Shown here: positions 1 through 64,000 of the stretch, piece after piece
How positions within the stretch are numbered: position 1 is the stretch's first letter
How the letters are laid out: each line of letters opens with the position of its first letter
From: Candidatus Omnitrophota bacterium
GTDB taxonomy: Bacteria; Omnitrophota; Omnitrophia; Omnitrophales; JACROU01
Assembly (NCBI GenBank): GCA_029261035.1
Contig: JAJDCD010000010.1
Location: forward strand, 14,612-78,611
Direction of reading: 5' to 3'
DNA: 64,000 nucleotides
Translations under genes and position numbers: made by a program
The notes under the pieces: model-generated
What the model saw: only the letters and a program-made list of their open reading frames with translations
What the model was told of the DNA's origin: nothing
Database searches by the model: none

Positions 1-344
1 AAAAATATCCAGCCGAGAATAAACATCATTCCACCCACCGGCGTAATCATTCCAAACTTTGTAATACCAGTTGCAACCAACAAATAGAGACTGCCCGAAA
101 ATAAAAGAACACCCCCTGAAAAACAACCTGCCGAAATCATCACAAGCTTTGAGCTTAATTTAAATGAAATCAAAACGACAAGCAACAAAGCCAATGTGTG
201 ATAAAACTGATATCGGACCCCCACTTCAAAGACACTAAGCATATCCGATGAAAGTCGATTTTTCAAGGCGTGCCCCCCAAAAGCGCCCAACACAACTCCA
301 AAAAAACCATAAACCGCCGCCAAACTCAAAAAAAATCTCTGCAT
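1..344 (-). CDS. DUF423-family small membrane protein (YgdD/TMEM256-like); its 3' end runs off the window start
   Basis: Hand translation of the minus strand from the ATG at 342..344 gives MQRFFLSLAAVYGFFGVVLGAFGGHALKNRLSSDMLSVFEVGVRYQFYHTLALLLVVLISF...GMITPVGGMMFILGWIF with no stop before position 1. GAFGGH and VRYQFYH inside glycine-rich hydrophobic helices are the DUF423 signature recalled from memory. It is absent from the ORF track only because there is no in-window stop. Confidence 0.6.
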   Translation of the reverse strand, partial: MQRFFLSLAAVYGFFGVVLGAFGGHALKNRLSSDMLSVFEVGVRYQFYHTLALLLVVLISFKLSSKLVMISAGCFSGGVLLFSGSLYLLVATGITKFGMITPVGGMMFILGWIF

Positions 345-396
345 AAGAACTCCTAACCAATTTATCTGAAACAACTTAAAAACAAAACCCTCTAAA

Positions 397-441
397 GAGG
401 CCCGGGCCTCTTTTTTTCGAAAAAAACAGGCCCGGGCCTGT
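397..441. terminator. back-to-back GC-rich palindromic hairpins, each with a U-tract on the opposite strand (terminator-like or repeat elements)
   Basis: agaggcccgggcctct at 397..412 followed by T7 on the plus strand. A7 then caggcccgggcctg at 428..441 gives hairpin plus T7 on the minus strand. The pair lies between the divergent DUF423 (minus) and methyltransferase (plus) starts. Confidence 0.45.
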
Positions 442-473
442 TTGATGGACTTGGGTGGTATTATACTGCAATC

Positions 474-1175
474 ATGGATATAACCCAACGCTCTTTAGAG
501 CCTGAACTTATGGATATTGAAACTCGCAGTGATGAGGAGACATTTGAAGCTTATCGTTTCCTTACTCGTGTTAACCGCTATTTATTTGCAAGCCGAGTCA
601 TTTTCCATCACCTCAAACAATGGTCCAAACAATGGCCTAAAGATAAAACCATTCGAATCTTGGATATTGCCTCAGGTGCTTGCGATATACCTAAAGAAAT
701 TATTCGATGGGCTAAAAAGAAAAATTTTAAAGTTGAGTTAATCGCTCTTGATTTGAGTCAACAGGCATTAAGCTTTGGTCAACAAACCTATAAAGAATAC
801 CCTGAAATAAAATTTATTCAGGCTAATTGTTTTCAAATCCCAATTAAAAAAGTGGATTATGTAATTTCTTCTGCTTTTTTTCATCATCTAGATAATCAAA
901 GTATTATTCAGGCTCTTAAACATTTTAATACAATTGCTCAAAAAGGCCTTATTATCAGTGATCTCCAACGGAGCAAAAGAGCCTATTGCTGGATTCGCTT
1001 ATTCTCCTTATTAACAAAAAATGAACTCGTTCGATACGATGGTCCTCTTTCGGTTTTAAAAGCTTTAAAATTAGAAGAAGCCAAAGACCTCGTTACACAA
1101 TCTTCTTTAGATTATCTTCACGTAAGAACTCATTTTGGACATCGACTTTCTTTGGCAGGAGTAAAAAAGGAGTAA
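474..1175 (+). CDS. class I SAM-dependent methyltransferase, 233 aa
   Basis: ORF from the track. It has the Rossmann motif I ILDIASGACDIP, the acidic motif II ELIALDLS, the motif IV-like VISSAFFHHL and an N-terminal LEPELMD motif common in small-molecule/RNA methyltransferases. The start could alternatively be the internal Met at 507 (MDIETRS). The substrate is unknown. Confidence 0.75.
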   Translation: MDITQRSLEPELMDIETRSDEETFEAYRFLTRVNRYLFASRVIFHHLKQWSKQWPKDKTIRILDIASGACDIPKEIIRWAKKKNFKVELIALDLSQQALSFGQQTYKEYPEIKFIQANCFQIPIKKVDYVISSAFFHHLDNQSIIQALKHFNTIAQKGLIISDLQRSKRAYCWIRLFSLLTKNELVRYDGPLSVLKALKLEEAKDLVTQSSLDYLHVRTHFGHRLSLAGVKKE

Positions 1176-1190
1176 AAAAGGAGTAAAAAA
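1158..1190 (+). repeat. perfect tandem repeat, 3 x 11 bp (ggagtaaaaaa)
   Basis: 1158..1168, 1169..1179 and 1180..1190 are identical. The methyltransferase stop TAA (1173..1175) lies inside copy 2. Each unit carries an SD-like aggag and an A6 tract. Confidence 0.9.
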
Positions 1191-1222
1191 GGGACAGTCC
1201 CCTTTGGGGACAGTCCCTTTTT
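1185..1222. terminator. bidirectional intrinsic terminator shared by the convergent methyltransferase and clpB genes
   Basis: The sequence is A6, then gggacagtcccc, ttt, ggggacagtccc, then T5. The hairpin is an 11/12-bp stem with one A-A mismatch and a 3-nt loop. The A-run and T-run on either side let it act on both strands. It sits between the methyltransferase stop (1175) and the clpB stop (1226). Confidence 0.7.
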
Positions 1223-1225
1223 GCG

Positions 1226-3838
1226 TTATGCTTCTAGTAGTTGTTCTTTGGCTTGCTTAAACAAGAATTCTTTTTTGCTTTTAGAATAACCGACCTGAAT
1301 CTGAGAGCCTTCCGTAATTTCACCTTTTAGCAATTTCAAAGCTAACACATCTTGAATTTGTTTTTGAATTAATCGCCTTAAAGGACGGGCTCCATAATCA
1401 GAGTCAAAACCAATTTCAGACAATGCCTTTTTAGCTTCAGTACTCACTTCAATTTCGATATTCTTATCACGAAGCTTGGAAGCAATATCCTTCAACTGCA
1501 AATCAACAATTTGAACCATATTTTCCTGAGTTAATTTATTAAAACAAATAACTTCATCCAAACGGTTGATCAACTCAGGTCTAAAAAACTTCTTCAACTC
1601 TTCTTGAACCCGAAGATCCATCTCTTCTTTCTTTAACGATTCCTCCTGAAACAAATGGCTGCCAATATTCGAGGTCATAATAACAACTGTATTTTTAAAA
1701 CTGACCACATGACCTTGACCATCTGTCAATCGTCCATCTTCTAGAATCTGAAGCAAGATATGAGATACATCTGGATGTGCTTTTTCAATCTCATCGAGCA
1801 AAATTACAGCATAGGGACGCCTTCGAATCCTCTCCGTTAACTGACCTCCCTCCTCATAACCTACGTATCCTGGAGGAGCTCCCATCAATCGACTCACAGA
1901 ATGTTTCTCCATATACTCCGACATATCAATACGCACAAGCGCATCTTCATCATCAAAGAGAAATCCCGCTAGCTTCTTAGCTAAATACGTTTTCCCAACA
2001 CCCGTGGATCCTAGAAAAATGAATGATCCCATAGGACGATTTTGATCTGAAAGACCCGAACGAGATCTGCGAACTGCATTCGAAATCATTTCTACAGCTT
2101 GATTTTGCCCAACAATATCTTCTGTGAGACGATCTTCCATATGAACCAGCTTTTCCACCTCACCTTCGGCTAAACGATTAACGGGAATTCCTGTCCATTT
2201 AGAAACAATCTCTGCAATATCCGATTCATCCACTTCTTCTTTCAACATCTTTTCCTTTACCTGAACCTTCTTCAACTCTTTTTCTTTATCTTTGAGCTCC
2301 GCGTCTAATTCCAGAAGTCTTCCATATTTAATTTCTGCAACTTTATCCCAATTAGACACCCTTTCAAATTGCGCTTCTTGAAATTTTGCTTCTTCCATCT
2401 TCTCCTTTATCTGAGTCATTTGATCAATAATATCTTTCTCATTCTTCCAATGAATTTTTCTCTCCTTTAATTTTTCTTTTATCTCAGAAAGCTCCTGCTC
2501 CAACTTGCCTAATTTTTCTTTAGAAGAATCACTTTTTTCTCGTTTCAAAGCTTGTCGTTCAATTTCAAACTGCATCACCTTACGTTCTAATTCATCAATT
2601 TCAGTTGGTAAACTATCCATTTCAATTCTCAGCTTTGCTGCAGCTTCATCAATTAAATCAATCGCTTTATCCGGCAAAAAACGTTCTGCAATATAACGCT
2701 GAGAGAGAGTAGCCGCAGCAATCAGTGCTTCATCGTTAATTTTTATGCCGTGATACAATTCATAGCGTTCTTTCAGACCTCTAAGAATGGCAATCGTATC
2801 CTCTGTGCTGGGTTCTCCAATAAAAATTTGCTGAAAACGCCGCTCCAACGCTTTGTCTTTCTCAACATATTTTCGATATTCATCCAATGTTGTAGCTCCA
2901 ATACATCGTAATTGGCCTCGAGCTAACGCAGGCTTCAACAAATTAGAGGCATCCACAGCACCTTCAGCCGCTCCAGCTCCAACTAAAGTGTGAAGCTCAT
3001 CAATAAACAAAACAATTTGACCATCTTTAGATTCTATTTCTTTGAGCACTGCTTTTAAGCGCTCTTCAAACTCCCCTCTAAATTTAGCCCCTGCTAAAAG
3101 CGAACCTAAATCAAGCCCAATAATTTTTTTGTCCTTCAATGTTTGAGGAACATCCCCGCTAACAATACGCTGAGCCAACCCTTCAGCAATTGCCGTTTTT
3201 CCTGTCCCCGGATCTCCGATAAGAACAGGATTGTTTTTGGTACGGCGAGACAATACCTGAATGGCTCGACGAATTTCATCATCCCGTCCAATAACAGGGT
3301 CTAGCTTTCCTTCAGCCGCTAATTGGGTTAAATCTCTACCATATTTCTCTAGGGCTTTATATTTTTGTTCTGGATTTTGATCGGTTACGTTATTCATCCC
3401 TCTGACCTCCTGTAAAATAGAATTTAATTTTTCTTTTGTAATTCCGAACTGCAATAAAATTTGCTTCACTTTCTGCTGTTGTGTTTGTGCAATTGATAAC
3501 AATAAGTGTTCTACACTAATATATTCATCCCCTAATTGTTGCGCTTCTTTAAAAGAAAGATCTAGAAGCTGTTTTAAATCATTGGATAAATACTCTTGCC
3601 CTTCAACTCCTTTAATTTTGGGTTTAGATTTAATTAAGTTATTCAATTCTACTTCTAAGGCTGCAACATCCACAGAAATATGCTGCATCATTTCACGAAC
3701 AATGCTTTCTTCAACAGAAAGAAGCCCTAAAAATAAGTGCTCCACATCTACTTCTTGATGCTGTTCTTTTTTTGCTAACTGAACAGCAAACTCCAACGCT
3801 TCCTGAGATTTTAAGGTTAATTTCTCAAATGAGAACAT
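1226..3838 (-). CDS. clpB: ClpB disaggregase chaperone (AAA+, two nucleotide-binding domains), 870 aa
   Basis: NBD1 has Walker [20 protein letters not shown] and Walker [18 protein letters not shown]2 has Walker A GSTGVGKT and Walker [16 protein letters not shown] long coiled-coil middle domain separates the NBDs, and the N-domain and overall length are typical of ClpB. A GGAGG ribosome-binding site lies 8 nt upstream of the ATG. Confidence 0.97.
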
Positions 3839-3844
3839 AGTGAC

Positions 3845-3852
3845 ACCTCCAT
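3845..3852 (-). promoter_or_regulatory. ribosome-binding site (GGAGG) of clpB
   Basis: Plus-strand cctcc at 3847..3851 is GGAGG on the minus strand, 8 nt upstream of the clpB ATG at 3836..3838. Confidence 0.55.
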
Positions 3853-4027
3853 AACATACAAAACTACCTATATACCTACATATATGATGCCAATATTGAT
3901 TTAAGATTCAATATATGTAAGTTATTTAATTATAATGATTTATGATATTTTTTAAAAAAGGAGAAATGATCGGTGTGTATCAAATTGTCTCAGTTGGTGC
4001 CGTTTAGATCCATGTATTTTGTATTTT

Positions 4028-4054
4028 GGGACAGTCCCCTTTGGGGACAGTCCC
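4028..4054. repeat. gggacagtccc palindromic repeat element, tandem pair (same 27-mer as 1191..1217)
   Basis: gggacagtcccctttggggacagtccc occurs identically at 1191..1217 and 4028..4054. A third related hairpin, gggacagtcccttagactgtccc, is at 53537..53559. All copies are intergenic and 4-6 nt from a stop codon or terminator. Confidence 0.8.
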
Positions 4055-4073
4055 GGGTATACCGGGTATATAT

Positions 4074-4106
4074 AAAAAAAGGGCTACCTGTTTTAAGGGT
4101 AGCCCT
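4074..4106 (-). terminator. second intrinsic terminator downstream of the giant gene, upstream of the clpB promoter
   Basis: Hairpin agggctacc / tgttttaag / ggtagccct with a 9-bp stem. It is followed on the minus strand by T7 (plus strand A7 at 4074..4080). Confidence 0.6.
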
Positions 4107-4190
4107 TGAACCCCAAAGAGAAGCTGGGGTTTAGTCCAATAAGGTGACCCAACCTTACTGGACATCTGAATAAGTTAAAATTTGAAAGTA

Positions 4191-4232
4191 AAAATTAAAA
4201 AATAGGGTGCAAGTTCAAATATTTGAACTTGC
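4191..4232 (-). terminator. intrinsic terminator of the giant gene (first of two in tandem)
   Basis: 24-nt perfect palindrome gcaagttcaaatatttgaacttgc at 4209..4232, 41 nt downstream of the giant-gene stop. It is followed on the minus strand by accctaTTTTTTaaTTTT. Confidence 0.65.
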
Positions 4233-4273
4233 TCATTAATTTTGACTTTTTCCTTTTAACTTTTAAACCTTTC

Positions 4274-5319
4274 TTATGCGGCTTGTGCGACCTGTCTTGC
4301 TGCTAGTTCTTGTGATAACAGCTTATCAAGTAACTGTCGTACAGAAGCAACGTTGAAGAAGAACCGGTCTTCTTCACGGGCTAATCCGCGAGATACAAGC
4401 TCGTTAGCTACCGCTTCACCATAGCGTGCAATTTCACGGCCTGTTCGGAGAACCACAGGTTTAACCCAATCATAGCGGTCCAGAGCCTGTTTATCGTAAA
4501 CCACGTGGTAAACTCCTTTAGCACCTGTTACTCGATCACTTAAGTCGGTTTCTTCATTTGAAACAACTGTCATTGCTTTATTTGTATATTCTGGTTGTTG
4601 TCTCAAGTCGGTCACAATTCGGTTCAAGCTTAAACCTTGATCTGTGATCAAGATTACTTGCCCTCTAACACTCTCTGGAATAGAGATAGCTACATCTTCA
4701 GGAACATTAGCTATAACGAGTTGATGATTCTGGGTTCCAGAGAAGTAATTGATAAAGGCATCATCTTCATCTGGTGTTCCAATAAATGGCAAGTAAACTC
4801 CTGTGTTCCAATCTACAACCTGAACCGAAGGTGCTGGGGAAGCTCCAGAACCTACAATCATTTTATCCAAAGCTTCATTAAATCCAGTCGAAACGAGATC
4901 TGCCGCTGCTCGAACATCGCCCAACTGTGTTTGTAATTGTGTTAAAGCAAACTGCCCTTTTAAACCTTGTATAGAATCTAAAGCAGACAACAATGCACTT
5001 TGTTGAGAATCTGTCAAAGGAGCTTTTGCTACAGGAACACCTAAACTCTCAGCTGTAATTTCTGGAACAATTTTTTCTTTAACAGGTTTTTCACCTAAAG
5101 AAGATCCATAAATATCTTTTTCTTTAAGCGTATACAATTGAGCTATGCGTAGTTTATCTGCCTTTGAAACTAAATTATAACGTTTTCTTGGTAAACCAAA
5201 ACGTTGAACTGATTCACTTCTACCTGTCTTCTCAAAAACTTTTTTCAAGTATCCCGATTTGTCTCTTTTAGTAAAATCAGAATCCGTCCATTTTTTGACA
5301 TCAATTCTTCTTTTACTGA
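4274..5319 (-). other. C-terminal globular domain (~348 aa) of unknown function after the last transmembrane cluster
   Basis: This is a non-coiled-coil, mixed-composition segment (VDWNTGVYLPFIGTPDEDDAFINYF ... VYHVVYDKQALDRYDWVKPVV). I recognise no motif in it. Confidence 0.4.
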
Positions 5320-8300
5320 TTTGAAAAACCGAAAGAATCACTGAGCCAGCACCGAACACAACATAACCCAAGACAGGAATCAACGTTAATGTTGGCATAA
5401 TTAAACTAACAGCTGCCAGGATAAGGCTGAACGAGCCTAATCCAAATAAAAGATGATACCCGTATTGCGTCATAAAGGCTTGCTGGCCTTGTCTGCGAGA
5501 GATTTCACCAAGCAATTGGATCAAATCATCGTTATAATGAACTCCTTCAAAATTTCGAAGGTACGTAATATAAAGAAGTGTTTGTTCTCTATCATTCAAT
5601 GCAAAATTATTCTTACTTCCATAATTGACAATACGTTGAACAACTTCATCTCTCATACCTGAAGTCCAAGCCCCTCTTTCCTCTTCCTGTTGTCTTAACC
5701 AGTACATAAATTCTTTCATAGCACCTTGATAACGCGCTTCTTCGTAAGATTCCCCTCTTCCAAACGAAGCCATAAACCAAGCAATTAAAGGTCCAAAAAT
5801 AAAGGAGTAAAGAATAATACCCCCAATAAAAATAAAGAGTGGGTCAATCAAACCAAGCATAACACCTGAAGCTATGATTAAACCAATATAAAGAACATTA
5901 ATCAGCTTCGCTTCACCCACTTCAAATTTATACGCATCCATCGGACTCAAACCTTTTTCCAACTGTTCTGCAACAGTCGCACTGGTAATCCACTTAAAGC
6001 CGATACCATAAAATGCTGCATGAATCGTTTCTTTAACAAAGTCAATTGAGATACGAATATTAATCAAAAGAATCGAAGTTGAAACAAACGTTTGGAATAT
6101 AGAGTCCTTCACAATTTGTTTTAAATCTCGCCCTAACTTAAACGTATTAAAGAAAAACAAGGCTCCCAATATCCACAAAAGATACGGTTTTACAAATTGA
6201 GAAAATAAATCCATCATCACCACGAGGGATTCTGCCGATTGATACTGAGATAAAAATGTATTAAATTCTGTCACCCAAACATTAAGAAAATTAATACTTT
6301 GAGAAGGGAGCGCTACATAAAAGACAAACAAAGCTCCTAAACCATAAAAAAGGTAGGATTTAAAACGATTAACATAATAATCTGGGTCTCCTAAACCTCT
6401 AAAGGTAAATTTTTCTACAATTTCATGTCTCCACCAAGTAACCCTATCGTGCTGCCCTAATCTATGTCCTATATGATACTCATTCCCTTCGTTGTCTGTA
6501 GCATAAAGACTAGACCAATTCAAAGGAACCCACCCCCACAACCCTTTACTTGGATGAACAATACTCACAGGCATCTGAGAAGACATCCCTTCCCAAATAC
6601 GTGCCATTGCAGGTTTAATAATTTGAGGCACTGCGATCATACCGGCCATAATACTTCCAAAAAGCACATACCCAATATAACGCGCTTTAGCAATCAACAA
6701 ACCTGGAATATTGGCAAACACCAAACCAAAAATCAGCCAGAGACCAAAGATTGATTCTCCCAAGAATCCATATAAAATGGTAGATAATTGAGGTGCAATT
6801 CCTCGAGGCAAATCACTCGGTTTTGCCAATCGTTCCCAAGCATCTTTAAATGTAAAAAGTCGAGGTTCTGCACGGAAAATACGGCCTAAATGTAGGGCAT
6901 GACTCATACGCCACAAAGTACCAACAAAACGATGCTCCTCAATTAATTGTGCTAAGTCACCTGTATCCCAACGAACCTTACGAGGCAATGCAAAGAAATA
7001 ACTATGCGGCAAAATCTCTAAAATAATATCTTTAAAATTAAACAGATCTATGCCTAAAATATGCATTAAGAAAGAAACATCTCCCAATTCTTCTTTTGTG
7101 AACCACTCTGACTCTGGTTTCGGTTCCCAAACAGCTCCATCATTTTGACGAGACCATAAATCTACATCTACCGGCTTCACCACACCTCGGTTAATAAAAT
7201 CATTCTCTATTGCTCTTTCTTTTAAGATTTTACGCGCTTTAGAACCATCTACTTGAGCTTCACGGAATAAACGAAATGCCATTGGAATCATGTAGTACTT
7301 ACGAATATATTCTCTCAACTGTGGGTTTCTCATATAATCAACCCAACGTTTTCTCCAAAAAATACGTCCTCCCCCACGGAAACCTTCTTGAATATCATGA
7401 CTAATAAAGTGTGCTGGAACCAACTCTTTAAAAATTACTTCTCCCATATAAAAAGGTGTGAAGACCATTTTTCCAAATGCAGGTGCTTTTGGTTCTTTTG
7501 GCGTACTTTGAATCCCTGTTTGAACCAATAACAAATGCCCTAATTGCCTCAATGCTTTCGATTCAAAACGAGAGTGGGTTGAAGTATGCGAATCTTCTTC
7601 TAATGGAGACGATTGATTATCATATGAAATTTGAGGCTGATGTACAGAAACTATATGTTTTGCCTTCATAGCAGCTATTGCATGCGCATAAACTTCTTTA
7701 GCTGCTCCAAACGTATAAGGATTCTTATTATCCCCTTGTAATTTAAATTCTATTTTATGATCAGGTTCAATAGGTGTTCCGTATTGATCTTTAATTCGCT
7801 CACCATTAAAATTAAAGTAATCCAAGTCTGGCATTTCATATTCACTCTCTTCGCCCTTAACTTTATCTAAAGTTTGAATGTCATCTGAGGAGATCAATTC
7901 TTTTTTCACAATACGAATTTGGCCCTGATCATCTACTTCAATCGTATCAAACTGAATATTTCCATCATTATCAATATGAAGCCGAGGATCATTTAAAACA
8001 TCTTTTGAATTTAACATCCACCCTTCTTCATATTGACTTCCATCCCAATAGTAAATCTTACGAAGCGTTGATTCTCCTCGTTCATTTTCAAAAGGTTTGA
8101 CATCAATGTCTTTTTTCAATAGATAACTTTTTTCACGGCCTGTTTTTCCAATATGCAATCCGGCAACATCCGCAAAAACACCTGTTCTGACAAGTTCCGC
8201 TTCTTCCTCAGTGATATCCCCACTTTTTAACATTTCATCAATAAAGCTTGGGTCTTTAAAACCAAAATAACGATCAAATGGATTTCTTCGTTTATTCACT

Positions 8301-11300
8301 CCTGTAAAATAACCTCTCACAACACGTTGAACTTTGATTCCATCGAGAGTATCTGTTGCTGTCACCCACTGATCATTTTCATCGATTAAAATCTGGCCAT
8401 GCTCTGAAGTGGTACTCGCATTCATGGAGAAGTCCGTCAATGTTCTTGCTAGAATAGGAACATCTGGGTCTTTTTGAGTCAATTGAAAATCAGGGATTAT
8501 CTTTTCTTTTCCACCCTGATCTTTTTTGAGTGTTCTAAAATCACTCACCTTTTCTAAGGTGACTATCTGATCAGGATCCGATATTAATTCAGCACCCTCA
8601 TAAGATAAAGCTCCTGTCACCTCACCAACGGTATAACCGTCTCGACTATAAACCAACAATGCTTCACGGTAATCATCCGTCACCGCAACATGACTTGTTT
8701 GATTTTGAGCAAGTATATAATTACCATCACTCGTTGCATAATCTATGGAGTCTCTAGCCACATCCTCTTTGCTCTTCAAACCTTCATAGTCCACATCTAA
8801 CTCAATAACAACTCCATCTTTGTCAAAAGTTAACTTACCGTTATTAACTTCAAAACCATCTTTTTGGTGAACCAAAATGCCCGAAACCAAATTGCCCCCT
8901 TCCATATAATAAACATTTTGATAAAACTGCTCTCCACGATCACCTTGAAGTTGGGTTACATCCACAGGACCTTTAATTAAGTAACTGTTTGCATTTGCAT
9001 TGTAGTGAACCTCAGTAGCATGTTCTTCCATAGCTGCTTTTGCAATCGCATCCGCACCTTTAATCAAATATCCTTTTTGTTTTTTGAAGACATTGGCCTC
9101 TCGCTCAATTTCATCCACAACAACAGCGGTACCTTGTTCTGCAGCTTTTAATCGGGCAGCATTCTGAATATCTTGTTTATTGGCAATGCGAACCCCTCGA
9201 ATTGGGTCTGCTTCGATATTTTCTCTAATCGTAAAAGTTCCGTCCATTTCACGCTTAATCGCACCTTGGTTACTGGCAAGACCATGAACTTTTAATATAA
9301 CTGTTTGTCCAGGCTGTATTTCATCTAAGGTAATATTTCTACTCACCCTTCTTTTTTTGGATCCTTTTTTGCTCAACCTTGAGAAAAACCCTTCTTGAGA
9401 GAGAAAAGAATATTTTCCATATTCTAAAGCTTCTCCGAAAAGTTGAATCCTTCCATAATCACTATCGATTAAATCTCCTTCAACCAAAATCTGTTTTCCA
9501 TCTTTTGTTGCCATGTCTCCACGAGAAATATCAATTTCAGGCTCTTCATAGAGAACCGCTCTTTTTTCTTTTTTCAAAGCCTTTCCATGTTTCTTTAGTG
9601 GCTGTTCCATAACCACAAAAGTTTTAGCACGTTTTACTGATTTTTTTGTTTGCCTGTTATTTTCTGTTACAGTAGCAGATCTACGAGTTAAAACACCAAA
9701 GCCAGGACGACTCATAGAAAAAACAGATTCTTCAGATTTTGCACGATAAAGAATCTCTTTCTTATTCAACTTATATTTTTTTCTAGGAATAACAACGCTA
9801 CCTGTTGCGTCTAGTAAATTTCCTTTTTCATCTAAGTAATACACTTTTTTTACAACTTCATTTGTATTTGGATCTAATCGTTTTAAGATCACTTCCTGCT
9901 CAAAAACAAGGTCTGCTGTTAATGGCATTCTTCGGCCTTGATTATCATAAACAACTTCGTCTTTACGCGTTCTGAGCGTACCATCATCATTCCACCATAC
10001 CCATTGATCTTTTCTTAATATTGGCTTAGAGCTCGATGGTTTTGAACCTGGCTCATAAACATCTCCCTTAAACACAGGGTATCTTCTTTCAATCATTTGA
10101 CCTGGGTTTTTAGGATCTTCTGCCATACCCACAATAAAACGTTCCGTTTTAACTTGCTGAACATCCCACTCTTGCTTACTATTATCTGGACGTGTGATTT
10201 CTAGCGCATTTTGCTGTTCAATATAAAAACCTTCATCGTAAGCACCAAAAAGAGCCGCATCAATATCTCGATTATCTGTTTTAATTCGTTTATCTTCTCC
10301 ATAAGCCGTATAGGTTCTTGGATGCGTAACACCATATTCTAAAAATTCAAATGCGTTCTGTAACTGCCCCCATTTCACACCAAATTTTTCCAAGTGTTCT
10401 TGAACATAAATAATACGATCAGCACCAAAACGATCTCTCAATCGCTTAATTTCTTTAATTTCTGCTTTAAGAACATTTGGCTTACTCGTTCTAGAAACAA
10501 GCAATAGTTTTAAATGATCATTCGGATCCAGGTCTTCATGATCAATTACTTTTCTATCTTTTGTTTTAGGATCATAAACCTTATAAAAAGCAAGCTGAGC
10601 TAATTTAGAAACTTTATCTACAGGAACATAAGGTTGAAACAGAATGTGAAGGTCTGAAATCAAGTCCTCTCTTGCTAAAGTTAAAGCTTCATCTGCTTCT
10701 TCTTGAATCTCTTCTATTTGAGCTTGCATATCTTCTAACGAAATAATCCTATCTTCAAATCTTGATTTGGTTTCTGTCACTTTCCTTCTTTTATCAGAAT
10801 CGATTGTTTGTCTTCTTTTGACTAACTCCAACTTCGCTGCTTCTACGTTTTTTTGCAATTGGCGCACAATATCTTCTTGCACTGCATCATCCATGTTAAT
10901 AAATCGATCTTTAACGTCAGGAATCAAACTATCTACATAATCAATCCAAAAGGCTCTTGTCTTCTCATCGTAAGTACGCAGGTTCACTGTGTTCAAGAAA
11001 CTGGTTTTACTGTGAACCATCGCACTTTGCGCTTCTGATGGAGATTGCATCAAAATAGGAGTTGCCATTGCAGCGCTCCATCTCATTGATGCTCTATTGC
11101 TCTTCAACGCATACTCATCATAATCCAGTTTTTGTTTGCGATAAAAAATATTCATCAGAGTAAACATCATAATCTGTCTAAAAGGACGGTTAATATAGAC
11201 ATAGAAAAAGGAAGTCGCCCAAACAATCATTCCAGCAGACCAATTCGCATCCATACCCACAATCATATAAAAGTAAGCAGGAGCTGTTAAAAGAATATTA

Positions 11301-14300
11301 TCCAAAAGATTTGAGAATGTGGTTACAACATCTCTTTTGGCTTCAAAATATGCTATCTCTTTCGTTTCTGTAAAATAAGCCGTTGGAATCCAAGGAATAT
11401 ATCGAATAACAGCAACAACAAACTTTAAAGCACTGAATGCCAAGAACCCAGCAACAAAGGAGGCAAAAATGGCATAGCCCCAGAAATTAAAAGCGGTCAT
11501 GTTAACCACAGCAGCAAGCATCGGTTCTAGGTGAAACAAAGTATATAAACCACCCATCAAAGGAACAATAACAAGTGGACTGAGCCAAACCAAGAAACTC
11601 TTAACATTTCCAATTTTTATGGATTTTGAAGTTGGTTCTCTTTCAGGGATTTGAGGAAGATCTTCTTCAGCCACATCACCGTGAGGTAAAGACTGACCCA
11701 CACCCAAACTAGCACCTTCCGTCAAATCCTTTTGAGTTTGAGCAACAAGTTCCGGACGTCCCAAACTAGAACCACTCCCTGTCTCAGGACCACCGGCACT
11801 CCCACTAGTTGCAGTCGACCCTGTATCATCTTTTTTCTTTTTCGTACCAAAAATTAGAAGGCTAAATAAAGCCCAAAGAGCTGCAAAAGCACCTAAAATC
11901 ATTCCCAATCCGCTCCAGAAGTTTTCTTTAATCCAACTTCTCCACTCGTCGGCTCGCGTTTCTCCTTGATCTACTGTTGGTAAACGCTTTTTAATTTCTT
12001 CCAATCCTCTTTCAGCGGCTAATTGGTCAATTTTTTCTTTTACCTGTGTTCGAATTGCTCCGTCCAAAGCATCTCTTAAGTACTCTGGAGAATAACCCAT
12101 AATTTCTCTTAAGTTTATTTTCTGATTCAAGTCTACTTGCGCTTCGTCTAGAAGAATCAACAACATTTGGTCATCTAATTTACCCTTTGTTGGTGTCACC
12201 TCTTCCTGAATCCGCTGAGCTCTATCGACTAATAAAATAAAGTTCACCACATCCAAATTACGTTTTTGAATTTGATCTAAAATCTGCCCTGCAGCTCGCT
12301 GCCTAGCAAGTATGATCGTTTCACCATCTTGAACCTGAACAAGCGTAGACATAGTTAAACCTTCTAAACGACTTGTTATAATACGAATATCTCTTTCTCT
12401 ATTCATATCCAAGACAGGAAGCTCAACTGGAGCTGTAATACTTGTTTTCAAAACCAAACCTAATCGACTGAGCAAGAATTCATTCACTTTAGATTTATTA
12501 CTTCCACTCAATGTAATCCCGAGGCCGCCGTTGCTTGTAGACGCTTCCATCACTTCGTTCACATTCTTAAGCAAACTAACCAAAATAGCAATATCCCCTG
12601 TTTGAACTTCTGCCTGCGTTCGAGATTTATCTACTTCAAGACCCGTTTCCAATAATCGATAAACCACATGATCTAAAGCATTGGTTACAACAGGGATTTG
12701 ACCTTGTTGAATCGCTTGATTTAAGAAAATTTTAGCACGCTCTTCCAAAGCCTCTTCTCGAGCTTCGGCTGTTCTACCAGGAACCGGCCCTAAATCTTTT
12801 AGGATTTCTTTTACGTATTCTTTTAAAACAAAGAAACTGCGAAACTGTTCCAAAGTCCAGCCATCATTGTCTTTTTGAGTCACATAAAAAGCAATTTGTC
12901 CCTTTTCTTTCTCTGTTAAATCACTCAATGTTCTAGGAGTCTGGCCATCAGGTACATTTCGATTTACAATTTCAAGGTAGATATTTCCAATTTGAATTCG
13001 ATCAATATAAGAAATATTAATCGCATCTCTAGGGGTAAAACCATTGGTCAATACTTGAGAGTATAAAAACCCTAATACCTTACTACCAATTTCCGCTTCT
13101 GCTTGACCCAGGTCCAACTGCTCACGAATAGTGTCAATCTCTGCTTTTCTCTCAACTGAAGTTCCTGCTGCTGCATATTCTGTATTTAATTCTCCATTTA
13201 AGTTGATCAACTCTGCTCGAATGTTAGCTTCGATTTGAGTTTGAAGCACACGGCTATCTCTTTCATTTTGCTCTTTAATTTTATACTCCGTTAACCGTTC
13301 TAAACGATTTGCTTTTTCTTGATCTCTCAGTTCTTTACTCTCTCTCAATGCTTTTCGGTAATTTTCAGCATTCTGCTCGTGCGCTGCTTCCGCTCTACCC
13401 ATACCCGTTCTGTCTCTTAAAATTCGGGCCTCAATGCGATCCAAAGACCTCTGTAACTGAGCAGAATCAATACTGCCGTCTCGTTCAAACATTTGTCGTG
13501 CTAAAAAGAATTCTAAAGTGCGTCGAATACCGCCCACTTCTTCAATAATCGTTTCTTGTTCTCTACGCACTTGCATATTGTAGTAAGCATGATCTCCACG
13601 CTCTTCAACCAAATTTGAATCTGTCACTTTCTTTGCATACTCAAATAAGTAATGTTGATAGTATTCTGCACGAGTAACAGGGGTATCACTTCCAGGAATA
13701 ACAAAGTACTCTGATTTATCTAGAGCACCCCCAAAAGTATTAAATTCTGTTGTTAATTTTCTATAAATCACACCATAGAGATTTACAGTGTCATTAATAT
13801 CTCTTAAGGTAATATCTCCTTTAAGACGAGATTCAAAATTTCCACTCATCTGAAAATCTTGAACACCTTTTTGCCAATAAAACTCAGACCAACGAGACCA
13901 GTCCCCTTCATAGAAATCATTAATCTGTCCTCCAATTTGAGCAAAATCCAAAAAGTAAACACGGCTACTATTGGCCCGTAAATTTCTGTTGGTTAATTCT
14001 TGAATCTTACGCACCGCATTAAAGTAAACTTGAATTTTCTTTCGAACATAGTCTCTCTTGATATTTAATTCTTGCTGATAGCGTTGATTTTCATCTCCGG
14101 TATCGATTCCAACAGCTCTTTCGATGATATTGGCTCTATGCCTAAAAAAGTCTCTTTCAAAATCAATCACTAAACCGGAGGTAGCACCGTCTGTCAATCT
14201 TGGAATATCCAGTTCTCTGACATTGCCAAAACCCTCAACTTGAAGCAATTGCTGAACCACATCTCCTTCAAGACGTTTTATTTGTGCTTCCATTTCCATA

Positions 14301-17300
14301 TAGAACGCCACTTGATCTCGTGTGAAACGACTACGCTCAATGGCTAACGCTCTCGCATCCGTAAGCGCCGGCGTTGTTTCTGTAGACTCAATCGCTGGCA
14401 ACCCTTGAAACGCCCTATTTTTATTGATCTCTTCTAAAATAGATTGTTTTAATGCAGCAACGGCTGTAGGGTTATTGTCATAACGCTTCATATATTCATC
14501 TGCTAAATCTCTAATACGGTCACTGTTGACCATACGATATCTCAAGAACCCAAGCTTACCATCATCTAAACGCTCTCCACGATACAAAGACATATGAAGC
14601 ACTTGAAAATAACCATCTAAAGCTAACCGTTCCATAAAGTCCGTAAAAGCAACCTCCCCGCGATCATACTGAGCAAGTCGACGAGCTCTTTCTTCAGGAG
14701 AAATATTCAAACCGTCCAACTGATTTACGTAAAGCGTTCTTCGTTCTTGTTTTGCCGTTTCTGATAAATCCATCCCCATCATAAACCGTTGACCAAAGTA
14801 AGTAGCTCGACTGTCATCCATTGGATTTTGAGTTTCTCTCAATATACCAATCATAATACGTTCTTTTTGTATCGCTTCATTCAAAGCAAATAAATGGGAT
14901 CTAAACTCTAAACTACGTCCTTCGGATTCAATCGTTTCTAAGATAATGTTACGCATTGTCTCTACGGATCGCAAACGAGCTTCTCTATCCGTTATTTCTG
15001 CACCCATTCGTCTAGTCACTGCTTGATTCATATTATCGATACGCCCCAAGAAACGTTCTAAGGTTACTAATTTTAAACGTCGTCCAATTTGACCTTGACC
15101 AAAAATAACACTCGTAAGCGCTTGTTTTACCTGAGCTCCCAATTGAACAAACTCCGTTGCTTGAAGGCGCAGCGCTGCTAATTGCTGAGTCTCCACATCC
15201 GTACGAGCAGCCCCTTTACGATCTAAGCGAACAATTTCTCTAATAAAAGCTGTTCTTACTGCTTTAACTTCATCGGAATCCAAAAATGCTGTAATTGCAG
15301 CTTTGGTTGCGGTCTCTTTTTGAGTTGCATTCAAACGATCATTATGATCAATCACAGCAAGACTTCTAAGTAAATGATCTTTCTTTAAATTTAATAGACG
15401 AATAGGCTGTCTCATAGCTCTATCGGAAGTAAATTGAATCTCTAGAGGTTGAGATAATCGTATTGCTGCTTGTATGGGTTGAAATGCTTTATCTTGCCCT
15501 TCGAAATCTAAGTTTCTAAAACCCATCAACGTTTCATGGAAACGGCTTTCGGTAATTCCAAAACTACGCTGTAAACGATCATACTGCTCAATATGAGATT
15601 CTTTTAATTGTGCAATATTTCTAAATGTGGTTCTGATATTACGAGGCAAATCTACTTCCACCATCTGAGTTAAACGGTTCTCAGCATCCGTAATTTCTGC
15701 TGTCAAACGTGCAATCACAGCTTGGTCTGTATTTGGCTTATCATTTTCAGCTTTCATTTCACGTTTTTTCACTTCAACCAATAAAGCCTGATCGCGAATC
15801 GTTCTCAAGAAATCACGAATCCAAGATGCTGCTTCTCCTTGCGCCACATCCAGAAAACGCCATTCTTCCACTGCAATACGAGAAACAAGGTGACGTGTCC
15901 TCATTAACCGATTCACTTCTTCTTTAGCCGCATTGTAATCTGAAAAACTAATACCATCTTTAGTATATAACTGAGAAACTTTACCCAAAATGTCTCTCAT
16001 ACGATAATCTCGAGCAAATGTTGTTGCATGTCCTTCAAAGTATCTGTTTAAAACATCTTGTGGTAATTGCAACCCTAACTGCGTTAATGTTTGATTAATG
16101 ATCACTCGTTTCGCATCTCGATCTCGATCTAATTCACGACGGAAATCTTGAGTATCCGTATCCACTTTTACATATTGATTCATTAAATCATTATCTGTGA
16201 TATAAAGTGCCATTCGGATATAATTTTCTAAGTCGCTCAATTGAACTTTTCCATCACTTACTTCTTTCATCATACCAAAAGCAAGAGAATCAACAATAGA
16301 GCTTCGGTATTCCAAATTAAATGCGCGACGATAATCATCCATAACCGTATCCACATTAATCATACCTTCAGCCCCCAACTGTCTTAAATCCCTTTCTAAC
16401 GAAAGTCTCTTTACAGGGCCTGCAAAATTATTCCACTCATTGTCTCGAGCAGCAATAAGAGCAGTAGCAACCGCAGCACCTTCAGCATCAAAAGCTCGAT
16501 TAATACTTTGTTTCACTTGGAAAAACCGCGTAACTGCCGCGCCAAGTTTAGAAACATCTGTCGTTAATTTACCATCGTCCTGAGCTTGAAGGAAAGCTCG
16601 GGTGAGACTTGAGATGGCACTTTCATAAAAAATCTTTCCGTATTCTGTAGAAAGTTTTGTATTTAAAGCTGAACTCATCTGAGTTAAATCCCTTAACCAT
16701 GCATTTCTTTGCGCAAGTGTAATCGAACCTTCCCGATGGAGTTGAATCAAACGTCTTTGTTTAAATAAATTAAGTTCATTGTTAAAACGAGCTTGATTGT
16801 CCAGAATATAACGATCCATTGGAATGTTAGCTTTAAAATGCCTTAAGATAGCCATTCTCATTTGAAGATGTCGTCTAAAATCAGTTCTCAACTGTTCCGG
16901 ATCAGAACTACGAACACTCGACTCTAAGAAATCTTCAGAAATACTTACGATACGACCCCAGACATCTTCTTCTTGCAACGGACGATACACTTCTGTTCTA
17001 CCATCCACAACACGAGTGGCTCTCGTTAACGTTCCTCCTTGAGGAATAACCCCTAATAATATAAAGTACTGCTCTAATTCTCCTTTTACATTACCGGTGT
17101 AACTATCATCAATAAGAAAACGGATTTGCTCTGCTCTGTGTCTGGATTTGACTAACCCAGCAACAATACGGTCAAAAGTGTATGAGGTTAAGAATCCACT
17201 ATGATTCGGATTTCCAATATAATCAAAAGTGAATGTAGCATCATTAGGGTCTGCTAGATTACGTAAACGGAATAACCTTTCAGCATCTGCTTTATTGTTT

Positions 17301-20300
17301 CCCAAAGCTCTAAGAATATGATTTTGCACATTTTTATCTGTAATATTGTTTCGTTTCATAAACTCGTGCCAGTTAATCAATATTCCTAAATCAGAAGGGT
17401 TCAACACATCTAATGGATCAGCAGCAGTTCGTCCCAAAAGGTTCTGAACCTCTACTTTAATATCCATTACAGCCCTAAACCGAGCTTGTAATGAAGATGC
17501 AATTTTATCTCCAAAACTATTCGTCGATCTAAAATTCGTTGTCCTAAAAGTTTCTATTTCTCGATTGACAGCTGCCAGCTGAGTATCATACGTCGTTCTA
17601 TCAATGGCTTTAGTACGATAGTTCGCTTCAATGGTTACTTTTCGATCTTGCAATACTTTCAACCGGGTACTTAAAGTATTAAATTGATCTACCATTTCTT
17701 CATTTTCAATTGCATACAATACCCAATAACTCAACGAACCATAACGTAAACCATTTTTAATACTTGCTGACAATGTTCTGATTCTCTGATTAACATCTCC
17801 CAACTCAACTCTAAGACGATCTCTTTCGGTTGCATCGGAATCACTGGCTAAAGCTGCAATCTGAGCTTCAAGCATCTTTTTCATCTCAACATAGGTTTGC
17901 AGCTCAACAGAACCTGAATACTCTACTAAGTCTTGAGTGCTAATTCGGAAATCATTGTAAAATCGATTAAACTCAAATTGAGGATCTAACACTCGATTCA
18001 TGGTATGGATTAAATTAGAAAATGCAGCAAAGTCATTCGTTTGACCCGCTGTTACAGTCAAATTCGTATTTCTTCTTAAAAATAACCAAGCTGTTAAATT
18101 ACCTCTACTCTGGTTATCTCCAATCATTTGCATCGCATTTTCACTACTCACACGAGTCAAAACACTAATATCATCTCTAATCAAATAACGTTCTCTTTGT
18201 AGTTCATCTGGACTTAAAGAGGCATATGACAATGAAGAGAAAGAGCTATTCAATCGAGGTATCCATGTATTTAAGAAGTATCGATATGTTCTCATTCGTT
18301 CCGTTCTTTCTGTTTCATCTGCAGGGTCTTGAGATGGAACTCCCGCAAAGAGATGGCGAATGTAAGGACGATCTGTTGTTATATTTGCGCGGACGGATGT
18401 TAAGATTTCTTCTAAGATTCTTGTTTTTTCTGCTTGGTCTGTAATTCCCTGGCGAATCACTCTGTCGTGATAGGCACGATAAGCTTGGTTACCAAAGTAA
18501 TCCAAAAGACCTAATTTTCTAAAATCCACTTTTTTATCATTAGCCGTATTCACTGCCTTTTCACTCAAACGGTTTCTTTGAGCATACTGACTCAAACTAG
18601 CCCAATCTCTTTCCCAAGAAAATCCCCAAGATCCACGACCTGAAACAGCTTGGTCTTGTACAATTTCATTCACTTGTGGAGCCAAAGCAATCATCATCTG
18701 AAGCTTCACATCCGTTTGCTCTCCTCTAGGAATATTATGTCTCATAGAGTAGGTATCTAACATCACAACCCAATCTTGCAAATTAAAAACATCGCTGGAA
18801 TTAAAAGCAGTAATTCCAAATGCAGCTCTGTTTAATTCTGCTGCACGTGTTTCTAACATCGTTTTATGAGAAGTAAGTGTTTGCAAACTTGGAGTTAGCT
18901 CAAAGTGAACCGCTTGATATTCTGACTTTGGCTGTCTTCTTGCCAAAGGCCCTGCGGCCTGTGTATTCAACGCAGTTTCTTGCTCGGTAGAAATTACTGC
19001 AGGTCGAGCTGAACGCAATAGCTGATTAACCCTCTCAACAGCATCTTCTTTTTCCTTTTGCCACTCTGCTTGTTTATTTGGTTCCTTTGGCTGAAGTTCT
19101 TTTGTTAATTCTAATTTTAAACGCTCTAAAGATGCCAATACAGGATCCGACAACCTCAAAGAAGCTAACTCTGCTACAGGAATATTTAATTCCCTTAATT
19201 GATCTTCTGTCATTTGAGCTTCTTTAATCAGATCTATAAGAACAAGACCTTCGATTAAACGAGATCTCTCAGAGTCCACAAAACCTAAATGTTGTAATAC
19301 GCTTTTTAGCTGCCCCAACAAGTCCATCATTCTTTGAGCGCGTCTCAATTTAGTATTAATTGTTTCATACTGAGACTGAACTTCTCTTAATTGTTCTCGG
19401 TTGGTACTTTGTTCGACTTGTAATGCTCGTTGCCTTGTTTGTTTTACCCTTTTCTCTTGTAAGGCTGCTTGTAACGCTGCTCTGTTTCGTTCCAGCTCAG
19501 CGCGCACTTCTTCAACTTCTCTAGGCGCCCCTGCTGGCAACGTCAAAACCTGAACTCCAGGTCTTCCTGGAGCTGGTAATTGTGACGTTCTTGCAGGCTG
19601 TGATGTTGGTTGAGTTGTTGGTCTAGATGCTGGACGACTTGCAGGTGCAGCAGGTCGAGTAATAGACGAAAACCAACGTGTTATATCGTCATTTTCATAA
19701 CCCCAATGTTTCAAATGAAGAATGAGTCGTTGTTTCGAAGCAGCGTAGTCAATCAAGGCATTTCCTCGACGAGTACGTGCATTCAACCACTCTTCTCTTC
19801 TTTGGTTAACCGGAGTAAAGGACTCTCCGCTAATAAAACGCTGCCTTGCACTTTGATAAGCTGTTTGAGTTCTTGATACATCAAATACCGCATTTGCTGC
19901 TGTTCTAAAAGTTCTATTGTAATCCAGTAACAGTTCTTCCATTTTATAAACAACTTCAATCATTCTTGCTTTCTGAGTTTCGCTCAATCGAGATGCTTGG
20001 ATACGCGCAATAATCACACGAGCATCGTCTTGTCCACCCGCATAAATATTCTGTCTTATTTCAGCAAAAGCATTTGGAAGATAACTGACAAGAAGCCCCA
20101 CTCTTACTTCAGGTAAAATCCTTTCCCATTCCGCTTGATCTAATTGAAGCTGACCAATTTCCGCTGTTTTCTGCATTACTTCAAGAAGAGGGTCGTTGAG
20201 TTGAACGCCTAAATTCCCCTGATTAACAACATAAACATGACTGCGATCCATACGCGCCATATAACCTCGGTCCGTAGTTGTCTGATCATATCGAGATTGA

Positions 20301-23300
20301 GCTTGGATATCATCATAATCCGGATGTTCTGTTTCTGTTGGCATAACAACTCTTCCACCGGTATGCCCCAGAACAATAAGAAAACGTGCTTTTGCCGCTT
20401 CTAAGTTTCTTCTTGCCCGATCTCGAGCCAATTCTTTGATACGCAATACGGTTAAGGTCCCGCTCGATCCTCTTTGAGCTTCTGTGTGTCCTTGCGCATC
20501 CTTAATTCCGCCACGGCGATTGGCTAACTCATTATCACTTCTAATTTCATCATAGGCCAACTTAGCGTCTTGATAAGTTAAATTAGCACGACGTAATTCT
20601 TGATACGCTTGAGCAATTCGAAGTTGAAGATTAAACCCTGCTCTTCTAATCTGAGGGCCTCTAGCAATATCGGCTCTAATTTTTGCAATGTCTGCATCAT
20701 TTCTCATTAACGATCTTAAAAATTCATAGGATAACTCTAACCCAACATCGCCTTGCAACGGATCTCTTCCATCTCCAAATCTCTGAGAACGATCAAATAA
20801 AGATAAAATATTTTCTTGAGATGTTTTTTGAACAAAGCTACCGTCATTGGTTAAATTCTGGAACTCTAAAGGCATAAAGTCATTATTAAAAAACTGCCAA
20901 CCTGCAATCAGTCGTGCTCTAAAGCCTCTCCAACCATAATTGCCACTTTCGATACCCGAGATACTCTCTGCAGCATTCGCTCGAATCAATGCTTCTTGAA
21001 AACGTGCATCTTCTAAACCACCTGCTTGCTGAGGGTCTACTGCCTGCCTCATTACACCCGCAACATAAGCTTCTGTAATATTAATTGTAGGACCATAATA
21101 AAGAATCTTTTCCGCCATAAAATCTGCGATTATACCCGCATTTGCTTCTGGTAAATTAAATTCTGATTGAAGGATTGATTTAAACTCATTACGAGTTTTA
21201 CTGAGCAATTCGGACCTATTACTAATATTTGCAATTAACCGTTGGTAACGGTTTCCGATCAAAACAGGCTGAACCACTGTTCCAATCACATTTCTCCGAA
21301 CATCCACATTTTGAGATAAGTAGTTCATAAGAATCAGTTTAATTTGAGGGTAATCATTTTGACGATTTAGCTCAGGAAGATAGTAGTCCACCAGATGAAC
21401 AGGATTCGTTCTTCCTGGCATTTTAAGCTGCACACCTTCTGTTTCCTCCAACTGCATTTCTCGTTGGTTAATCAATGATGCTAAATAAAGGTTATTAACC
21501 GCCGTACCAAAAACTTCTTTAATCTTTACATCCAATTCTCTCATTCGTTGATCCAACATGGTCGTTCCTGCTGTCAAAGAAGCTAAATCTTGAATTGTTT
21601 TTTGAAGGTCTGATCGAGAAGCAACCAAAGTAGCACCCGCAGAATCAACCTGGTCCTTTGCATTATCTACTCTGACACGCGCAAGCATTCTCTGACTATG
21701 AAGCCCTCGAAGATGCTCTTTTAACTGAAGCTCTGCTGTTTGAAGCGCGAGGCGCGTTCTAGCACGAGCAATTGCAACTTTACCATTCGTATCTAAATAA
21801 GGAGTCAGGTCAAATCCTGCAAAAAGGCCCACAGAAGTTCCTAAAATAAACCCATCAATTCCAATACGCTGTCCTGCAAGTTGATCGAGCACTCGAACCG
21901 TATTCACATGAGCCACACGGTAGCGAGTTTCTGCATTAGGAGTTAAAAATGGACGCAACGACTGCCACTCACGATCAGCCTGAGCAGGTGTCATCCCTTC
22001 CACAGAAGCTAATGAAGAGTAAGAAATACTTAATTGATCTCGAGGCCCTAAACCAAGAGAGGACTTATAATTCTGTTTCGCACCTTGACGCTGAGCACGT
22101 GCAAGCTGCAACCGATCTCTAGATTGAGCAATCCCTAAATTAGCTTCAGCAATACGAGAAATCGTAGAAGACAATGCCCCTCTCATAAGAGACTCTAACT
22201 GCGCTTTAATATCATTATGTTTTTGCGCATTAATTCCTTGAGCTTGAAGAGTGGCTGTATAACGTGATTTGACAAGCCTAACCGCTTCATCCAAACTTGT
22301 AAATTCAATTTGACCTAAAAGGTCTCTTAAACCATTGACTAAGTTGGTTTCTATTTCATCTGAAGGAACACCTAAACTAACACGATTATTTTGAAGGTAC
22401 GTTCTAAACTGAACTAACATATCAGAACGTAACTGTGTTGAAAGAGTCGAAATAATTTGAGTTCTCTGATTAACCACATTTGTATAACGTGTGACTAAAT
22501 CATTTGTTCCTCTTAATTCTAAATGAGCTCGGTTTGCAGACAAAGTTAATCGGTTACGAATCGCATCTCTCTCTGCTTGTAATTCTTTATATCGAGCAAT
22601 CAAGAGTTTGACATTCCCCATATAAGAACGTCCCTCTTCGGTATCCAGCGCTTTCAAGGTAATACCTGCTCCACCCACAAGAACACGTCGTCTTTGGCCT
22701 GCAGCTACATTCCCATCATAATCTTGCCCCACAGCTCCTTCAACACCTGGAGCAGTTACAGAGCGTAAACGTGCATCTCCCCAATCCAAAGTCACAACAT
22801 CCCAGATCCAATCACCCAAACTATAATGAACTTCCTCCACATTTTCTAATTGTGCAATCAAAGGTTCACTGAGCATATCCTTATCTCGACGGATACGTTC
22901 AATTTCTTGGTTGATGCCAATAATATACTCTGCTTCCAAAGAGCTTTGTTGCCAATAAGAGTCATCAACAAAATCTCTCAACTTTTCTTTTTCATCTGAG
23001 GTCATTGGTAACGCATTAATAATTGTATTCACACGAGCTTTATATAAATCAACCGCATCAGACATAACTGTGTTACGGAAATTAATGATACTTCCGCGTT
23101 CTCTGGTTTTTTCATTCACATAACTTTCAATAGCATCTTTCTGAGCATCAGATAAACCACTAACACCATTAACTCTAGCTCTTACAAGAGCAACCAGTTC
23201 GGTTCTAAAAACTTCTTTTGTTTTTGTATCCTCATCAAACCCGCTAATCGCAGAACGAACCGCTGTCATAATTTCTGTTCTCTTCGCTTCATTAATTGGA

Positions 23301-26300
23301 GTATATTGGCTTAGATGGTAATTAACCGAATCGATAAAATGTTTTACATCGTCATCATCCACACCATCCTCAAAATCAAGTATATCTCCTACTTCCGCAA
23401 CACTCACCTCTTCCGCTGCAGTAGCAAATTGAGCCATCACTGCATCAATTCTTAAATTACCCATCATATACGTTCTAAAATTAGGACCCGGAGTAGCAAT
23501 AACACCGGATTGAGACAAAAACGTAGGGAAATAAATTTCCAATTCTGCCGTTGCTTGGTTTAATTTAATATTCCTTTGAGCCAAACCTTGCAGATAAGCT
23601 TTAAACCCTCTTTTAACTGTTTCTACTTGTCTATCATTCAACATCACGGCTAAAACAACACCTTCTCTTGTTGTTACACTTCTCATAAGGCTCGCTCTAT
23701 TTTCATCGACCCACTTTGAGAAAGTATCATTCACTGGACCCACATGAGATTGATTAAATGTGATCCGTGTTGCTGGAGGTAAAAATCGCCCAATCTCTGT
23801 TCTTAAATGAGAAGCTTCTTTAGCAGAATAAGCACGTCTAATTCTCCAATCAAAAGCCTTTACATGCAGATTGACTTGATTCTCTTTTGTTTCTTGGGTA
23901 AAAACACGGCGCCCTTCTGAGTCAATTGAATATTGTCTTTCCGTTACTCTTTCTGTAATTTCATAGTCCTTATCTGTTAATGCTTCTTTAAGGGTGTTTA
24001 ATTTATTTTGAATTTGTTCTCGGATTTCATCTAGCTCATCTTCTAACGGTCCATCTCCAATCACATCTTCATGGTCATCCAACGCATCATTTAACCCTTC
24101 TAAATATTGTTTTGCTGTATGACCTGCTTGACGAGAGTAACCTGCTATTTGTGCTAATCTTGTAATACGTTGATGGTTTCTAACTAAACGATCCCGGGCT
24201 GCTTCTTCAAATTTATTGACAATACTTTCAGAAAAATTACTACGGCTAATTTTATCGCCATCACTGTCAAAAACAGGTTCCCGACGAATAATACGAAGTA
24301 GATCTTCTTGAATATTTCCATGCAAAGTACGGTTAATACCTAAATGCGTCAGTACTCGAGATAATTGAGCTCTTAAAGTTGCTTCATCCAAATCAGTGCT
24401 GTACATAATATCCAGTTGGTTACGACCTCGAAGCAAAGCTTTCTTTTGATTGAAAAACGTTTGTTCTCTTTCGACCAAAGTTTCTAATCGATCTGAAGTC
24501 AAAGCCCCAGCCTGAGACAATTGTTGTTGAAGCTGTGTTTTTAAGGCCAACATTTGAAGATCATTTGCTTTCATTTCAGGATGTTCTTCAATTCGATCTC
24601 GAAGGTCTGATGCCAAACCACGAGACGTCATATTCACCGAAGGAATACGGTTCATTCGTTCAATAAAGTTCTGCAAACGAACAATCTGATCTTCAACCAC
24701 TGTATCCCCACCTTCGGTCTGAACTTTACGAGTTACTTGCGTCACGTAGCGGAAAAGAATGGCTGATTGATCTCGAAGTGTTTTTTCGGTTTGATTTTCT
24801 TGTCTCAATGCTTCTTGATATTCTCTAAAAGCGGTCTGCAATTGATCATAAGAAACAATCCCTGCAGGATCTTGATAACGAGCCGTTCTCTGGTCTAATA
24901 ATTCTTTAGCTCTTGCTTTCGTATTTCGAATACGGAGCAATGCTTGCATGGCTTGTTGCACTCTTAACTGGGTCGCTGCAAATTCGGATTGCTGAGCATT
25001 TAAGTTTCGAATTAACTGAGAATTTTGATGAGCCATTTGTGCCGCAAAGGTAATTTCATTAATTGGGTTATCTCCAAATAGACCTGCTATTTGATTCCAA
25101 CCTTCTTCAAAGCTAACAAAAGGTGAAAGGGATACACCTGACAAACCTGCTTGAATACGAAGACGCGCTAATAAACGCAACCGTGTAGAAGCACGTTGAT
25201 AATCCTGATTTAAATGTTGAAGTTCCGTTGTTTGCCATTGAACTAATTGATCTAAAGTAACTCCATCCGCATCTAATTCAAAACGATACTGTCTTAACAT
25301 TTCAGTTAAAAACTCTCTAGCTTTTGCCACAGGCAAACCAGAATTCGTTAACAATACCACAGGGCTCATATTTAAAATTGGACCACCTGTTCTTGTAATA
25401 GCCCCTGCCCTAAATTCATTGGCTAACCGAATTTCTTGACTTGGAAGAACTCCCATCATTTCCTTGATTTGAGATCGAACTTCCACAAGTTGATAGTTAT
25501 GCACCAAGTTTCTTTGATTCACAAGTCGGCGTAAATCAGACTCTGATCGAGCCAAAACTTCTGCACTTTCAACATTGCGACGAACACGATCTCTCTGAGT
25601 TTCAACCTGCTCTTCTTTTTCTCTAATTAATTCTGTTAACTGATCATATCTACTCTTATATTGTGTGTATTGAGAAACTAAACGAAGAACCGTAATAGCT
25701 GTATCTAGAGCATCAATCGCTCCATACGTTTGTTCTAGCTCTATACGTGTTCTCGTAATTTTTTCCACAACTTCTTGTCTTGGATCCCAGAAGTAATAAG
25801 TGACGTCCATTCCAACACCCACACCTCGCCTTAAGTCTGCACCCAAAAATAAATCAACACGAGGGAGGCCTGTAGCTGCATCAATAATACCTCTCTGTCT
25901 TTGGATTTCGACAGCAGCTCTTCTAACCTGATTTCTCCAACGAGTTCCCTTAAGAATGTCTTCTGCTTTTAAATTATTAAAGTCAATCCCACTATGTTCG
26001 ATTAATCGCCCTTGATGTGTAAAGTTAGCAGGAACAGAGTTAATACCACCAAAAACCATACGAGCAATATTTTCGCTACGTCCTACAGCAACGGTCGCTG
26101 GACGACTGCTTGGAGTAGGAGCAGGATCTTCTGGGCTCACCCGCCCTTCCCCTGCAGCAAGGAGTATATTTCTAACACCTCTTGGCAAGGTCGCTGGTAA
26201 GGTTGTTGCACCCCAAGTACGACGATCTCCTAAGCTCACTCTTCTACTAGTTCTTCTAGGAGTAGGTTGTTGAGCTTCTTCTCCCGTGCCAAAAACTTCT

Positions 26301-29300
26301 CTTGCTTCTTGCAAGAAAATATCATTCATGATGTTATAAATTTCAAACTGACGATTAATTTGTTCTAATGTTCGTGATGGCGCTTCAAGAATGTCTACAC
26401 CCGCTGCACGCCCTCTTTCAACTTCACTTTCTTGCATCTGAGTTTGAAATCGAACAGCACGATCTTCCGCAACACCTGTTTGAGGAGAATGACCATCTAA
26501 AACGCGGCCACTCGCATGTCTCATATGTAAATAAAGATAAGCTTCATTGGCTTTACCAAATCCATTTGGAGACAACGTTCTTTCATTCAAAATCAAAGAT
26601 GGCATCAATCCTTCAAACAAACTTCCACCCCATGAAGGAACATAATGAATTGTGCGGTTTTCACCATTAACACGAATTGTTCTCTGGTAAAGTCCATTTT
26701 GTGGTGTTTGAGCTTGACCCGTCGTAGCAGGTTGTGTTCTTGGTGTATTTGTCCAAACATCTGCGGGAACCCCTCGACCCATTGCAACAATCAAATGAGG
26801 TCTAATTTCAGTATAAATCAAACCATAATGTGTTGGATTACCAAACTGGTCTGCTAATGGAGCATAATTACGTGTTGTTGCGTTGTAATCTAAACCGGTA
26901 TACATCTGCTTTCGAGTTGCATCATAAAGTTGTGTGAAATTCATTGCCTCATACAGTCTATTAGCAGAACCTTGAATTCGAGTGTCCGTTGCAAAAGCCT
27001 GTTTTACAACAATCAAACCAGAAGCCAACCAACCATTGTCTACCGTAGAAATTTTACGATCTGAGGTTTGTCCATTAGCAACTGTAATACCATCATGAAA
27101 CAATCCATTCACTTTATTCATTGCTGTAAGTGTACGAAGCACTTTATTAACTCTAGACTTCGCTTCTGCTTCTGTAATAATTCCTAGTTCTTTGGCAGAA
27201 ACAATACTCATCAAATACAAACCAATATTCGTTGGTTTTGTATACGAAGCTCGAGTAGTTCCATCACTCGCCAAAGAATCTGCAGGCAATCCTGTTGTAG
27301 GATCCACAACCGCTTCGAAAAATGCCCACGTTCTTGTTGCAATCTCTCTCAATAACGTTTGATCCGCTGGGGTCAATGTTTGATTTGTATTTAAACCCTG
27401 TGGCGTACTTAATCCAGAAAATGTGGTGTTCATCAAACGTAAGTGAGGCTGAATCGATGCATCCGTTTGAAAATGGTTTTGAACTGCACCATTTCTAACC
27501 GCATTCGCAATCGAGATCATAATCATACCTTGATCTAAACTCAACATCGTTTGGTCGACAGAACCTGTTTCTAAATGGACCGCATCATAAAACCCTTTAG
27601 GACCATAAACAAGAGATTGATCTCTTGCGTCCTTTAAAGCAGCTAATCGTCTAATGTTGGCCATGGCTTCTTGAGGCGCTGTTGACAAAGCTAAGAAAGT
27701 GGCGTGTGGCGTTATCACAGGCTGGTCACTGGTATAACCTCCTGAAGGCTGTGATCCTAGAGGAGCACCAAATTCAGAATAACGTCCTGAAGTACGTGGA
27801 TCGCGAGAAACTGAAAGTCCCCAAGCAGTAAAGTCCCCTGGTAGCTTGTTTGGCGCAGCCACATTCGCACCCGTTCTATAAACTTCAACTAAACGTGTAG
27901 CTCTTCTTTGAATATCCGTAATGTTAGGGTTCGGAACCAATCCACGATATAGAGCAACAATATCTGAAACTTTCTTTGTGTCCACATCAGTGCTTGCAAG
28001 TATGGTACGAACTCTTCTAATCGTATCCAAACTTTGTACCTGAGTTGGAGACCAAAAGTTGTTCTGAGAAGCGACTCGAACCACCCCCTGAATAGATGTT
28101 GTCAAATCAGGGTAAATAGCTGTGATAACTTCGTTCAGTTTTTGATTACTAATTTCATCACCACTCGTACCGGCGGCAGTAACTGCTTTTGCTCGAAAAG
28201 CAACTCTAATAGCATCTGCACCTGAAACTTCAGAAGGAATTAAACCCACTAGAGCATTGACTAAAGTTGCACTATCCTTCTTATGAAAATTTAAATAATT
28301 TCTAAGAGATGTTCTCATAGCCGCATTCAATGGTGCTCCGGCATGAATTTGACGCGCAAGCAAACGTCTCATATCTTCTAAATTAGCTCTTTTATATTCA
28401 TATAATGTCCACTGAAGAGCTAAATTAGTCCTCCACTCATCATTACCCCATAAATAATTAAATAACGCTCCTGAATTACCACCCATCGCACGCATTGCAG
28501 AAGGCATTCCTCTATAGTAAATTTCAACGAATTTCTGTACGAAAGCTTGATTTTCACTTAAAGCAATCAATTGGTCTTTTACATTTTGAGACAATGTTGC
28601 TCTATTGCGTCTAATATATTCTTCAACCGCTTCAATCAACTTACGTCTTAATTGAGCAACAGTTCTTTCTTGTCCTCTTCGATTTAACTCGCCTTGATGT
28701 CTGTCTAGATTATCTGTCAGACGACCTAACTCGACTAATTCACGATTAACCGTCGTTAAATCTCCTTCAATTCGCGTAGCGCCTACCTGTAAACCGCTAA
28801 TCTCTCCTCCTTTTTCTCGAGACAATTGGTCTAAAGAACCTCTCATAGAATCCAAACCGCCCTCCCCTTGCGCTGTGGTAATAGACTCTACTAATAAAGA
28901 AATAATCTCACGCTGTACTTCTGGGCTACGTCCTTCTAAAGTACGAAGGATTCTTTCTATATCTGCTTGAGTCAACGGAGTTTCTGGAGAAGCCGTATTT
29001 ACTGCTGCTTGGAAAGTGCGGGCTCTCTGCTGGATTTCTGCACGTTGATCCACTTGATATTTTTGATTTAGATACTCCCCACCAAAAACCATTCCAAAAA
29101 CCAAAGTAAGAATCAGTATGATTTTACCGAAGCTCTTCATGCCTTTGGCTTTATTAATGGAAAGCATAAAACTGATAGAATCCCAAACCCTATAAAAACT
29201 CCAAAGAGCAAAAGAACCTATTCTTCCGATACCGCTAATTGGTTTACCAATGGCTAAAAGTAGACCTCCTACGACAGAACCCACAATCAGAGGAACTGAA

Positions 29301-32300
29301 GAAGGTAAAACACTTGCAGAAGAACCTAAAGCTTGCATCACAGTGCCTACCGCTAACGTTTCAGGGAAAAGTGCTGCAGCACTGAGCAAACCAAAACCTA
29401 TAATCAAAGCACCCGCAACAATTCGAACTCCCGTAACAGGTTTCTTAAACATCCAATTCGTCCACTTCGTTGCTGCCACTTTGCTTTGAACATACATCGA
29501 AGCTTCGTAGTACACAGAATTTGTTTTAGCAAGCAAAGGAATCATCATACTAACAGAAGGCTTAATCACAAAAACAATCAATGCCGTTGCCCCATAAACA
29601 GCACCCATCACAAAAAAGACACTAGGCAAGAATCCCGTAGGGACAGTAATTCCTACAATAGGAATAACCCATGAAGGAGTTGCTCCTGTTATAACTGCAG
29701 TAGCAGCGGTAGCAACCCGAAGCATCGCACCAAAAAAGAGACTCGCTAAAAGAGGAGCAAAAATAAGGTTAGGAGTACGTTCAAACATTCCCAAGATAGA
29801 GCGCAACGGCCTCAGAGAAGCTCCTCTTTCTAAAGAGGCTTTAACTTCAACTTCTAGTTGCAGAACGTCCACTTTATTTTTAGCTACAAGATCAATGCCG
29901 CGAGGATCTCTACTACCTGAGTAAGAAGAGGCCACTTCATTTTGTAGTCTTTTCACTTTATCAAAAGCAGCAATCAATTCTGCTCGAATGGCTTTTTGTT
30001 CTTCATGTCTATGCTCATGAATAGCTGTTGCTGTTCGGTTGTATTTTTGCAAATGATATCGAGTAGTATTAATTGCTTCACTCAATTGATATTGAGTAAG
30101 TTGTAAGAGTTCTTCTTTGACAGAGGCTAAATCAGCTTCATAAGCTACAACTTCCGTATTTACTTCCTGATAATAATCATCAACTTTCACCTTTAGAGTG
30201 CCTGTTCTAGAACTAAAAGCTCCTAGTCGAGCTTCTGCATTTAAAATTTGCTCTTCAAAAGGGTAGTCTACATAATCTCTTTTTACTGGAGGACCTCTAG
30301 CACTCAGCTCCGTAGATATTTCTTGAACACTGACCAGATGTTCTTTAACAACTGCAATACGATTTCTAAATCGTTTCATTTTGTTCTCATACTCAACAAC
30401 GGCATGGTTTTGTTTAAGACGATCTTCTTCAAGCTGTCTTTTGTCGCTTGCCATACCCGCTCTTAAACCAGAATAGTCAAATTCCGCTACGTTAAGAGTA
30501 GATAGCCTTTCCGTTTTCGTACCTATTGTTTCTTCAAGGTTCTCGTGACGCCCTCTCATAATACCTGTGTATTCATTCAACACAGAATCTTCCAACAAAC
30601 TATAAAAACCCAGCAATGCCTGTTTCGCATATTCTGTCTCTGCTTCTGCCCCTGTTTTTATTTGATTAATACGTGCTATATCGGAATCACTAATTTCTAG
30701 GTTATTGTCTTCTTTTTGCTGCCTCAAACGCTCCGCTGTCACATAAATCGTATCCCAATATTCCCTTAAGTCTCCCTGCACTATTTTGAGCAAATTCACC
30801 AAAGCGTTCGCTCGAACAAGAGCATCATCTTCACGATTAACAATTTCTCGCACCGTCTCAACCCAACGATCTAAATGTAATGCCTTCATATTTTTCAAAG
30901 CCGTATCTGCTGCTGCAATCATCGCCGCCACTTGAGGCTCTGTTAAGGGTTGACCTGGATCCACAGGGATCATTGGTGGCGCCGCTGCTTCAGGAAGCAT
31001 AGGTAATTCATCTGACTCTTCACCCATTTGTTTCTTAGCACGATTCATCGCAAAGAAAGCCCATTCATAATACCCTTTGGCATCTTCCATTGCTCTCTCA
31101 GCTTCTTCTTTTTCCAAATTGGCTTGATCCCATTGCTGAAGAATCTCTTCTATTACCAAAGAATCTTCTGCTTTGCTATCAACATTCAGAAGAGCCGTAT
31201 TAAGCTCCTCAAATTTTCGCTCAACACCGACAAAAGCTCGTGCAAGGTCATTAGAATCTTGACTTAAACCTTCTAATCTTGTTTTATAACTTGCTTCATT
31301 CCCATCAAAATCGGTTTCTTCATCCAAATCTTTAACAAAATCCTGAACTTTCTTTTCAAACGTTTCAACACGAGAACGAAATGTAGAAGTTTCTTTCAAA
31401 GAGGCTTCATCTTTCCTCAAAGCATCCAAATCGGATTGAACTGTATTTATTTCGTTCTCCAACGCCTCGAGCTTCCCATTATAATCTGCAATAAACGCAT
31501 TTAACTCATTAATACGCTTATTGGTTGCTTCCATAAATTCTCTAATCTGCGTTTCTAATTGTCTTAAATTTAACTGCTCTTCAGAACCATTAACTGTTAC
31601 TGTTATCGTACTACTCTTTGTAGCTAATATTACTTTTTGAATAAGCTCAATACTTTTAGCAGCTCTCGTTAAAGGTTCTTTAGAAGTAAATGCTAATGTT
31701 TTTACTCTAGCAACCCACTGTTTCGCTCTAAGAACACTATCTTGATCCTTTACTTCGTTAAAATCAAACAGTTCATCAAATTCGTAATCCTTAGCATTAG
31801 GCAGACCAAAAGCACTTCCCAACTCTTCTTTAGCTTGTAAAAATGCCTCATCAACCGCTTCTCGATCCTCTTCAAATTGACTTGGAACATTCTCTAACAA
31901 AATTGAAAACTGTTCTTGTTGCATCTTTTCAATTTGAGCAATTTGCTGTCTCTTCTCATTAATAAAATGTTTTATCTGTAATTCAAACTCAAAGTAGCTT
32001 CCAGTGTAATCTGATTCTTTTAAATACATCGTATTTGCAAACTTCTCTATTAGCTTTACAAGCCTTTTAAACATAACTTTGTAATCAGCATCACCCGACT
32101 CCACTAACGTATTATCTTTAAATCCTAACAAAAGTTGCCCGGGCTTCGTAGAACTCGTTTTGAATACTTTTTCAAGCTCTTCCACATTTTCGCCTAATAA
32201 GCTTTCTGCCTGAGCCAAGACTTCTAAAATCTGTTTAGGGTCAGAGTTAGCATCAATTTCCAAAGCAAATAAATCCCCCAAAATATCCAAAAGTACCGTA

Positions 32301-35300
32301 AGAGACTTTGCTTTGCTTTCAACGACATCTTCTATCGTTGCACGATATAAATCCACATCTTGATCATCAATATCAGAATATTTCTCTGAAACTTCTCGTT
32401 GCTCGATCTGCGCATCAATCAGTCCTAATACAAGCTCCACCTTCAACAGCTTTAACTTTTGAAAATCCAAAACCAACATTCTTATATCTACATTCGGAAA
32501 ATTATCAATAATCTGCGTTATTAACACTTTTTCAATTTCATCTACAACAGTTTCTCCTGCTCTCATCTGTAATCCAGTCAGGTCCTTTATCTCTGTTAAA
32601 CGACTTGCATCTAAAACAATTTCTTGTCTTAATGCTTCTAAAGCATCCACATCCAACGAATCCGTTTTCAGAGCCTGCGTCGCTCTATCAACCCACTCTT
32701 CAAGCAAATGCATTCTCTGTTTAATAACATCCATACCCACTTCTTTTTCTTTTTCCGCATTTAAAGTCACTATGAGTTTCGTTTTGATCTCTTCACCTTG
32801 AGGTGTTAGCAGTTTTTCGAAGAATTCTTTTCTTGCACGGTCAAACAAAGCCTTACGTATGCCCTGGTGCAAATCAGAAAACTCAAATTTCAACGCTTCA
32901 ATTCTAGAATCTAACAATTGGGCAATATCATCTAATTGACTCTGAACTCCTGTGTCTGAAATCAGTTTTTCTTTACTCTCATTTTCTAATTTTTCTTTTA
33001 GCTCTCTAAATTTCTGTCTCAACTCTTCTTGAAGCGCTCTTAATTTTTCGTTTGCCGCTTTAACTCTTCCTTTTCTCCAATTCAATGCTTCTTGTTTTTG
33101 GTCTAAGCGTGCCTGAATAGTTTTTTGAAGCGAAACCAAACTGTCATAATGCAAGCTCGCCATACCATCCCTCTGCTCCGCATCTTCACCAACAGTATAA
33201 AATTCTCTTAACTCTGAATAATAAGTTACATTTTCGTCTAGTTCCGTTCCATCTAAACCTTCTGCAACTAACGTTTGCCGAACAATAGATTCAACCCAAG
33301 CATCTACATCGTCAGGAATCTTGGTTTCCACTTCTTGCTGTGTTTTGATAACATCCAAAACTTCTTGTTTCTGAAAGTTAGGCTCAAAACCAACAACCTG
33401 TGATTCATAAGCCTTAAGACGAGAACCATAATTAACTCTTTCTGCTAATAAAGCCGTCTTAACTCTCTGAACACGTGCTTGGTGAGCCCCTAGAATACCT
33501 TGCACTTCTGCCATTTTCTCTATTAAATCATTAATAGCCTGCTCAGAACCCTGAACTCTACCTTCATATTCTATTCTTGCTTCAGCTAAATCAAGATCGG
33601 GATCTAAAGTTTGAATCAACTCAAATTTTTTCTCTAAAGACTTCAACACTTCTTCGGTCTCTCTTAGACCTGTAAGTAACTTTCTTGATTCCTTTAATTC
33701 TTTCTCCAACAGCTCTAAATCACCATCCACTAGCATAAACTCCAAATTTGATAACATCAAAACAGACTCTCTGTCTATTTCAATGTGTAATTGCTCTGCT
33801 AACTGCAATAAGCCTTGTTTTTGTTGTAATGCCAATTCTTTTGGATTTTGTTCTAATAACTCCAAAATGCGCTTCAACTCGTTAAGATATCCTTCTAATA
33901 ACCCTTCAGATACTGTGTCTATTTTTTGGTTCAATAGATCTAAGGCTTTTCCCTTACCATCAGAAACAGCCGTTTTAGCTTGATCTGCAACATCTGTTAG
34001 ATCAAGCCTAATTCTTCCAAGAATTCCTATCTCTTCATCTGCACCCTCTTTAACAACCAACATCTCAGCATCCGCTAATGCCAGAGTCTTAACCTTAATG
34101 CTTTGAATTTTATCTTGAGCTACCGCTTGACTCGCAGCCCCTTCCATCGCTTTTTGTAAGAATGTATTTTTAGCTTCTTCTAATTCAGAATCATCCACAC
34201 TTGGATCACCCTCTTCCAAAGCTTTTTTAGTTCTAAGAATGATGAGCAACCTTTCAGAGAACCAAGGTTCGTAATCACTAGGCATCCCCATAGAACCCTC
34301 AAACTCATCTTCAAATTCAACAACAGAGCCTTCCACAATCTCACCAAAAGATCGAAGAGCTTTATCTCTCTGATCCTCAATTTGATTTTCTATAGGCAGT
34401 TTCTTCTTAACCTCATCTAATTTGCGGTTAAGATCCTCAAAACTTGATTGTATATACTCTTGCATCACTTTTACAGTAGTACTGACGCCTGTTCCATTCA
34501 TATATTTTAATTTTGGCTCAATGCTCCTAATACTACTTAACTGCTCAAAAGAACTTGCTCTAATTACCAATAACTGCGCATCTAGTTCTTGTATCATAGA
34601 TAAAAGATCGGTGGACCCCACATCTAAGCTTTCAATCTTGCCTTCCTGCTCTGTAAAAGCTTGGTCCACAACAGACTTTAAATAAAGTAAATACTCTGCT
34701 TTTACCATTTGCATTTCCCTACTCTTCTGTTTAAAAGTTGCTTCTAGTTGTTCTCTAGCTCTTGTCACAACAGAACTTTTTGAATCTAATTTTTTATCTT
34801 TAACTAAAGCATTAAAAGTTTGCCCCATAAATGTTCTAGCTTTACTCATGATAGCGATCAAACTCTGATCTGCTTCTTTGCTATATTCTTCAAAGGTAAG
34901 TAACGTTCCAATGCTCTTTGCTCCAACACGTCCCAATTTTCTCCTCAAAGAATCTGCTTTCTGATCTGCTTCTCTTTCAAATTCTTGAAGAAAGTTTTGG
35001 ATCTCATTTTCAAAAGCCCTTTCATTCGCTGCTTCTAATATTCCTGCCAAATCTTTATTTCTTGTTTGAGTCCACAACACTCTTAGTTTTGATACTAAAT
35101 CCTGCGCTCTGTCCAAAAGATCTCCAAAGGCTTCATCCCCAATGCGTGTTTCATCCATATTCCATTGCTGTATAGTCCTCTTGCTTGGATCTCTAGGAAC
35201 AAAAAAGTTAGCTGTCTGCACAAACTCAGCAGAAGACGCTATATTTCTAAAATTTGACCCAACGGTCTGACCCCTAAGAGGAATATCACGAAGCAACTCT

Positions 35301-38300
35301 TCTCGATCGTTGTAATAAGGCTCTACTTCCTCCACATTTAAATCTTGAGGCCTCTTTGCCGTAAGCTCTTCTAACTCTCTTAACCTTTCTTCAAATTGAG
35401 CAACCTGAGAATCTTTATAAGCAATAGCGCCTTTCATATCAGCTATCACTTTCTGTCGAGCAAATCGATCTATATCTTCCAAATCCGGCTGTGGGTCACC
35501 CTCTAAAATGGACAGAGCTCTTTCAACCTCAGCTGCTTGACTTACTAATTTTTCTTTAAGAGCTGTATATTCATTAGAAACATCCTCATTAATTTGAGGA
35601 AGAGTGGATGTATCTACACTAGAAACCTCTAAGTCGTCGGAACGCCCCCAACCTTCAGAAATAAACGTTTTAATAGAAACAGGAGTTAAACTTGGAGCTT
35701 CATTACCCAAAGCCAATAATGCTGCACTCAAACGACCTTGAAGTTTAAGGTAGTAGGTCTTTTCCTTTTCTTCTAGATCCAATTCCAAAGCTTCAATCCT
35801 TGCATCAAGAGCTGCCAGTCGAGGTTGATTGTCTTCTTTTAACTGATTTAACTGCTCTTTTTGCTCACGCTTTTCATCCGCAGACAAACCTTCACCATTA
35901 AGATAATCGAGGATTTCTTTTTTAGAAGCCGAGAGTTTCTCTTTCGCTTGTTTAACCACTTCAATTACTTCTGCTTGCCCTTCCAAACCCTCAAGGATTC
36001 CAGCATCCAAAGCAATAAATTGATTTAATCTCTCTTCTTTCCACGCAGCTGGATATAAACCAGAAAGCATTCGAGCAATCTTAACAAGCTTTTCTCTAAC
36101 AGATGTTGCACTGGATAAAACGTCTCTATTATTTCGACTTAGAGAAGAAACTATGTCTGAGTTTGTAGCAACGTCTTCAAATTCATCCGGAAGCTGGATA
36201 GGTAAGCGATTCTCAAAAACATCTCCCAATACACTTTCTTGTTCTTGTAGCAACTGACGTGTTTTCATCAAAACTTCTAAAGATATCTTGTCAATTCCAT
36301 CTAAGGATTTTTCTAAAGGATCTATCTTTTGAAAAACGCTTCCATTGATACGTTTAATATCTCTGCTTTCTTTGCGAATAAACACTCTAGCTTCTCCAGC
36401 CAATTTTTCTAGATCAATTCCAGAAAAAGCTCGAGACAATCTACGACTAAGTCCTTTTAGCTTTAATGGCTCAAAATCTTTATCCTGACTCCACTCTTCG
36501 TTAATTTCGTCAACTACCTTGCTATGCCTAGCTTCTAATTCCGTATTCGCTCTACCAATCTCTTCTTTTACAAGGTCAAATAAATTAGCATCATAAACAC
36601 CCAATGAACTAATATCAATTTTAGGAGATCCTGGAAGCTTTAGATCTGTAACGTATTTTACTGTAAAGTCAAACTTAGCCTTTTTATCCCTAATATCATC
36701 AAGCTGAACTGAATAAGTCTCTCGTTTCAAATCTAGCTGAGCCATCATTAACTGCTGTTGAGTTCGAATTAATTGACGCACAAAATCAAGCTTTAATTGA
36801 GAAACACTCACACCACCGATTTCGGCTGATTCGTAATCTTCTTTGCTTCCCAACAAATTCAAAACACCATCTAACTTTTGTTCAAAGGCAGTCCAAAGCT
36901 GTCCTGCAGATTCAATTCGTGATCTTTGTTGATCAATATCTTCTGTTGTGCTTTGAGTCCCCAGCTGTGTTGTCATCAAACCATCCACACTTGCCATTTC
37001 GGATTGAATCAAATCAAAAGCATGAGTGACTTGAACTTCAATAAATGTTTTTTGGAAATTATCAACGGCTTTTTCAATCATCGCTGGGACAGCAGCACGA
37101 ATCGCAGCTAACGTTTGCGTTTTCTCGTCCCCATCCTGCATACCTGTTTCTATTGGTGCAATAATAGAATTATTAATAATGGTTTCGATTTCACTTCTTT
37201 TTTGCTCAACTAAACTTATCTGAACCTGATCTAATTTTTCTATTTTTTCAATAGAAATAGTCCCCAAACTCTTTGCATCAGTCACACCGTCTTCAAGGGC
37301 GCCCTTAACAGCTTTTGCAATTCTTTCCGCATCCCCTTCAGCAGATTTTTCCAAAGCCCCTGTTAAACCCGCTAACAAACTTTGAAGGTCCATCGCTGGC
37401 GCTGATTGCGCTGATTGCGTCGATTTATCTCCGACATCAGAACCCAAAACTTCATCCACCGCAGCTGTGGCAACCTGCTCATCGGTAGTTGCCGCTGTTG
37501 CCAATTCAATGGCAGTGTCTAGCTCTAATATTTTGGAATTCAATATATCTGCTTTGCTTGAAATTTCTGCAGCCGCAGAAGAAGAGACCAACTCTAACGC
37601 CTCTTTTACAACTGGGTTATCATCTTCTTGAATACGTTGGATACCCGTCTTTGCTTCTTCCACATCAAAAGGCCTGTAATCATTATTAAGTTCATCCGCA
37701 GCTTGTTTCTGCAGATCTACATCTGTCTCAATCAAAGCTTGATCTGCTTTATCAATAAAACCCTGTAGCTTTTCTAACATTTCTTTTTGAAGTTCTTTAA
37801 TTGCAGCCGTCTTTTCTTCTATCGTCAGCTTCGCTTTATTTCGATCTTCAATAGTAGAATCCAAAGAACCCAAAACTCCATCCAGGCGATCCATACTCTC
37901 TTTTACTTCTGAAATAGCCGTATCAGCCACCGGAGATAAAGCTGCTTTTACATCTGCATCAGGATCATCTGCTAAATCTCGAACTGCTGCTTTGTAAGCT
38001 TCCATTTCTTCTGTAATTTCTGCAGAGCCTTGACGAACCTCCCCTTGCTGCACTTGTTGCTCATCTAAGTCTGTTTCTGTAAGCGCTGATTCAACCCGAT
38101 CAATTAACGTATCGATTTTCGCAATCATTTGTCTTTGAAGCTCAGCGATTTGACGCGTTTTTTCTTGAATAGTTGCTTGCTGCTCTTCTTTCTTCTTCAC
38201 TTCTTCATTTGCTTTATTAGAAGTTTCAATTAATTGAGCAATTTGATCCATAGATTCGCCGTAATGATTAAAATGCTGGGTCAAACGTTCATTTGCAGTA

Positions 38301-41300
38301 TCAATATAAGATGCTACTTCTATCTTATCTACATTCTCCGCACGATTTTGTTGTTCAAATGGCAGCTGCGCCTCAACCGCTTGACGACCTTCCGCCAATT
38401 CTTGGTGAGTCTTTATAATTGTTGCTTTCTTCTCTTCACTTTCTGACAATCCGTTTTTAATCACTACTTCAAAAAATAGCTTTGAATAATCTGACGATTT
38501 TAAATGAATTTGTTGAAGTATTTTTGCCTCTTCAGAAATTAATTCCTTAATAAGAGTCAAATTGTTAAAACCTTCTCTCCAAGAAACCAGCTTTTCTTTT
38601 AATTCCGGGATATCTTTGTCCTTTGATACTCTTTCTACTGCTTGCAAAGAACCCGTCACATTCAACTTCAAACTTAACAAACTTATCCCACGCTCTTTGA
38701 CCAATTCAACTAATCGCTCTCCAACATAAGCATAAGCAGCACTATCTCTGCCTTGTTGTTCCGCTTGATCATAGGTGTTATTAACCGCTTCTTGTAACTG
38801 TTCTATAGCTTCTGCGTAAGTAGTGTATGCCGCTTCTGCATTTTTATATTCCTCTAACTGTTTCAAATCTTCGCTAACAGCATCCAAACCTAAATCTGAT
38901 GCCAAATCCGCCACTCCCGTTTGAGCATCGTCAAAAGACGCTCTCTTTTCAGTAATCAAATCATTTAAACGTGTTTGTTCTGCAGCCAACTTATCTTGAA
39001 CTTCTTGTTCATTTTCAACACGTTCTAACTCAGGGGTTTTTGCTGATTCCAAAAGCCCTTCAACACTTCCTTCTAATTGCTCTAATCTTTCTAAAACATT
39101 TTTCACTTCTGTTTTTGCTTGTTCTAAGCCTTTTTCTGTCTTTTTGCTTAAAGCAATACGAATAAGTCCAGAAGCCTCGGAAACAGCATCGTTAATTTCT
39201 TTTTCCAAAGCATGGGTACGCTCTCCAATTTTTCGAACAAGCGTATCAACATCATTTAGAAAAGCTACTTCGCTTTCATTGAGCTGTTCAATAATAGAAG
39301 CGTAGAACTCACTTGCCTCTGTCAAACGTGAAGCAAACTCCCTTTCAACCTCATTTTTTCTTTCGAGAACAGACGTATATTCTGATGGGTTTTCTTTAAT
39401 TGTTTCGAAAGATGAATCAATAACAGCTAAATCAATAGGAGCAACTCGACCCCGCACTTCAGAATGAGTTTTTTGAGCCTCTTCCAATAAAGCCCTGGCT
39501 TCAGCATACCCTTCTCGTGTTCCCAACTCGATTTGCTCTACCGCTTGGTTTCTAACACGATCTGTAGCAGAAACCAGAATTTCAACCTGTTCCGCTCTAA
39601 AAGATTCTAACGCTTCCAAAGCTTTTTCACTTAACTGCTGCTGCTTCTCCGTCGCCACTTCCGCACTACCAAGAACATCTTCTAACTGATCAACTCTAGA
39701 TTGAGTCTCTTCAGCACGGTATTCCAAAGAATCATTAACATCCCCTAAAATAGCGTTAATACGTTCATTGTCTTCTGGTGCATCATCCGACAGTTCCACT
39801 CGCTCTAATTTTAACTTATTATTAATTCGCACTATATCAGCAAATTGCTTACCTGCTTTTGTTAACTCCTTAGCTTCAATTTCTGCGAAGGTGTCATCAA
39901 TCAAGACATCCAATTCATCCCACTCGGATTCAATACGTTCTCTTTGAGATCGAATTTCGGTAAAATAATATTCTTCAACACCCACACCTTTATCTTTTAA
40001 GAGCTTTCTAAGGTTTCTCATCGCTTCAATAACTTCTAATCTTCTCTCTACATAGCCTGTATTCAATTCTTGTTCTGCAACATCATATTCTTCGGCCAAA
40101 TAAAGTTTATAATCCTTCTCTACCCCAACTCGGTCGGGTATCGGACCTTCCTCTCCTTCAACCAATCCTATTTCTTTTTCTAGCTCAAACAAATCAGAGC
40201 TAATGGACTTCCATACACTTTCTTGCTGAGTCGCTTCTAAATCTTCTTTTGCTTCTCGAATAGAACGTTCGATTCGATTCAGAAACTCCAGTAACTGATC
40301 CCGTTTAGCTACATGTTTAACTGCATACGCATCTTTGATCTTAGTTTTAACGGCAGTTGCTTCAGGATAAAATTCCGCAAGAGCTATAGAAACTTCTCCA
40401 AGAGCTGCCGTAATACCTTCATTACCATTTAAAATTCTCTCAACATCTGCTTCTTTATTATATTTACGCACTAACTCTTCAAACTCAGGTGCCAATAAAA
40501 CACGATGAGGAATTCTTCCGGAAGCCGCTCTTTTTTCAATTTGACCCACACGCACCATCGATTGATGCCATGCATTGTAACTTGGGAATTTTTTCCTCTG
40601 TTTTGCAAGACCCAACTCATGAACTCGAGTCTTTTCTTCCCGAATCTCTTCAGCCAAACCACGAAAACGCTTAACAATTCCATCTCTTTGTTCAATGTAA
40701 GGAACTAAACCTTCTTTAAGAATTTCGAGCCAACCTTTTAACTCTTCGAACTGCTGCGTCACCGCTTGACGTCTTAATTCTGTTTGAGAAATGCGCTCTC
40801 CCACTTGTGACTGAACTTCAAGAATACCACTTGTAACTTGATCTAGAAGCTCTCCTTCAGGCAATTCATTACGAGCACCTCGCAATAAAGTCAAAATACC
40901 TCTATACTCTCCTTCACCTACCAAAGCAGGAACATCTGTTACTGGATGAAAACGATAACCCGCAACGGTATACAAACGGCCCCGCGGTCCTCTCTCAATC
41001 TCCAACGTTTTTTTATTTGTTTGCTCGTCCTTACTCCATACATTTTTGGAACGTCGCTCATCTTCTAACTGCACTTCTACCGCCTTCAACGTAGCTTCTA
41101 ATCGTTCCACATCTTGCAAACCTTCTAACTCTTGCAAAGACTGTTCCACACCTTCAAACACACCCTCGCTTTGAGCTGCTGCATTTGCAGTCTCGAGCTC
41201 AATTGCTTTAACACCCAAAGCATATATCTCTGGGATTTCTTGATCTAAGATCTGAAGACCTTCTTGCCTCATGGCTAATAACTTTTCACTGTATTCCGCA

Positions 41301-44300
41301 ATCAAAGAACGCAACTCTTCATTTTGTTCTAAAATTCTACGATCATACACCTTGGTATCTTCAGCTTTGCTTTTAAATAGGTCTGCTGTAATTCCTTCCC
41401 TTGAAACTCGAGAAGATTCCGATAACTTTTTAAGTTGTGTTGTAGGGTCTGATACAAAGGCATGCATTAAATCTTTAGCATAACGTCTTTTGTCATTCAA
41501 AGCATCCATATATCTTTCATAACTTGAATAGGTGCTTGGAGAATTAAAAAACTGGTGAGAATTTCCTCGAGTTAACTGTTCTTGCCTTGCCCCTTCAACG
41601 ATACCAGGGGTTTCTATAGGTGTTTTTTGAGGCAATGTTTCCCGAGCTTGCTTTAATCTTTTTTCGTAAATTGCTTTTTGCTCGTCAAAAAGTTCTTTTG
41701 CTTTTCTTTTAGAATCTTCTACCTCTTCATAAACAGAATCTCGTTTTTTCTGAACTGCTGAACGAGCTTCTTGTAAGCTTTTCTTTAAATCAACCATAGG
41801 TTCTGACAATACTTCAAGAAAACTGAGAACACTTTCTACGAAAGAGTCCGAAATCACAACTGGAGGAGAACGTTCTGAAGCGGACTCAACAATCCCTTCA
41901 AGTCTCTCAATTAACCCTGGTATCACATCGGTAGAAACTTCATCCGCATTACGAATAGCTGCAGCCAACTCACTTAAAATGCCGTCCAACTGCTGCACAC
42001 TTTGTGTCTCTAAAGCTTCTTTTCGAGAAAGATCTATCCCTTGCTCGGTTTCATTTATATTAAGTACAATATTCTTCTGATCTTGATGAATTCGATCAAT
42101 TTGATCTAAAAACAACATAAGCTCTTCTGCTTTTTTTAATGCCGGCTGATACTCTTCTTTTATAAGCTCATCAATTCCCTGAATCGCACCACTCAAAGCG
42201 TCTTCAAATTTACGATCAACCACACCGTTAATAGCTTGAATTGTTTGCAACTTTCCTTCAGCCTTAGCTTGATCCCCCTTATATTCAAAATCCAAAATAT
42301 CTTTTGCACGGGTCCAATTCTTACGAGCTTCCTCTAAATCTTCTATAGAACTCACTTCTAAAATACTTGTCATTAAACGGGTCGCTTCCCCAATTTTTTT
42401 CCTAGCTTCAAAAACAGCGTCATTTCCTTCTTGAGCCAATCTCTCTACCTCTACTTCTCGCACCTGTCTTTCTATAAGCATTTGATTAAAATCAGCCATT
42501 CGGTCCAAAAGATTCTTGAAACGGCCTTGAACTGCAAACGCCCCTTCAACCATCTCACGCACTTCACTAATCACATCTCCATAGCTATCTAACTCTGACT
42601 GGGTCACATTTTGTCTAATTTGGATTAAATTTTCTTCAACTTCTCGGGAAGAAACTAACATTTGTTCTTTTAGCTGAATATGTTGAAGTCTTGCAGCGCT
42701 TAAACTAAGTTGAGGATTTTGAATCATTCTCTCAAGATCCCCAACAACAATTTCAAAATGAGAAGGTTCTTCATCTTCTTCCAAATCTTGCTTAGGATCT
42801 AATTTTTCTTCAGCAATTGCAGCAATACGACTAACATAAACTTCAATACTTCCTTTAATTTCAGCAACATGTTGTTTTCTTGTGATTAAGGTCAACTTAT
42901 CATCAATCGCGTCATCTAAAAGATCTACTTCCTGTTTTAACTCTTTAATTGCATTATATTTACTCTGTAAATCCAACTTCAATACTTGAGCGGTATCTAA
43001 TTTCTCTGTTTCTGCTTCGAATGCTGCCAAAATTCCTTCTAATAAACGAAAACGTTCATTCGCTTCCTTAAAATGGCTTCTTAGCTCTTTAATATCCTCT
43101 GTTTGCTTAGCTTCATCACTAATTGCTCTCGCTTCTTCTGTTAATGCGCGCGCTTCTACAACTTTAGCTTCTAAACGCTCAACAATTTCTGCTTGATCCT
43201 TACCCTCTGTTTTATTAATAGCAATCGCACTCATAAGTTCCTTATACACAGTGCTACTTTTCTCGGATAAAGAAGTTAACGTTTTTTGCAATTCAGCAAT
43301 ACGATCTTGATCTACACCATCAATCAAACCCGCAGCATCCAAAATAATGTCTAATTCGTTCATTTCTATCGTTACAATACTTAAATCTCTTTTTGCATCC
43401 GTCTCAATTGCATCCAAAGATGGAATATCTTTTTTTCGTTTTGCTCGACTCAACATCCGTTCTAACTCATCAATTTGAAGCTCCAAACGGCCTTGATGCG
43501 TTTCAAAATTAGCCTCCAAGGCTTCTAATCCTAAATTTTTCTTTTCTTCCAAGACTTTACGTCTTGCTTTAACTTGACCTTCCATCTCTTTAAAAGCTTG
43601 GTCTATACTTTCAACCTTTTTTTCCAGCCCTTCAATCTTGGTTGACATTAACGCTCTTACTTGTTCAACATCATCCCCTGCTTCATCTCTAAAGTTTTCA
43701 GGAATACTATCACTATCTGTCAACCTCTCCGCAATCTCTCGTAAATCATCTAATTCTGCACGAACACCTTCTAACTCTTCTTGTTTCTCAATCAAGACTT
43801 CTTCCATTTCTTTCAAACGCCCCAAAGAACGGGCTTGAGCAATTGCCTCTCCAATACCTTGAACTTGACCCTCCAACTCTGCTAAAACCAAATTCAAATC
43901 TCCAAACATTGAATCTAAAGCTGCTGAACGCTCAGCAACAAAGAGACGAGCCTCCTCTTTTTTTCTAGCTTGCTCAACTTTATCTGCTGCTTCAGTAATT
44001 GTTTCTTGCAATGATGGGATGCGACCTTTCTGAACCCGATAAGCTTCCATCACTTCTTCTACAGCCGAAACAACCTCTCCTTTTGCTGTCTTAAAAGCAG
44101 AAATAACGTCATTCAAAATAGGCTCAAGTTGATCTGAAGGAATTGTCTTTATAACTGAAATCTGTTGAGTGTATTTATCTTCTGTGTAATTCGCATCTAC
44201 ACTTTCCAACCCCTCTCTTAAAGGCGCTACTGTAGCATCATTAAAGTTTATTGCAATTTCAAGGCGCGATGCTTGCGCGGCTAAATCATCCGTCTGAGTT

Positions 44301-47300
44301 ACAGCATCCAACTTTTCTTTCAGAACGTTCGTTTTAACATCAAGTTCTTTAGAAGCTGCAACAATTCCCTCTTGCTTAAGTTCTAAATCTAAAATTACTT
44401 TGGAGCGCAACAAACCTAATCCCGTTTTAATAATATTTCCTTTAAGCTCTTGAATCTGCTTTCCTAAGCCCCGCAATTTTTCAATTACAGAAACAAATTC
44501 AGAACTTTCTGTAATTTGAGTTGATAAAGAAGGGTCTGCAGACAAAGCTTTTTCAAAAAGCTTTTTCTCTTGTACATTTTTATCCAAACGAACAAAGCTG
44601 TCATAAGCAACCCGCAAATAGCCTAAACGATCTTTAGGCTTAATATTGTTCTCACTCACAATATCTAAAGCTTGAGTCACAGCTTTATAACTTGCATTCA
44701 TTTCTTTTAAAATGCTTCCTATCTCACTCGATGCCTTATTTACTTTTTCTACTTCATCAGATATTCTTTCCGCAAGAAAGTCTGCATCTAACTCTTCTAT
44801 TACTTTATTCACATCTGAATTTCTACTATCAATCTCACCCATTGCTGCTACTGCTCCAGCTTTTAAATCAGAAACTTCCGTACGAAACCCCATGAAAAGA
44901 GCGTCAATTTGATCTCTGGCTAAGTCTATTGCTTCAGGATAAGAAGCCCCCGCTTCACTCCACTTAAGATCAACCTGATCCACACCGGCCAAAACACCGT
45001 TTGCCAAATCTAAAAAGTCATCCAGTTCTGTTTTAGCCTTTTTCCTCGTTTCTAAATCGTTATTCGCATCCTCAACTTCTATCAACCGGCCTTCAATAGG
45101 GGTCAAATGTGCATTTTCAAAATCAAACAAGCTAATAAAAGGTTCTCTTTTCTTCAAACTCGTAATCTGTTCTTGAGCCTCTTGAACCAAAACATCTTTT
45201 TTAGCTAACTGAATACTTCTTTGAACATCTTCAACCTCTTGATATTTTACTTGAATCAACGCTTCTACTTCATCGCGAGCTTCAGCAATTAACCTATTAA
45301 TCGGCTCTTCTATTTGAGCAACAACATCATTAGCCGCAACCGTTGTTGATAACACAGTAATTTCATATGCAATCTGATCTAAATCCAATTCTCTTAGCTC
45401 TGTTTCTAGCGCTTCTAAAGCTCCAATTGCTTGCTGAATTGAAGGCTCATTAGCTGCAACAACTACATCTGTAACTACAATACCTTCAAGTTGAGTGATC
45501 ATCTCTGCTTTTTGAGCAGCAATCGCTTCTTTTGCCAAATCTAGTTGAGCATCAACAACCCTTTGAGTTTCTTTTTGTTTTCTTTCTTCGGTTTCTATTT
45601 GTCTTAAAAGATCTCCATGTTGTTCCGCCAATTTTAATTGTGTGAATTTTCCGGCAAGCTTTGCTTGAGCTTTTAAATTTATATCTGCGGGTTCAGTGTC
45701 TAACAAAATAGAATCAAACTTAGGGTCTAAAACTAAACCGGTTCCAATATAACCTTGAACAGGTTGAAATTGAGTTGTTGTCAAACTATCAAAAGACTCT
45801 CTTACAATCCCAATATCCGCTCCACCCAGAAGCTCCTGCTCCAAACGGTTCATTGTCTGACTAAGAGTATCTAATACAGTAAGTTGAGTTGCTAAGGTTG
45901 AAGACACCGCTTCTTCGAATTCACGCATCAGCGAATCTGAATCCTGAATTTCAGGTATTTCATTTTCATCCAATAGAGCCCCATTTAAATCCACATAGTA
46001 CCGCACCAAATCTCCAGCAACCTCCTCTTCCAACACTCTAAGAGCCCCTAAAATTGCAGAACCAGCAACAACACTCTCTTCATCATAAACCCAAGCATCT
46101 CTAGATTTAGGCTCTAAAACATCCATCAGAGCACCCACAGCGGCCACCTCTCCTGATTCTCCAATTTGTATTGCTGTATCTCGAGCCGCCTCCCAATACT
46201 CTGCACCCCATTGAACTTCCAACTGATCAATTAATTGCGCCGTTTCATCCGAAAGAACTTCTTCAGGTTCTTGCGTTGCAGCATCTCGCTCTCTTTCCAA
46301 ACGCTTTTTAGAGGCTTCCGTTGCCGCTCTCACAGTGCCGAGTTTTACCATATTCGCTCTTAACAAATCTTTCGCGGTATCCAAATCACCTTCCCAACGA
46401 ACCAGCTTTTTCAATTCTCCAACACCTATATCCACAGCGTCATCAACAACCATCTCAATAGCAGTGTCAATACCCATATTAGGCTCATAAGAAATCTGAC
46501 CTAATGTAGGAATTAAATTATTTTTAGCTAATCTACCTGCCTCCACTACAACATCGTATCGCTTTGCTCTTTGAGTTATCTCATCATCTTGAGCTTGAGC
46601 TAGTTTTCCTAAATCAACCATACGTCTTGTGGCTTGACCCAACATAAAATTATAAACTTTAGAAACAAGCCCTTCGAGATTAAAATCCCCTTGATTCTCC
46701 TGTTTCATTTGTCTCGTTATAGCCTGAAGAGCCTCTTCGTCAATCTGGTACTTCCCTCTTACCACGTACGTTCTAGCTTCGACAATCATTGCGTTAGCCT
46801 TACTTAACGATTCGTCAGTAGCCCTTTCAATTTGTGTGTCAATGAGATCTAAATCCAAACGATTAAAAGCACTCACCCCATCCAATTCAGGACGTTCTCC
46901 AATAGGTCCCTCCCAAGCAAATTGCGCATCAAACTCTTCTCTCAATTTTCGAATCCATGTCAGAGCATTTCGGGCAACTTTTAATTTTTGCATTCTCTTT
47001 TCAAATTCGGCTTGAACGGCTTTTTGAACGCCAGGATTATTCTCAACAATACCTTCGTAAGAAGTAAAAAATGTTTCCGCCTCTTCCATTAACGCTTCAG
47101 CCCGAACCAAAGATTCCATATCAGAAATTAATTCTTCCTCATAAGGAATCTCTTTATGTAATGCAAAACCCTCTTTAATTTCTCTAATTAGTTTCGCAAG
47201 ATCTTTGCCCGAATCCTTCAAATCTTTTACTTCTTTTACTTTTTGTTCAATCCTTTCAATACCTTCATCCAATTTACTACTAGCTCGATATTGGGCCAAA

Positions 47301-50300
47301 CTGCGATTGGCCGCACCCACTAACTCTTGGTAGGTATTTGCTAGCTCAGATCCATCGGCCACTTGCAAAGGAATTAATTGATCCATATCCATTTTAATTG
47401 CAGAAAGTTCAATACTCGCCTCATAATCATCTTTTTCTCCAGAAAGCATTGCTTGATAAACCTCTCGAGAACGCTCAATAATTGCGTCAATGTTGTTTTC
47501 TATTTTTTCTAGCTGAACTTGCAAGAAGTCCTTCACCGTTCCCTTAAGAATTCCCTCAATCACCAATCTTTGATTTTGTATCTCATTAAAACGAGGCTCT
47601 ATATTTAATTTTGATTTAATTTTATTATGATATGTAACAATGTCACGAGCACCACTTTCGCCACTTTTTGATTTAGCAAGAACAGCAATAAGCATTTCAC
47701 CCGCTTTTTTGGAACTAGGAGCATCATCGGTTAACCAATCATCATTACCGCCACCACCAGCAACCAAATCATACAACTCTCCTGTAGCCGCTTCGTATTG
47801 GTTCACCCCTATTTCTAATGCAATATTATAAACGTCGTCCCATTTTTTTTGCTCCCAAGACTCCTTCAACGCCTCTGTTAAAGCAACACCCTCTCGATCC
47901 ACCAAACCTCGACCATAGCGAACGGCCATAGCCGCTAATGGCTGATCTGCTTTCAGCTTCAGCGTTGTAAGCAAAAGAATAAGTTGCTCTTTTTCTTCGC
48001 TCAATTTTTTTCTCTGCTCCGCTTCTCGTCGCGCTCGCTCTTCTTGAGCTCTTTGAGCCGCTACTTGCTCCGCCATTTTTTTTGCAATACCTTTTCGCTT
48101 CGTAGCTTCTGCTAGTTCAGCACCCTCTTTTTGTCGCGCTTTTTCTTCCACAATAGCTTCTGGAATTGGAATGGTTAATGTGCGAGTTACACCAATAGAA
48201 GAGGTCACTTCTTCTTTCCATTCGATATTACCCATAACTTGACGCATTTTCATCGTACTCATTCCCAAACCACCTGATTTGTGGCGGTTAATTAACTGTA
48301 GGAAAATATCTTTTTCTCGAGCTGCCATTTTCTGCCTCTGCACATCTTGAGGAATTGGCAATTGCAACGCATCAATTTTGTCTGCATACGTAAATTGAGA
48401 ACTTGGCTCAAACAGTCGAATGACCACTTGATTATCCTGAAGCTCCACAGCAACTCTTACATCTTGGTCTGCTGAAAAAGGAAGCTTTCTTTTTTCGTAA
48501 AAAGTTTTGGTTAACGTATTTTCAATATAATTCTGAACCAACTCCATAAGATCGGTGAGCAAATTCTCTTGAAACTCCGCAAGCTCCGTCGTCAAATCTT
48601 CTTGAATAGAAACATCGGATGCCTGAACCACCGCTTGAAGGGATGCATAAGCAACATCTAACACTTTACGCTCAAGAACTCCCGGTTCTCCTCCATCCCC
48701 TTTAGCAATCGCTTTCATTGCTGAATTATAAATTTCACGTACCGTATGGTGATGCTGTTCTGGTTCTAATCCAGAATAATCGGAGGCCGCTATATTTGAT
48801 TTCCCTGTACGCGCATAAAAATTCACTCTTTTATCTTTAGCAATACTAGGCACCGAAGAAGCAATACCTACAGCGATTGGGAATTCGTCTAAAGGATACG
48901 CTTCATCTCGAGCAATTCTCAACTTAGCTTCTGCATTTGTATAAACACCAATAAAACTTGTTATCTCTGCACCAATGCTTTTTCGTAATTCAGAAATCTC
49001 TCTCTTTTGATCCACAAACAACTGCCCGTAAGATTTTTCATCAAATAGTTGTTTTGCTGCTTCAGGAACACTAAGACTTCGTGTCATAGCCGCTAAGTTT
49101 TTACGCGCTCTCAATAAGCCATCCCAAAGAATTTCTAATGTGGCAATTTTTTCTGATAAATCCGTTTCCTTCATCGTTTCTTTTAAAGTCGTTTTTGCAG
49201 ACGCAACAACTTCACGAACTTCTTTTGTTAATTTTCTCTTAATAATATTCGCACGAACCATAATTACATTCTGAGGAATGGTCTTAGCAGCCGCTTGATA
49301 AATCACTTCTAACTCTCTAACACGATTATTATGAGCACGTATATCCTCAGCAAAAACAGCTTCAAAGGCTTCTATTTGTTCTACAACTTTTGGATGTTGC
49401 GCAAAGGATGCTAAGTCTTGTGGAATGCTTATTTGATCAGAAATTCTAAGTTTTACTAATTCTTCCCTTTCCACTTTTGCTTCCTTAAAATCTTGAATGT
49501 TTTCTTGAACTTGCTCCAAAGCTAAATTATCTTCAGTTAAACGAACCACACTATCTTCAAAGCGAACCAACAAATCTTGACTTGTTATTTTACTTAAACG
49601 TTCTGCAGTTCTATTAGCTTCGGTTTTAATATGTTCTAACAACCTTTGAACTTCAGGAGAAATCGGAGCTTTTGGAACCTGAGGAGGTGTTGCAGGTTTC
49701 AGGGTTAATTGTTTAATGCGAGCATCTGTTTTTTCTTGAATTTGAGGCAAAAGATCTTTTGTTACCATCTTTGCTAAAGATAAAGAGTATTGAGAAAATC
49801 CAGAAATAATTTTACGAGCATGAGTTTCAGCAGCTTGTTGCGTTAGCTTATCATTTGCAGATCTTAACTTATCCTTCAAAGTACTAAGAGCGCCTACCTG
49901 AACTCGATAATTCTTATTATCTTTAGAAGTTAAACGATCCAATTCTTGCGAAAACTGCGCAAGCCCATCTCTAAGCCCTTCGACCTTCGAAGCATCTAAT
50001 GAAGCTAAGTACTGATCAAACATTTGAAGGAATAGTACTGCAATTCTTTTTTGCCAAGCGGCCTTCTTCTCGTTATCTTCTCTTTTAGCTTTCAGAGAAA
50101 ATTCACCCGTCCAACTCGCTTCGTGAACAAGCTGATTAAATATATGAGCTGCAACTCTTGTTAAAGCCTCATTAACTATCTCTTTCTGATTATCACCCAA
50201 ACTAGCCGCCATCGCCAAAACTTCTTCTTGCATTGGGCCATCAAACATCTGTTCCCAAACCAACAAGGAAGCAGCAACTCCAATAGCAAAATTTTCTGAA

Positions 50301-52870: not shown

Positions 52871-53261
52871 AAACTAGGTCGACCTTACCTCGTTAATTTT
52901 ATTTTTTGCTGCTTAAGAAAATTTAAGTATTGTTCGATAATATTAAGTTCTATCGAGTTATTTCCAAAAAAACACTTCCTTTTAAACAATTACGTTTAAA
53001 AACAAATAAATTTTTCTAAATACGCCCTTTTCATTTAATCTTTTAAAAAAGTTTTTCTTAATTCATGCAACTCTTTCGAAAACAAAATGAAAATTTATAC
53101 TACATTCTTTTTTGTAAAACAACAGTCGGCAATACTTACTTATTTCTCTTAAAGGAATTATAACATACTTTTTTTAACTTTGTAAAAACTGGAGTAAATA
53201 TATCGGAATTTCTAGCAATACCTTTAATATCCCTTAAAAATAAGCCAAATAAGCTAAATTA

Positions 53262-53301
53262 TTGTGGATAAATAACTTACATCCACCTCCTTGTGGATAA
53301 A
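53262..53301 (-). promoter_or_regulatory. two perfect DnaA-box 9-mers (TTATCCACA on the minus strand) as a 12-bp direct repeat ttgtggataaat, 29 bp apart
   Basis: tgtggataa at 53263..53271 and 53292..53300 are reverse complements of the consensus TTATCCACA. They sit in the AT-rich 695-bp region about 400 bp upstream of the giant gene start. Confidence 0.5.
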
Positions 53302-53365
53302 TCAACTCAAATAACCCTAACCTATTTCCCTATATAAACTTAAAGCACCCCCATTCGGGCACGGG

Positions 53366-53393
53366 CCCTATTTAGGCCCGGGCCTAAATAGGG
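53366..53393. promoter_or_regulatory. 28-bp perfect palindrome ccctatttaggcccgggcctaaataggg in the spacer between the giant genes
   Basis: The reverse complement is identical. It is centred on the aggcccgggcct core that also occurs at 400..411, 430..441 and 53464..53475. It is preceded by gggcacgggccc. Candidate operator or structured RNA. Confidence 0.5.
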
Positions 53394-53536
53394 CTGTAAT
53401 CAATAAACTTTTGAAATTAAAAGAGTTAAAAAATCCCACCTTCCAACCCGGAAACCCTCAAACAGGCCCGGGCCTAAAAAACGTGTCACAATGATACATT
53501 TAGTTATTTGAGATAAGCTTATTTTGAGGTGCTTTT

Positions 53537-53559
53537 GGGACAGTCCCTTAGACTGTCCC
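53537..53559. repeat. gggacagt / cccttag / actgtccc hairpin, third member of the gggacagtccc family
   Basis: 8-bp stem with 7-nt loop. It starts 6 nt after the stop codon of the 3,472-aa gene. No U-tract follows on the coding strand. Confidence 0.7.
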
Positions 53560-53565
53560 TTTAGA

Positions 53566-56500
53566 CTATGCTGCGATTTGGACGGCTTGTTTGGCTCTGA
53601 GGCGCTCTAGGAGGTATTCTGCTAGAGCTACGATTGAGTTGTAATCCATGACGACATATCCTTCTGAGACTTGCATATCGACTGGGTATTGCTGTGCGAA
53701 GCTCTTGATGGAGCTCAACCCCCCATTACGAGAGACGAAACGACCTGCTTCGAGCATGAATTTGTGAACTAATTGTCTATTAGCTTGGCTCATACGAGGC
53801 TCATTCTCACCGTTATATAAGAGTGTAACAACCTTTGGTGATATCTCCTCTTTACTGACATAGATAATATTAGATGGTTTAGCTCCATCCTCTACCAAAC
53901 CAGCAACGGTCTGAGTCACATCTTTCTCAGATTCTAACTGAACGGCGGCTCTTAACGTTTCTGCTTGAGGTTCGAACAATTGTCCCAACTCGGTATTGGC
54001 AAACTGCGCCATTGCTTGTTCTTTAACTTCAGGAGAAACATGAAGAATATGAACCGTGTCGGTATCTGGAGAAATTCGATCTAGAAGAACCCCAATGTCA
54101 GTTACCGAACTAGCATAGTCCGAATCGACCACAACCACGCCTTGAATATCCAATCCTGGTATTTGTCTTGCGTTAACCGCATCTACGCTTCTGCCAGTTT
54201 CAATATTTTTCATTTCATTTAAGAGTGCTGCCAGAGAAGCAAGATTCAACGTTTCTAATTGAGTTTGAGCTTGGTTATAAGCAATCCACGGAGATTGAAC
54301 ATGGCCACCCAAACGTTGAATCGATCGTTGAAGATCAGCAACATTTTCTGCAACTAAACCACGAACCGCAAAGAGTGCTGAAGCATTTTCAAAATTATTC
54401 GCAGGAATCTCTTCTGCCAATTCTTTAACGACTTCTTTTTCTCTATTGCTAAAGATTGGATCTAATCCACTTGCTCGACGACGAATATCAATTGCTTTCA
54501 TCACTCGATATTGAGATTGATACGCAAACGATTCATCCAAAGCAATTTGGCGGAACACATCTAAGTTTTGAGAAAGCTCCTTAAATGAAACGTTATCGAT
54601 ATTATCAATATGAGTTGCTTCATGAACTAAGGTTGCAACCAATTCTGCAAAAGCACGGTCGCGGGCTACACCTTCTAGGTCTCTAATTTGTTGAATACGT
54701 GTTTCACTCACAACAATCGTTCGATCTGAAAGTCGTGCATAAGCCACAATACCTCCTTGGAACAAACTGTCATCCAAAGGATTGCCAACAACAATACGAT
54801 TTACTTTCTCAATTGCTGTTTTAAAGCGGCTATCTAACTGAATCCCTAATCCCAAAGCTTCCCCTAAAACCTCCAAGTATTCTGGAACCACTTGAAGACG
54901 GTCTGCTTGAGCTGCACCTAAGCTTTGCGCAGAAACCATAGAGATAGAATCTAATAAAGAGGACTCTTTAGATTCAAATAGGACTTGTTGTCCTAAGCTA
55001 TCCGCTTCTGCTTCATACTCTTCTGCTTGTCCTCTATAAATAGAAGCCTGAGCATCCCATTCGGTTCGTTCTATTTCATCTTCTGCAAATTCATCTCGAA
55101 GGCGTTCATATGTTTCTGCTAGAACTGTATAAATTTTAGAACGCAACACGTCGATTTCATCATCCTGAAATCCAGGAATAAAATCTAAAGCTGCTTCGAT
55201 AAGCTTGCTAGCCTCTTCATAATCTTCAACACCTTCAACGATTGTTTCTTTTTGATTTTGAGCAACCAAAGCAGCTGCTCCTGACTGTATTTGTTTAGCC
55301 GCATCCACATACCACGCAACTACGGTATTCACATCTGGTTTTTTAACTTCTTTGAGCCAAAATTTCAAACCTTCTTCAAATCGATTTTGAGCCGATTGAA
55401 TTTCGTCAACAGCATCTTCCCAATCTCCATTTTTAGCATGCATATTCGCATCCGTTATATGCTGTACCATTGCATCCGCAGTCTGTGTGGCCATATTCAC
55501 AATTTCTTCAACAGCTTCCGGTGTCACCTCTTCATTCACCCACTGAGCTTTAGTAAAACCTACCTGTGCTGCTTGTGTCATTTTTTGAATTTGCTCTTCA
55601 TTACCACCCGCTCTTTCTAACATCAATGTCTTTACTGTTTCATTTCTGGCAATATCGACAAAGTAGCGGGACAATGCTGGTGGCAAGACTCCTTTTCTAT
55701 CAAAATGGATCGCTTGTTCGTAATCAGCATCTACCCTCTTAGCAATCTCTTTTGTTTTTGTCGCAGTGATAGACAATTCAATTCTGGCTAAATACATCTC
55801 TTTAATCGAATCTGCCAATTCTGATTGGTTCAATTCTGGGTCTAACTCCTGAGCCTCTTCCAAAACTTCCATATGTTTGTTTAATTCCTCAAGAGAAACA
55901 TTATCCGATTGGATCATTTGGTTAAAACTATTCACAGCTGTTTGTGCTAATTCCAGTGCCACAAACTGATCTAAAGAACCAGGAAGAGCTTCTTTAGAAT
56001 CAAATGCTTTAGCTTGACTGTAATAATCTTGAGCTTGTTTCTCAATCCTATTTCTTTTCATCATACGAATTCGATTCGTTTGATTTTTTTGATTTCTAGC
56101 TTTCATCGCCAAAGCACTAAACCAATCACGAATAAATGCTGAGGACTCTCCTTCACTTAAGTTAGAATTAATTTTTGTAGCCTCTTCGATTTGTTCATTA
56201 ATTCCGTCAACAATAGAACCCTCTGAGCCAGCAATCAAATCTCGTATACTCATTTGATCTACTTGCATATCAATAAATTGATCTGCCATTGCTCCCAATT
56301 GGGCAAATCTAGGATCACTCTTCATCTTATCTTTCTCAGGCTGCCTTAATTTTTGATCCAATTTCTGAATCATAGTATCAGCAAACGATGGGTCAATTGT
56401 TTGGATACGACTGTAAGCATCTTGTGCTAAAGTTTCGTTTCCTTGTTTAGAAGCCATTCGAGCTAAAGTTAAGTTCACTTGAACCCATTCTGTTTGAATA

Positions 56501-59500
56501 TCTTCTTTTTGAGATTCATCCAAACGAACCGCTTCTTCAAATAAGCTGTGCGCTTTTTGATAAGTCTCAATTGATTCATTCTGTTTCTTTTTCTGAGACT
56601 GTAATTCTTGCGCTGTAAGCACGAGAGCTCTAGCTTCTTCAATATTTCTCAATGCAATTAAAGCTTCCATGGTTTCAGGCACCTGCACACGATTCGCAGC
56701 TTCCGCTTGTTGCTTCCAATCATTAAACAAGTCTCTCGCTGCAGCTTCATCTACTTGGTATTGCTGTTTAATTTGATCTTCTAATCGTTGAAGATTACGT
56801 TTTGTTTCCAAACGGGCTTCTAAAAGCTCTGGAGAGAAATCTTGTCCCGGCCATCCAGCTACCGTAACGGTATCCCGAACCAAATCAGCAATCACCGTAA
56901 AACCAAAACGATCAAAAATATCTCGAACTGCTTTTTGGTCTTCATCCGTGCGAAGCGCTTTTGCAATTAAGCTTTCACCCTTGGTTACAACCGACGGATC
57001 ATTATCAATTGTGTTTTGACTGACATAAGCCAACAACTCTTCCACAACCTGTTTTTCGGTGTAGCCGGACTGGATCAATTGCTTCTTCGCTTCCTCATAT
57101 CCATTCAACTCTTTCACTAACTCATCAATTTCAGTTCTTTCTTCTTCCGTTAAATTTGTAAAGTAATGCGCATGATTCAATTCGTGAACAATATTTTTAC
57201 GAGCCATCTTTAATTTATTCATCATGCCCTTGTTCTCATTTACGTTCATCTCATCACTCAATGCATCTGAGAATGAAATAAATCCATAACCATCATTCGC
57301 AGCAAAAAGATCCATTACCATTTTTGAACCATCGATAATTTTTTCAGCTACAATTTCTTTTGCTTTTTGAATCGATTGATCATAAGTTAAAGACGTATCT
57401 TTAACACGTTCAATAGTCGCAATTTTTTGAAGCATTTCTTTCAGCTTAGCATCCTTATCTTCATTCAATCGAGAGGCTAATTCTTGAATGGTTACATTAG
57501 ATGCTAAATCACGATAGCCGAAACGTCCTTCATCTCCATCGAGCTCTCTCTTGTTCACAAAGAATCCTAGAGCCGCTTCCACACCAAATTCCCATTGGTC
57601 GCCTATATATAACTGTGTATAGACCAATTTTTCATACATTTCTGGTTGAGCTTCTCTATCGATACGAACAGAACTCTTCAAGAAATTACCTAAGCTTTGT
57701 TTGAGGCCTCCTGTAAATAAAGAATCCCCTGTACTGCCTGCTTCTTGCATTTCTGCAAGGTAGAACAACTGAGCTCGACGCAATACTTTAGCTTGAACAT
57801 TTCCTTGAGCATCACTTACGAAATAATAATAATCTCCACCTTTCGCAATGCGTTCTCTCCAAAAACTAGGTTCCTCTTCCGTTGCCGCTGTTTTAGCTTC
57901 AAAGAAATCTTTTTCTTGTTGTGTTAATTCAGAAAGATTCACTTCCTGAATTCCTCCGAGAGAACCTCTTAATTCCGTCATTACGAGCATACGATGAATA
58001 TCCGCTTCATTCACTGTTTCTTTAAACTGCTCTACCAACTCAGCCTCATCCAATATCTCTCCAGGCTTCCGCGTCGCTTGCTGTTGTATATAAGCTTCTC
58101 TTCTTTGTTGCGTACGCGCTTCGCTGGCCAATACGTTAATAGAATTAGCCGTTTTTTCATTAAATTGAGTTCGGTATCGATTAAAAGATTGAACTATGGT
58201 TACCACTTCATCCAATATCTCATCTCGTAACGTTCTTGGTTTGGACTGAATTCGGTTAATCAATTGTCCGAGCCAATCAAAACCTCTAAGAGAGTTCACC
58301 GCAGCTTCAATTAAGTCATCACTTCTTTCCAAATCAAGACCTAGTTCATTCGCTTTTGCACGAACCAATTTTACATTCACATCAAAAGCCGCTGGGTTTT
58401 CTTCGATCACAACCGCAGCATTTTCTGCGTCTTTAAGAATCTGCAACTTCTCTTGCTTCTCTTCAACACCTTCTAATGCAGCCATAATCTCAAAGAGTCT
58501 CAACTGTCTTGATGTTGCTTCTCCACGACGAATTTTTTCTCTAATTTCTTGAGAAGTTTCTATAAATTCATCGTTGTTGATCAAGCGAATTAAATTTCCA
58601 AGTTCTGCTGCTGTAATTGGATTTTCTCGAACTCGACTTTGAAGCAGCTGATCAAAAATAGCCGTCTTAGCGCTCATCAAACTACTCGCCCGATCCACAA
58701 AATGGAATTGGTAATATTCTTCATCCAAAAGTTTATTGATAAGTTTATGGACTGAATTCATATCCATGTCCCCACCAAAATTTCTTTTATTCACAATTTC
58801 AAAGGCAATAGCACCGGCATTGTTACGAGCCACCCCTTGTTTTCCAGCTTTAGAACGAGTGTAATGGGCAAAGGTTTCTTTCCAGTCAATCCACTCATCC
58901 TTACCCATTGCTTTGAGTTTCAGTTTAAGATTTCGAATGTAAGTTTTATCAAACCCAAAACCCAACAAGACACGGTTGCGTTTCACAAACTGAATAGCCG
59001 TATCCAATATTTGATAATCTGTGGATTTAATTTCTTGAATCAGTGTTTTTACTTCATCTGTTGCTCCCGAAAGAAAACGTCGATCATAAGCAGCTTTTAA
59101 ATTTTGAATCTGGCTCTGAAGCACCGCCTTTTTAGCAGCATCTGCTTCTGATTGTAAACGCGCTTCTTTTTTCAAGATCGTCATCCAATCTAAAATCATC
59201 GCTTCTTCTAGGGTATCGTTTTCTGCGATACGTTTTCCAACAACGACACGATCCGAATCCTTAGCATCTTTTTCTAACTTGCCTAATGCATCAAATAACG
59301 TTAAATCTTGTCCTGGTCGAGAGTGACCCAAAACTTCTTCCGCAATATCCCCTTCCATTGAAGAAACGAGTACTTCGTTTACAAAATCTTCTCCAAATGC
59401 TTTTTTGAGATAAGCCAAACGTTCTAAGTAGTGAGAAAACACACGAACCTTTCTCTTACGTCCTTCTCCGGTAATACTACTCGTATCCCGACCTTCCCCT

Positions 59501-62500
59501 ACCTTCGTGGCTACTAAGAGCAATTCGAATTGAGAAACAATTCCTTTTCTCTCTAAGACATCTAAGAAGTTTTCATTAATCTCTTTGTCATAATCCGCAT
59601 CCTTAAGCTGTAACAACGAGTTTAATCCATCCATCACATCCGTAATACGACTGGATTCAAATTGAGAACGATATTGTCTTAAACCTTGAAAGGCATATCC
59701 TTCATTAAAAGCTAAAAGAATAGCTTCTTGAATTTTTATTAAATTCATCTTATCTTTCTTGCTAAGATCTCCAGATGCTTTTCTAACTTGCTGCTTTTCA
59801 CCATCAACCTCAATTTCTTTCATCAATAATTCTGTTAATGCCTTACGCATACTTCGTTCATCTCTAACAGAAATATTTAAGTTAATCGCTTTTGCGTTTG
59901 CTTCTTCCGTATACTGAGTATTAATACGACGATATTTATCCCAAATAAATTTAAGGTCAGGATCTCCCAATAATACCTGTTGATTATGCTTTCCTTTTTC
60001 GGAACCATCAAAAGCAAAGATTAAGTTGTCATCTGTACTGCTCGTGGCTTGTAATTTTGACTGCAATTTCCCACCTGTTAATTCACGTGTTAAAGCTAAT
60101 TCCTTATCCAATATAGCTAAATACTTCGGATCTAAATCAATGGCATCATCAAAAAAGATACGCGCTTGTTTTAAATCAAATTCTGCAGAATCCGGAACCG
60201 CACGGTACTTACCAAGGTAAAGCAATCCTTGCAATGCTTTAAGTTGAGCCATGAAGGTTCGATTTAAACCCTTAAGTTCTTTCTCTGTTTCTAAAAGCTT
60301 AATCGCTGTAACCAAACGCTGCGTTGCTTTCTCGTAAGTTAAATACGCTTCTTTCCTTAAATTTAGAGACTCTTCTTCGTTGTCCGTTAACTCAGCAGAG
60401 TCTAATAAATATTCTGCTTTTGCTTTCATGACGTCGACACGGCGTTTCATTTCTAAAACTCCGGCTGTCAAACGTTCTTGTTTGAGATCTCGACCCCTCA
60501 CAAGAGCTTCTTGATGAAGCTGCTGAAGAATATTGTTTAGTGTCACACTCTCTCCAGAAACAAGCTCAATACCCACACGGTTAGCCATCTGAGTAAAAAC
60601 GCTATAATCGTTTAACAAAATAGCGTCCATCACGTCAAGAAAACGTACTTGAGTCTGAAGTCCAAAAACCTGGATCAAAGCTTCAATTTCTTTATAACGT
60701 TGGTATAGTTTTTCTTTCTCTTCTTTTCGTGTTTCATCTAAATTAAATAAATCATTAATTTTCCGAACTCGTTCACTCTCACGCGGACTGAGATCAGAAG
60801 ATTTCGAGCCCGAAAGATTTAACACTGCTGTAATCAATCCATCAACCGTATCTAAGAAGTTTTCTTCCATCATACCCTGAACCTTAGACACCGTTGCATC
60901 AACATCATTCGATAGCTGATCTAACACAATCGCTTGATTAATTTTCAATTCTTTATACTCAGTAGCCCCCTCAAGTTCTAATCCTTGCATCCATTCTTCA
61001 AAACTTTCAAGACGATTTAACTGTTCTTGATCAAGTCGTGAATCAATCAATCCATATATGTTGATATTTAAAGCATCCAAGTCAAAACCCTGATTATTGA
61101 GTCGTTTTTTCATTTCTTCTACAAAACGGATACTCAACAATTGATGTTTTGGATACTTTTTAGCAAAGTATGTTTCTAAGTATTTATCTAAGGTATGTTC
61201 TTGTTCTCTAACACCCATTTGCTTTAACTTCGCTTTATACTCTTCATTAATCCACTTATGCAGTTGGAATACAGCAGCACTGCGTTGATCTACACGAGCT
61301 AAAGTTCGAATAAAACTATTCTTAGCCTGATCTTTTTTGTTTTTATTCTTCACTGCTGTGACATAAGCAGGGAGTTCTAACTCTATTTTCTTCTGAGTCG
61401 TGTCAATACGAGATCGCCCCTCATCCTGTAACGTTAATATAATTTCTTTTGTTCTTAGATTAGCCACATCCACACCATAACCACTCTGAGGCGTACCAGA
61501 AACCAGAGTAACCAGATATTCCAAACCATCAATCGTTACTTTTTCGCCATCTTTTATTTTATTCCCTTCAAACGTAAGGTCACCCTCAGCATTAATATCA
61601 AACTCCACAGTTTCTTTGACAGGGTTTGGTGTGTTTACTTCCACTTTTCTCTTTTCATTCACAACGACGTCTGTAGCTGTAACTACTTCTGTCTTTAAGA
61701 GAACGTTTCCTGTTTCCTTATCCAATTCAAATCTCATTTTCTGACCGGCAATGGTGACATCCGTACCTTCAGCAAGACGACGAGCCATATAAGTCATAGG
61801 ATTAATCAAGGTCGTCGCTCCACTTAACACAGCTCCAAGACCTGCTCCAAAACGAGTAGTGTTCTTCCACTTTTTCCATATTTGTTTTGCTGATGCCGTA
61901 GCTTCACCAATCACAGAACCTTCTCTTAAACCAAAGATGGCAGGGCGATACAAATACCCACCCTCTTTTTTGTCTTGTTTCACTGTAATTTTAGGTGTTT
62001 TATCTGCTTTTTCTGTAGAACGTCTAGCGGCAATCAATAATTTCGCATGCAGCTCATTTAGCGCTTTTTGATTTGGTTTTCCTTGAAGATAAGCAGCAAC
62101 CGCATCCATCAAGGCAATACGTGTTGGAGCATCTTCAATTTTTTGTAAGGATGACTTCAAGGTTCTGAGCACTTCATTTTCGCTCACAACACCTAAACGA
62201 TAGATAAAAGAAGCGGAGTCACTTCGAGTCAGCGATTTATCAAAAACGGTATCCTCCGTCCAAGATTCTAGATAAGCAAACGAAATTGGAATGAACGAAA
62301 GCATACGGTTTACTATCAATCGAGGCCATTTTGTCAAACTCTTCCATAGAGAGCTATCCCCTTCGGCCATTCTCCAAAGAGCTTCTAAACGACCTTCTGC
62401 ATTTTGAGTTTGTAATTCATACTCACGAAGCAAATTATTTCTCTTCAAATAAGTATGGAATTGTTGCCAACCAGCCAATACCTTCAGCTTTGCTGTACCA

Positions 62501-63984
62501 GAAACAAGTCCTGCATCCAAAGTTTCTTTAAAACGTTTACGATCATCCGAAGTGGGTACTGCTTGCAACAACAAACTACTTAAAGCTAAGTTGTATCTAT
62601 TTTTCTCACCACTCGAAAGTGCAGGTGCATTCAAACGAATATTATCAATCACTCCGTCTACATCTTTAAACTTAAGACGAGTAGGATCATTCCACCATTG
62701 TTTTGCTTTTAAGAGAGGCGACGCTAAGAGTTGGCTTATTTTCTTTGTTCCTCGATTAAAACGTGTAAGCACAACGCTTTCTTCTTGGTAGTCTCTAAAT
62801 TGTTTTGTTAATTTTTGACGACCCGGTTTTTTCCATATATTTGGTACAACGTTAAAACCAAAGCTTAATATCCAACGAGCGGGCGTTAAAATAAAAGCCC
62901 CTGTTTTCCAAACCCCATTCACTATTTTCTGGCCCATAAAACGAAGTAAACGCTTTTCTTCTCGAGCTTGCCGTAGAGCATCCACAGCATTTCTCGCTAA
63001 TTTGCTCAATACATGCCAAGTGCTGTACGGAATAAAACTTGCTGTTAAAATAAATCCCTTAGCACCCCATCTCCAAATACGGTCTTCAATAATATCGCCA
63101 AAAGAATCTCTTCCCAAACGAGGTATCTTTGCATACTTCGATTCTAGATTGAGATAATCATTTAATTTTTGATTCCAAGCAGTTAATCCAAGAGTTTCTC
63201 CCCACACTTCCTTAAAACTCTGCCAATCGGTAATACGGCCTTTAGTTTTTAGTTTCAATAATTGTCGATCTAACTTATCGATTTTATCTTTATTGTTCAT
63301 GGCTTGATAACGAGCTTTTTCTAATGCATCAAAGGCATTAAATTTTCTTTCAAGAAGAGCTCTTGTTTCTGTTTGGTACACAGGCATATTCTGATACAAC
63401 GCTCTTGCGATTTGAGCGTTGGAGTCTTCATGATGAAGTGCAAAGTTAATTTCTGCAGAATTTAAACGAACCTTAAGGTCGTCCACATTCAATTGATTTA
63501 CAGCACGCAATGATTCTCCAACGGTAATAAGCTTAGCTAAAATCTTAAGGTCATCCCCTTCTTTCTTTTCATCCATATCCTGAGTAGAAATAATCCCACT
63601 TGAAATGAGCGCAAAGACAAGTTGAACAACATCTTGATCATCTGGAGCACCAGGAGCACCCTGATATTGATAATCAGAACCAGCGGATTGAAGTAATAAG
63701 TTCAAGGCTTCTTGAACCTCTTGACTGTGAGCATCTTTCTTATCAAAGACACGACGCACTTCTTTTATAAGCTCAACGACACGCACACCATCTTGAACGA
63801 GGTCTGCTTTGTCCAAACCACGGTTATAATCTACAAGACCTAAGTTTCTTAACTCGGTATCGATCGTGGCCTTAGCTTCTTGAGTAAAACCATCCTTCGC
63901 ATTTAACTGATCCAATGTTTGCTGCATTTGCGCACGAGCTTCTGGGTTTGCTCCCATCAAGGAAACTTCCGGAAGGTCATTCAT
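53566..63984 (-). CDS. 3,472-aa giant protein with no signal peptide and two zincin-like HExxH motifs
   Basis: This is an uninterrupted 10,419-nt ORF. The start MNDLPEVSLMGANPE is at 63982..63984 and the stop TAG at 53566..53568. Motif 1 is NIVHELNHAHYF (HELNH at 57172..57186). Motif 2 is ATLVHEATHIDN (HEATH at 54610..54624). Both are preceded by hydrophobic residues and followed by Glu-rich helices. The protein is mostly alpha-helical or coiled-coil in character. Confidence 0.85.
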   Translation of the reverse strand: MNDLPEVSLMGANPEARAQMQQTLDQLNAKDGFTQEAKATIDTELRNLGLVDYNRGLDKADLVQDGVRVVELIKEVRRVFDKKDAHSQEVQEALNLLLQSAGSDYQYQGAPGAPDDQDVVQLVFALISSGIISTQDMDEKKEGDDLKILAKLITVGESLRAVNQLNVDDLKVRLNSAEINFALHHEDSNAQIARALYQNMPVYQTETRALLERKFNAFDALEKARYQAMNNKDKIDKLDRQLLKLKTKGRITDWQSFKEVWGETLGLTAWNQKLNDYLNLESKYAKIPRLGRDSFGDIIEDRIWRWGAKGFILTASFIPYSTWHVLSKLARNAVDALRQAREEKRLLRFMGQKIVNGVWKTGAFILTPARWILSFGFNVVPNIWKKPGRQKLTKQFRDYQEESVVLTRFNRGTKKISQLLASPLLKAKQWWNDPTRLKFKDVDGVIDNIRLNAPALSSGEKNRYNLALSSLLLQAVPTSDDRKRFKETLDAGLVSGTAKLKVLAGWQQFHTYLKRNNLLREYELQTQNAEGRLEALWRMAEGDSSLWKSLTKWPRLIVNRMLSFIPISFAYLESWTEDTVFDKSLTRSDSASFIYRLGVVSENEVLRTLKSSLQKIEDAPTRIALMDAVAAYLQGKPNQKALNELHAKLLIAARRSTEKADKTPKITVKQDKKEGGYLYRPAIFGLREGSVIGEATASAKQIWKKWKNTTRFGAGLGAVLSGATTLINPMTYMARRLAEGTDVTIAGQKMRFELDKETGNVLLKTEVVTATDVVVNEKRKVEVNTPNPVKETVEFDINAEGDLTFEGNKIKDGEKVTIDGLEYLVTLVSGTPQSGYGVDVANLRTKEIILTLQDEGRSRIDTTQKKIELELPAYVTAVKNKNKKDQAKNSFIRTLARVDQRSAAVFQLHKWINEEYKAKLKQMGVREQEHTLDKYLETYFAKKYPKHQLLSIRFVEEMKKRLNNQGFDLDALNINIYGLIDSRLDQEQLNRLESFEEWMQGLELEGATEYKELKINQAIVLDQLSNDVDATVSKVQGMMEENFLDTVDGLITAVLNLSGSKSSDLSPRESERVRKINDLFNLDETRKEEKEKLYQRYKEIEALIQVFGLQTQVRFLDVMDAILLNDYSVFTQMANRVGIELVSGESVTLNNILQQLHQEALVRGRDLKQERLTAGVLEMKRRVDVMKAKAEYLLDSAELTDNEEESLNLRKEAYLTYEKATQRLVTAIKLLETEKELKGLNRTFMAQLKALQGLLYLGKYRAVPDSAEFDLKQARIFFDDAIDLDPKYLAILDKELALTRELTGGKLQSKLQATSSTDDNLIFAFDGSEKGKHNQQVLLGDPDLKFIWDKYRRINTQYTEEANAKAINLNISVRDERSMRKALTELLMKEIEVDGEKQQVRKASGDLSKKDKMNLIKIQEAILLAFNEGYAFQGLRQYRSQFESSRITDVMDGLNSLLQLKDADYDKEINENFLDVLERKGIVSQFELLLVATKVGEGRDTSSITGEGRKRKVRVFSHYLERLAYLKKAFGEDFVNEVLVSSMEGDIAEEVLGHSRPGQDLTLFDALGKLEKDAKDSDRVVVGKRIAENDTLEEAMILDWMTILKKEARLQSEADAAKKAVLQSQIQNLKAAYDRRFLSGATDEVKTLIQEIKSTDYQILDTAIQFVKRNRVLLGFGFDKTYIRNLKLKLKAMGKDEWIDWKETFAHYTRSKAGKQGVARNNAGAIAFEIVNKRNFGGDMDMNSVHKLINKLLDEEYYQFHFVDRASSLMSAKTAIFDQLLQSRVRENPITAAELGNLIRLINNDEFIETSQEIREKIRRGEATSRQLRLFEIMAALEGVEEKQEKLQILKDAENAAVVIEENPAAFDVNVKLVRAKANELGLDLERSDDLIEAAVNSLRGFDWLGQLINRIQSKPRTLRDEILDEVVTIVQSFNRYRTQFNEKTANSINVLASEARTQQRREAYIQQQATRKPGEILDEAELVEQFKETVNEADIHRMLVMTELRGSLGGIQEVNLSELTQQEKDFFEAKTAATEEEPSFWRERIAKGGDYYYFVSDAQGNVQAKVLRRAQLFYLAEMQEAGSTGDSLFTGGLKQSLGNFLKSSVRIDREAQPEMYEKLVYTQLYIGDQWEFGVEAALGFFVNKRELDGDEGRFGYRDLASNVTIQELASRLNEDKDAKLKEMLQKIATIERVKDTSLTYDQSIQKAKEIVAEKIIDGSKMVMDLFAANDGYGFISFSDALSDEMNVNENKGMMNKLKMARKNIVHELNHAHYFTNLTEEERTEIDELVKELNGYEEAKKQLIQSGYTEKQVVEELLAYVSQNTIDNDPSVVTKGESLIAKALRTDEDQKAVRDIFDRFGFTVIADLVRDTVTVAGWPGQDFSPELLEARLETKRNLQRLEDQIKQQYQVDEAAARDLFNDWKQQAEAANRVQVPETMEALIALRNIEEARALVLTAQELQSQKKKQNESIETYQKAHSLFEEAVRLDESQKEDIQTEWVQVNLTLARMASKQGNETLAQDAYSRIQTIDPSFADTMIQKLDQKLRQPEKDKMKSDPRFAQLGAMADQFIDMQVDQMSIRDLIAGSEGSIVDGINEQIEEATKINSNLSEGESSAFIRDWFSALAMKARNQKNQTNRIRMMKRNRIEKQAQDYYSQAKAFDSKEALPGSLDQFVALELAQTAVNSFNQMIQSDNVSLEELNKHMEVLEEAQELDPELNQSELADSIKEMYLARIELSITATKTKEIAKRVDADYEQAIHFDRKGVLPPALSRYFVDIARNETVKTLMLERAGGNEEQIQKMTQAAQVGFTKAQWVNEEVTPEAVEEIVNMATQTADAMVQHITDANMHAKNGDWEDAVDEIQSAQNRFEEGLKFWLKEVKKPDVNTVVAWYVDAAKQIQSGAAALVAQNQKETIVEGVEDYEEASKLIEAALDFIPGFQDDEIDVLRSKIYTVLAETYERLRDEFAEDEIERTEWDAQASIYRGQAEEYEAEADSLGQQVLFESKESSLLDSISMVSAQSLGAAQADRLQVVPEYLEVLGEALGLGIQLDSRFKTAIEKVNRIVVGNPLDDSLFQGGIVAYARLSDRTIVVSETRIQQIRDLEGVARDRAFAELVATLVHEATHIDNIDNVSFKELSQNLDVFRQIALDESFAYQSQYRVMKAIDIRRRASGLDPIFSNREKEVVKELAEEIPANNFENASALFAVRGLVAENVADLQRSIQRLGGHVQSPWIAYNQAQTQLETLNLASLAALLNEMKNIETGRSVDAVNARQIPGLDIQGVVVVDSDYASSVTDIGVLLDRISPDTDTVHILHVSPEVKEQAMAQFANTELGQLFEPQAETLRAAVQLESEKDVTQTVAGLVEDGAKPSNIIYVSKEEISPKVVTLLYNGENEPRMSQANRQLVHKFMLEAGRFVSRNGGLSSIKSFAQQYPVDMQVSEGYVVMDYNSIVALAEYLLERLRAKQAVQIAA

Positions 63985-64000
63985 CTCTGTGCGTTGATTT

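Follow-up and report, generated by a model that had tools for sequence, protein, structure and literature searches.

A 16,198-residue Omnitrophota-type giant protein with a putative circularly permuted SGL-clan domain and a GT84-like membrane module

The window (the whole 64,000-nucleotide stretch of DNA that was analysed, with 0 Ns) is dominated by one Open Reading Frame (ORF) on the minus strand at 4274..52870, which has an ATG start, one terminal stop and a predicted product of 16,198 aa (1.83 MDa, pI 5.2). The only cysteine of this protein lies within its signal peptide. Neighbours in the 64-kb window are clpB, a methyltransferase gene and a second giant ORF. The upstream ORF (53566..63984, minus strand) encodes at least 3,472 aa, is Cys-free and Pfam-dark, and probably continues past the window edge; a homologue of it also lies upstream of the giant's closest relative, in conserved synteny. 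This upstream ORF was considered as a paralogue of the giant and rejected, as no significant similarity exists between them. As a single marker, the flanking ClpB has best non-self matches of 65–68% identity, overwhelmingly from Candidatus Omnitrophota/Omnitrophica. A genome scan with ClpB, which works on exact peptide patterns, returned only matches of 52–60% identity from many phyla and does not place the taxon. In relatives, clpB is adjoined by HSP20 genes and not by giants, so the adjacency of clpB and the giant is probably incidental. No T2SS, pilus, CAZyme or GH2 genes were found in the 64-kb window, so the gene surroundings described for predatory giants are absent from it.

Signals resembling a promoter and a terminator of its own accompany the giant gene. 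On the minus strand, a sigma-70-like promoter match lies at 53157..53186 (TTTACA-18-TATAAT with TG, 11/12, ~290 nt 5' of the ATG) and a Shine-Dalgarno-like site, GAGGTAAGG, at ~52883-52891, both being consensus matches only; a terminator-like hairpin with a 10-bp stem (4209..4232, minus strand) is found 42 nt past the stop codon.

The 48.6-kb ORF is a genuine intact gene. The remaining five frames over 4274-52870 contain 852–1,573 stops each, and a stop-free run of 16,198 random codons at equal composition has P ~1e-470, which bears out the earlier note in reading a single ORF that did not arise by chance. Moreover, the coding signal is uniform: GC1>GC2>GC3 and a purine-rich codon position 1 are the same in all 3-kb slices, as in the adjoining clpB. 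Both ends of the ORF pair with both ends of one 2,211-aa protein (P0137), and the 5' neighbourhood of the gene shows synteny to a 2.17-Mb metagenome contig of independent origin; both observations argue against a chimeric join. The protein is non-repetitive, as had been claimed: TRF detected no DNA tandem repeats within the gene, BLASTP of the protein against itself (E<1e-3) returned only the self match, and the full yield of a tiled permissive self-search was two short local duplications (aa 4849-5027 with aa 4975-5141 at 28% identity; aa 14629-14692 with aa 14915-14980 at 34%). It was also correctly judged to be neither an NRPS/PKS nor an Ig/cadherin/RTX adhesin, since Pfam and NCBIfam-type family searches returned no such families.

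The protein starts with a Sec-type signal-peptide-like segment (52760..52870, minus strand, aa 1-37), in which KYKKTIK, a hydrophobic core and VLA|Q can be read; the hydrophobic segment spans aa 13-31 and the n-, h- and c-regions are recognisable. A conserved N-terminal module follows (49655..52693, minus strand, aa 60-1072, with the core at aa ~60-560), which contains the motifs IHIQDAH (85-91), NVEGS (117-121) and TGGFHT (481-486). It is 34.5% identical to P0137 over aa 6-733 and 42.8% identical to the ORF of locus L085 over aa 1-1072, and 84 metagenome loci carry it. Of the homologous ORF on contig Ga0315338_1000003, 4,075 aa were covered. Nine residues (D89, H91, N93, Q97, E119, E172, E356, R457 and H485) are invariant in a 42-sequence alignment. 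Some members of the family are stand-alone secreted proteins of 480–620 aa, which start with signal or lipoprotein peptides, and the module also forms the N-terminus of further ORFs exceeding 3,800 aa. Two family members matched one same part of PF04187 weakly (E 0.14 and 0.023), the 42-sequence profile found no member in PDB, and HHalign against E. coli YbaP gave a probability of 0.1%, with only GGFHT and GALHL aligned. On these values, placing the module in the Tiki/TraB/ChaN/erythromycin-esterase superfamily is without statistical support.

Next comes an acidic, helix-prone and fast-evolving region of ~6,900 aa (29801..50473, minus strand, aa ~800-7690), which is Cys-free and has a net charge of -421. 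No homologue of this region was found, even in the syntenic relative, where similarity to L085 ends at aa 1072; judged by such comparisons, the region is diverged past recognition even from that relative. E, K, Q, L, R and A make up 39–47% of every 500 aa, and aromatics are low. The dominance of E/K/L/Q-rich helical segments described by the earlier note stands for the N-terminal half, which is helix-prone, but not for the C-terminal half, which is of mixed propensity; the bias is clear only at aa ~800-7600.

Generally, hydropathy and domain matches confirm three multi-helix transmembrane (TM) clusters with globular domains between them, with ~18–20 helices in total by hydropathy. TM cluster 1 (29066..29776, minus strand, aa 7699-7935) has ~6 helices by Kyte-Doolittle only, TM cluster 2 (11252..11920, minus strand, aa 13651-13873) has 3–4 by hydropathy, with KKKK right after helix 1, and TM cluster 3 (about aa 15368-15848) has ~8–9. 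Topology was derived from hydropathy and charge counts, and the Lys/Arg counts at the first helix of cluster 1 give no clear fit to an outside-to-inside orientation.

Behind TM cluster 1 lies an SGL-clan (alpha/alpha)6 domain in two parts, both on the minus strand. Its C-terminal third is placed first (27431..27829, aa 8348-8480; HMM nodes 280-408 of 414; PF10091) and its N-terminal two-thirds second (26519..27391, aa 8494-8784; HMM nodes 6-266; PF11329/DUF3131), so the canonical N-to-C barrel order of the clan is not kept. The Pfam matches are at 1e-16 (PF10091) and 2e-10 (PF11329), PDB matches range from 8e-19 to 1e-2, and a custom SGL HMM matched the giant at 3e-28 and 1.6e-57. HMM, BLAST, phmmer with a rearranged query and MAFFT agreed on the swapped order. 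Two tandem SGL domains were considered and rejected, since an HMM search with filters off over aa 7900-9200 returned no second N-part or C-part. By these sequence matches, aa 8348-8784 is a circularly permuted SGL-clan barrel of the beta-1,2-glucanase / Cgs-cyclase type. Stand-alone SGL relatives at two related loci (L142 and L163) have the canonical order. In a Foldseek search of the SGL model the top 14 hits were all SGL-clan or Cgs structures, while TM-scores to SGL structures were only 0.30–0.38. The two AlphaFold models are of low confidence overall (pLDDT 56.8 and 52.1), and usable are only residues ~200-370 in the SGL model and ~950-1198 in the C-terminal one.

Three acidic residues are conserved in the domain, namely D8611, E8688 and E8753. 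E8688 occupies the general-acid position of the clan (CpSGL E211, TfSGL E262, TiCGS E1356) and in the alignment falls on the ASE-motif Glu, which four Cgs homologues have without exception. D8611 lies at the proposed GH192 general-base position and matches the VDNG-motif Asp at the EeSGL1 D148/D149 position. At the GH189 nucleophile (TiCGS E1442, WGISES) the giant has WGLSVS with V8354, and at the GH189 His pair H1536/H1537 (AHHQGM) it has LSLDQGM; motifs were mapped to residues by the 8wy1 chain index +1003. The SGL-type enzymes encoded in related loci are lipoproteins that carry an additional N-terminal domain, a hint at degradation outside the cytoplasm, and stand-alone SGL-type lipoproteins are found beside an N-terminal module of the same family.

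The following near-neutral region of mixed propensity (11921..26518, minus strand, aa 8785-13650) has no assignable domain, and aa 13102-13617 are common to the giant and a 6,091-aa protein (P0136). A match to OEP/TolC at aa 10892-11049 (E 1.6e-4, with its score just at the cut-off) was lost on tiling and was discarded as helical noise. A genome-collection scan found no relatives of aa 11199-16198, NCBIfam returned nothing for any part of the giant, and the Pfam matches at E<=1 were noise except for PF10091 and PF11329.

A GT84-like module with TM cluster 3 (5228..7642, minus strand) is located near the C-terminus and contains HQPQISY (15077), AFGKMVF (15131), SHDIQEG (15157) and RWDTGD (15300). 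The GT84 SHD motif (catalytic-base position) and RW motif are present and are followed by TM helices; the corresponding residues with literature-assigned roles in Cgs are D739 (base motif) and R773 (RW motif). The link to GT84 runs through a 15-sequence family profile only, which matches 8rf9/8rf0 at E 8.4e-10, and a GT84 HMM from five Cgs proteins run straight on the giant gave no match. With the same five-Cgs HMM and filters off, the N-terminal UDP-binding half of GT84 (D527/D624) was not found, and the GH94 phosphorylase domain (PF06165, PF17167), present in the Cgs matches, is absent from the giant. At least 10 other large Pfam-dark proteins also contain the membrane module, and one large protein (P0134) shares modules with the giant within 7361..10531 (minus strand, aa 14114-15170), namely aa 14114-14500 and 14818-15170.

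The protein ends in a conserved alpha/beta domain (4277..5080, minus strand, aa 15931-16198), which the model predicts to be HAD-like, with a Rossmannoid fold. This domain is probably cytoplasmic, because a Lys/Arg-rich stretch separates it from the last TM helix. The idea that it supplies the UDP-binding GT84 half that the giant lacks was tested and rejected (hhalign probability 0.1%). An HMM of the domain had no match among all ORFs of 80 loci with the N-terminal module, indicating that P0137 is the only known protein combining both ends.

In summary, the architecture runs from signal peptide and N-terminal module through the acidic helical mass, TM cluster 1, the permuted barrel, ~5,000 unassigned aa and TM cluster 2 to the half-GT84 module and the putatively HAD-like end. 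We consider it moderately probable that the protein is a membrane-anchored mosaic giant, which would handle envelope glucan during host contact. The N-terminal ~7,700 aa would be exported and the protein held in the inner membrane, while the C-terminal domain and the soluble part of the GT84-like module may lie on the cytoplasmic side, as the analogy to Cgs and the flanks rich in Lys/Arg suggest. The permuted barrel would bind or hydrolyse beta-1,2-glucan at the outer face by an inverting mechanism. The cyclase domain of Cgs is on the cytoplasmic side, so the barrel could also face inward. The membrane module may hold or thread a glucan chain and would not polymerise it alone. Beta-1,2-glucan as the substrate is suggested by module homology, and glucan production by Omnitrophota or their hosts is hypothetical. 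The acidic helical mass may act as a bulky, fast-evolving coat or spacer of short helices at host or prey contact. Such a role has been proposed for other Omnitrophota giants, and the V. archaeovorus giant is reported to be up-regulated on attachment.

A bolder extension is only speculative. The acceptor/channel half of GT84 lies ~6,300 aa from the permuted barrel, and the membrane module is found again in at least 10 large Pfam-dark proteins, so these parts might belong to an undescribed envelope system that threads, captures or cleaves beta-1,2-glucan across the membrane and carries a hypervariable acidic helical coat for contact. The periplasmic glucans of a Gram-negative host, for example, could be a target of such a system.

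A housekeeping envelope machine, which is rather unlikely but the best of the alternatives, would sit wholly in the inner membrane and periplasm (or at the cytoplasmic face) and handle the cell's own periplasmic beta-1,2-glucan with no host or prey involved. It would make, trim or retain glucan like Cgs and the OPG enzymes, with the helical region as a periplasmic scaffold. Both enzymatic-type modules are kin to parts of Cgs, the inner-membrane maker of periplasmic glucan, ~18–20 TM helices fix the protein in the inner membrane, and the flanks contain no secretion or pilus genes. However, the UDP-binding half of GT84 and GH94 are missing, so the giant is not a self-sufficient synthase; the helical region, with no similarity to the syntenic relative past aa 1072, changes more quickly than expected of a conserved scaffold with a housekeeping role; and the SGL-type enzymes of related loci are lipoproteins with an extra N-terminal domain.

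It is improbable, in our estimation, that the giant is a polyprotein, made in one translation and cut into separate proteins, with the N-terminal module acting or released as a hydrolase. The N-terminal module, SGL domain, membrane module and C-terminal domain each occur alone or recombined in other proteins, the invariant His/Asp/Glu/Arg set of the N-terminal module is typical for a catalytic site, and N-terminal peptidase domains possibly processing giants have been noted by others. Against this, no peptidase families were detected, the Tiki/TraB/ChaN lead is non-significant, and no cleavage sites are known. Such processing would be compatible with a membrane-anchored mosaic giant and does not exclude it.

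The earlier note had pointed out that aa ~1100-7690, if one continuous coiled coil, would be ~1 micrometre long, comparable to cell dimensions; such a cell-sized fibre or ruler we regard as very improbable. The region is helix-prone, rich in E/K/Q/L/R/A and low in aromatics, and ~10% of the residues of the giant reach heptad-like windows compared with 0.7% in the shuffled control. However, the same score (a crude, home-made one calibrated on tropomyosin and a shuffle, and neither COILS nor MARCOIL) covers 92% of tropomyosin. The 26 best heptad-like segments are only 28–64 aa long, so the uninterrupted periodicity over hundreds of residues that marks long coiled-coil fibre proteins is not seen by this home-made score. 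Moreover, Pro occurs 129 times in the claimed region and Pro/Gly 429 times, at a median spacing of 10, its longest Pro/Gly-free run is 95 aa, and Gly accounts for 3.6–6.4% of every 500-aa bin.

Hardly credible is an artefact, either a chimeric assembly or a decaying pseudogene still open by accident: the source is a metagenome-type assembly and the giant sequence itself is missing from the protein collections searched, but composition and codon-position signal are even along 48.6 kb, in-frame stops are 0 against ~1,000 per alternative frame, no repeats could mislead an assembler, N- and C-terminal modules occur together in P0137, synteny with L085 is kept, and the ORF sits on a 207-kb contig.

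Giant ORFs are characteristic of Omnitrophota, but most of them are "dark", and their roles are guessed from few domains. Here both recognisable catalytic-type modules come from the world of beta-1,2-glucan synthases and glucanases, which gives a specific and assayable substrate hypothesis. The build of the giants is also illustrated, in that conserved terminal modules common to proteins of 500–6,000 aa enclose a central part so divergent that syntenic relatives no longer resemble each other there. With ~450 aa, the permuted barrel is a compact target for expression and structure, and to our knowledge it would be the first circular permutation in clan GH-S.

Among characterised systems, Cgs is a multi-TM inner-membrane protein, as is predicted for the giant, and shares with it a homologous cyclase/SGL-type (alpha/alpha)6 domain, a homologous GT84 segment (IF1-like loop, SHD base motif and RW motif) and weak colinear similarity into the TM helices after this segment. 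In contrast to Cgs, the giant lacks the UDP-binding GT84 half (D527/D624 region) and the GH94 phosphorylase, its module order is reversed with the two modules ~6,300 aa apart, its barrel is circularly permuted and without the GH189 nucleophile, and it is ~5.7 times longer. The barrel is homologous in sequence along its entire length to GH144, GH162 and GH192-194 enzymes (CpSGL 5gzh/5gzk, EeSGL1 8xuj; PMC12102758); it keeps the Glu at the general-acid position of SGL-clan beta-1,2-glucanases (E8688), and its LSLDQGM motif is identical in EeSGL1. Compared with all solved members of the clan and the L142/L163 relatives, its two parts are swapped, and unlike SGL-clan enzymes it is set inside a 16-kaa membrane protein, and its activity is putative. 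The GH189 transglycosylase (TiCGS cyclization domain 8wy1; PMC10834661) has a homologous barrel, but its nucleophile Glu is replaced by Val in the giant.

Tandem-repeat adhesins (Ig, cadherin, RTX), the Chlorobium chlorochromatii giants and NRPS/PKS are of the same size class, and a role in cell-cell contact has been proposed for adhesins as for the giant. Compared with these other bacterial giants, it has no repeats and no adhesin, RTX, condensation, KS, AT or carrier domains, and has multi-pass anchoring; dockerin (PF00404) and TSP3 (PF18884) repeats, found in dockerin-type giants, are also lacking. The giant belongs to neither of the named types of Omnitrophota giants. From the Archaeovorins (West-Roberts 2023) it differs in having no SecA-DEAD, C39/S8 peptidase, NUDIX, methyltransferase and GT1 set, and Archaeovorin Pfam families gave no match even at E<=1 in 1,000-aa tiles. 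Predatory Omnitrophota giants differ in that the 64-kb window of the giant contains no T2SS, pilus or GH2 genes.

Proteins above 10,000 aa had been called extremely rare, but in this lineage they are not: according to published work on these giants (Seymour et al. 2023, PMC10066038; West-Roberts et al. 2023, bioRxiv 10.1101/2023.11.21.568195; Nielsen & Lui 2026, bioRxiv 10.64898/2026.06.07.730766), 94% of complete Omnitrophota genomes contain at least one protein of at least 10 kaa, 39% of the catalogued giants are of the signal-peptide plus TM type, 80% of sequence clusters are singletons, and giants of at least 10 kaa have a mean of 22 and a median of 16 TM helices. The giant has the length (at least 10,000 aa), the signal peptide and the multiple TM helices (by hydropathy only) of this type. 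It also shares ~20 TM helices, few Pfam domains, sequence uniqueness, carbohydrate-active content and a second giant ORF adjoining, and at 16 kaa lies at the small end of their size range. We found no earlier report of either the permuted SGL domain or the half-GT84 module in the accessible giant-protein literature. The protein class is already known, and the giant is a further Omnitrophota-type signal-peptide and TM protein with almost no detectable relatives, which refines the picture of this class and does not change it.

The giant open reading frame (ORF; 4274..52870, minus strand) begins with ATG and runs for 16,198 sense codons to a single stop codon. Over the same span, each of the five remaining frames is interrupted by 852-1,573 stops. 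At the base composition of the window, the probability that a frame stays open over this length is about 1e-470. The GC content at codon positions 1, 2 and 3 is about 0.54, 0.35 and 0.27, equal in all 3-kb slices, the first-position purine excess is likewise unchanged across all of them, and both measures have the same values in the adjacent clpB and the upstream ORF. No tandem repeats were found in the gene by TRF, whole-protein BLASTP of the giant against itself (E<1e-3) returned the identity match only, and a permissive tiled self-search added two short local duplications and no others. A promoter-like site (11/12 matches, with TG) and a Shine-Dalgarno-like GAGGTAAGG lie 5' of the ATG, and a hairpin with a 10-bp stem lies 3' of the stop codon. 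Because of the single open frame, the uniform coding signal, the lack of repeats and these flanking signals, the earlier note's observation of an uninterrupted ORF for a non-repetitive 16,198-aa protein is confirmed; the ORF is a genuine gene, whose product is predicted at 1.83 MDa and pI 5.2.

The first duplication (aa 4849-5141; window 37490-38326, minus strand) is a tandem pair of about 126 aa with 28% identity. The second (aa 14629-14980; window 7931-8986, minus strand) consists of two segments of about 65 aa, 34% identical and about 290 aa apart, in a Gly-rich acidic stretch resembling the "DGN"-rich regions before the membrane module in two database proteins, P0134 and P0136.

Hydropathy detects a signal-peptide-like segment with a VLA|Q site (aa 13-31) and three multi-helix transmembrane (TM) clusters, as had been noticed before: about 6 helices at aa 7699-7935, 3-4 at aa 13651-13873 and about 8-9 at aa 15368-15848. 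KKKK directly follows the first helix of TM cluster 2, and the last TM helix gives way to a stretch rich in Lys and Arg. The region of aa ~800-7690 is strongly acidic (net -421; D+E 19.2%) and helix-prone, and the C-terminal half has near-neutral charge and mixed propensity. Cysteine is avoided to an extreme degree in the giant (1 in 16,198 aa, within the signal peptide), in the upstream ORF (0 in 3,472 aa) and in most related long ORFs from metagenome loci (L085-L164; mostly 0-3 per ~4,000 aa).

The earlier note had also considered that aa ~1100-7690 might be a continuous coiled coil. Using a simple home-made score of heptad a/d positions (cut-off 9), we found 92% of residues at or above the cut-off in tropomyosin, 9.9% in the giant and 0.7% in the shuffled giant, and the best-scoring segments of the giant (n=26) are 28-64 aa each. 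Moreover, Pro occurs 129 times in aa 1100-7690, at a median spacing of 38.5, and Pro and Gly together occur 429 times, at a median spacing of 10; the longest Pro/Gly-free gap is 95. A single 6,600-residue continuous rod or ruler is refuted by these values, and the Pro/Gly statistics are sufficient for this even without the heptad score. The composition fits many short predicted helices with occasional short coiled-coil stretches.

Most of the giant is without detectable relatives at the level of sequence searches: none was found for aa 2500-5499 among 5.8 billion proteins or for aa 11199-16198 in 185,579 genomes, and aa 7650-9149 matched five distant Cgs proteins (enzymes with a cyclization domain related to beta-1,2-glucanases) and nothing else. 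An exhaustive HMMER search with aa 15000-16198 recovered 15 proteins, and those tested against Pfam were dark. By BLAST, P0137 (2,211 aa) matches the giant over aa 6-733 (34.5% identity, E 1e-123) and in the last 164 aa, P0130 (4,224 aa) has part of the SGL-type domain (see below) and the C-terminal domain in common with it, P0134 and P0136 hold further pieces, and the membrane module (aa ~15,280-15,880) is common to ten others of the 15. The module inventory of the giant is established, and judged from these matches the giant is a mosaic of modules distributed among other proteins. The end of P0126 (1,269 aa) overlaps the start of P0129 (750 aa) with nearly identical sequence; they have the appearance of a single larger homologue cut in two at a contig or gene-call boundary, and several "small" relatives may likewise be pieces of giants.

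The N-terminal module (N-module; aa 60-1072) was searched in metagenomes with the giant/P0137 alignment and found in 84 loci. It occurs in stand-alone secreted proteins of about 480-620 aa, within proteins of about 1,000-1,700 aa, and at the head of ORFs that extend past the end of the fetched sequence, having reached more than 3,800-4,100 aa. It has no match in Pfam, NCBIfam or PDB and represents an unannotated but widespread family of secreted proteins. In the 42-sequence alignment D89, H91, N93, Q97, E119, E172, E356, R457 and H485 are invariant, and the motifs are IHIQDAHANYEAQ, NVEGS and TGGFHT; the invariant residues look like an active site. The Tiki/TraB/ChaN superfamily is a suspected candidate for this module, its sole support being two weak matches to the same part of PF04187; the N-module profile found no member in PDB, and HHalign with E. 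coli YbaP was insignificant.

The nearest N-module locus, L085 (a 2.17-Mb contig, 39.1% GC), has 42.8% identity to the giant over aa 1-1072 and no similarity beyond. Directly upstream of the giant lies a second giant ORF (53566-63984, minus strand) of at least 3,472 aa, which is probably longer because no in-frame stop occurs from its first ATG to the window edge; it has no Pfam match and no similarity to the giant. Over its last 456 aa it shares 42.5% identity with the gene that precedes the L085 N-module ORF (L085:2-7372; at least 2,456 aa, Cys-free), and the two giant genes thus form a syntenic pair. Since the similarity ends at aa 1072 while the upstream gene matches, the head of the giant and its neighbourhood are conserved and the helix-prone body, the middle of the protein, is hypervariable.

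At aa 8349-8468 and 8510-8604, Pfam detects PF10091 (model positions 108-218 of 221) followed by PF11329/DUF3131 (positions 2-91). PDB sequence matches of this region are the cyclization domain of TiCGS (8wy1), Cgs (8rf0/8rf9), EeSGL1 (8xuj, GH192) and GH144 enzymes, which belong or are related to the SGL clan of beta-1,2-glucanase-type (alpha/alpha)6 barrels. In BLAST with the Cgs-like P0002, aa 8499-8761 corresponds to residues 842-1078 and aa 8323-8473 to residues 1082-1232, i.e. two contiguous Cgs segments in swapped order. After rearrangement to the canonical order, the query is colinear with 8wy1 and 8xuj, and the E-value improves from 8.4e-19 to 2.5e-24; in an alignment with Cgs segments rearranged in the same way, identity is 24-31% and 47 columns are invariant. 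A canonical-domain HMM, including stand-alone lipoprotein-type genes from L142 and L163, was run filter-free on aa 7900-9200 and aligned nodes 280-408 to aa 8348-8480 (3e-28), then nodes 6-266 to aa 8494-8784 (1.6e-57). Because there are exactly two matches, with the C-part before the N-part, the domain is circularly permuted as far as sequence can tell; the same count rules out two tandem copies. In a non-exhaustive literature survey, the term permutation was absent from two SGL papers (PMC12102758, PMC10834661).

Aligned to TiCGS (8wy1 chain index +1003), the acid/base position E1356 (giant E8688) and E1400 (E8753) are conserved, the nucleophile position E1442 is V8354, and L and D of the motif LSLDQGM stand in place of H1536/H1537, so that the alignment establishes both conserved and missing catalytic positions. 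LSLDQGM is identical in EeSGL1, an inverting glucanase, and D8611 aligns at the EeSGL1 D148/D149 position. An AlphaFold model of the region has a mean pLDDT of 56.8 and is confident only at residues ~200-370; the structures closest to it are without exception SGL-clan enzymes, at low TM-scores. We conclude that aa ~8348-8784 form a barrel of the SGL clan whose connectivity is non-canonical; for this barrel, a cyclase function is less likely than glucan binding or glucan hydrolysis by an inverting mechanism. In three other, independent metagenome loci, N-module long ORFs are preceded by stand-alone SGL-type genes of canonical order (L142:1590-3839, L163:1-1464, L093:2-625), the first of which has a lipoprotein-like signal and an extra N-terminal domain of about 280 aa. 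This co-occurrence is the gene-neighbourhood counterpart of the fusion in the giant.

The profile of the 15-sequence alignment (aa 15000-16198) matched Cgs in PDB at E 8.4e-10. The aligned segment, 678-782 in 8rf0, would, if numbered natively, cover the loop of autoglycosylated Y694, the catalytic base D739 and the RW-motif residue R773. FxGKG, SHDxxEG and RWxxGD are paired in the alignment, which extends weakly and colinearly into the TM helices; in the giant these motifs read AFGKMVF (15131), SHDIQEG (15157) and RWDTGD (15300). The link to GT84 (a part of Cgs) depends on the family profile, because an HMM from Cgs proteins alone has no match in the giant; the UDP-binding half of GT84 was found nowhere in it.

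On the other side of the giant, 435 nt downstream, is clpB (1226-3838; TIGR03346), which is also on the minus strand. An identical ClpB is present in the protein collection, from a single NCBI contig of 207,495 bp (P0006). The next-best ClpBs (65-68% identity) are all Candidatus Omnitrophota/Omnitrophica where named, but single Elusimicrobiota and Eisenbacteria entries follow lower. By this one marker, the source is taken to be an Omnitrophota-type MAG; a ClpB scan of genomes limited to exact peptide patterns gave matches of 52-60% identity from many phyla. One contig among the nearest ClpB relatives carries an ATP/ADP translocase gene, which Seymour et al. (PMC10066038) report only from Omnitrophia and Aquiviventia. 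HSP20 genes precede clpB in two related Omnitrophota contigs and are missing beside the window clpB; its position next to the giant is not a conserved feature and is probably a coincidence. A class-I SAM methyltransferase gene (474-1175, plus strand; 233 aa; PRK06202-like, E 1e-37, under the family cut-off) is divergently oriented, with no evident connection to the giant. In this 39% GC window, a GC-rich palindrome, AGGCCCGGGCCT, has four copies (0 expected by chance) in two intergenic regions only. They form two pairs, spaced by about 30 and 90 nt: one pair upstream of the methyltransferase gene (397-440) and one between both giant ORFs (53373-53476). A REP-like element is one possible identity, a binding site for a regulator another.

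We propose that the signal peptide would export the N-module and the acidic region, and that the protein would remain in the inner membrane, with the GT84-like soluble part and the C-terminal domain cytoplasmic by analogy with Cgs. The permuted barrel might act on beta-1,2-glucan, and the half-GT/TM module could hold or conduct the glucan chain, with no polymerising. The acidic helical mass would serve in contact with another cell, as a coat or spacer that evolves rapidly, which by analogy agrees with proposals for V. archaeovorus and other giants. The analogy with predatory giant loci is weakened because no T2SS, pilus or CAZyme genes neighbour the giant within the 64-kb window, and the main rival is that the giant serves the cell's own envelope in periplasmic glucan metabolism. 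A polyprotein would be compatible with the contact role and the own-envelope role alike.

Such size was called extremely rare in the earlier note, a view that does not hold for this phylum. According to PMC10066038, 77 of 116 Velamenicoccia genomes and 20 of 23 Omnitrophia genomes contain ORFs >20 kb, which have few domains and show poor conservation. West-Roberts et al. (10.1101/2023.11.21.568195) describe giants reaching 85,804 aa, all with TM regions, in two types ("Archaeovorin" and "Dockerin"), and propose adhesion and cell-wall digestion. Nielsen & Lui (10.64898/2026.06.07.730766) count 5,761 proteins of at least 10 kaa, and 94% of complete Omnitrophota genomes have at least one; 39% of the catalogued giants combine a signal peptide with TM helices, whose number is 22 on average with a median of 16. 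Singletons make up 80% of the sequence clusters, and no domain match at all exists for 137 of 916 giants. By these counts, a 16-kaa orphan with signal peptide and TM helices is typical of Omnitrophota and no outlier. The giant can be placed among the Omnitrophota giant envelope proteins, a known class, and fits neither named subtype; to this class, our analysis adds defined conserved terminal modules and a beta-1,2-glucan theme, made up of a permuted SGL barrel and half a GT84 module.

Follow-up and report, generated by a model that had tools for sequence, protein, structure and literature searches.

The window analysed here is a 64-kb stretch of DNA from the Omnitrophota, tiny and probably predatory bacteria known for giant membrane proteins. 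It contains exactly four open reading frames of at least 150 aa, among them two giant genes, A and B (Table 1). The ORF listing bears out, in coordinates and strand, the first-pass report of two co-oriented giants (3,472 and 16,198 aa); they are real neighbouring genes, A upstream of B, free of internal stops and together encoding 19,670 aa. GC content stays at 0.36–0.42 in 2-kb windows across the locus, with a negative GC skew in each. Downstream of B the window holds only ClpB (at most 60% identical to any match in species-representative genomes) and a methyltransferase; genes for a T2SS, type IV pili or glycoside hydrolases, which are reported beside other giants of this phylum, were not found in the window flanks. 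Nothing is visible upstream of A within the window, its ATG lying 16 nt from the end. Since the 15 nt before this ATG carry no in-frame stop and no clear Shine–Dalgarno sequence was found, A may be longer than 3,472 aa, and the lack of a signal peptide noted in the first pass applies to its visible part.

Table 1 Features of the A–B locus in window coordinates
Feature	Position	Strand	Description
Gene A	53566..63984	(-)	At least 3,472 aa; ORF open at window edge; orthologue on contig L085 at 3..8396
A module 1	56785..57387	(-)	Residues ~2200–2400; HELNH, then E..AY..Q
A module 2	54205..54807	(-)	Residues ~3060–3260; paralogue of module 1; HEATH, then DESFAYQSQ
Best-conserved part of A	53569..54942	(-)	Residues 3015–3472; module 2 and C-terminal mixed helix/strand
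Hairpin GGGACAGTC-TAAG-GACTGTCCC	53559-53537	(-)	Immediately 3' of the A stop
Two perfect TTATCCACA boxes	53300-53292 and 53271-53263	(-)	Intergenic
Sigma70-like promoter, TTTACA-18-TATAAT, TG extension	53186-53157	(-)	Strong promoter-like site, predicted
A–B intergenic region	52871..53565	(-)	695 bp; 31.5% GC, against 37–42% in the genes
Gene B	4274..52870	(-)	16,198 aa; single Cys; no internal repeats
B Sec-type signal peptide	52760..52870	(-)	Residues 1 to ~37; cleavage after VLA
B head domain	51236..52723	(-)	Residues ~50–545; alpha/beta core, helical insertion of ~290 aa
B acidic region	30071..51073	(-)	Residues ~600–7600; helix-favouring, non-repetitive, no Pfam match; predicted extracytoplasmic
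B TM cluster 1	29078..29776	(-)	Residues 7699–7931; ~6 helices
B SGL-clan domains	26291..28012	(-)	Residues ~8287–8860
B OEP (TolC-type) repeat	19724..20440	(-)	Residues 10811–11049; single, borderline score
B TM cluster 2	11426..11920	(-)	Residues 13651–13815
B TM cluster 3	5369..6769	(-)	Residues ~15368–15850; at least 4 helices, probably more
B C-terminal block	4277..4768	(-)	~164 aa; 32% identity with the C terminus of family member P0001

Architecture of gene B

B belongs to a head-domain family, and its sequence suggests an envelope giant that is exported by Sec and held in the inner membrane. The Sec signal and multiple TM segments of the first-pass annotation hold: at the start of the chain, charged residues precede a hydrophobic helix that ends in VLA followed by Q (start codon and signal are kept in the L085 orthologue), and at least 15 TM segments follow, concentrated in three clusters, with one marginal hydrophobic segment at residues 570–588. 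The distribution of Lys and Arg around TM cluster 1, read by the positive-inside rule, predicts that the following segment with the SGL domains lies outside the cytoplasm. Pfam leaves some 97% of B unmatched. SecA_DEAD, C39, S8 and dockerin domains were not found in domain scans, nor were internal repeats. The label of coiled-coil scaffold is weakly supported: the composition is that of a helix-rich chain, but just 5% of B windows (14–24% in residues 3000–5000) show significant heptad periodicity.

Searching with B 1–1200 matched 7,809 cluster representatives, 6,344 of them at E ≤ 1e-10 and 2,103 at E ≤ 1e-30; where members carry an organism name, it is almost always Candidatus Omnitrophota. 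Among the best 150 matches, the alignment always begins within about 80 residues of the N terminus; the median length of these proteins is 2,280 aa and the maximum 7,853 aa. An AlphaFold2 model of B 1–620 (pLDDT 85) indicates that the head has a TIKI/TraB/ChaN/erythromycin-esterase fold with a D-x-H / E / H site, at which D89, H91 and E119 are invariant across 53 homologues and H485 is at least 90% conserved. H91 and E119 are 28 positions apart, as are H85 and E113 in Bcr135 and H3902 and E3930 in RRSP (PMC6254334). A Foldseek search of the PDB gave nothing significant (top superfamily member EreC, E = 0.09), and no Pfam model reached threshold (ChaN below it, E = 0.057). The TIKI-like head has no mention in the two giant-gene papers compared; a hydrolase-like head common to thousands of N termini of large proteins is a new detail.

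The glycosidase-like module noted on first inspection is real. Residues ~8287–8860 match Pfam PF10091 (61 bits) and PF11329 (41 bits), and, among structures (described in PMC10834661 and PMC12102758), the TiCGS cyclization domain (8wy1, 4e-22), Agrobacterium Cgs (8rf9, 9e-20), EeSGL1 (8xuj, 2e-14) and GH144 enzymes (1e-8 to 1e-4). As one domain is matched near its end and another near its start, we read the region as two tandem, partly divergent domains of the beta-1,2-glucanase clan; both are predicted to face outward. The same block recurs in P0004 and L094 at 36% identity. For the proposed TolC-like module, one borderline OEP repeat stands and a second was not found: scanned alone, residues 10811–11049 cover 166 of 187 profile positions at 26–32 bits, while the long B scan scores 22 against a cut-off of 22 bits, and helix-rich sequence can inflate such matches.

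HExxH modules and composition of gene A

Gene A has no Pfam, NCBIfam or PDB sequence match. The HExxH motifs first described are present, two of them where chance alone would give 0.03: HELNH at residues 2267–2271 (window 57172–57186; HEMNH in the L085 orthologue) and HEATH at 3121–3125 (window 54610–54624), both conserved in L085 together with the downstream Glu. All four modules, when aligned, share H, E, H, E, A, Y and Q, the E..AY..Q element falling 26–50 residues after HExxH. At the level of sequence, A is a giant protein restricted to the source lineage, with two paralogous HExxH…E (gluzincin-like) modules. Its designation as a protease is not supported by assignment to a peptidase family, a fold or a structure: comparison with peptidase families and structures returned nothing significant (top PDB profile match a WLM protease, E = 1.2), and a single-sequence AlphaFold2 model of residues 3015–3472 was unusable (pLDDT 40).

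The visible part of A has no TM-like segments and a hydrophilic N terminus. Even so, the earlier description of A as soluble is doubtful, because the protein lacks cysteine altogether, as exported B nearly does, and because its 5' end is open. Cysteine counts are 0 of 3,472 residues in A and 1 of 16,198 in B, where base composition predicts ~41 and ~213; the L085 orthologues have 0 of 2,798 (A-type) and 2 of 3,949 (B-type). In this respect A resembles exported proteins and not the cytoplasmic-type giants found upstream of other head-domain genes, which contain 0.6–0.9% Cys.

Synteny and the relationship of A to B

A search for syntenic homologues returned a sole close relative, the metagenomic contig L085, on which the A–B synteny rests: there, an A orthologue lies directly upstream of a B orthologue, in the same orientation. 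Identity is 43% over B 1–907 (50% over the first 614 residues), 43% over A 3015–3472 (E about 1e-100 to 1e-108) and ~25% over A 1230–2490, and GC content is 52% against 38% at the studied locus. In the relatives that rank next (38% identity in the head), a pair of AcrB-type RND genes takes the place upstream and no A homologue is present. At 12 of 34 head-domain loci the gene is preceded by a co-oriented ORF of 1,500 aa or more, and at the 33 informative loci other than L085 no A-type partner was found. Upstream partners encode RHS, a Ser/Thr kinase with TPR and HEAT, HAD with nucleotidyl transferase, HEAT with thioredoxin, or proteins without a Pfam match. Because tandem giants are common and their partners heterogeneous, the A-type partner is specific to one clade and is no second component of the family at large. 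That gene A adjoins B in one related genome is a new detail, and functional coupling of the two is plausible from this conservation.

The AT-rich, structured gap between the genes is as first described and contains hairpins. Given the hairpin after A, the promoter-like site and the toxin–antitoxin pair inserted between the orthologues in L085, A is probably transcribed apart from B and co-transcription is doubtful.

We regard it as rather unlikely that A and B are mere neighbours within the co-oriented giant-gene arrays of Omnitrophota, the L085 order being leftover ancestry without coupling. The mixed upstream partners, the 12 of 34 loci with large upstream ORFs, the seemingly separate transcription signals and the inserted toxin–antitoxin module favour this. 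Yet the two genomes differ by 14 points in GC and the proteins have diverged to 25–50% identity, far enough that the order of unlinked genes would usually be lost, and still adjacency and orientation have been kept; cysteine avoidance, too, is equally extreme in both partners and both genomes. An undescribed, co-regulated two-component machine for attack or cell-wall remodelling, with A as a soluble cytoplasmic metalloprotease and B as a coiled-coil scaffold, seems quite unlikely. It would accommodate the conserved order, the two conserved HExxH…E modules, a visible A without TM or signal sequence and the genuine glycosidase-clan domains of B, but B falls in a described class, shows a weak heptad signal and carries a single OEP repeat; A has an open 5' end and none of the cysteine of cytoplasmic-type upstream giants; the hairpin, separate promoter and L085 cassette intervene between the genes; and an A-type partner is absent at the other 33 loci.

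It is unlikely, too, that B acts on its own envelope as a periplasm-spanning tether, with SGL-clan domains processing the cell's periplasmic beta-1,2-glucans (osmoregulated or cyclic), the OEP-like repeat contacting the outer membrane and the head hydrolase maturing envelope proteins. Enzymes matched by the SGL-clan domains do act on bacterial periplasmic glucans (PMC10834661, PMC10901819, PMC12102758), a TM cluster followed by outward-facing domains recalls membrane-bound Cgs, and the closest relatives at 38% identity adjoin RND efflux genes. However, no GT84 synthase or GH94 phosphorylase domain was detected in B, 16,198 aa is far beyond the need of a periplasmic enzyme, and a giant of V. 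archaeovorus has been tied to prey-cell attachment by published proteomics (PMC10066038). Artefactual frames (misassembly, pseudogene or chance openness) have no finding in their favour and are virtually inconceivable in the face of 16,198 and 3,472 stop-free codons in 38% GC DNA, the uniform GC content and skew, conserved domains, existing orthologues and a strong, non-random cysteine avoidance specific to the reading frame.

On the reading that we consider fairly probable, the locus is one of the giant-gene loci typical of Omnitrophota, with the following roles for B and A. The head and ~7,000 residues of acidic helical sequence would lie outside the cytoplasm, the six-helix TM cluster would pin the chain to the membrane, the SGL-clan domains and OEP-like repeat would again face the periplasm or surface, and further TM clusters would anchor the C-terminal part. 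If the model published for other giants of the phylum applies here as well, B may form a cell coat or tether that presses hydrolases (putatively one acting on peptide or ester bonds and two beta-1,2-glucan-active domains) on the envelope of a host, prey or the cell itself. Gene A would most likely encode a functionally linked accessory protein, itself exported or acting on unfolded or exported B, for instance as a maturation protease or co-delivered effector.

Comparison with known giants and enzyme families

The A modules compare best with gluzincins (clan MA). In the M1 family, for example, HExxH-x18-E lies within NEGFAxY; A shares HExxH and the downstream Glu, a motif-level resemblance with longer spacing. 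TolC protomers are free-standing proteins of ~450 aa with two OEP repeats, whereas B embeds a single one in a giant chain. Relative to beta-1,2-glucan enzymes, the domains of B sit deep within a chain of 16,198 aa, some 8,300 residues from its N terminus, and lack an accompanying GT84 or GH94 domain.

As a whole, B is not the novelty first suggested: its family, made up of large and giant Omnitrophota envelope proteins, is very large, and the class has been described before (West-Roberts 2023; Seymour 2023, PMC10066038; Nielsen & Lui 2026, who catalogue proteins of at least 10 kAA) within a published framework (bioRxiv 10.1101/2023.11.21.568195; PMC10066038; bioRxiv 10.64898/2026.06.07.730766). 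Named examples are the 39,678-aa protein of V. archaeovorus and the 'Archaeovorin' and 'Dockerin-type' classes (West-Roberts et al. 2023). B shares with Omnitrophota giants a length above 10,000 aa, a signal peptide at the N terminus, many TM helices, an embedded carbohydrate-active domain in mostly unannotated, fast-diverging sequence, and very large genes adjoining; homologues of the B N terminus are themselves annotated Omnitrophota. Unlike them, B has no SecA_DEAD, C39, S8, dockerin/TSP3, glycosyltransferase or NUDIX domain, and T2SS/pilus genes are missing from its visible flanks. With only three Pfam families, none repeated, it is a poor match for every architectural class named so far.

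For the head, the nearest comparison is the TIKI/TraB-PrgY-GumN/ChaN/erythromycin-esterase superfamily (Tiki, RRSP of MARTX toxins, EreB/EreC, Bcr135/136 and HopBA1). In B, an all-helical insertion of ~290 residues splits the core halves and Asp replaces the first Glu, while the x-H … E (+28) … G-x-x-H constellation matches the 2His/2Glu site of the superfamily. RRSP offers a further parallel, as it too is one module within a giant multi-domain exported protein.

Reading frames of the locus and the chain of B

The 64-kb window holds four ORFs of at least 150 aa, among them the giant genes A and, downstream of it, B. Both giants translate without an internal stop, and ORF listing and translation agree with the coordinates, the lengths and the total of 19,670 aa that the first-pass annotation had reported for the pair. 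They share one orientation across a spacer of 695 bp and 31.5% GC, with A upstream; GC content is 0.36–0.42 throughout the locus, and GC skew is negative in all 2-kb windows. Within the window, the pair is flanked downstream by ClpB and methyltransferase genes, and upstream A reaches the window edge, its ATG lying 16 nt away with 15 stop-free in-frame nucleotides ahead of it. This ATG lacks a clear Shine–Dalgarno sequence; ClpB, by contrast, has GGAGGTG. A may extend past the edge, so the earlier statement that it has no signal peptide is valid for the visible part only.

ClpB shares no more than 60% identity with any ClpB of the best 80 loci listed from a pattern scan of 185,579 species-representative genomes. 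Its best matches (52–60% identity) are scattered over many phyla with no single one indicated, which suggests that the host belongs to a poorly sampled lineage. No giant-gene synteny surrounds the ClpB matches listed from these genomes, and no Rfam family was found within the window.

Positions of ORFs and intergenic elements (nucleotides of the window) and of transmembrane (TM) clusters (residues of B)
Feature	Position	Strand	Basis
Methyltransferase	474-1175	plus	ORF of at least 150 aa
ClpB	1226-3838	minus	ORF of at least 150 aa; adjoins B downstream
B, 16,198 aa	4274-52870	minus	ORF without internal stop (translation)
A, 3,472 aa	53566-63984	minus	ORF without internal stop (translation)
DnaA box 1	53263-53271	minus	Perfect 9-mer TTATCCACA
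DnaA box 2	53292-53300	minus	Perfect 9-mer TTATCCACA
Near-palindrome GGGACTGTCCC	1191-1217		Site in intergenic DNA
Near-palindrome GGGACTGTCCC	4028-4054		Site in intergenic DNA
Near-palindrome GGGACTGTCCC	53537-53547		Site in intergenic DNA
B TM cluster 1, six helices	residues ~7699-7931		Hydrophobicity
B TM cluster 2	residues 13651-13815		Hydrophobicity
B TM cluster 3	residues 15368-15850		Hydrophobicity

B opens with a Sec-type signal, in which a basic stretch is followed by a hydrophobic helix and a VLA–Q junction; its hydrophobic segments, at least 15 in number, fall into three clusters. Loops around the first cluster alternate between 0 and 6–7 Lys/Arg, which by the positive-inside rule would place the chain past residue 7931 outside the cytoplasm. 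Residues ~600–7600 form an acidic stretch: each 500-aa block from 2,001 to 7,500 has a net charge of −26 to −46, and the blocks before residue 2,001 a milder −7 to −14. The stretch contains many helix-forming residues and few Pro or Gly. Heptad periodicity is modest, so a canonical long coiled coil is not established: of the 'coiled-coil scaffold' put forward earlier, the helix-favouring composition stands but the heptad signal is weak. Nor does B read as a repeat protein: almost no internal similarity shows up in BLASTP or in tile-by-tile phmmer, and between A and B the same searches gave nothing meaningful, only a few weak tile matches. Cysteine occurs once in the 16,198 residues, where position-specific base composition predicts ~213. 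This residue, Cys15, lies in the signal peptide, and inspection of the sequence shows the preceding K-T-I to be unsuitable for a lipoprotein lipobox. The ClpB and methyltransferase encoded beside B do contain cysteine.

Head domain and enzyme-like modules of B

A full HMMER search with residues 1–1200 of B, run over 1.84 billion cluster representatives, gave 7,809 matches, 6,344 at E ≤ 1e-10 and 2,103 at E ≤ 1e-30. Among the best 150 of the 7,809, the alignments cover query residues ~10–560 and start no more than ~80 residues from the target N terminus, the targets are up to 7,853 aa long with a median of 2,280 aa (many being cut by contig ends), and IQDAH-like and GGFH-like motifs recur in 140/150 and 147/150, respectively. 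B has the same arrangement—a head domain right after the signal peptide with conserved IQDAH, EG and TGGFH. The named members examined are all assigned to Candidatus Omnitrophota/Omnitrophica, except one 'Endomicrobiales' and one 'bacterium'. Free-standing ORFs of 510–570 aa also match, near positions 9,400–10,000 of six loci (L116, L127, L141, L144, L149 and L164), and in L127, L141, L144 and L149 they follow a co-oriented giant ORF; the domain thus occurs both fused to giants and split off.

An alignment of 53 homologues leaves D89, H91, Q97, E119, G120 and G170 invariant and T481-G-G-F-H485 nearly so. The AlphaFold2 model built on it (pLDDT 85, with >90 in the core, residues 50–540) has six strands flanked by helices, and an insertion of ~290 residues that is entirely helical. 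Proteins of the TIKI/TraB/ChaN/erythromycin-esterase superfamily use a 2His/2Glu site, in which His85–Glu113 of Bcr135 and H3902–E3930 of RRSP are both 28 residues apart (PMC6254334). H91 and E119 of B have this same spacing of 28, D89 occupies the E-x-H position with Asp for the first Glu, and H485 sits within a G-x-x-H motif, the correspondence being one of sequence position and spacing and not of superposed side chains. No curated Pfam model reaches threshold for the head domain, the best being PF04187 (ChaN; E = 0.057, 13.8 bits, below the cut-off of 27.7), which is in line with this superfamily, and Foldseek found no significant match to the model in the PDB. We assign the head, with moderate confidence, as a TIKI-superfamily hydrolase domain predicted to be exposed outside the cytoplasm, and lean slightly towards its being an active TIKI-type hydrolase. 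Neither of the two giant-gene papers compared mentions TIKI, TraB or erythromycin esterase, and West-Roberts et al. state that the N-terminal regions 'generally lack identifiable domains' (bioRxiv 10.1101/2023.11.21.568195); the fold and candidate active site of the head domain appear not to have been reported previously.

Pfam searches of all of B, in 5,000-aa, 1,000-aa and targeted pieces, detect only PF10091 (Glycoamylase), PF11329 (DUF3131) and one PF02321 (OEP). NCBIfam has no match in residues 1–14,600, and a PDB sequence search none outside the glucanase region. The glycosidase-like module of the first-pass annotation is well founded: PF10091 scores 61–63 bits against a cut-off of 27, and the region matches the PDB sequences 8wy1 (4e-22), 8rf9 (9e-20) and 8xuj (2e-14), as well as GH144 proteins. 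The PDB entries were identified from PMC10834661, PMC10901819 and PMC12102758, 8xuj being EeSGL1, a GH192 β-1,2-glucanase; within the SGL clan (GH144/GH189/GH192), B is significantly similar in sequence to characterized β-1,2-glucan enzymes. Since the alignments span the C-terminal end of one (α/α)6 domain (residues 8350–8475) and then the start and middle of a next (8496–8769), we read B as carrying two tandem SGL-clan domains. The glucanase block recurs at 36% identity in another member of the head-domain family (P0004 and L094). Against a cut-off of 22 bits, the OEP repeat reaches 22 in the long scan and 26–32 when scanned alone. A TolC protomer has two tandem OEP repeats, whereas B has only one, residues 10400–11500 yielding no second repeat even at E ≤ 5; the 'TolC-like module' noted earlier therefore comes down to one repeat at or above cut-off without its partner, at best a putative TolC-like fragment.

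Gene A and its pairing with B

A contains no TM segments, and no cysteine among its 3,472 residues (~41 expected from base composition). Searches of Pfam, NCBIfam and PDB sequences gave no match, and pattern scans of species-representative genomes and metagenomes found nothing; residues 1–1200 and 2173–3472 had no match among the 8,000 candidates sharing most words, a weak search that also missed the one known orthologue. That orthologue came from a metagenome scan with the head-domain alignment, which reached L085, a 328-kb JGI contig (Ga0187892_10000019). There, up to 2,798 visible residues of an A orthologue lie directly upstream of a co-oriented B orthologue. Residues 3015–3472 of A are 43% identical to it (E ~1e-100 to 1e-108) and residues 1230–2490 ~25%; the N-terminal thirds are not alignable. 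The L085 protein also has a hexapeptide-repeat (LbH) transferase-like domain (~432–719, residues 144–239) not detected in A.

The HExxH motifs remarked on in the first pass hold up: A has two, against a chance expectation of 0.03, and both are kept in L085, as RKNxxHExNH and ATLVHEATH, each then followed by an invariant E..AY..Q. Aligning the four modules, two each from A and L085, leaves H, E, H, E, A, Y and Q invariant. As in gluzincins, HExxH is joined by a conserved downstream Glu. The M1 family has HExxH-x18-E within NEGFAxY, an arrangement that the HExxH...E..AY..Q of A resembles at the level of motifs. No peptidase family or structure matches A significantly, the best PDB profile match being a WLM protease (E = 1.2), and a single-sequence AF2 model of the A C terminus is unusable (pLDDT 40), so it is from these motifs that we infer putative metalloprotease modules.

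In the spacer, a hairpin lies directly 3′ of the A stop codon and a promoter-like site (TTTACA-18-TATAAT with a TG extension, 11/12 positions) 287 nt upstream of B. L085 has a toxin–antitoxin pair (HTH_17 and PIN_3, 8596–9292) between its A and B orthologues, inside long inverted repeats (CAGTAGGGGCGATCCCAACGGGTCGCCC...). Together, these three features make co-transcription of A and B doubtful. Some 80–115 bp upstream of the best promoter-like site are two perfect DnaA-box 9-mers, 29 bp apart, the only ones in 64 kb (0.46 expected), and a small palindrome, ATCCAC-AAGGAG-GTGGAT, overlaps the first of them. A replication origin would accord with such a pair, but there is neither a cluster of near-match boxes nor a turn in GC skew, and the boxes are thus probably a regulator site. 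Separately, the window has five copies of the near-palindrome GGGACTGTCCC (0.16 expected), all in intergenic DNA and mostly as pairs able to form a hairpin. The 11-mer is also intergenic in L085 (9776–9786) and paired in L162 and L163, and looks like a REP-like or terminator-like element common to the lineage.

Do A and B form a dedicated two-component system, as the first-pass annotation suggested? The adjacency and orientation it pointed to are kept in L085, the only close relative found, although the two genomes differ by 14 points in GC (52% vs 38%) and their proteins by 50–75%. The L085 head domain is 50% identical to that of B, and its B orthologue runs collinear with B over 907 residues, past which it is unrecognizable. 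The lack of cysteine is shared too, with 0/2,798 in the A and 2/3,949 in the B orthologue; upstream giants of other loci with clearly cytoplasmic enzymes have 0.6–0.9%. Against a dedicated system, an A homologue was found in only 1 of ~80 loci, no A-type motif was found in the upstream giants of other loci, and A–B adjacency is absent from relatives with head-domain identity ≤38%. In the next-closest of these (38%), two AcrB-type RND genes, not A, directly precede the giant gene. Partners elsewhere are heterogeneous: in 12/34 deduplicated loci, the head-domain gene has a co-oriented ORF of ≥1,500 aa just upstream, and these ORFs are mutually unrelated (RHS repeats; Ser/Thr kinase, TPR and HEAT; HAD and nucleotidyl transferase; HEAT and thioredoxin; no Pfam match). 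Some loci carry a tandem pair of head-domain giants.

On our reading, giant genes as a rule cluster, rather than making up a fixed machine of two parts. A is probably a clade-specific accessory protein linked to B in function; functional coupling of the two, taken by itself, we hold tentatively, at somewhat less than an even chance. Three further observations concern the wider set of loci. AcrB-type RND pairs lie in the 3–10 kb upstream region of L086–L089, L094, L095 and L106, which is intriguing given the OEP-like repeat of B. L081/L082 (1–34097) has three co-oriented giants of 7,835 aa (HEAT, thioredoxin), 4,698 aa (head) and 5,755 aa (head, radical SAM). In the giant pairs of L102 and L122 both partners are Cys-poor; pairs with cytoplasmic-type enzymes are not.

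Proposed working and place among Omnitrophota giants

We propose that B would be inserted co-translationally through Sec, its head and ~7,000 acidic helical residues forming a coat or tether outside the cytoplasm and its TM clusters fastening the chain to the inner membrane. Both β-1,2-glucan-type domains, and the OEP-like repeat, would face the periplasm or the cell surface. The target of the enzyme modules could be the envelope of a host or prey, following the model published for such giants, or the periplasmic glucans of the cell itself; we consider a function aimed at prey and one aimed at self about evenly balanced. A, Cys-free and with two zincin-like modules, might leave the cell by an export route that the sequence does not show, or might act on B, for instance cutting it into functional pieces. 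A bolder, joint proposal seems unlikely to us: that the TIKI-like head is an unrecognized unifying module of the Omnitrophota giant superfamily, present both fused to giants and as a separate protein of ~530 aa beside giant genes, and active as a hydrolase, either in maturing the giant chain or releasing parts of it or in attacking proteins or esters of the host envelope; and that in this lineage Cys-free A, with two minimal gluzincin modules and non-Sec export, forms a true two-protein surface weapon with B.

Omnitrophota giants are among the largest known proteins, and their functions are difficult to assess because the sequences show little conservation and mostly lack annotation. A confidently modelled, hydrolase-like head domain with a candidate site (D89/H91/E119/H485), common to thousands of large proteins, gives classification and biochemistry a handle, β-1,2-glucan-type domains predicted to face outward point to a specific polysaccharide substrate, and one conserved giant-gene pair in which both members avoid cysteine makes it worth asking whether giant genes function as sets. 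To a specialist, a 16-kAA Omnitrophota ORF is unsurprising; the head domain and the pair are usable as experimental handles.

Giants of this phylum are well documented: V. archaeovorus encodes a 39,678-aa protein and most Velamenicoccia genomes have ORFs >20 kb (PMC10066038), 'Archaeovorin' and 'Dockerin-type' classes include proteins of up to 85,804 aa (bioRxiv 10.1101/2023.11.21.568195), and 5,761 proteins of ≥10 kAA have been counted (bioRxiv 10.64898/2026.06.07.730766). In a 916-protein catalogue, 94% have TM helices or a signal peptide and 137/916 lack a Pfam match, and 80% of sequence clusters are singletons (bioRxiv 10.64898/2026.06.07.730766). By domain content, B is neither Archaeovorin-type, Pfam finding none of the SecA_DEAD, glycosyltransferase, methyltransferase, NUDIX or peptidase domains of that class (C39 and S8 included) in the whole protein, nor Dockerin-type, a class with multiple dockerin and TSP3 repeats, of which the Pfam scans likewise found none and B has no internal repeats. 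Like the Omnitrophota giants in general, it is a single ORF of at least 10,000 aa, has an N-terminal signal and carries clustered hydrophobic segments. Such giants are described as lying beside T2SS or type IV pilus genes and glycoside hydrolases; the flanking genes inside the window are those for ClpB and a methyltransferase. The first-pass annotation did not recognize the pair as a described system; B nevertheless falls within a known class, because the named relatives of its head domain are nearly all Omnitrophota and giant ORFs are documented in that phylum, and it is very probably an Omnitrophota-type giant envelope protein. The locus is real and an instance of a described phenomenon, which refines, and does not change, the picture of these organisms; to the known giants it adds the fold and candidate site of the head domain, a link to β-1,2-glucan and one conserved giant-gene pair.

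Follow-up and report, generated by a model that had tools for sequence, protein, structure and literature searches.

A 16,198-residue Omnitrophota protein with three multi-span membrane clusters and a predicted relative of the Cgs glucan-synthase membrane module

The window, the whole 64,000-nucleotide stretch of DNA analysed from a Candidatus Omnitrophota bacterium (GCA_029261035.1 JAJDCD010000010.1:14612-78611), holds a giant ORF of 16,198 aa plus a stop codon, with a GAGG/AAGG ribosome-binding-like motif 12-21 nt 5' of its ATG. The residue and nucleotide numbers of the initial annotation agree with this ORF to within about 5 residues. The neighbours include ClpB, a methyltransferase and an unannotated 3,472-aa ORF; a very long second ORF lies directly upstream. 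The ClpB reaches at most 60% identity, to genomes from many different phyla, and its exact sequence has no database record. In a Pfam search over the giant ORF and its neighbours, only Glycoamylase, DUF3131 and OEP were matched within the ORF, no protease domain was found in it, and Tandem Repeats Finder detected no repeat array. The features of the ORF are as follows:

4274..52870, minus strand: giant ORF (ORF listing, uniform codon usage)
52778..52834, minus strand: signal-peptide-like or anchor segment, aa 13-31 (hydrophobic scans; conserved in the relative P0012)
50672..52777, minus strand: N-terminal globular domain, aa 32-733 (34.5% identity to P0012 aa 3-720)
29801..50671, minus strand: acidic helical region, about 7,000 aa long, aa 734-7690 (composition, periodicity)
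29078..29767, minus strand: transmembrane (TM) cluster 1, aa 7702-7931 (hydrophobic scans, flank charges)
11909..29077, minus strand: middle segment, aa 7932-13654, predicted trans (periplasmic; composition, Lys+Arg bias)
26567..27826, minus strand: two adjoining beta-1,2-glucan-enzyme-like stretches (Pfam, phmmer, Cgs HMM)
19724..20197, minus strand: outer-membrane-efflux-protein (TolC-type)-like stretch, aa 10892-11049 (one Pfam OEP match)
11192..11908, minus strand: TM cluster 2, aa 13655-13893 (scans; conserved in L005, partly in P0009)
7811..11053, minus strand: non-helical, predicted cytoplasmic region, aa 13940-15020 (conserved in P0009, L005 and P0001)
6941..7810, minus strand: GT84 (Cgs)-like half glycosyltransferase domain, aa 15021-15310 (hmmsearch, hhalign)
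5333..6751, minus strand: TM cluster 3 of eight helices, aa 15374-15846 (scans, Cgs alignment, Lys+Arg bias)
4277..5083, minus strand: conserved C-terminal alpha/beta domain, aa 15930-16198 (common to P0002-P0005, P0012 and L005)

The reading frame is open over 48.6 kb at 38% G+C, and its synonymous codon usage is uniform (RSCU r 0.93-0.98 between parts; a GC3 of 0.27 in each of the three). Over aa 11434-16198 it is matched collinearly by L005, a relative from a metagenome. Thus, as judged from these sequence comparisons, the ORF encodes a single polypeptide and was not created by misassembly, at least in the part that starts at aa 11434.

Hydrophobic segments were sought over the whole protein with 19-residue windows on the Kyte-Doolittle and Hessa scales. 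Such segments occur only at aa 13-31, aa 570-588, cluster 1 (five strong and two weak candidates), cluster 2 (three strong and two weak) and cluster 3 (eight strong and two interface-type), with a marginal one at aa 10341. Thirteen segments have a summed apparent free energy <=2.5, compared to a mean of 2.3 (maximum 6) in 100 composition-preserving shuffles, and six are at or below 0 (shuffles 0.4, maximum 3); 11 of the 13 lie within three stretches, which together cover about 6% of the protein. The helices, estimated at about 17-20 in the whole protein, pair as tight hairpins with turns of 1-4 residues, and no similarity of the clusters to one another or to the rest of the ORF was found. The proposal of the initial annotation that three widely separated TM clusters occur within one polypeptide is borne out by the single ORF, the segment statistics and the clustering. 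Together with the Lys+Arg bias and the homology to Cgs described below, these statistics support the reading that the clusters are genuine domains spanning the inner membrane several times, all within one chain of 16,198 aa, and not buried globular helices. The chain, thus, crosses the membrane repeatedly.

The isolated helix proposed at aa ~565-585 fared differently. A hydrophobic segment does exist there (aa 570-588, nt 51107-51163), within the conserved N-terminal domain; however, the corresponding stretch of P0012, a complete relative of 2,211 aa, is not hydrophobic (TAAAMLSLFEAIEFYGG) and carries two Glu, and aa 570-588 show no charge bias. The segment is probably a buried helix rather than a membrane span.

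All topology statements derive from simple hydrophobicity scales and the positive-inside rule. In cluster 3, Lys+Arg residues number 28 on the predicted inner side vs 1 on the outer (eight helices, in-to-in), and the only long loop free of Lys and Arg (aa 15522-15558) is assigned to the trans side. The cluster comprises a hairpin at 15374-15414 (the predicted equivalent of Cgs TM3-4), helices at 15503-15521 and 15559-15577, interface helices at 15591-15634 with a K-W-I-T-S motif, a hairpin at 15657-15696 (the predicted equivalent of Cgs TM5-6) and a third hairpin at 15807-15846. Cluster 2 gives 17 vs 3 for five helices running out-to-in; TKKKKDD and a linker of 86 aa rich in Gly and Ser come after its first helix, and its conserved end motif is YVYINRPFR. 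In relatives, cluster 2 belongs to the same conserved unit as cluster 3, of which it forms the upstream membrane portion, and the helix pattern and flank charges recur in L005 at 26-40% identity. The Lys+Arg bias of both clusters thus places the middle segment of 5,700 aa on the trans side, with the glycosyltransferase (GT)-like region and C-terminus in the cytoplasm; the relation of cluster 3 to the Cgs membrane module likewise implies that the segment preceding it is cytoplasmic. The middle segment is therefore inferred to be periplasmic and the segment between clusters 2 and 3, like the C-terminal domain, cytoplasmic, in agreement with the suggestion that the inter-cluster segments alternate between sides.

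Cluster 1 has five or six helices (7702-7720, possibly 7725-7743, 7751-7769, 7817-7835, 7857-7875 and 7913-7931). Helix parity is ambiguous: the Lys+Arg flanks give 18 vs 4 for in-to-out with five helices and 13 vs 9 for out-to-out with six. Sequence searches detected no homologues of cluster 1, which is best described as an orphan bundle leading into two putative beta-1,2-glucanase/cyclase-like domains. Upstream of it, the acidic region (Asp+Glu 19%, net charge about -6 per 100 aa) is strongly periodic in hydrophobicity, with a period of 3.5 residues (median power ratio 3.0, compared to 1.3 for shuffled sequences), and has no Pfam match. The N-terminal globular domain shows only a weak ChaN/Tiki-type hint (E 0.08). 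The signal-like segment comes after an n-region rich in Lys (4 of 12 aa), precedes a possible cleavage site VLA|QV at aa 35-40 and includes the protein's sole Cys (aa 15).

Of the regions that had been placed on the trans side, the glycosidase- and TolC-like segment is predicted to keep that position by the Lys+Arg charges of cluster 2 (17 vs 3, with TKKKKDD after its first helix). For the 7,600-aa helical N-terminal part, the signal-like N-terminus is the sole indication of a trans position. The cluster 1 charges, the Lys/Arg composition and P0012 instead suggest that this part may share the side of the cytoplasmic C-terminus. P0012, a complete protein, has the same N- and C-terminal domains without internal membrane helices, which conflicts with an N-out/C-in arrangement.

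The middle segment is Arg-rich and Lys-poor, with a K/(K+R) of 0.27 compared to 0.52-0.56 elsewhere in the protein, and the fall coincides exactly with the stretch between clusters 1 and 2. L005 shows the matching switch (0.28 vs 0.56). Since the switch occurs in both proteins despite uniform codon usage, a distinct environment of this segment is suggested. Within it, aa 8349-8480 resemble the C-terminal part of Pfam Glycoamylase/GH144 (PF10091, 56.5 bits) and aa 8493-8634, extending to about aa 8768, the N-terminal part of DUF3131/the Cgs cyclase (GH189) (PF11329, 38.3 bits), both above cut-off. When searched against PDB by phmmer, the region after cluster 1 matches the Cgs cyclization domain 8wy1 (E 1.5e-21), 8rf0/8rf9 (E 1.8e-18) and GH144 glucanase structures (E 1e-4 to 1e-8); 8xuj is a member of a new beta-1,2-glucanase family. 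A Cgs HMM run over the whole protein matches only aa 8350-8480 and 8493-8634 (iE 1e-29 and 2.5e-11) and gives no GH94 match. The SGL clan of beta-1,2-glucanases includes GH144, GH162, GH189 and new families (PMC12102758). By their matches to GH144 structures and the Cgs cyclization domain (aa 8349-8768), the two stretches are assigned to the (alpha/alpha)6 domains of this clan (GH144/GH189); they differ in that only part of each (alpha/alpha)6 domain aligns and in that they sit within a 5,700-aa Arg-rich segment. Further along, the OEP match scores 22.0 bits (E 1.6e-4), exactly at the Pfam gathering score, and the TolC-like call is thus tentative. TolC and other outer membrane efflux proteins have two OEP repeats that form an alpha-barrel and a beta-barrel; no second repeat was detected by Pfam in the giant ORF.

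The region between clusters 2 and 3 begins with recurring D-x-x-G-x-L-type motifs (aa 13940-15020) and continues into the GT84-like domain, whose motifs are QGD(15047)NKN at the DxD position, HQPQI, FGKM, SH(15158)D(15159)IQEG (the predicted catalytic base) and KVR(15300)W(15301)DTGD. When a family profile of cluster 3 was searched against all PDB sequences, Cgs was the only match below E 0.5 (E 2e-4), in two collinear stretches, one covering SHD...RW and the other the interface helix with TM5-6. When aligned locally by hhalign, four Cgs sequences gave a probability of 88-92% (P 3e-6 to 7e-7, score 59-60) and a second collinear match (score 34) aligning the hairpin/interface region to Cgs 872-1002, whereas reversed or column-shuffled Cgs profiles scored 13-20. 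In Cgs, D739 is the catalytic base and R773 belongs to the RW motif (PMC10901819). By hmmsearch and hhalign, D15159 aligns with D739 and R15300 with R773. H15158-D15159 and R15300-W15301 are nearly invariant in the family alignment, including proteins of ordinary size. The hydrophobic hairpins of Cgs (about 817-858 and 943-983, around the interface stretch) match the layout of cluster 3. At the sequence level, cluster 3 is recognisably related to the membrane module of the Cgs (GT84) glucan synthase, a kinship absent from the initial annotation, and the alignments show the giant protein to keep the latter half of the GT-A domain together with the interface helix and the two helical hairpins that come after the GT. 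A minimal layout is seen in P0009 (complete, 1,867 aa), with an N-terminal anchor, about 490 aa, one helix, the GT-like domain, a hairpin, the interface helix and a hairpin. No Pfam or NCBIfam model matches the GT84-like/cluster 3 module, and an AlphaFold model of aa 15000-15900 is unusable (pLDDT 40). Beyond cluster 3, the C-terminal domain ends in ...QVAQAA, and no known fold match was found for it.

The likeness to Cgs extends to the order of the GT motifs (DxD position, QP, GK, SHD and RW), the hairpins right after the GT domain with a W-x-T interface helix between them, a cyclase-type (alpha/alpha)6 domain in the same polypeptide and a cytoplasmic GT, predicted in the giant protein. There are also differences. 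The giant protein has 16,198 aa compared to about 2,850 aa, eight helices in cluster 3 compared to four after the Cgs GT domain, and about 7,000 aa of acidic helix with unrelated N- and C-terminal domains added. In Cgs, the cyclase (GH189) directly follows TM6 and is succeeded by a C-terminal GH94 phosphorylase, all cytoplasmic; the giant protein has another order, with a cyclase-like domain, duplicated with a GH144-like partner and predicted periplasmic, some 6,500 aa upstream and GH94 absent. The half of the GT-A fold that binds the nucleotide, its N-terminal one (the Cgs D527 region), was not detected, even with 450 aa upstream included, and hhalign found no alignment to Cgs before about residue 608. 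Cgs-type enzymes are glucosyltransferases that use UDP-glucose and an autoglycosylation primer, and the Asp residues D527 and D624 (at DxD) of Cgs coordinate UDP. The giant protein has the first Asp of the DxD (D15047), but the motif reads D-N-K, so that the domain is only putatively catalytic; P0007 and P0010 keep D-S/C-D.

Omnitrophota are already known to have giant proteins that combine a signal peptide with numerous TM helices: nearly all giant proteins of the phylum are reported to have many TM helices, with a mean of 22 and a median of 16 in those of at least 10 kaa, and 39% combine a signal peptide with TM helices (West-Roberts et al. 2023, bioRxiv 10.1101/2023.11.21.568195; 2026 preprint 10.64898/2026.06.07.730766). 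The protein resembles them as a >10-kaa single ORF with a signal-like N-terminus, about 17-20 grouped helices, carbohydrate-active domains, mostly unannotated sequence and an adjoining very long ORF. It is possible, if doubtful, that it is an ordinary member of this group, a huge surface or predatory effector that the bundles anchor in the inner membrane, in which the GT84-like part is a dead relic and the glucanase domains degrade beta-1,2-glucans of prey or partner (e.g., osmoregulated periplasmic glucans), with no self-made polymer. The similar helix number, the degenerate DxD, the undetectable GT N-half, the hydrolytic nature of GH144-type enzymes and the very long upstream ORF fit such an anchor. 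By contrast, the conservation of the HD and RW motifs across the family, also in proteins of ordinary size, argues against a dead GT, and the SecA-DEAD, C39 peptidase, dockerin and TSP3 domains of other Omnitrophota giants were not found, nor were secretion (type II) or pilus genes in the window. A fibrous repeat adhesin was considered as well and rejected. Adhesins of the RTX/Bap/Ebh type have long tandem arrays of Ig-like or similar repeats with a single terminal anchor or a type I secretion signal; the giant protein has no tandem array, no inter-cluster similarity and three internal TM clusters, and the earlier statement that it is neither a fibrous adhesin nor a tail-anchored protein holds.

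Less probable is a polyprotein or multi-product ORF, processed or internally initiated, in which each cluster would reside in a separate mature protein and no chain would have the full topology. Separate complete relatives make this conceivable (P0012, with N-domain, helical region and C-domain; P0009, with a cluster-2-like helix, GT-like domain and compact cluster 3), and proteolytic processing of giant proteins has been raised (West-Roberts et al., 10.1101/2023.11.21.568195). Against it, the ORF has neither a protease domain nor cleavage-site marks, and L005, L006, P0005 and P0011 also hold two or three clusters in one frame. A chimeric assembly of unrelated genes joined in frame is very improbable: the composition changes sharply at clusters 1 and 2 and no relative covers the cluster 1 junction, but the frame is open and uniform in codon usage throughout, L005 has the same switch, and P0005 combines a cyclase-like domain, TM clusters, GT-like domain and C-domain in one frame. 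Equally remote is the idea that the hydrophobic stretches are buried helices of soluble domains, which probably holds for aa 570-588, and for which the charged candidates 7887-7905, 15591-15609 and 15616-15634 (likely interface helices) also speak, but which is contradicted by the six segments with insertion energy <=0, the tight hairpins, the Lys+Arg biases and the homology of cluster 3 to experimentally resolved TM hairpins of Cgs.

The best explanation, given a probability of roughly one half, is a Cgs-like, membrane-woven glucan-synthase-like protein with three multi-span clusters and alternating topology. In its topology, the middle segment is inferred to match the periplasmic loop that lies between the pre-GT helices in a Cgs-like enzyme, hugely expanded. 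Processive membrane GT2 synthases of the BcsA type are the established model for coupling of synthesis to translocation. BcsA similarly has a cytoplasmic GT docked under a TM bundle via interface helices, an RW motif and a catalytic Asp at the TED/SHD position; however, the giant protein gives no direct sequence match to it, the predicted relation running only via Cgs. In the proposed mechanism, the GT-like domain would dock on the cytoplasmic side beneath the cluster 2/3 bundle and make, or at least bind and thread, a glucan chain on which the glucanase/cyclase-like domains could work across the membrane, while the long acidic helical N-terminal part may serve as a scaffold or stalk. A GT84/Cgs-like module is not reported in the papers on Omnitrophota giant proteins (10.1101/2023.11.21.568195; 10.64898/2026.06.07.730766); the link of the giant protein to Cgs appears to be new.

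The giant, a 16,198-aa ORF product, is most likely a membrane-woven scaffold, the C-terminal half of which is an expanded unit resembling Cgs (the GT84 glucan synthase, in which the GT domain is followed by a GH189 cyclase and a GH94 phosphorylase), with glucan-processing domains carried on a huge periplasmic arm. Its gene is one of four long ORFs in the window and is preceded by a GAGG/AAGG motif 12-21 nt 5' of the ATG. The clpB gene is downstream on the same strand, followed by a methyltransferase gene in the opposite orientation. A second very long ORF, the frame of which is open up to the edge of the window, is located 5' of the giant gene. The only Cys of the giant is residue 15, within the N-terminal hydrophobic segment, and the upstream ORF product has none. 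A chimeric assembly of the giant ORF is rejected, as synonymous codon usage is alike across its three thirds (RSCU r 0.93-0.98, GC3 0.27). Pfam matches of the giant are limited to Glycoamylase, DUF3131 and OEP.

Features (window nt, or giant aa where stated)
1157-1192: perfect 11-bp tandem repeat (AGGAGTAAAAA x3.3) at the convergent 3' ends of the methyltransferase gene and clpB
52870 down to 4274, minus strand: the giant
4277-5083, minus strand: C-domain (aa 15930-16198), a conserved alpha/beta domain with no PDB fold or sequence match and no Pfam match
7811-11053, minus strand: aa 13940-15020, without helical periodicity, with recurring D-x-x-G-x-(L/I) motifs and no family match
11909-29077, minus strand: middle segment (aa 7932-13654)
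26567-27826, minus strand: permuted cyclase-like matches, the cyclase C-terminal third at aa 8350-8480 and the N-terminal quarter at aa 8493-8634
50672-52777, minus strand: N-domain (aa 32-733), with motifs VIHIQDAHANY and GGFHT
53566-63984, minus strand: upstream ORF, at least 3,472 aa, acidic, without hydrophobic segment or Pfam match, 695 bp from the giant gene
aa 8349-8468, minus strand: Pfam Glycoamylase (PF10091)
aa 8510-8604, minus strand: Pfam DUF3131
aa 10892-11049, minus strand: Pfam OEP, a match exactly at threshold
aa 8349-8480, minus strand: similar in sequence to the C-terminal parts of the Cgs cyclase and of GH144 glucanases
aa 8493-8634, minus strand: similar in sequence to the N-terminal part of the Cgs cyclase (E 1.5e-21 to 8wy1; Cgs-HMM iE 1e-29)

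Scans of sliding 19-residue stretches on two hydrophobicity scales detect hydrophobic segments in the giant only at aa 13-31 and 570-588 and in the groups at aa 7702-7931, 13655-13893 and 15374-15846 (clusters 1, 2 and 3). Summed apparent insertion energies are at or below 2.5 for 13 segments and at or below 0 for six, compared to 2.3 (maximum 6) and 0.4 in 100 shuffles. The three clusters are very probably membrane domains. The initial annotation is partly supported overall; its central observation, three separate helix clusters within one polypeptide, is confirmed, with coordinates that match both scans. The clusters share no sequence similarity, and thus are not internal duplicates of one another.

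Word-index homology searches with cluster 3, cluster 1 and the family alignment found nothing, as did a scan of a genome collection for cluster 3. With aa 15000-16198 as query, an exhaustive HMMER search identified 15 relatives (cluster representatives P0001-P0015); thus, the empty searches reflect the method and not an absence of relatives. Cluster 3 is spanned by eight of these (P0006-8, P0010, P0011 and P0013-15), with P0001 and P0009 additionally spanning the region before it, while the C-domain is spanned by P0002-5 and P0012. A metagenome scan with a two-sequence alignment added two loci: L005, with an ORF open from the locus start and 5,289 aa collinear with giant aa 11434-16198 (26-40% identity), and L006, with a frame open over the entire 20 kb. 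Two or three separated helix clusters are also found in P0005, P0011, L005 and L006, and L005 repeats the helices, tight hairpins and charged flanks of clusters 2 and 3. A scan with ClpB gave identities of at most 60%, to genomes of mixed phyla, and revealed no syntenic giant gene; no exact copy of this ClpB is on record. P0005 (4,224 aa; L088, GCA_016214265.1, JACROU010000064.1) is cut by a contig end, and genes for a response regulator, an Hpt protein, a T2SSE/MshE-type ATPase with receiver domains and histidine kinases lie 3' of it. P0012 (L087:175-6810) is complete at 2,211 aa and shares the signal-like N-terminus and N-domain (34.5% identity over 730 aa), followed by a helical middle and the same C-domain, with all three TM clusters missing. 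The giant can be read as a P0012-like scaffold with a much longer helical region and an insert of ~8,200 aa (aa ~7700-15900) that holds all three TM clusters. The C-domain ends in a small-residue tail in all relatives except P0003 (...QAA, ...VSA, ...AAA, ...ASA, ...KSA).

The link of cluster 3 to Cgs is based on a PDB-wide profile match and a profile-profile comparison with controls. Motifs conserved in the family alignment include GKM, SHDxxEA and ExxPxxF...RWxxGD upstream of the cluster 3 helices, and ETxxSTSILLxN, WxTS and DPSLxFxGxPIFxxSWxFGP within them. The PDB-wide match to Cgs comprises two collinear stretches, SHDLLEG...RQHRWARGDWQ and Cgs 875-966 (the interface stretch and TM5-6). 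The profile-profile comparison, which used four Cgs genes taken from plasmids, aligns aa 15021-15305 with Cgs 608-788 (local match, Prob 88%, P 3e-6, score 60) and, collinearly, aa 15581-15719 with Cgs 872-1002 (score 34); the global alignment reaches Prob 93% and E 4.5e-8, and the control Cgs profiles, reversed or column-shuffled (eight of the latter), score 13-20. Against four other Cgs sequences, an HMM built from the 12-sequence alignment is marginal (E 0.07-2). D15159 and R15300 of the giant align with Cgs D739, the catalytic base, and R773 of the RW motif (PMC10901819). In the hydrophobic map of Cgs, hairpins lie at about 418-461, 817-858 and 943-983. Like Cgs, the giant has the order GT-like domain, hairpin (15374-15414), interface helices and hairpin (15657-15696); unlike Cgs, it has a hairpin at the end (15807-15846) as well as two extra helices (15503-15521 and 15559-15577). 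Of the GT domain, the nucleotide-binding N-terminal half is undetectable in the giant, and the DxD position reads D-N-K. Permissive Pfam and NCBIfam searches with all cluster and inter-cluster pieces and the family alignment returned nothing, also for the GT84-like module. An AlphaFold model of aa 15000-15900 from nine sequences had a pLDDT of 40 and was discarded. Cluster 3 is likely homologous to the GT84 membrane core, and the module is considered GT84-derived, with a predicted glycosyltransferase activity. The giant is not a strict member of the Cgs family, as the cyclase-like domain is elsewhere and across the membrane, there is no GH94 and only one half of the GT domain is detected; nevertheless, its GT-membrane core appears homologous to Cgs. 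Searching the literature for GT84 in combination with giant proteins gave no result.

To model the membrane topology, helix sets were enumerated in the manner of TopPred and scored by their Lys+Arg bias.

Table. Topology models of the helix clusters (Lys+Arg inside versus outside)
Cluster 3, best model: 8 helices, both ends inside; 28 versus 1
Cluster 2, best model: 5 helices, outside to inside; 17 versus 3
Cluster 1, best model: 5 helices, inside to outside; 18 versus 4
Cluster 1, alternative: 6 helices, outside to outside; 13 versus 9

This positive-inside analysis, proposed in the initial annotation, reveals a strong bias in clusters 3 and 2. In cluster 3, the sole long loop without Lys or Arg (aa 15522-15558) falls outside; in cluster 2, the first helix is immediately followed by TKKKKDD and a 3-helix model has the same orientation. 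Homology to Cgs, separate from charge bias, places the GT-like domain in the cytoplasm. From the bias and this homology, the middle 5,700 aa would therefore be on the trans side, and aa 13940-15360 and the C-domain are predicted to be cytoplasmic. The K/(K+R) composition agrees with a trans-side middle segment: the ratio is 0.27 in this segment, 0.52-0.56 in every remaining soluble segment and 0.61-0.65 in ClpB and the methyltransferase, the cytoplasmic proteins encoded next to the giant. The middle segment is Lys-depleted and Arg-enriched, with a sharp change at both cluster 1 and cluster 2 and constant codon usage. The same switch (0.28 versus 0.56) is found in the 26%-identical L005 (ORF residues 1-2200) and is not kept in the more distant P0005, P0009 and P0011. 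The earlier placement of the glycosidase- and TolC-like segment on the trans side fits the charge bias, homology and composition.

The same placement of the ~7,600-aa coiled-coil part has evidence on both sides. The N-domain and the acidic helical region (about 7,000 aa, with a strong 3.5-residue periodicity) would be outside according to the Sec-like N-terminus, which has a K-rich n-region, a 19-residue hydrophobic core and VLA|QV; cluster 1 would then need six helices. The internal loops of cluster 1 do not by themselves discriminate between the 5- and 6-helix models. By contrast, three observations favour an N-terminal part on the side of the C-terminus, inside, namely the charges flanking cluster 1, the Lys/Arg composition and the complete P0012, which has the same N-domain, helical region and C-domain with no internal membrane helices. 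The C-domain provides no compartment marker, as its predicted model, while acceptable (pLDDT 74), has no Foldseek match in the PDB better than E 0.018 and TM 0.29. Similarity of the N-domain to the haem-binding ChaN/Tiki superfamily is sub-threshold (E 0.08 only). The isolated helix at aa 570-588, the only candidate extra span, is probably not a membrane span but a buried helix; it is within the conserved N-domain and its P0012 counterpart carries two Glu. A lipoprotein signal is rejected, as no lipobox surrounds Cys15.

Cluster 2 is kept in L005, and the complete P0009 (1,867 aa, with a start supported by upstream stop codons) has one helix at the corresponding position. P0009 consists of an N-terminal anchor, about 490 aa, one helix, a non-helical region, the GT-like domain, a hairpin, an interface helix and a hairpin, and thus matches the layout of Cgs with a large loop separating the two pre-GT helices. 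The D-x-x-G-x-(L/I) region is kept directly before the GT-like domain in P0009, P0011, P0014 and L005. Cluster 1 has no relative by sensitive local phmmer against every fetched relative and Cgs. Two stretches similar to beta-1,2-glucan enzymes follow it, and the permuted cyclase-like matches look like two tandem (alpha/alpha)6 domains, with a circular permutation as the alternative. A PDB phmmer search with aa 8934-13933, 13934-15360 and 15851-16198 found nothing.

A synthesis-and-processing mechanism for the giant is assigned a probability of about 0.3-0.4. In an unlikely reading, the half from cluster 1 to cluster 3 would be a Cgs-like synthase turned inside out, in which one chain polymerises, threads and cuts or cyclises a beta-glucan. 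Between the pre-GT helices, the short loop on the periplasmic side would have grown into a 5,700-aa, lysine-depleted arm bearing glucanase/cyclase-type domains. The beta-glucan would be polymerised in the cytoplasm, threaded through the helix bundle of the giant itself and cut or cyclised outside, such that a separate exporter would be unnecessary. The GT84-derived module (aa 15021-15700; P0001, P0005-P0011 and P0013-P0015) would represent an undescribed membrane glycosyltransferase family.

Giants that combine a signal peptide with tens of TM helices have been described in Omnitrophota (West-Roberts et al. 2023, bioRxiv 10.1101/2023.11.21.568195; 2026 preprint, 10.64898/2026.06.07.730766). 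The architecture of the giant is another of this type, although without their recurrent SecA-DEAD, C39 and dockerin domains. A GT84-like module in Omnitrophota-type giants was not found reported in the literature.

Giant bacterial proteins are almost wholly unannotated. The numerous membrane helices predicted in them have been regarded as generic anchors, and predictions of their topology are admittedly unreliable. Here, one helix cluster gains a concrete identity as the putative membrane core of a structurally solved glucan synthase, which fixes the membrane side of the adjoining segments. The analysis uncovers a membrane family related to GT84 and absent from the Pfam and NCBIfam models, and a Lys-to-Arg switch bounded by two helix clusters may serve as a sequence marker of compartment in giant proteins. 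The giant also suggests that synthesis of a beta-1,2-glucan-like polymer and its extracytoplasmic processing can share one chain.

What the first reader, a model, noticed from the sequence alone, without database searches (positions are those of the whole stretch)
19690..22400. TolC/outer-membrane-factor-like segment suggests the giant protein may span both membranes
Several stretches show the helix plus short Gly-rich beta-strand pattern of OEP/TolC repeats. Examples are LPEVRVGLLVSYLPNAFAEIRQNIYAGGQ, GIDGFILGTSVGLFAGFDLTPYL, and a C-terminal ..ALIDYAASKQRLILHLKHWG resembling the conserved TolC repeat end. This segment is directly followed by a Pro/Ser/Thr-rich linker. The protein also has an N-terminal Sec signal, three inner-membrane-type helix clusters and long coiled coils. 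A TolC-like module would therefore imply a single-polypeptide trans-envelope assembly. This is speculative but would be unusual.
Basis: inference. Interest (0 to 1): 0.55.

Follow-up and report, generated by a model that had tools for sequence, protein, structure and literature searches.

The report
TolC-like repeats inside giant envelope protein
A 16,198-residue membrane protein carries, in a loop that probably faces the periplasm, about 1,000 residues built from very diverged copies of the repeat that forms TolC-type outer-membrane channels. This would be an unusual place for such a module, but whether it really enters the outer membrane is not shown.

Summary
The quoted motifs are all present, at aa 10337, 10919 and 11038 of one 16,198-aa ORF (window 4274-52870, minus strand).

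- **Significant repeat.** Pfam OEP (PF02321, the TolC/outer-membrane-factor repeat) matches aa 10892-11049 over profile positions 11-182 of 187. The score is 22.0 bits in a 4,600-aa chunk and 31.6 bits (E 1.8e-7) in a 211-aa piece; the cut-off is 22. The reversed sequence gives no hit, and about 19,000 further residues of helical sequence give none.
- **Weaker copies upstream.** A profile I built from 40 repeats of 20 plasmid and E. coli OMFs places its four best hits in the whole giant inside aa 10227-11039. Locally shuffled giants give 0.4 hits of that strength per protein.
- **Structure unresolved.** AlphaFold did not model beta-hairpins, either without an alignment or with a shallow TolC alignment. 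The segment has almost no relatives, so no informative alignment could be made.
- **Context.** A hand reading of the positive-inside rule puts the module in a 5,700-aa periplasmic loop. No adaptor or pump genes are nearby.

Verdict: OMF-derived repeats are real. The trans-envelope reading is plausible but unproven.

The parts
4274..52870 (-). Giant ORF of 16,198 aa that contains everything below.
   Evidence: It is a stop-free frame of 48.6 kb. Its only Pfam families at or above the cut-off are OEP, Glycoamylase and DUF3131.
52760..52870 (-). N-terminal signal-peptide-like segment, aa 1-37: a KYKKTIKT charged stretch, a hydrophobic core and VLA|Q.
   Evidence: read from the sequence. No signal-peptide predictor was available.
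29066..29776 (-). First cluster of inner-membrane-type helices, aa 7699-7935, read as about 6 helices with both ends outside.
   Evidence: Kyte-Doolittle scan. Positive-inside reading by hand; this is inference.
27059..27826 (-). Glycoside-hydrolase-like domain in the same predicted periplasmic loop: Glycoamylase PF10091 at aa 8349-8468 and DUF3131 at aa 8510-8604.
   Evidence: 56.7 bits (cut-off 27) and 38.4 bits (cut-off 20.3).
22376..22693 (-). Possible degenerate repeat R0, aa 10060-10165: two beta-amphipathic stretches followed by a helix of about 70 aa.
   Evidence: Sub-threshold Pfam OEP match of aa 10080-10149 to profile positions 77-146, at 8.8-9.3 bits and E 1.3-1.7. My own profile gives 2.8 bits. 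Weak.
21458..22192 (-). OEP-like repeat R1, aa 10227-10471. It holds a helix, LGLGPRDQLSISYSS, a loop of about 54 aa, the FILGTSVGLFAGFDLTPYL strand motif and a helical hairpin of about 51 + 53 aa.
   Evidence: My own 40-repeat profile gives 7.7 and 5.4 bits, the 2nd and 3rd best hits in the whole giant. Forty shuffled giants gave no hit of 7.7 bits or more. hhalign scores 31.5-31.9 here against 12.3-18.5 in 13 control windows. VGLFAGFDL is the only 9-mer with 8 of 9 identities to the six E. coli OMF repeats. There is no Pfam hit.
20339..20794 (-). OEP-like repeat R2, aa 10693-10844. DVGLELSYEF aligns to the second strand and RIAQAYQEL to the conserved 'VaqaY' motif of the long helix. The boundaries are uncertain.
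   Evidence: My own profile gives 4.7 bits, the 4th best hit in the giant, aligned to model positions 60-124. A tile covering aa 10760-10979 gives Pfam OEP at 15.1 bits and E 0.021, with aa 10809-10917 on profile positions 15-98. Different tools read this stretch differently.
19724..20197 (-). OEP repeat R3, aa 10892-11049, the only copy that is significant on its own. It reads as helix, LP, EVRVGLLVSYL, PNAF, AEIRQNIYAGG, a helix of about 65 aa, QRFISGE and a helix of about 37 aa ending in LKHWG.
   Evidence: Pfam PF02321 matches profile positions 11-182 of 187 at 31.6 bits, E 1.8e-7, and at 22.0 bits in a long chunk. The reversed control is negative. It is also the best hit of my own profile at 9.3 bits. 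It shares QRFxxG and other residues with TolC repeat 1.
19535..19654 (-). Pro/Ser/Thr/Ala-rich linker, aa 11073-11112, directly after the module.
   Evidence: 47.5% P/S/T, or 62.5% when Ala is included.
11387..11920 (-). Second cluster of inner-membrane-type helices, aa 13651-13828. Its first helix is followed by KKKK, which closes the predicted periplasmic loop aa 7936-13650.
   Evidence: The topology is inferred by hand.
5327..6769 (-). Third cluster of inner-membrane-type helices, aa 15368-15848.

Best explanation
Residues about 10060-11058 of the giant protein are a tandem array of very diverged outer-membrane-factor (TolC-family, Pfam OEP) repeats. One copy (R3) is well preserved. At least two (R1, R2), and perhaps three, degenerate copies lie upstream.

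The array sits in a loop of about 5,700 aa that is anchored in the inner membrane at both ends and probably faces the periplasm. The same loop carries a glycoside-hydrolase-like domain.

The most likely role is structural. The long antiparallel helices would form a TolC-like stalk that crosses the periplasm. The short amphipathic hairpins at its tip would dock on, or insert into, the outer membrane. This would tie the inner-membrane-anchored giant protein to the outer membrane and might provide a duct.

- Shown: homology of R3 to OEP, and clustering of weaker OEP-like pieces upstream.
- Inferred: periplasmic location, stalk formation, contact with the outer membrane, and any channel function.
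For: **Homology of R3**
- Pfam OEP scores at or above the curated cut-off and covers nearly the whole profile in one stretch.
- The reversed sequence gives no OEP hit.
- Chunk scans of the rest of the giant and of its 3,472-aa neighbour, about 19,000 aa of helical sequence, give no other OEP hit.
- R3 keeps the helix breakers that bound the hairpin in OMFs (LP ... IYAGG) and the QRFxxG turn shared with TolC repeat 1.
- Predicted helix lengths of about 64 and 37 aa match my recollection of TolC's long and half-length helices.

**Further copies upstream**
- The independent 40-repeat profile places its four best hits in the whole giant (9.3, 7.7, 5.4 and 4.7 bits) inside aa 10227-11039. Six of its best eight fall inside aa 10085-11039.
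- The reversed giant reaches 3.3 bits at most. Forty locally shuffled giants give 0.4 hits of 4.7 bits or more per protein and none of 7.7 or more.
- hhalign scores 31.5 at aa 10237-10286 against 12.3-18.5 in 13 control windows.
- VGLFAGFDL matches the second strand of MdtP and is the only 8-of-9 match in the protein.
- Sub-threshold Pfam OEP pieces lie at aa 10080-10149 and 10809-10917.

**Location**
- The positive-inside reading places aa 7936-13650 outside the cytoplasm.
- Both candidate strands of R3 show beta-type amphipathic periodicity comparable to known OMF strands.
Against: - Only one repeat passes a curated threshold. R1 and R2 have no Pfam hit at E up to 10.
- AlphaFold modelled the putative hairpins as helices in both runs, and Foldseek found only generic helical hairpins with E of 0.3 or worse.
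- The R3 hairpin is 28 aa from LP to GG, against 39-52 aa in the E. coli TolC and CusC repeats I measured.
- Tools disagree on the register of R1 and R2.
- Beta-amphipathic windows are not enriched in this segment, and some helical control segments show equally high beta moments.
- No adaptor, ABC, RND or MFS partner is encoded in the window.
- The topology was read by hand, and the organism, including whether it has an outer membrane, was not identified.
Confidence: 0.55

Rival explanations
1. The repeats really descend from an OMF, but the beta-barrel function is lost. The module would be a soluble periplasmic helical spacer, one more rod-like element in a coil-rich scaffold, with no insertion into the outer membrane.
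For: - AlphaFold models the hairpin regions as helix-turn-helix.
- The R3 hairpin is unusually short, and its second strand has a Gln on the hydrophobic face (read).
- The upstream copies are degenerate.
- No transport partners are nearby.
Against: - R3 keeps the Pro and Gly-Gly helix breakers exactly at the hairpin boundaries, and both stretches between them alternate in the beta manner.
- R1 keeps a near-exact OMF strand motif.
- Both AlphaFold runs lacked an informative alignment and were monomeric, so they carry little weight against strands that only form within a barrel.
Confidence: 0.25
2. The OEP match is a false positive: chance or convergent similarity of long Ala/Gln/Arg/Leu-rich antiparallel helices. 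The region would be ordinary coiled-coil-like filler.
For: - No pairwise method finds any OMF: BLASTP against TolC, phmmer against PDB, tblastn against plasmids, and the two large protein searches.
- NCBIfam finds nothing.
- The score only reaches the cut-off of 22.0 bits when the repeat is scanned inside a long chunk.
Against: - E 1.8e-7 with 172 of 187 profile positions covered in one stretch, including the hairpin part.
- The reversed sequence is negative.
- About 19,000 aa of similar composition give no hit.
- An independent profile and hhalign both pick the same 1,000-aa region out of 16,198 aa.
Confidence: 0.1
3. The giant ORF is a polyprotein. The OMF-like module would be cut out, for example at the Pro/Ser/Thr linker, and act as a free, oversized outer-membrane factor.
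For: - A disordered linker follows the module directly.
- West-Roberts et al. (10.1101/2023.11.21.568195) raise the possibility that giant proteins are cleaved by their own peptidase domains.
Against: - No peptidase domain was found in this protein.
- No cleavage signal or separate signal peptide lies in front of the module.
- There is no direct evidence of any kind.
Confidence: 0.08

Closest known systems
Outer membrane factor (TolC / OprM / CusC) family: Pfam PF02321 OEP, TC 1.B.17
   Same: R3 matches the OEP repeat profile over nearly its full length. It has the family's order of elements: helix, Pro, two short amphipathic stretches, Gly-Gly, a helix of about 65 aa, a turn with QRFxxG, and a helix of about 37 aa ending in Gly. 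Upstream copies share the 'VGLxxxxDL' strand motif and the 'VAQAY' helix motif. A Pro-rich tail follows, as it does in E. coli TolC.
   Different: - It is embedded at residue ~10,000 of a 16,198-aa protein with inner-membrane helix clusters on both sides, not a free 420-500-aa protein with its own signal peptide.
- It probably has three or four repeats in about 1,000 aa instead of two in about 430.
- Only one repeat is recognisable by Pfam.
- The hairpin is shorter.
- No adaptor or pump genes are nearby.
- Trimer and barrel formation are unknown.
Giant membrane-anchored proteins of Omnitrophota (West-Roberts et al. 2023, 10.1101/2023.11.21.568195; Nielsen & Lui 2026, 10.64898/2026.06.07.730766)
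   Same: The protein is longer than 10,000 aa and combines a signal peptide with helix clusters, the 'SP+TM' class that makes up 39% of their catalogue. It is nearly devoid of Pfam hits and sequence-unique; 80% of their clusters are singletons. It has a carbohydrate-active domain.
   Different: - Neither paper mentions TolC, OEP or outer-membrane efflux domains.
- SecA_DEAD, dockerin and C39 domains, typical of their classes, were not found here.
- I could not show that this window comes from Omnitrophota.
Inner-membrane-anchored proteins that reach the outer membrane (TolA, TonB) and coiled-coil outer-membrane tethers (OmpM / SlpA type). These are functional analogies from my own knowledge and were not tested.
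   Same: A long helical stalk crosses the periplasm and links an anchor in or under one layer to the outer membrane.
   Different: There is no sequence relationship. Those proteins use other domains at the outer-membrane end (a TonB/TolA C-terminal domain or a porin-like barrel) and are 100 times smaller.

Membership tests
Outer membrane factor (TolC family, PF02321) | Significant match to the OEP repeat profile | tested here: met
   aa 10892-11049 scores 31.6 bits, E 1.8e-7, against a cut-off of 22, on profile positions 11-182 of 187. The reversed control is negative.
Outer membrane factor (TolC family, PF02321) | Two tandem OEP repeats per protomer | tested here: inconclusive
   Pfam finds only one repeat. 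Further copies are supported only by sub-threshold Pfam pieces and by the clustering of weak hits from my own profile and from hhalign. There may be three or four copies rather than two.
Outer membrane factor (TolC family, PF02321) | Each repeat contributes a membrane-spanning beta-hairpin between its helices | tested here: inconclusive
   R3 has the boundary motifs LP and YxGG and alternating hydrophobicity. AlphaFold modelled helices there at pLDDT 59-69 and about 31-35. The LP-to-GG hairpin is only 28 aa.
Outer membrane factor (TolC family, PF02321) | Free secreted protein or lipoprotein of about 420-500 aa with its own signal peptide | tested here: not met
   The module is internal to a 16,198-aa ORF and is flanked by inner-membrane helix clusters.
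Outer membrane factor (TolC family, PF02321) | Homotrimer forming a 12-stranded barrel on a 12-helix tunnel | not testable with these tools
   No multimer prediction was available. The monomer predictions were uninformative.
Outer membrane factor (TolC family, PF02321) | Works with, and is often encoded next to, a periplasmic adaptor and an inner-membrane transporter | tested here: not met
   No HlyD, RND, ABC or MFS domains were found in the giant, in the neighbouring giant ORF or elsewhere in the 64-kb window. The neighbours are ClpB and a methyltransferase.
Omnitrophota-type giant membrane proteins | More than 10,000 aa with a signal peptide and/or many transmembrane helices | tested here: met
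   16,198 aa, a signal-peptide-like N-terminus and three helix clusters.
Omnitrophota-type giant membrane proteins | Encoded in an Omnitrophota genome | tested here: inconclusive
   The ClpB scan of species genomes gave 52-60% identity to many phyla and no informative nearest relative. The contig look-up failed.

The most novel reading that the evidence does not exclude
One polypeptide builds a covalent bridge across the whole cell envelope. The giant protein would be anchored in the inner membrane on both sides of a 5,700-aa periplasmic loop. Three or four internal TolC-type repeats in that loop would assemble, alone or with a second or third copy of the protein, into an outer-membrane barrel with a periplasmic tunnel. 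That would give a cis-linked inner-to-outer-membrane conduit or anchor with a repeat number never seen in the OMF family.
Probability: 0.2. Interest if true: 0.8.

Novelty: new variant of a known kind. Interest (0 to 1): 0.5.

Why it matters
TolC-family channels are known as free trimeric outer-membrane proteins that dock transiently onto separate adaptor and pump proteins. An OMF-derived module fused into the middle of an inner-membrane-anchored giant protein would be a new architecture for this family.

It would also give a concrete, testable idea for how at least some giant bacterial proteins are positioned in the envelope, namely tied to both membranes. The two surveys of giant proteins that I read do not mention OMF, TolC or efflux domains, and one dismisses its only two beta-barrel calls as model artefacts.

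The case also shows that profile hits lose about 10 bits when a repeat is scanned inside a multi-thousand-residue chunk: 22.0 against 31.6 bits here. Short domains in giant proteins are therefore easily missed.

Tried and rejected
**Searches for relatives**
- The word-index searches with aa 10280-11070 and with R3 found nothing.
- The exhaustive HMMER search of 1.84 billion representatives found one 284-aa fragment, P0001, which matches only aa 10152-10316.
- Scans of species genomes and of metagenome contigs with the segment, and of metagenome contigs with P0001, found nothing.
- No deep alignment and no comparative test were therefore possible.

**Pairwise and curated comparisons**
- BLASTP against E. 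coli TolC was not significant.
- phmmer against PDB found no OMF.
- tblastn against plasmids found no OMF.
- NCBIfam found nothing, and Pfam found nothing in P0001.

**Searches spent on building an OMF profile**
- My third large search, with a TolC/CusC/MdtP profile, listed only near-identical enterobacterial TolCs. It was useless for diversity.
- A viral-contig scan for OMFs found none.
- I then collected 17 diverse OMFs from plasmids by tblastn.

**Structure**
- AlphaFold on the single sequence of aa 10150-11070 gave pLDDT 41 and is uninformative.
- AlphaFold on R3 with a shallow, partly mis-registered TolC alignment gave pLDDT 68 and an all-helical model.

**Simple sequence measures**
- The beta-amphipathic window density does not discriminate this segment.
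- The hydrophobic-moment comparison is compatible with strands but not specific.
- A 6-repeat profile from E. coli alone was too weak: scores of 6.0, 5.9 and 3.6 bits against nulls of up to about 4, with one shuffle reaching 9.4.

**Taxonomy**
- The ClpB scan was uninformative and the contig look-ups failed.

**Rejected idea**
- I considered that R2 plus R3 form one ordinary two-repeat OMF protomer. MAFFT, hhalign and HMMER give different registers for R2, so I do not claim it.


Full report
**1. What is at the coordinates**

The window holds one uninterrupted minus-strand ORF of 16,198 aa at 4274..52870. The finding, window 19690-22400, corresponds to aa ~10157-11060.

The module is followed by PAAPASRPASRPTTQPTSQPARTSQLPAPGRPG..., which is 47.5% Pro/Ser/Thr over aa 11073-11112. 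The N-terminus looks like a Sec signal: KYKKTIKT, a hydrophobic core, then VLA|Q. A hydropathy scan finds three clusters of inner-membrane-type helices at aa 7699-7935, 13651-13828 and 15368-15848.

**2. Is the TolC likeness more than chance?**

*The last repeat is significant.* Pfam finds very little in the giant protein: Glycoamylase PF10091 (aa 8349-8468), DUF3131 (aa 8510-8604) and OEP PF02321.
- The OEP match covers aa 10892-11049 and profile positions 11-182 of 187 in a single stretch.
- It scores 22.0 bits (exactly the cut-off) in a 4,600-aa chunk, 25.2 bits in a 1,001-aa piece and 31.6 bits (E 1.8e-7) in a 211-aa piece.
- The reversed sequence keeps composition and helical periodicity and gives no OEP hit.
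- Chunk scans of the rest of the giant and of the neighbouring 3,472-aa ORF, about 19,000 aa of similar helical sequence, give none.

Read against E. coli TolC, CusC and MdtP, this repeat (R3) has the family's order of elements:
- a helix ending in LP;
- two alternating stretches, EVRVGLLVSYL and AEIRQNIYAGG, where the 'IYAGG' corresponds to 'IYQGG' of TolC;
- a helix of about 65 aa;
- a turn, QRFISGE, against QRFNVGL in TolC repeat 1;
- a helix of about 37 aa ending in LKHWG.

*The upstream stretches are not significant singly.* No Pfam hit at E up to 10 was returned for aa 10280-10560 or aa 10560-10880. Smaller tiles gave only sub-threshold OEP pieces. One is aa 10080-10149 on profile positions 77-146, at about 9 bits. 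The other is aa 10809-10917 on positions 15-98, within a 15.1-bit, E 0.021 tile that also overlaps R3.

*An independent profile supports further copies.* To get a full ranking with proper nulls I collected 17 diverse OMFs from plasmids and added the three E. coli ones. I cut them into 40 repeats, built a profile and searched the whole giant without filters.
- The four best non-overlapping hits in 16,198 aa are aa 10936-11039 (9.3 bits), 10227-10270 (7.7), 10371-10432 (5.4) and 10693-10765 (4.7).
- Six of the best eight hits lie within aa 10085-11039.
- The reversed giant reaches at most 3.3 bits.
- Forty locally shuffled giants give 0.4 hits of 4.7 bits or more per whole protein, and none of 7.7 or more.
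- About 0.02 such hits are therefore expected in the 850 aa upstream of R3, where three are seen.

*The alignments make structural sense*. DVGLELSYEF aligns with the second strand, and LQLRIAQAYQELRRAN aligns with the conserved 'VAQAY' part of the long helix.

*Two other measures agree.*
- hhalign of 1,100-aa windows against a 6-repeat E. coli profile scores 31.5 at aa 10237-10286, against 12.3-18.5 in 13 control windows.
- The only 9-mer in the giant with 8 of 9 identities to any of the six E. coli repeats is VGLFAGFDL (aa 10347). It matches VGLFAGLDL, which by my reading of the sequence is the second strand of MdtP repeat 1.

I conclude that aa ~10060-11058 is an array of at least three, perhaps four, diverged OEP-type repeats. 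Exact boundaries and registers of the upstream copies differ between tools, so I do not fix them.

**3. What could not be shown**

*The segment is nearly an orphan.*
- The word-index searches found nothing.
- An exhaustive HMMER pass over 1.84 billion representatives found a single 284-aa fragment from a 915-bp metagenome contig, matching only aa 10152-10316.
- Genome and metagenome scans found nothing.

*Structure prediction therefore had no informative alignment.*
- The single-sequence run gave mean pLDDT 41.
- A run on R3 with nine near-identical TolC rows gave pLDDT 68.
- Both were all-helical. The putative hairpin was modelled as helix-turn-helix at pLDDT 59-69 in the second run.
- Foldseek returned only generic helical hairpins, with TolC at rank 2, all at E of 0.3 or worse.

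This counts mildly against strands. It is weak evidence, because isolated monomeric fragments of a barrel without an informative alignment are a poor test.

*Other points against or left open.*
- The R3 hairpin is short: 28 aa from LP to GG, against 39-52 aa in the E. coli TolC and CusC repeats I measured.
- Its two stretches do show beta-type periodicity comparable to known OMF strands, but some helical controls do too.
- A simple count of beta-amphipathic windows does not single out this region.

**4. Context and likely mechanism**

*Topology.* I applied the positive-inside rule by hand to the helix clusters. The first cluster reads as six helices with both ends outside. The Lys/Arg-rich loops lie after the third and fifth helices. 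The next helix, at aa 13652-13675, is followed by KKKK. This places aa 7936-13650 outside the cytoplasm. That is the only compartment from which an OMF-like module could reach an outer membrane, and it is also where a glycoside-hydrolase-like domain would be expected. This step is inference.

*Neighbours.* No adaptor (HlyD-type) or ABC, RND or MFS pump is encoded in the window. The neighbours are another giant ORF without Pfam hits, ClpB and a methyltransferase.

*Preferred reading (0.55).* An OMF-derived module serves as a TolC-like helical stalk whose tip docks on or inserts into the outer membrane, tying the inner-membrane-anchored giant to it.

*Rivals.*
- The barrel part is lost and only a helical spacer remains (0.25).
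- The Pfam match is spurious (0.1).
- The module is released by cleavage (0.08).

The repeat number is open. Three or four repeats per chain do not map simply onto the six repeats of a TolC trimer.

**5. Comparison with what is known**

*Family membership.* The module is related to the OMF family by sequence, but it fails or leaves open most features that define a member. It is not a free protein. Only one repeat is recognisable by Pfam. Hairpins and trimer are unverified. It has no partner genes.

*Giant proteins.* Its host protein resembles the giant 'signal peptide plus helices' proteins described for Omnitrophota, which are mostly sequence-unique. Neither of those two papers mentions TolC, OEP or efflux domains. 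Further literature searches found no report of OEP repeats inside giant proteins. I could not establish the organism.

**6. Verdict**

- Observation: partly confirmed.
- Interpretation: partly supported. TolC-type repeats are really there, while the trans-envelope assembly remains plausible but unproven.
- Novelty: a new variant of a known kind.
- Interest: 0.5.

Noticed in passing
window 4274-52870 (-) and 53566-63984 (-): The 16,198-aa protein has a single cysteine, at residue 15 in the signal-peptide core. The neighbouring ORF of at least 3,472 aa has none. ClpB next door has 2 in 870 aa. Near-total avoidance of Cys over about 19,700 residues is striking and fits extracytoplasmic proteins.
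   Followed up: partly
window 27059-27826 (-): The only clear enzymatic domains of the giant protein are Glycoamylase PF10091 (aa 8349-8468, 56.7 bits) and DUF3131 (aa 8510-8604, 38.4 bits). They lie in the same predicted periplasmic loop as the OEP-like module.
   Followed up: no
window 53566-63984 (-): A second very long ORF has no Pfam family at E up to 0.01. Its listed ATG is 16 bases from the window end, with no in-frame stop before the end, and it has no signal peptide. It probably continues beyond the window.
   Followed up: partly
window 19661-22423 (-), aa 10150-11070: This 921-aa segment has one detectable relative among 1.84 billion representative proteins. It is a 284-aa fragment (P0001) from a 915-bp JGI contig, matching only the first 165 residues.
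   Followed up: yes
window 19724-20197 (-): The same OEP repeat scores 22.0, 25.2 and 31.6 bits when scanned inside pieces of 4,600, 1,001 and 211 aa. Chunk-wise annotation of giant proteins can therefore lose short domains near the cut-off.
   Followed up: yes
window ~17546-18028 (-), aa ~11615-11775: A sub-threshold Pfam match to the PI3K p85 inter-SH2 coiled coil scores 24.6 bits against a cut-off of 31.5. It is consistent with a long coiled coil downstream of the linker.
   Followed up: no
window 474-3838: The flanking genes are ordinary: a class I methyltransferase (474-1175, +) and ClpB (1226-3838, -). Both exact protein sequences exist in an NCBI-derived record on a 207,495-bp contig, but the contig could not be retrieved.
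   Followed up: partly

Follow-up and report, generated by a model that had tools for sequence, protein, structure and literature searches.

Introduction

The described enzymes closest to the domain reported here belong to clan GH-S (the SGL clan), to which GH189 is related. The characterised members of GH144, GH162, GH192, GH193 and GH194 are all specific for β-1,2-glucan, clan Group 4 has no known substrate, and the conserved general acid Glu of the clan (E239 in XcSGL) works through the 3-OH group of the glucose at +2 (PMC12102758). Enzymes of GH144, GH192, GH194 and GH162 (CpSGL, XcSGL, EeSGL1, PgSGL3 and TfSGL) are collinear, single-domain, secreted or periplasmic proteins of about 440 aa (PMC12102758), and DUF3131 proteins of Bacillus and Paenibacillus have been grouped with the GH193 enzyme SkSGL of Sanguibacter keddieii (PMC12102758 supplement).

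Giant proteins of Omnitrophota have been tied to cell-wall degradation (bioRxiv 10.1101/2023.11.21.568195). Neither the West-Roberts et al. 2023 preprint nor the 2026 complete-genome preprint mentions PF10091, DUF3131, glucoamylase-like or β-1,2-glucanase domains. Here, one such protein was analysed in a stretch of 64,000 nucleotides from a Candidatus Omnitrophota bacterium (the window).

A giant protein with one recognisable enzyme module

The ORF list and translation of the window revealed a giant ORF of 16,198 aa (4274..52870, minus strand), uninterrupted over its whole length and without internal repeats in a self-BLAST. At E<=0.01, the only Pfam domains in the whole protein were PF10091, PF11329 and a borderline OEP match, and the barrel domain to which the first two belong is the sole recognisable enzyme module within this membrane protein. 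The Pfam scan detected neither GT84 nor GH94 anywhere in the protein, nor any of the dockerin, β-helix, TSP3, NHL or lectin repeats of other giants. The protein nevertheless resembles the 'Archaeovorin'-type giants of Omnitrophota in phylum, extreme length, the presence of a signal peptide plus transmembrane helices and a proposed role in the envelope or on glycans. In the same neighbourhood, a ClpB is encoded that is 65-68% identical to Omnitrophota ClpB.

An N-terminal signal peptide or signal anchor was found at aa 13-31 (52778..52834, minus strand) by hydropathy scan and charge inspection, and the N-terminus is homologous to that of the protein P0124. About six hydrophobic, transmembrane-like segments were located at aa 7699-7931 (29078..29776, minus strand) by a Kyte-Doolittle scan and loop charges, about 400-410 aa upstream of the barrel domain. 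The domain is preceded by an extension of ~240 aa (aa 8103-8340; 27851..28564, minus strand), for which AF2 predicts helices with low confidence, and which is kept beside the domain in secreted homologues, as revealed by BLASTP (residues 22-700 of P0129 versus aa 8103-8788 of the giant).

Regarding topology, the loop charges at the last three transmembrane segments place the following segment outside, and the homologues P0122, P0123, P0127, P0128 and P0129 begin with signal peptides of the cleavable type and have no transmembrane segment ahead of the domain. On this basis, a crude hydropathy scan combined with homologues, the domain would lie outside the cytoplasm, tethered ~400 residues from the membrane helices.

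The first-pass annotation had read seven motif blocks of an (α/α)6-barrel domain at positions 26300-28150, which correspond to aa ~8241-8857. On translation, all seven were found exactly and in the order given there, on the minus strand and in this single ORF: ITPHATFLAL (aa 8386), GPKGFYDAVHLETG (aa 8423), LSLDQGMIMISIAN (aa 8443), TTGLPADS (aa 8525), TNIGLYLMSIVSAKELG (aa 8547), STVDNGWLASGL (aa 8608) and SWGGSLFEGLMP (aa 8746). The domain proper spans aa 8344-8795 (26486..27841, minus strand). Exactly the two Pfam families that had been proposed were matched, in chain order PF10091 (E 7.9e-17, profile positions 108-218) and then PF11329 (E 1.8e-10, positions 2-91). A phmmer search of the PDB returned 8wy1 (E 1.6e-22) with the query blocks in swapped order, and the best metagenomic relative was found with an E of 2.2e-99; at the sequence level, the similarity to the family is far beyond chance.

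The barrel claim was also borne out by the structure prediction, which gave an α/α barrel whose best structural matches were β-1,2-glucan enzymes. The assignment to this barrel family stands, with the qualification that the substrate proven for the family is β-1,2-glucan and neither 'glucoamylase' substrates nor peptidoglycan. In sequence, the domain does not belong to the GH15 glucoamylase family.

By sequence, the closest family is GH193 (DUF3131 + 'Glycoamylase'), which is Group 2 of clan GH-S, has SkSGL as its founding member and is annotated as DUF3131 or 'glucoamylase family protein'. After un-permuting, the domain was 35.8% identical to SkSGL over 391 profile columns; for a Bacillus homologue, identity reached 42.5% across ~395 aligned columns of the profile. 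Its nearest normal-order relatives are Bacillus and Paenibacillus DUF3131 proteins. Identity to CpSGL, XcSGL, EeSGL1, PgSGL3 and TfSGL was 13-24% in structural alignments. With GH193 it has in common the (α/α)6 barrel, the proposed catalytic pair equivalent to D160/E246 and the motif set TNIG, VDNGW, TExR, SWGGSxFE, WGxS, TPHA, GFYD and LDQGM. It differs in a shorter loop ahead of SWGG, a 10-residue insertion ahead of TEIR and a Tyr to Ile change at 8595, and, in contrast to the ~450-720-aa secreted enzymes of GH193, it sits inside a multi-pass membrane protein of 16,198 aa. Moreover, helices α1-α12 are collinear in GH193, whereas the chain of the giant is permuted at profile position ~292. 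Because its chain order is not collinear, the domain is filed as a permuted GH193-related variant and not as an ordinary member.

The barrel is circularly permuted

As pointed out in the first-pass annotation, FYDA/LDQG comes ahead of TNIG/DNGW/SWGG in the chain, which is indeed the reverse of the usual order. When the domain was searched (hmmsearch) with an HMM of normal-order enzymes that included SkSGL, aa 8347-8481 matched states 294-417 of 424 and aa 8498-8787 matched states 5-292. These matches complement each other without overlap and scored 268 + 112 bits over both blocks. When 15 homologues were split, their N- and C-fragments also aligned cleanly onto the two blocks.

The block that comes first here (block C, aa 8347-8481; 27428..27832, minus strand) corresponds to the C-terminal third of normal-order enzymes, the last ~125 residues in every characterised relative. 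It carries the motifs WGxS, TPHA, GFYD and LDQGM and aligns to 8wy1 chain 435-563. It is followed by a 16-residue linker, TTFSGLSTPQGLNTNQ (aa 8482-8497; 27380..27427, minus strand), which connects the C-terminus of the normal-order chain with its N-terminus and to which no normal-order homologue aligns. The N-terminal two thirds come second (block N, aa 8498-8787; 26510..27379, minus strand), with the motifs TNIG, VDNGW, TEIR and SWGGSLFE; they align to two stretches of 8wy1 (chain 6-139 and 387-406) and to residues 38-292 of the 8xuj chain. At the cut site, the chain ends ~40 residues past the SWGGSxFE motif.

In the AF2 model, both blocks were packed as one domain (pTM 0.85). Sequential structure aligners cover ~255-300 residues of it, and the closure of the barrel by both blocks together is a model result that rests on the AF2 confidence scores. 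Since each block accounts for a part of the profile that the other leaves uncovered, and since the two fold together, aa 8344-8795 are one complete, circularly permuted (α/α)6-barrel domain in a single copy. Thus, of the two arrangements considered in the first-pass annotation, tandem or partial copies and a permutation, only the permuted single copy was upheld. The searchable literature yielded no account of a naturally occurring circular permutation, either in the β-1,2-glucanase clan or in other (α/α)6 glycosidases.

Predicted catalytic residues

The acidic residues whose conservation was in question are both kept. D8611, in STVDNGW (codon 27038..27040, minus strand), is the proposed general base, equivalent to SkSGL D160 and EeSGL1 D149; it was aligned to chain D150 of EeSGL1 and to SkSGL D160, and its column is invariant across the permuted clade. 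E8688, in YTEIR (codon 26807..26809, minus strand), is the proposed general acid, equivalent to SkSGL E246, CpSGL E211 and TiCGS E1356, and lies in the TExR column, invariant in 14/14 permuted sequences examined. The SkSGL residues were placed via the published sequence (PMC12102758 supplement) and their 86-residue D-to-E spacing. General acid and general base are both within block N, and block C contributes the conserved pocket residues W8350, Y8364, F8427, D8429, D8446 and Q8447; the active site is built jointly by both blocks. As many as 56 of the 62 family-conserved columns are retained in the giant, spread across both blocks.

Two further residues define the clan, a Phe close to the nucleophilic water and a Tyr that stacks at subsite -3 (F286 and Y367 in XcSGL). 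F8752, in SWGGSLFE, is conserved and may be the counterpart of the Phe; by spacing, its EeSGL1 equivalent is found 53 residues past the acid of that enzyme, against 47 in XcSGL. For the Tyr, the conserved candidates are Y8364 and Y8428 in block C. At 8595 the giant alone has Ile, where 90% of the family and 12/13 of the other permuted sequences examined have the Tyr of the FYNWY motif; this substitution could affect substrate binding.

Compared with GH189 (8wy1 alignment, PMC10834661 numbering), the position of the nucleophile E1442 (WGISES) is occupied by V8354 (codon 27809..27811, minus strand), a position held by Pro in normal-order GH193-like proteins, and the supporting H1536/H1537 are replaced by L8445/D8446. 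The ~150-aa GH189 insertion (8wy1 chain ~140-290), with a long α5 and extra α4-α5 helices (PMC12102758), is absent. The domain further differs from GH189 in its permuted order and in a location that is probably extracytoplasmic rather than cytoplasmic. Judged from these residues, it would be an anomer-inverting hydrolase of the endo-β-1,2-glucanase type and not a retaining cyclase of the GH189 type.

Distribution and origin of the permuted form

The permuted form was found in about a dozen 50%-identity clusters with a common breakpoint, and all the named homologues come from Omnitrophota MAGs, mostly in proteins that range from 1,000 aa up to a length of at least 6,851 aa. Among 1.84 billion representative proteins, the ten best matches aligned as one collinear stretch with 270-350 bits, followed by normal-order proteins with at most 243 bits. 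Because the arrangement is kept at 38-46% identity across these clusters, purifying selection appears to act on the whole unit. The order of a transmembrane block and then the permuted domain is the same in P0001, P0124 and L003, and in P0125 a PG_binding_1 domain lies ~75 aa past the permuted domain. In a neighbour-joining (NJ) tree, monophyly of the permuted clade had a bootstrap of 29/50 with the divergent P0223 included.

Duplication followed by truncation is the textbook route to circular permutation, exemplified by the barrel of GH70 glucansucrases relative to that of GH13. The domain resembles that route in the joining of the former termini by a short linker, in one clean new breakpoint and in the existence of tandem intermediates, and departs from it in the fold, an (α/α)6 barrel instead of the (β/α)8 barrel of GH70/GH13. 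Tandem two-copy proteins within the family are P0126, whose first copy lacks the catalytic Asp, P0172, P0179 and P0183. The permuted form would probably have arisen once, via tandem duplication and then loss of both outer ends; in the NJ tree, however, the permuted clade does not have the tandem proteins found here as its nearest neighbours, and the route is thus one that we infer.

Discussion

Taken as a whole, the domain is probably a complete, permuted GH193-like barrel of single origin, active outside the cytoplasm as a tethered, inverting endo-β-1,2-glucanase. Its predicted target would be a periplasmic or surface β-1,2-glucan that belongs either to the bacterium or to its prey.

It is extremely unlikely that the two blocks are adjacent partial copies, degenerate remnants of a tandem without a working enzyme. 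Pfam does show the C-terminal half of PF10091 and then the N-terminal quarter of PF11329, and genuine tandem proteins exist in the family, P0126 among them; however, HMM states 294-417 and 5-292 neither overlap nor leave anything missing, no barrel similarity is found at aa 8103-8340 or from aa 8796 on, AF2 folds a single domain (pTM 0.85), 56 of 62 conserved positions are kept over both blocks, and about a dozen clusters conserve the arrangement at 38-46% identity. An enzyme like those of GH189, which would build or cyclise glucan instead of hydrolysing it, is very improbable, as V8354 stands for the nucleophile E1442 and L8445/D8446 for the His pair, the long α5 and the extra helices have no counterpart, and the protein lacks GT84 and GH94 domains. 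In addition, the relatives of the domain carry secretion signals, whereas the CGS domain is cytoplasmic.

An unlikely reading keeps the fold and changes the role: a hydrolase or lyase-like enzyme with another substrate, such as an envelope polysaccharide or a peptidoglycan-linked glycan, own or of prey, or a non-catalytic glycan-binding module. The ~64% sequence divergence of the permuted clade from the characterised enzymes would fit it, as would the clan group with no known substrate (PMC12102758), the peptidoglycan-binding domain after the module in P0125, the Tyr-to-Ile change in a conserved motif of the giant only and the link of Omnitrophota giants to cell-wall degradation (bioRxiv 10.1101/2023.11.21.568195). 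Against it stand the exclusive β-1,2-glucan specificity of all five characterised families (PMC12102758) and a catalytic pair that, with most conserved pocket residues, is unchanged. A role against the glycan layer of a prey or host is no more than possible for a tethered β-1,2-glucanase. Its stronger form is quite unlikely: the permuted enzyme would mark a conserved family of envelope proteins in Omnitrophota, with lengths of 3,380, at least 6,851 and 16,198 aa, in which it is combined with a block of membrane helices and an N-terminal module of ~550 aa, and which would serve not for housekeeping but for attack, reaching on a very long tether into Gram-negative prey or host cells and destroying their periplasmic osmoregulated or cyclic β-1,2-glucans. 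If it were true, the osmoprotection of the prey envelope would collapse.

With the permuted β-1,2-glucanase-type barrel as the preferred reading, no other part of the 16,198 residues hints at a function apart from this excisable unit of 450 residues, in a class of giant Omnitrophota proteins that are mostly blank to annotation. Its intact catalytic residues point, from sequence, to a specific, rare and directly assayable substrate, β-1,2-glucan. The permuted clade and its tandem two-copy relatives provide a clean case for the tolerance of the barrel to re-wiring; members of this clade are easily mis-called partial or degenerate, because profile-based CAZyme annotation sees two fragments only. 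Among the large-to-giant envelope proteins of Omnitrophota, the permuted domain would be the hallmark of one set. As proteins from 1,000 aa to more than 16,000 aa long carry the module along with common N-terminal and membrane blocks, the giant is an expanded form of a much shorter protein, and such an expansion helps to frame how giant genes grow.

A giant open reading frame with one recognisable domain

A single unbroken ORF of 16,198 aa was found on the minus strand of the window, from 52870 down to 4274 (ORF list), and the interval 26300-28150 corresponded to aa ~8241-8857 of its product. The seven peptide blocks that the first-pass annotation had described for this interval were all recovered by translation, in the order proposed, between aa 8386 and 8757 of the giant. 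The entire giant was then scanned against Pfam as four overlapping pieces, with three matches in total at E<=0.01. The two families named in the first-pass annotation were both detected, PF10091 'Glycoamylase' at aa 8349-8468 (E 7.9e-17, in the 900-aa piece scanned) and PF11329 'DUF3131' at aa 8510-8604 (E 1.8e-10). The third match, to the OEP/TolC outer-membrane efflux family (window 19724-20197, minus strand; aa 10892-11049), was borderline (E 1.4e-4, 22.2 bits versus a cut-off of 22), and, lying within the Arg-rich middle region, may reflect coiled-coil-like similarity alone. An NCBIfam scan gave no match, nor did a self-BLAST of the giant. The island with PF10091 and PF11329 is the sole recognisable domain of the protein.

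At the N-terminus, a module of ~550 aa (window 51182-52840, minus strand; aa 11-563) contains the motifs VVIHIQDAHANYQAQKNIANII and DPRYQLA and had no Pfam match. Amino-acid composition shifts along the giant where the membrane-helix blocks lie. The stretch aa 1-7700 is acidic, at a net -5 to -12 per 100 aa, and has a K/(K+R) of 0.4-0.7; aa ~7800-13200, where the enzyme domain lies, are close to neutral and rich in Arg (K/(K+R) 0.08-0.37); and from aa ~13500 on the Lys share is back at ~0.5-0.66. These switches suggest three large regions that differ in compartment or in origin.

Immediately upstream of the giant and on the same strand, an ORF of 3,472 aa (window 53566-63984, minus strand) had no Pfam match, no predicted membrane segment and no BLAST similarity to the giant. 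Also flanking it are an ordinary ClpB chaperone (window 1226-3838, minus strand), with 65-68% identity to Omnitrophota ClpB and 100% to the NCBI protein P0277, and a class I SAM methyltransferase (window 474-1175, plus strand). The similarity of the ClpB places the organism in Omnitrophota.

One permuted domain

The order of the Pfam matches was odd, the C-terminal half of PF10091 (positions 108-218 of 221) being followed by the N-terminal quarter of DUF3131 (2-91 of 367), because the two blocks are swapped with respect to the PDB match 8wy1. In this PDB sequence search, with the query numbered from aa 8101, the earliest query segment, 250-375, matched 8wy1 chain residues 435-563, and query segments 396-526 and 643-662 matched residues 6-139 and 387-406. 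An HMM of 424 states, built from 23 homologues of normal order plus the published sequence of SkSGL, the founding GH193 enzyme, gave the same arrangement: states 294-417 aligned to giant aa 8347-8481 and states 5-292 to aa 8498-8787, so that both matches were complementary, with zero overlap and no part absent. When 15 normal-order homologues were split after the SWGG...YA(K/L) segment and aligned to the giant, the first block was covered by their C-fragments and the second by their N-fragments. The old C-terminus (...HFQTDASIQPHLRLMN) is connected via the linker TTFSGLSTPQGLNTNQ to the old N-terminus (TLTPADQTLLREIATRTW...).

The fold of the domain (aa 8344-8795; window 26486-27841, minus strand) was predicted with AlphaFold2 in two ways. 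In the first model (aa 8321-8830), N- and C-fragments were supplied as separate alignment rows, and hence without inter-block covariation; a mean pLDDT of 82.5 and a pTM of 0.85 were obtained, with both blocks mostly above 90. In the second (aa 8095-8830), for which the alignment held natural permuted sequences only, without one locus-derived row, the domain reached a pLDDT of 84-98 and the preceding ~240 residues were helical with low confidence. Closure of the barrel is thus predicted from the AlphaFold2 confidence scores. Sequential structural aligners covered ~255-300 residues of beta-1,2-glucan enzymes, as expected of a permutant. The first-pass annotation had left the choice between two tandem or partial copies and a permuted arrangement; on the complementary HMM coverage of the blocks and the single-domain fold, the two copies are rejected in favour of the permutation.

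The helical region of ~240 aa directly N-terminal to the enzyme domain (window 27851-28564, minus strand; aa 8103-8340) is homologous, in secreted relatives, to the stretch between the signal peptide and the enzyme domain (residues 22-260 of the homologous protein P0129), where apparent repeats of ~65 aa with the pattern xAGIPxGxxxxYADxxFTDxxxRxxW were seen.

Family assignment and catalytic residues

The beta-1,2-glucanase clan comprises GH144, GH162 and GH189 and the new families GH192, GH193 and GH194 (Nakajima et al. 2025, PMC12102758). The supplement to that paper contains the SkSGL sequence, annotated as a DUF3131 protein, and groups Bacillus and Paenibacillus DUF3131 proteins with it; among normal-order proteins, DUF3131 proteins of these two genera are also the closest to the domain of the giant. 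After un-permuting, that is, with the blocks put back in normal order, identity was 35.8% to SkSGL and 42.5% to a Bacillus homologue, and 56 of the 62 columns conserved in the family (at least 85% among 238 normal-order sequences) were kept, across both blocks.

In SkSGL, the proposed base D160 lies in SSVDNGW and the proposed acid E246 in SETR, and their spacing of 86 residues fits exactly. Their equivalents in the giant are D8611 (STVDNGW), to which D149 of the clan enzyme EeSGL1 also aligns, and E8688 (YTEIR). Conservation of the catalytic acidic residues, a check named in the first-pass annotation for its glycoside-hydrolase reading, was borne out, both being kept in the giant and the pair unchanged throughout the 14 permuted sequences examined. 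A GH189-type cyclase is rejected, as the position of the GH189 nucleophile E1442 (WGISES) is V8354 in the giant, that of the His1536/His1537 pair is L8445/D8446, and the GH189 insertion of ~150 residues is missing. With a true glucoamylase (GH15), also rejected, similarity exists at the fold level only. Because the catalytic pair and the conserved columns are kept and the GH189 features are absent, the best reading of the sequence is that the domain would be a GH193-type inverting hydrolase rather than a retaining cyclase.

In place of the conserved FYNWY motif, the giant has FHDGI, Tyr being replaced by Ile at aa 8595 (window 27086-27088, minus strand). Tyr occupies this position in 90% of family members and in 12 of 13 other permuted sequences examined, the divergent P0223 having His.

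Distribution and origin of the permuted form

Searched exhaustively with phmmer, 1.84 billion representative proteins yielded ten top matches of 270-350 bits, each a single collinear stretch over query residues ~15-476; below these, at 243 bits or less, two-stretch matches marked proteins of normal order. Further, more divergent permuted proteins were P0223 (5,515 aa) and P0252. According to the normal-order HMM, the breakpoint was identical in all permuted proteins, and every one of those phmmer hits with a named source came from a Candidatus Omnitrophota MAG. In a locus scan of 185,579 species, with one genome per species, the permuted form was found in six loci only, five from Omnitrophota MAGs and one from a MAG labelled Planctomycetia. 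The closest match to the giant's domain among the GTDB species representatives searched, which do not include the window's own locus, had 43% identity. Normal-order versions of 715-720 aa also exist in Omnitrophota (L027, L047 and L066).

The locus in the uncultured Planctomycetia (L007, contig CAYGRZ010000025.1), the only one of the scan outside Omnitrophota-labelled genomes, has a 2,302-aa ORF with a signal-anchor-like N-terminus; its occurrence there may be due to MAG misbinning, mislabelling or horizontal transfer.

The proteins that contain the permuted domain measure 1,031, 1,381, 1,733, 2,302, 2,947, 3,380, at least 4,967, 5,515 and at least 6,851 aa. The giant, P0124 (3,380 aa) and the ORF of locus L003 (at least 6,851 aa; Omnitrophota contig JAHJHP010000089.1) have in common the N-terminal module of ~550 aa (37% identity to the giant in P0124, 26% in L003), a membrane-helix block and then the permuted domain. 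Because this order is common to all three, the giant is an enlarged representative of a protein family whose modules follow a fixed order.

Duplication followed by truncation can produce a permutation, with a tandem two-copy protein as the expected intermediate. Such proteins, with copies of normal order, exist in the family (P0126, P0172, P0179, P0183 and P0256). In P0126 (891 aa, Logan assembly) both copies are full; the first has VMSNVW instead of VDNGW, and thus lacks the catalytic Asp, and the second is intact. In a neighbour-joining tree of un-permuted sequences, other sequences lay closer to the permuted clade than these tandem proteins, which were rejected as its direct ancestors. The permuted clade was monophyletic in 29 of 50 bootstrap replicates with the divergent P0223 included, and the shared breakpoint is regarded as a stronger argument than the tree for a probable single origin.

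Topology and probable function

By a Kyte-Doolittle scan, the giant has a signal peptide or anchor at its N-terminus (aa 13-31), a group of about six hydrophobic segments (aa 7699-7931) and additional hydrophobic clusters at aa 13651-13815, 15368-15417 and 15678-15834. Within the block at aa 7699-7931, loops 3/4 and 5/6 are Lys/Arg-rich and loop 4/5 is uncharged, so that, by the positive-inside rule, the chain past aa 7931 would lie outside the cytoplasm. As counts of transmembrane segments are unreliable across the homologues as a guide to topology, the location of the domain rests on relatives with signal peptides and on a peptidoglycan-binding neighbour: five permuted relatives have a typical cleavable signal peptide with the domain ~250 residues on and no membrane segment between, and in P0125, PG_binding_1 lies ~75 residues C-terminal to the module. 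Overall, the most likely function of the domain is that of an endo-beta-1,2-glucanase tethered to the membrane, in the periplasm or at the cell surface.

The data are compatible both with trimming of the cell's own periplasmic glucans and with an attack on the glucans of a Gram-negative cell, prey or host. Trimming would resemble the action of the unrelated E. coli enzymes OpgD and OpgG (PMC10514313), and attack would fit the predatory way of life that has been proposed for Omnitrophota (bioRxiv 10.1101/2023.11.21.568195).

Homology at the family level is already known, since the relatives are annotated by NCBI as either 'DUF3131 domain-containing' or 'glucoamylase family' proteins. The two Omnitrophota giant-protein preprints (2023, 2026) mention no glucoamylase-like, DUF3131 or beta-1,2-glucanase domains, and neither the clan paper (PMC12102758) nor the GH189 paper (PMC10834661) mentions a permutation. 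The accessions of the permuted proteins were not found in the accessible part of the supplement text of the former, and a full-text search of a limited library returned nothing relevant on circular permutation in (alpha/alpha)6 glycosidases or on DUF3131. What is new is that the domain is permuted, that this form is restricted to large envelope proteins of Omnitrophota and that, in a protein of 16,198 aa, it is the only enzymatic module.
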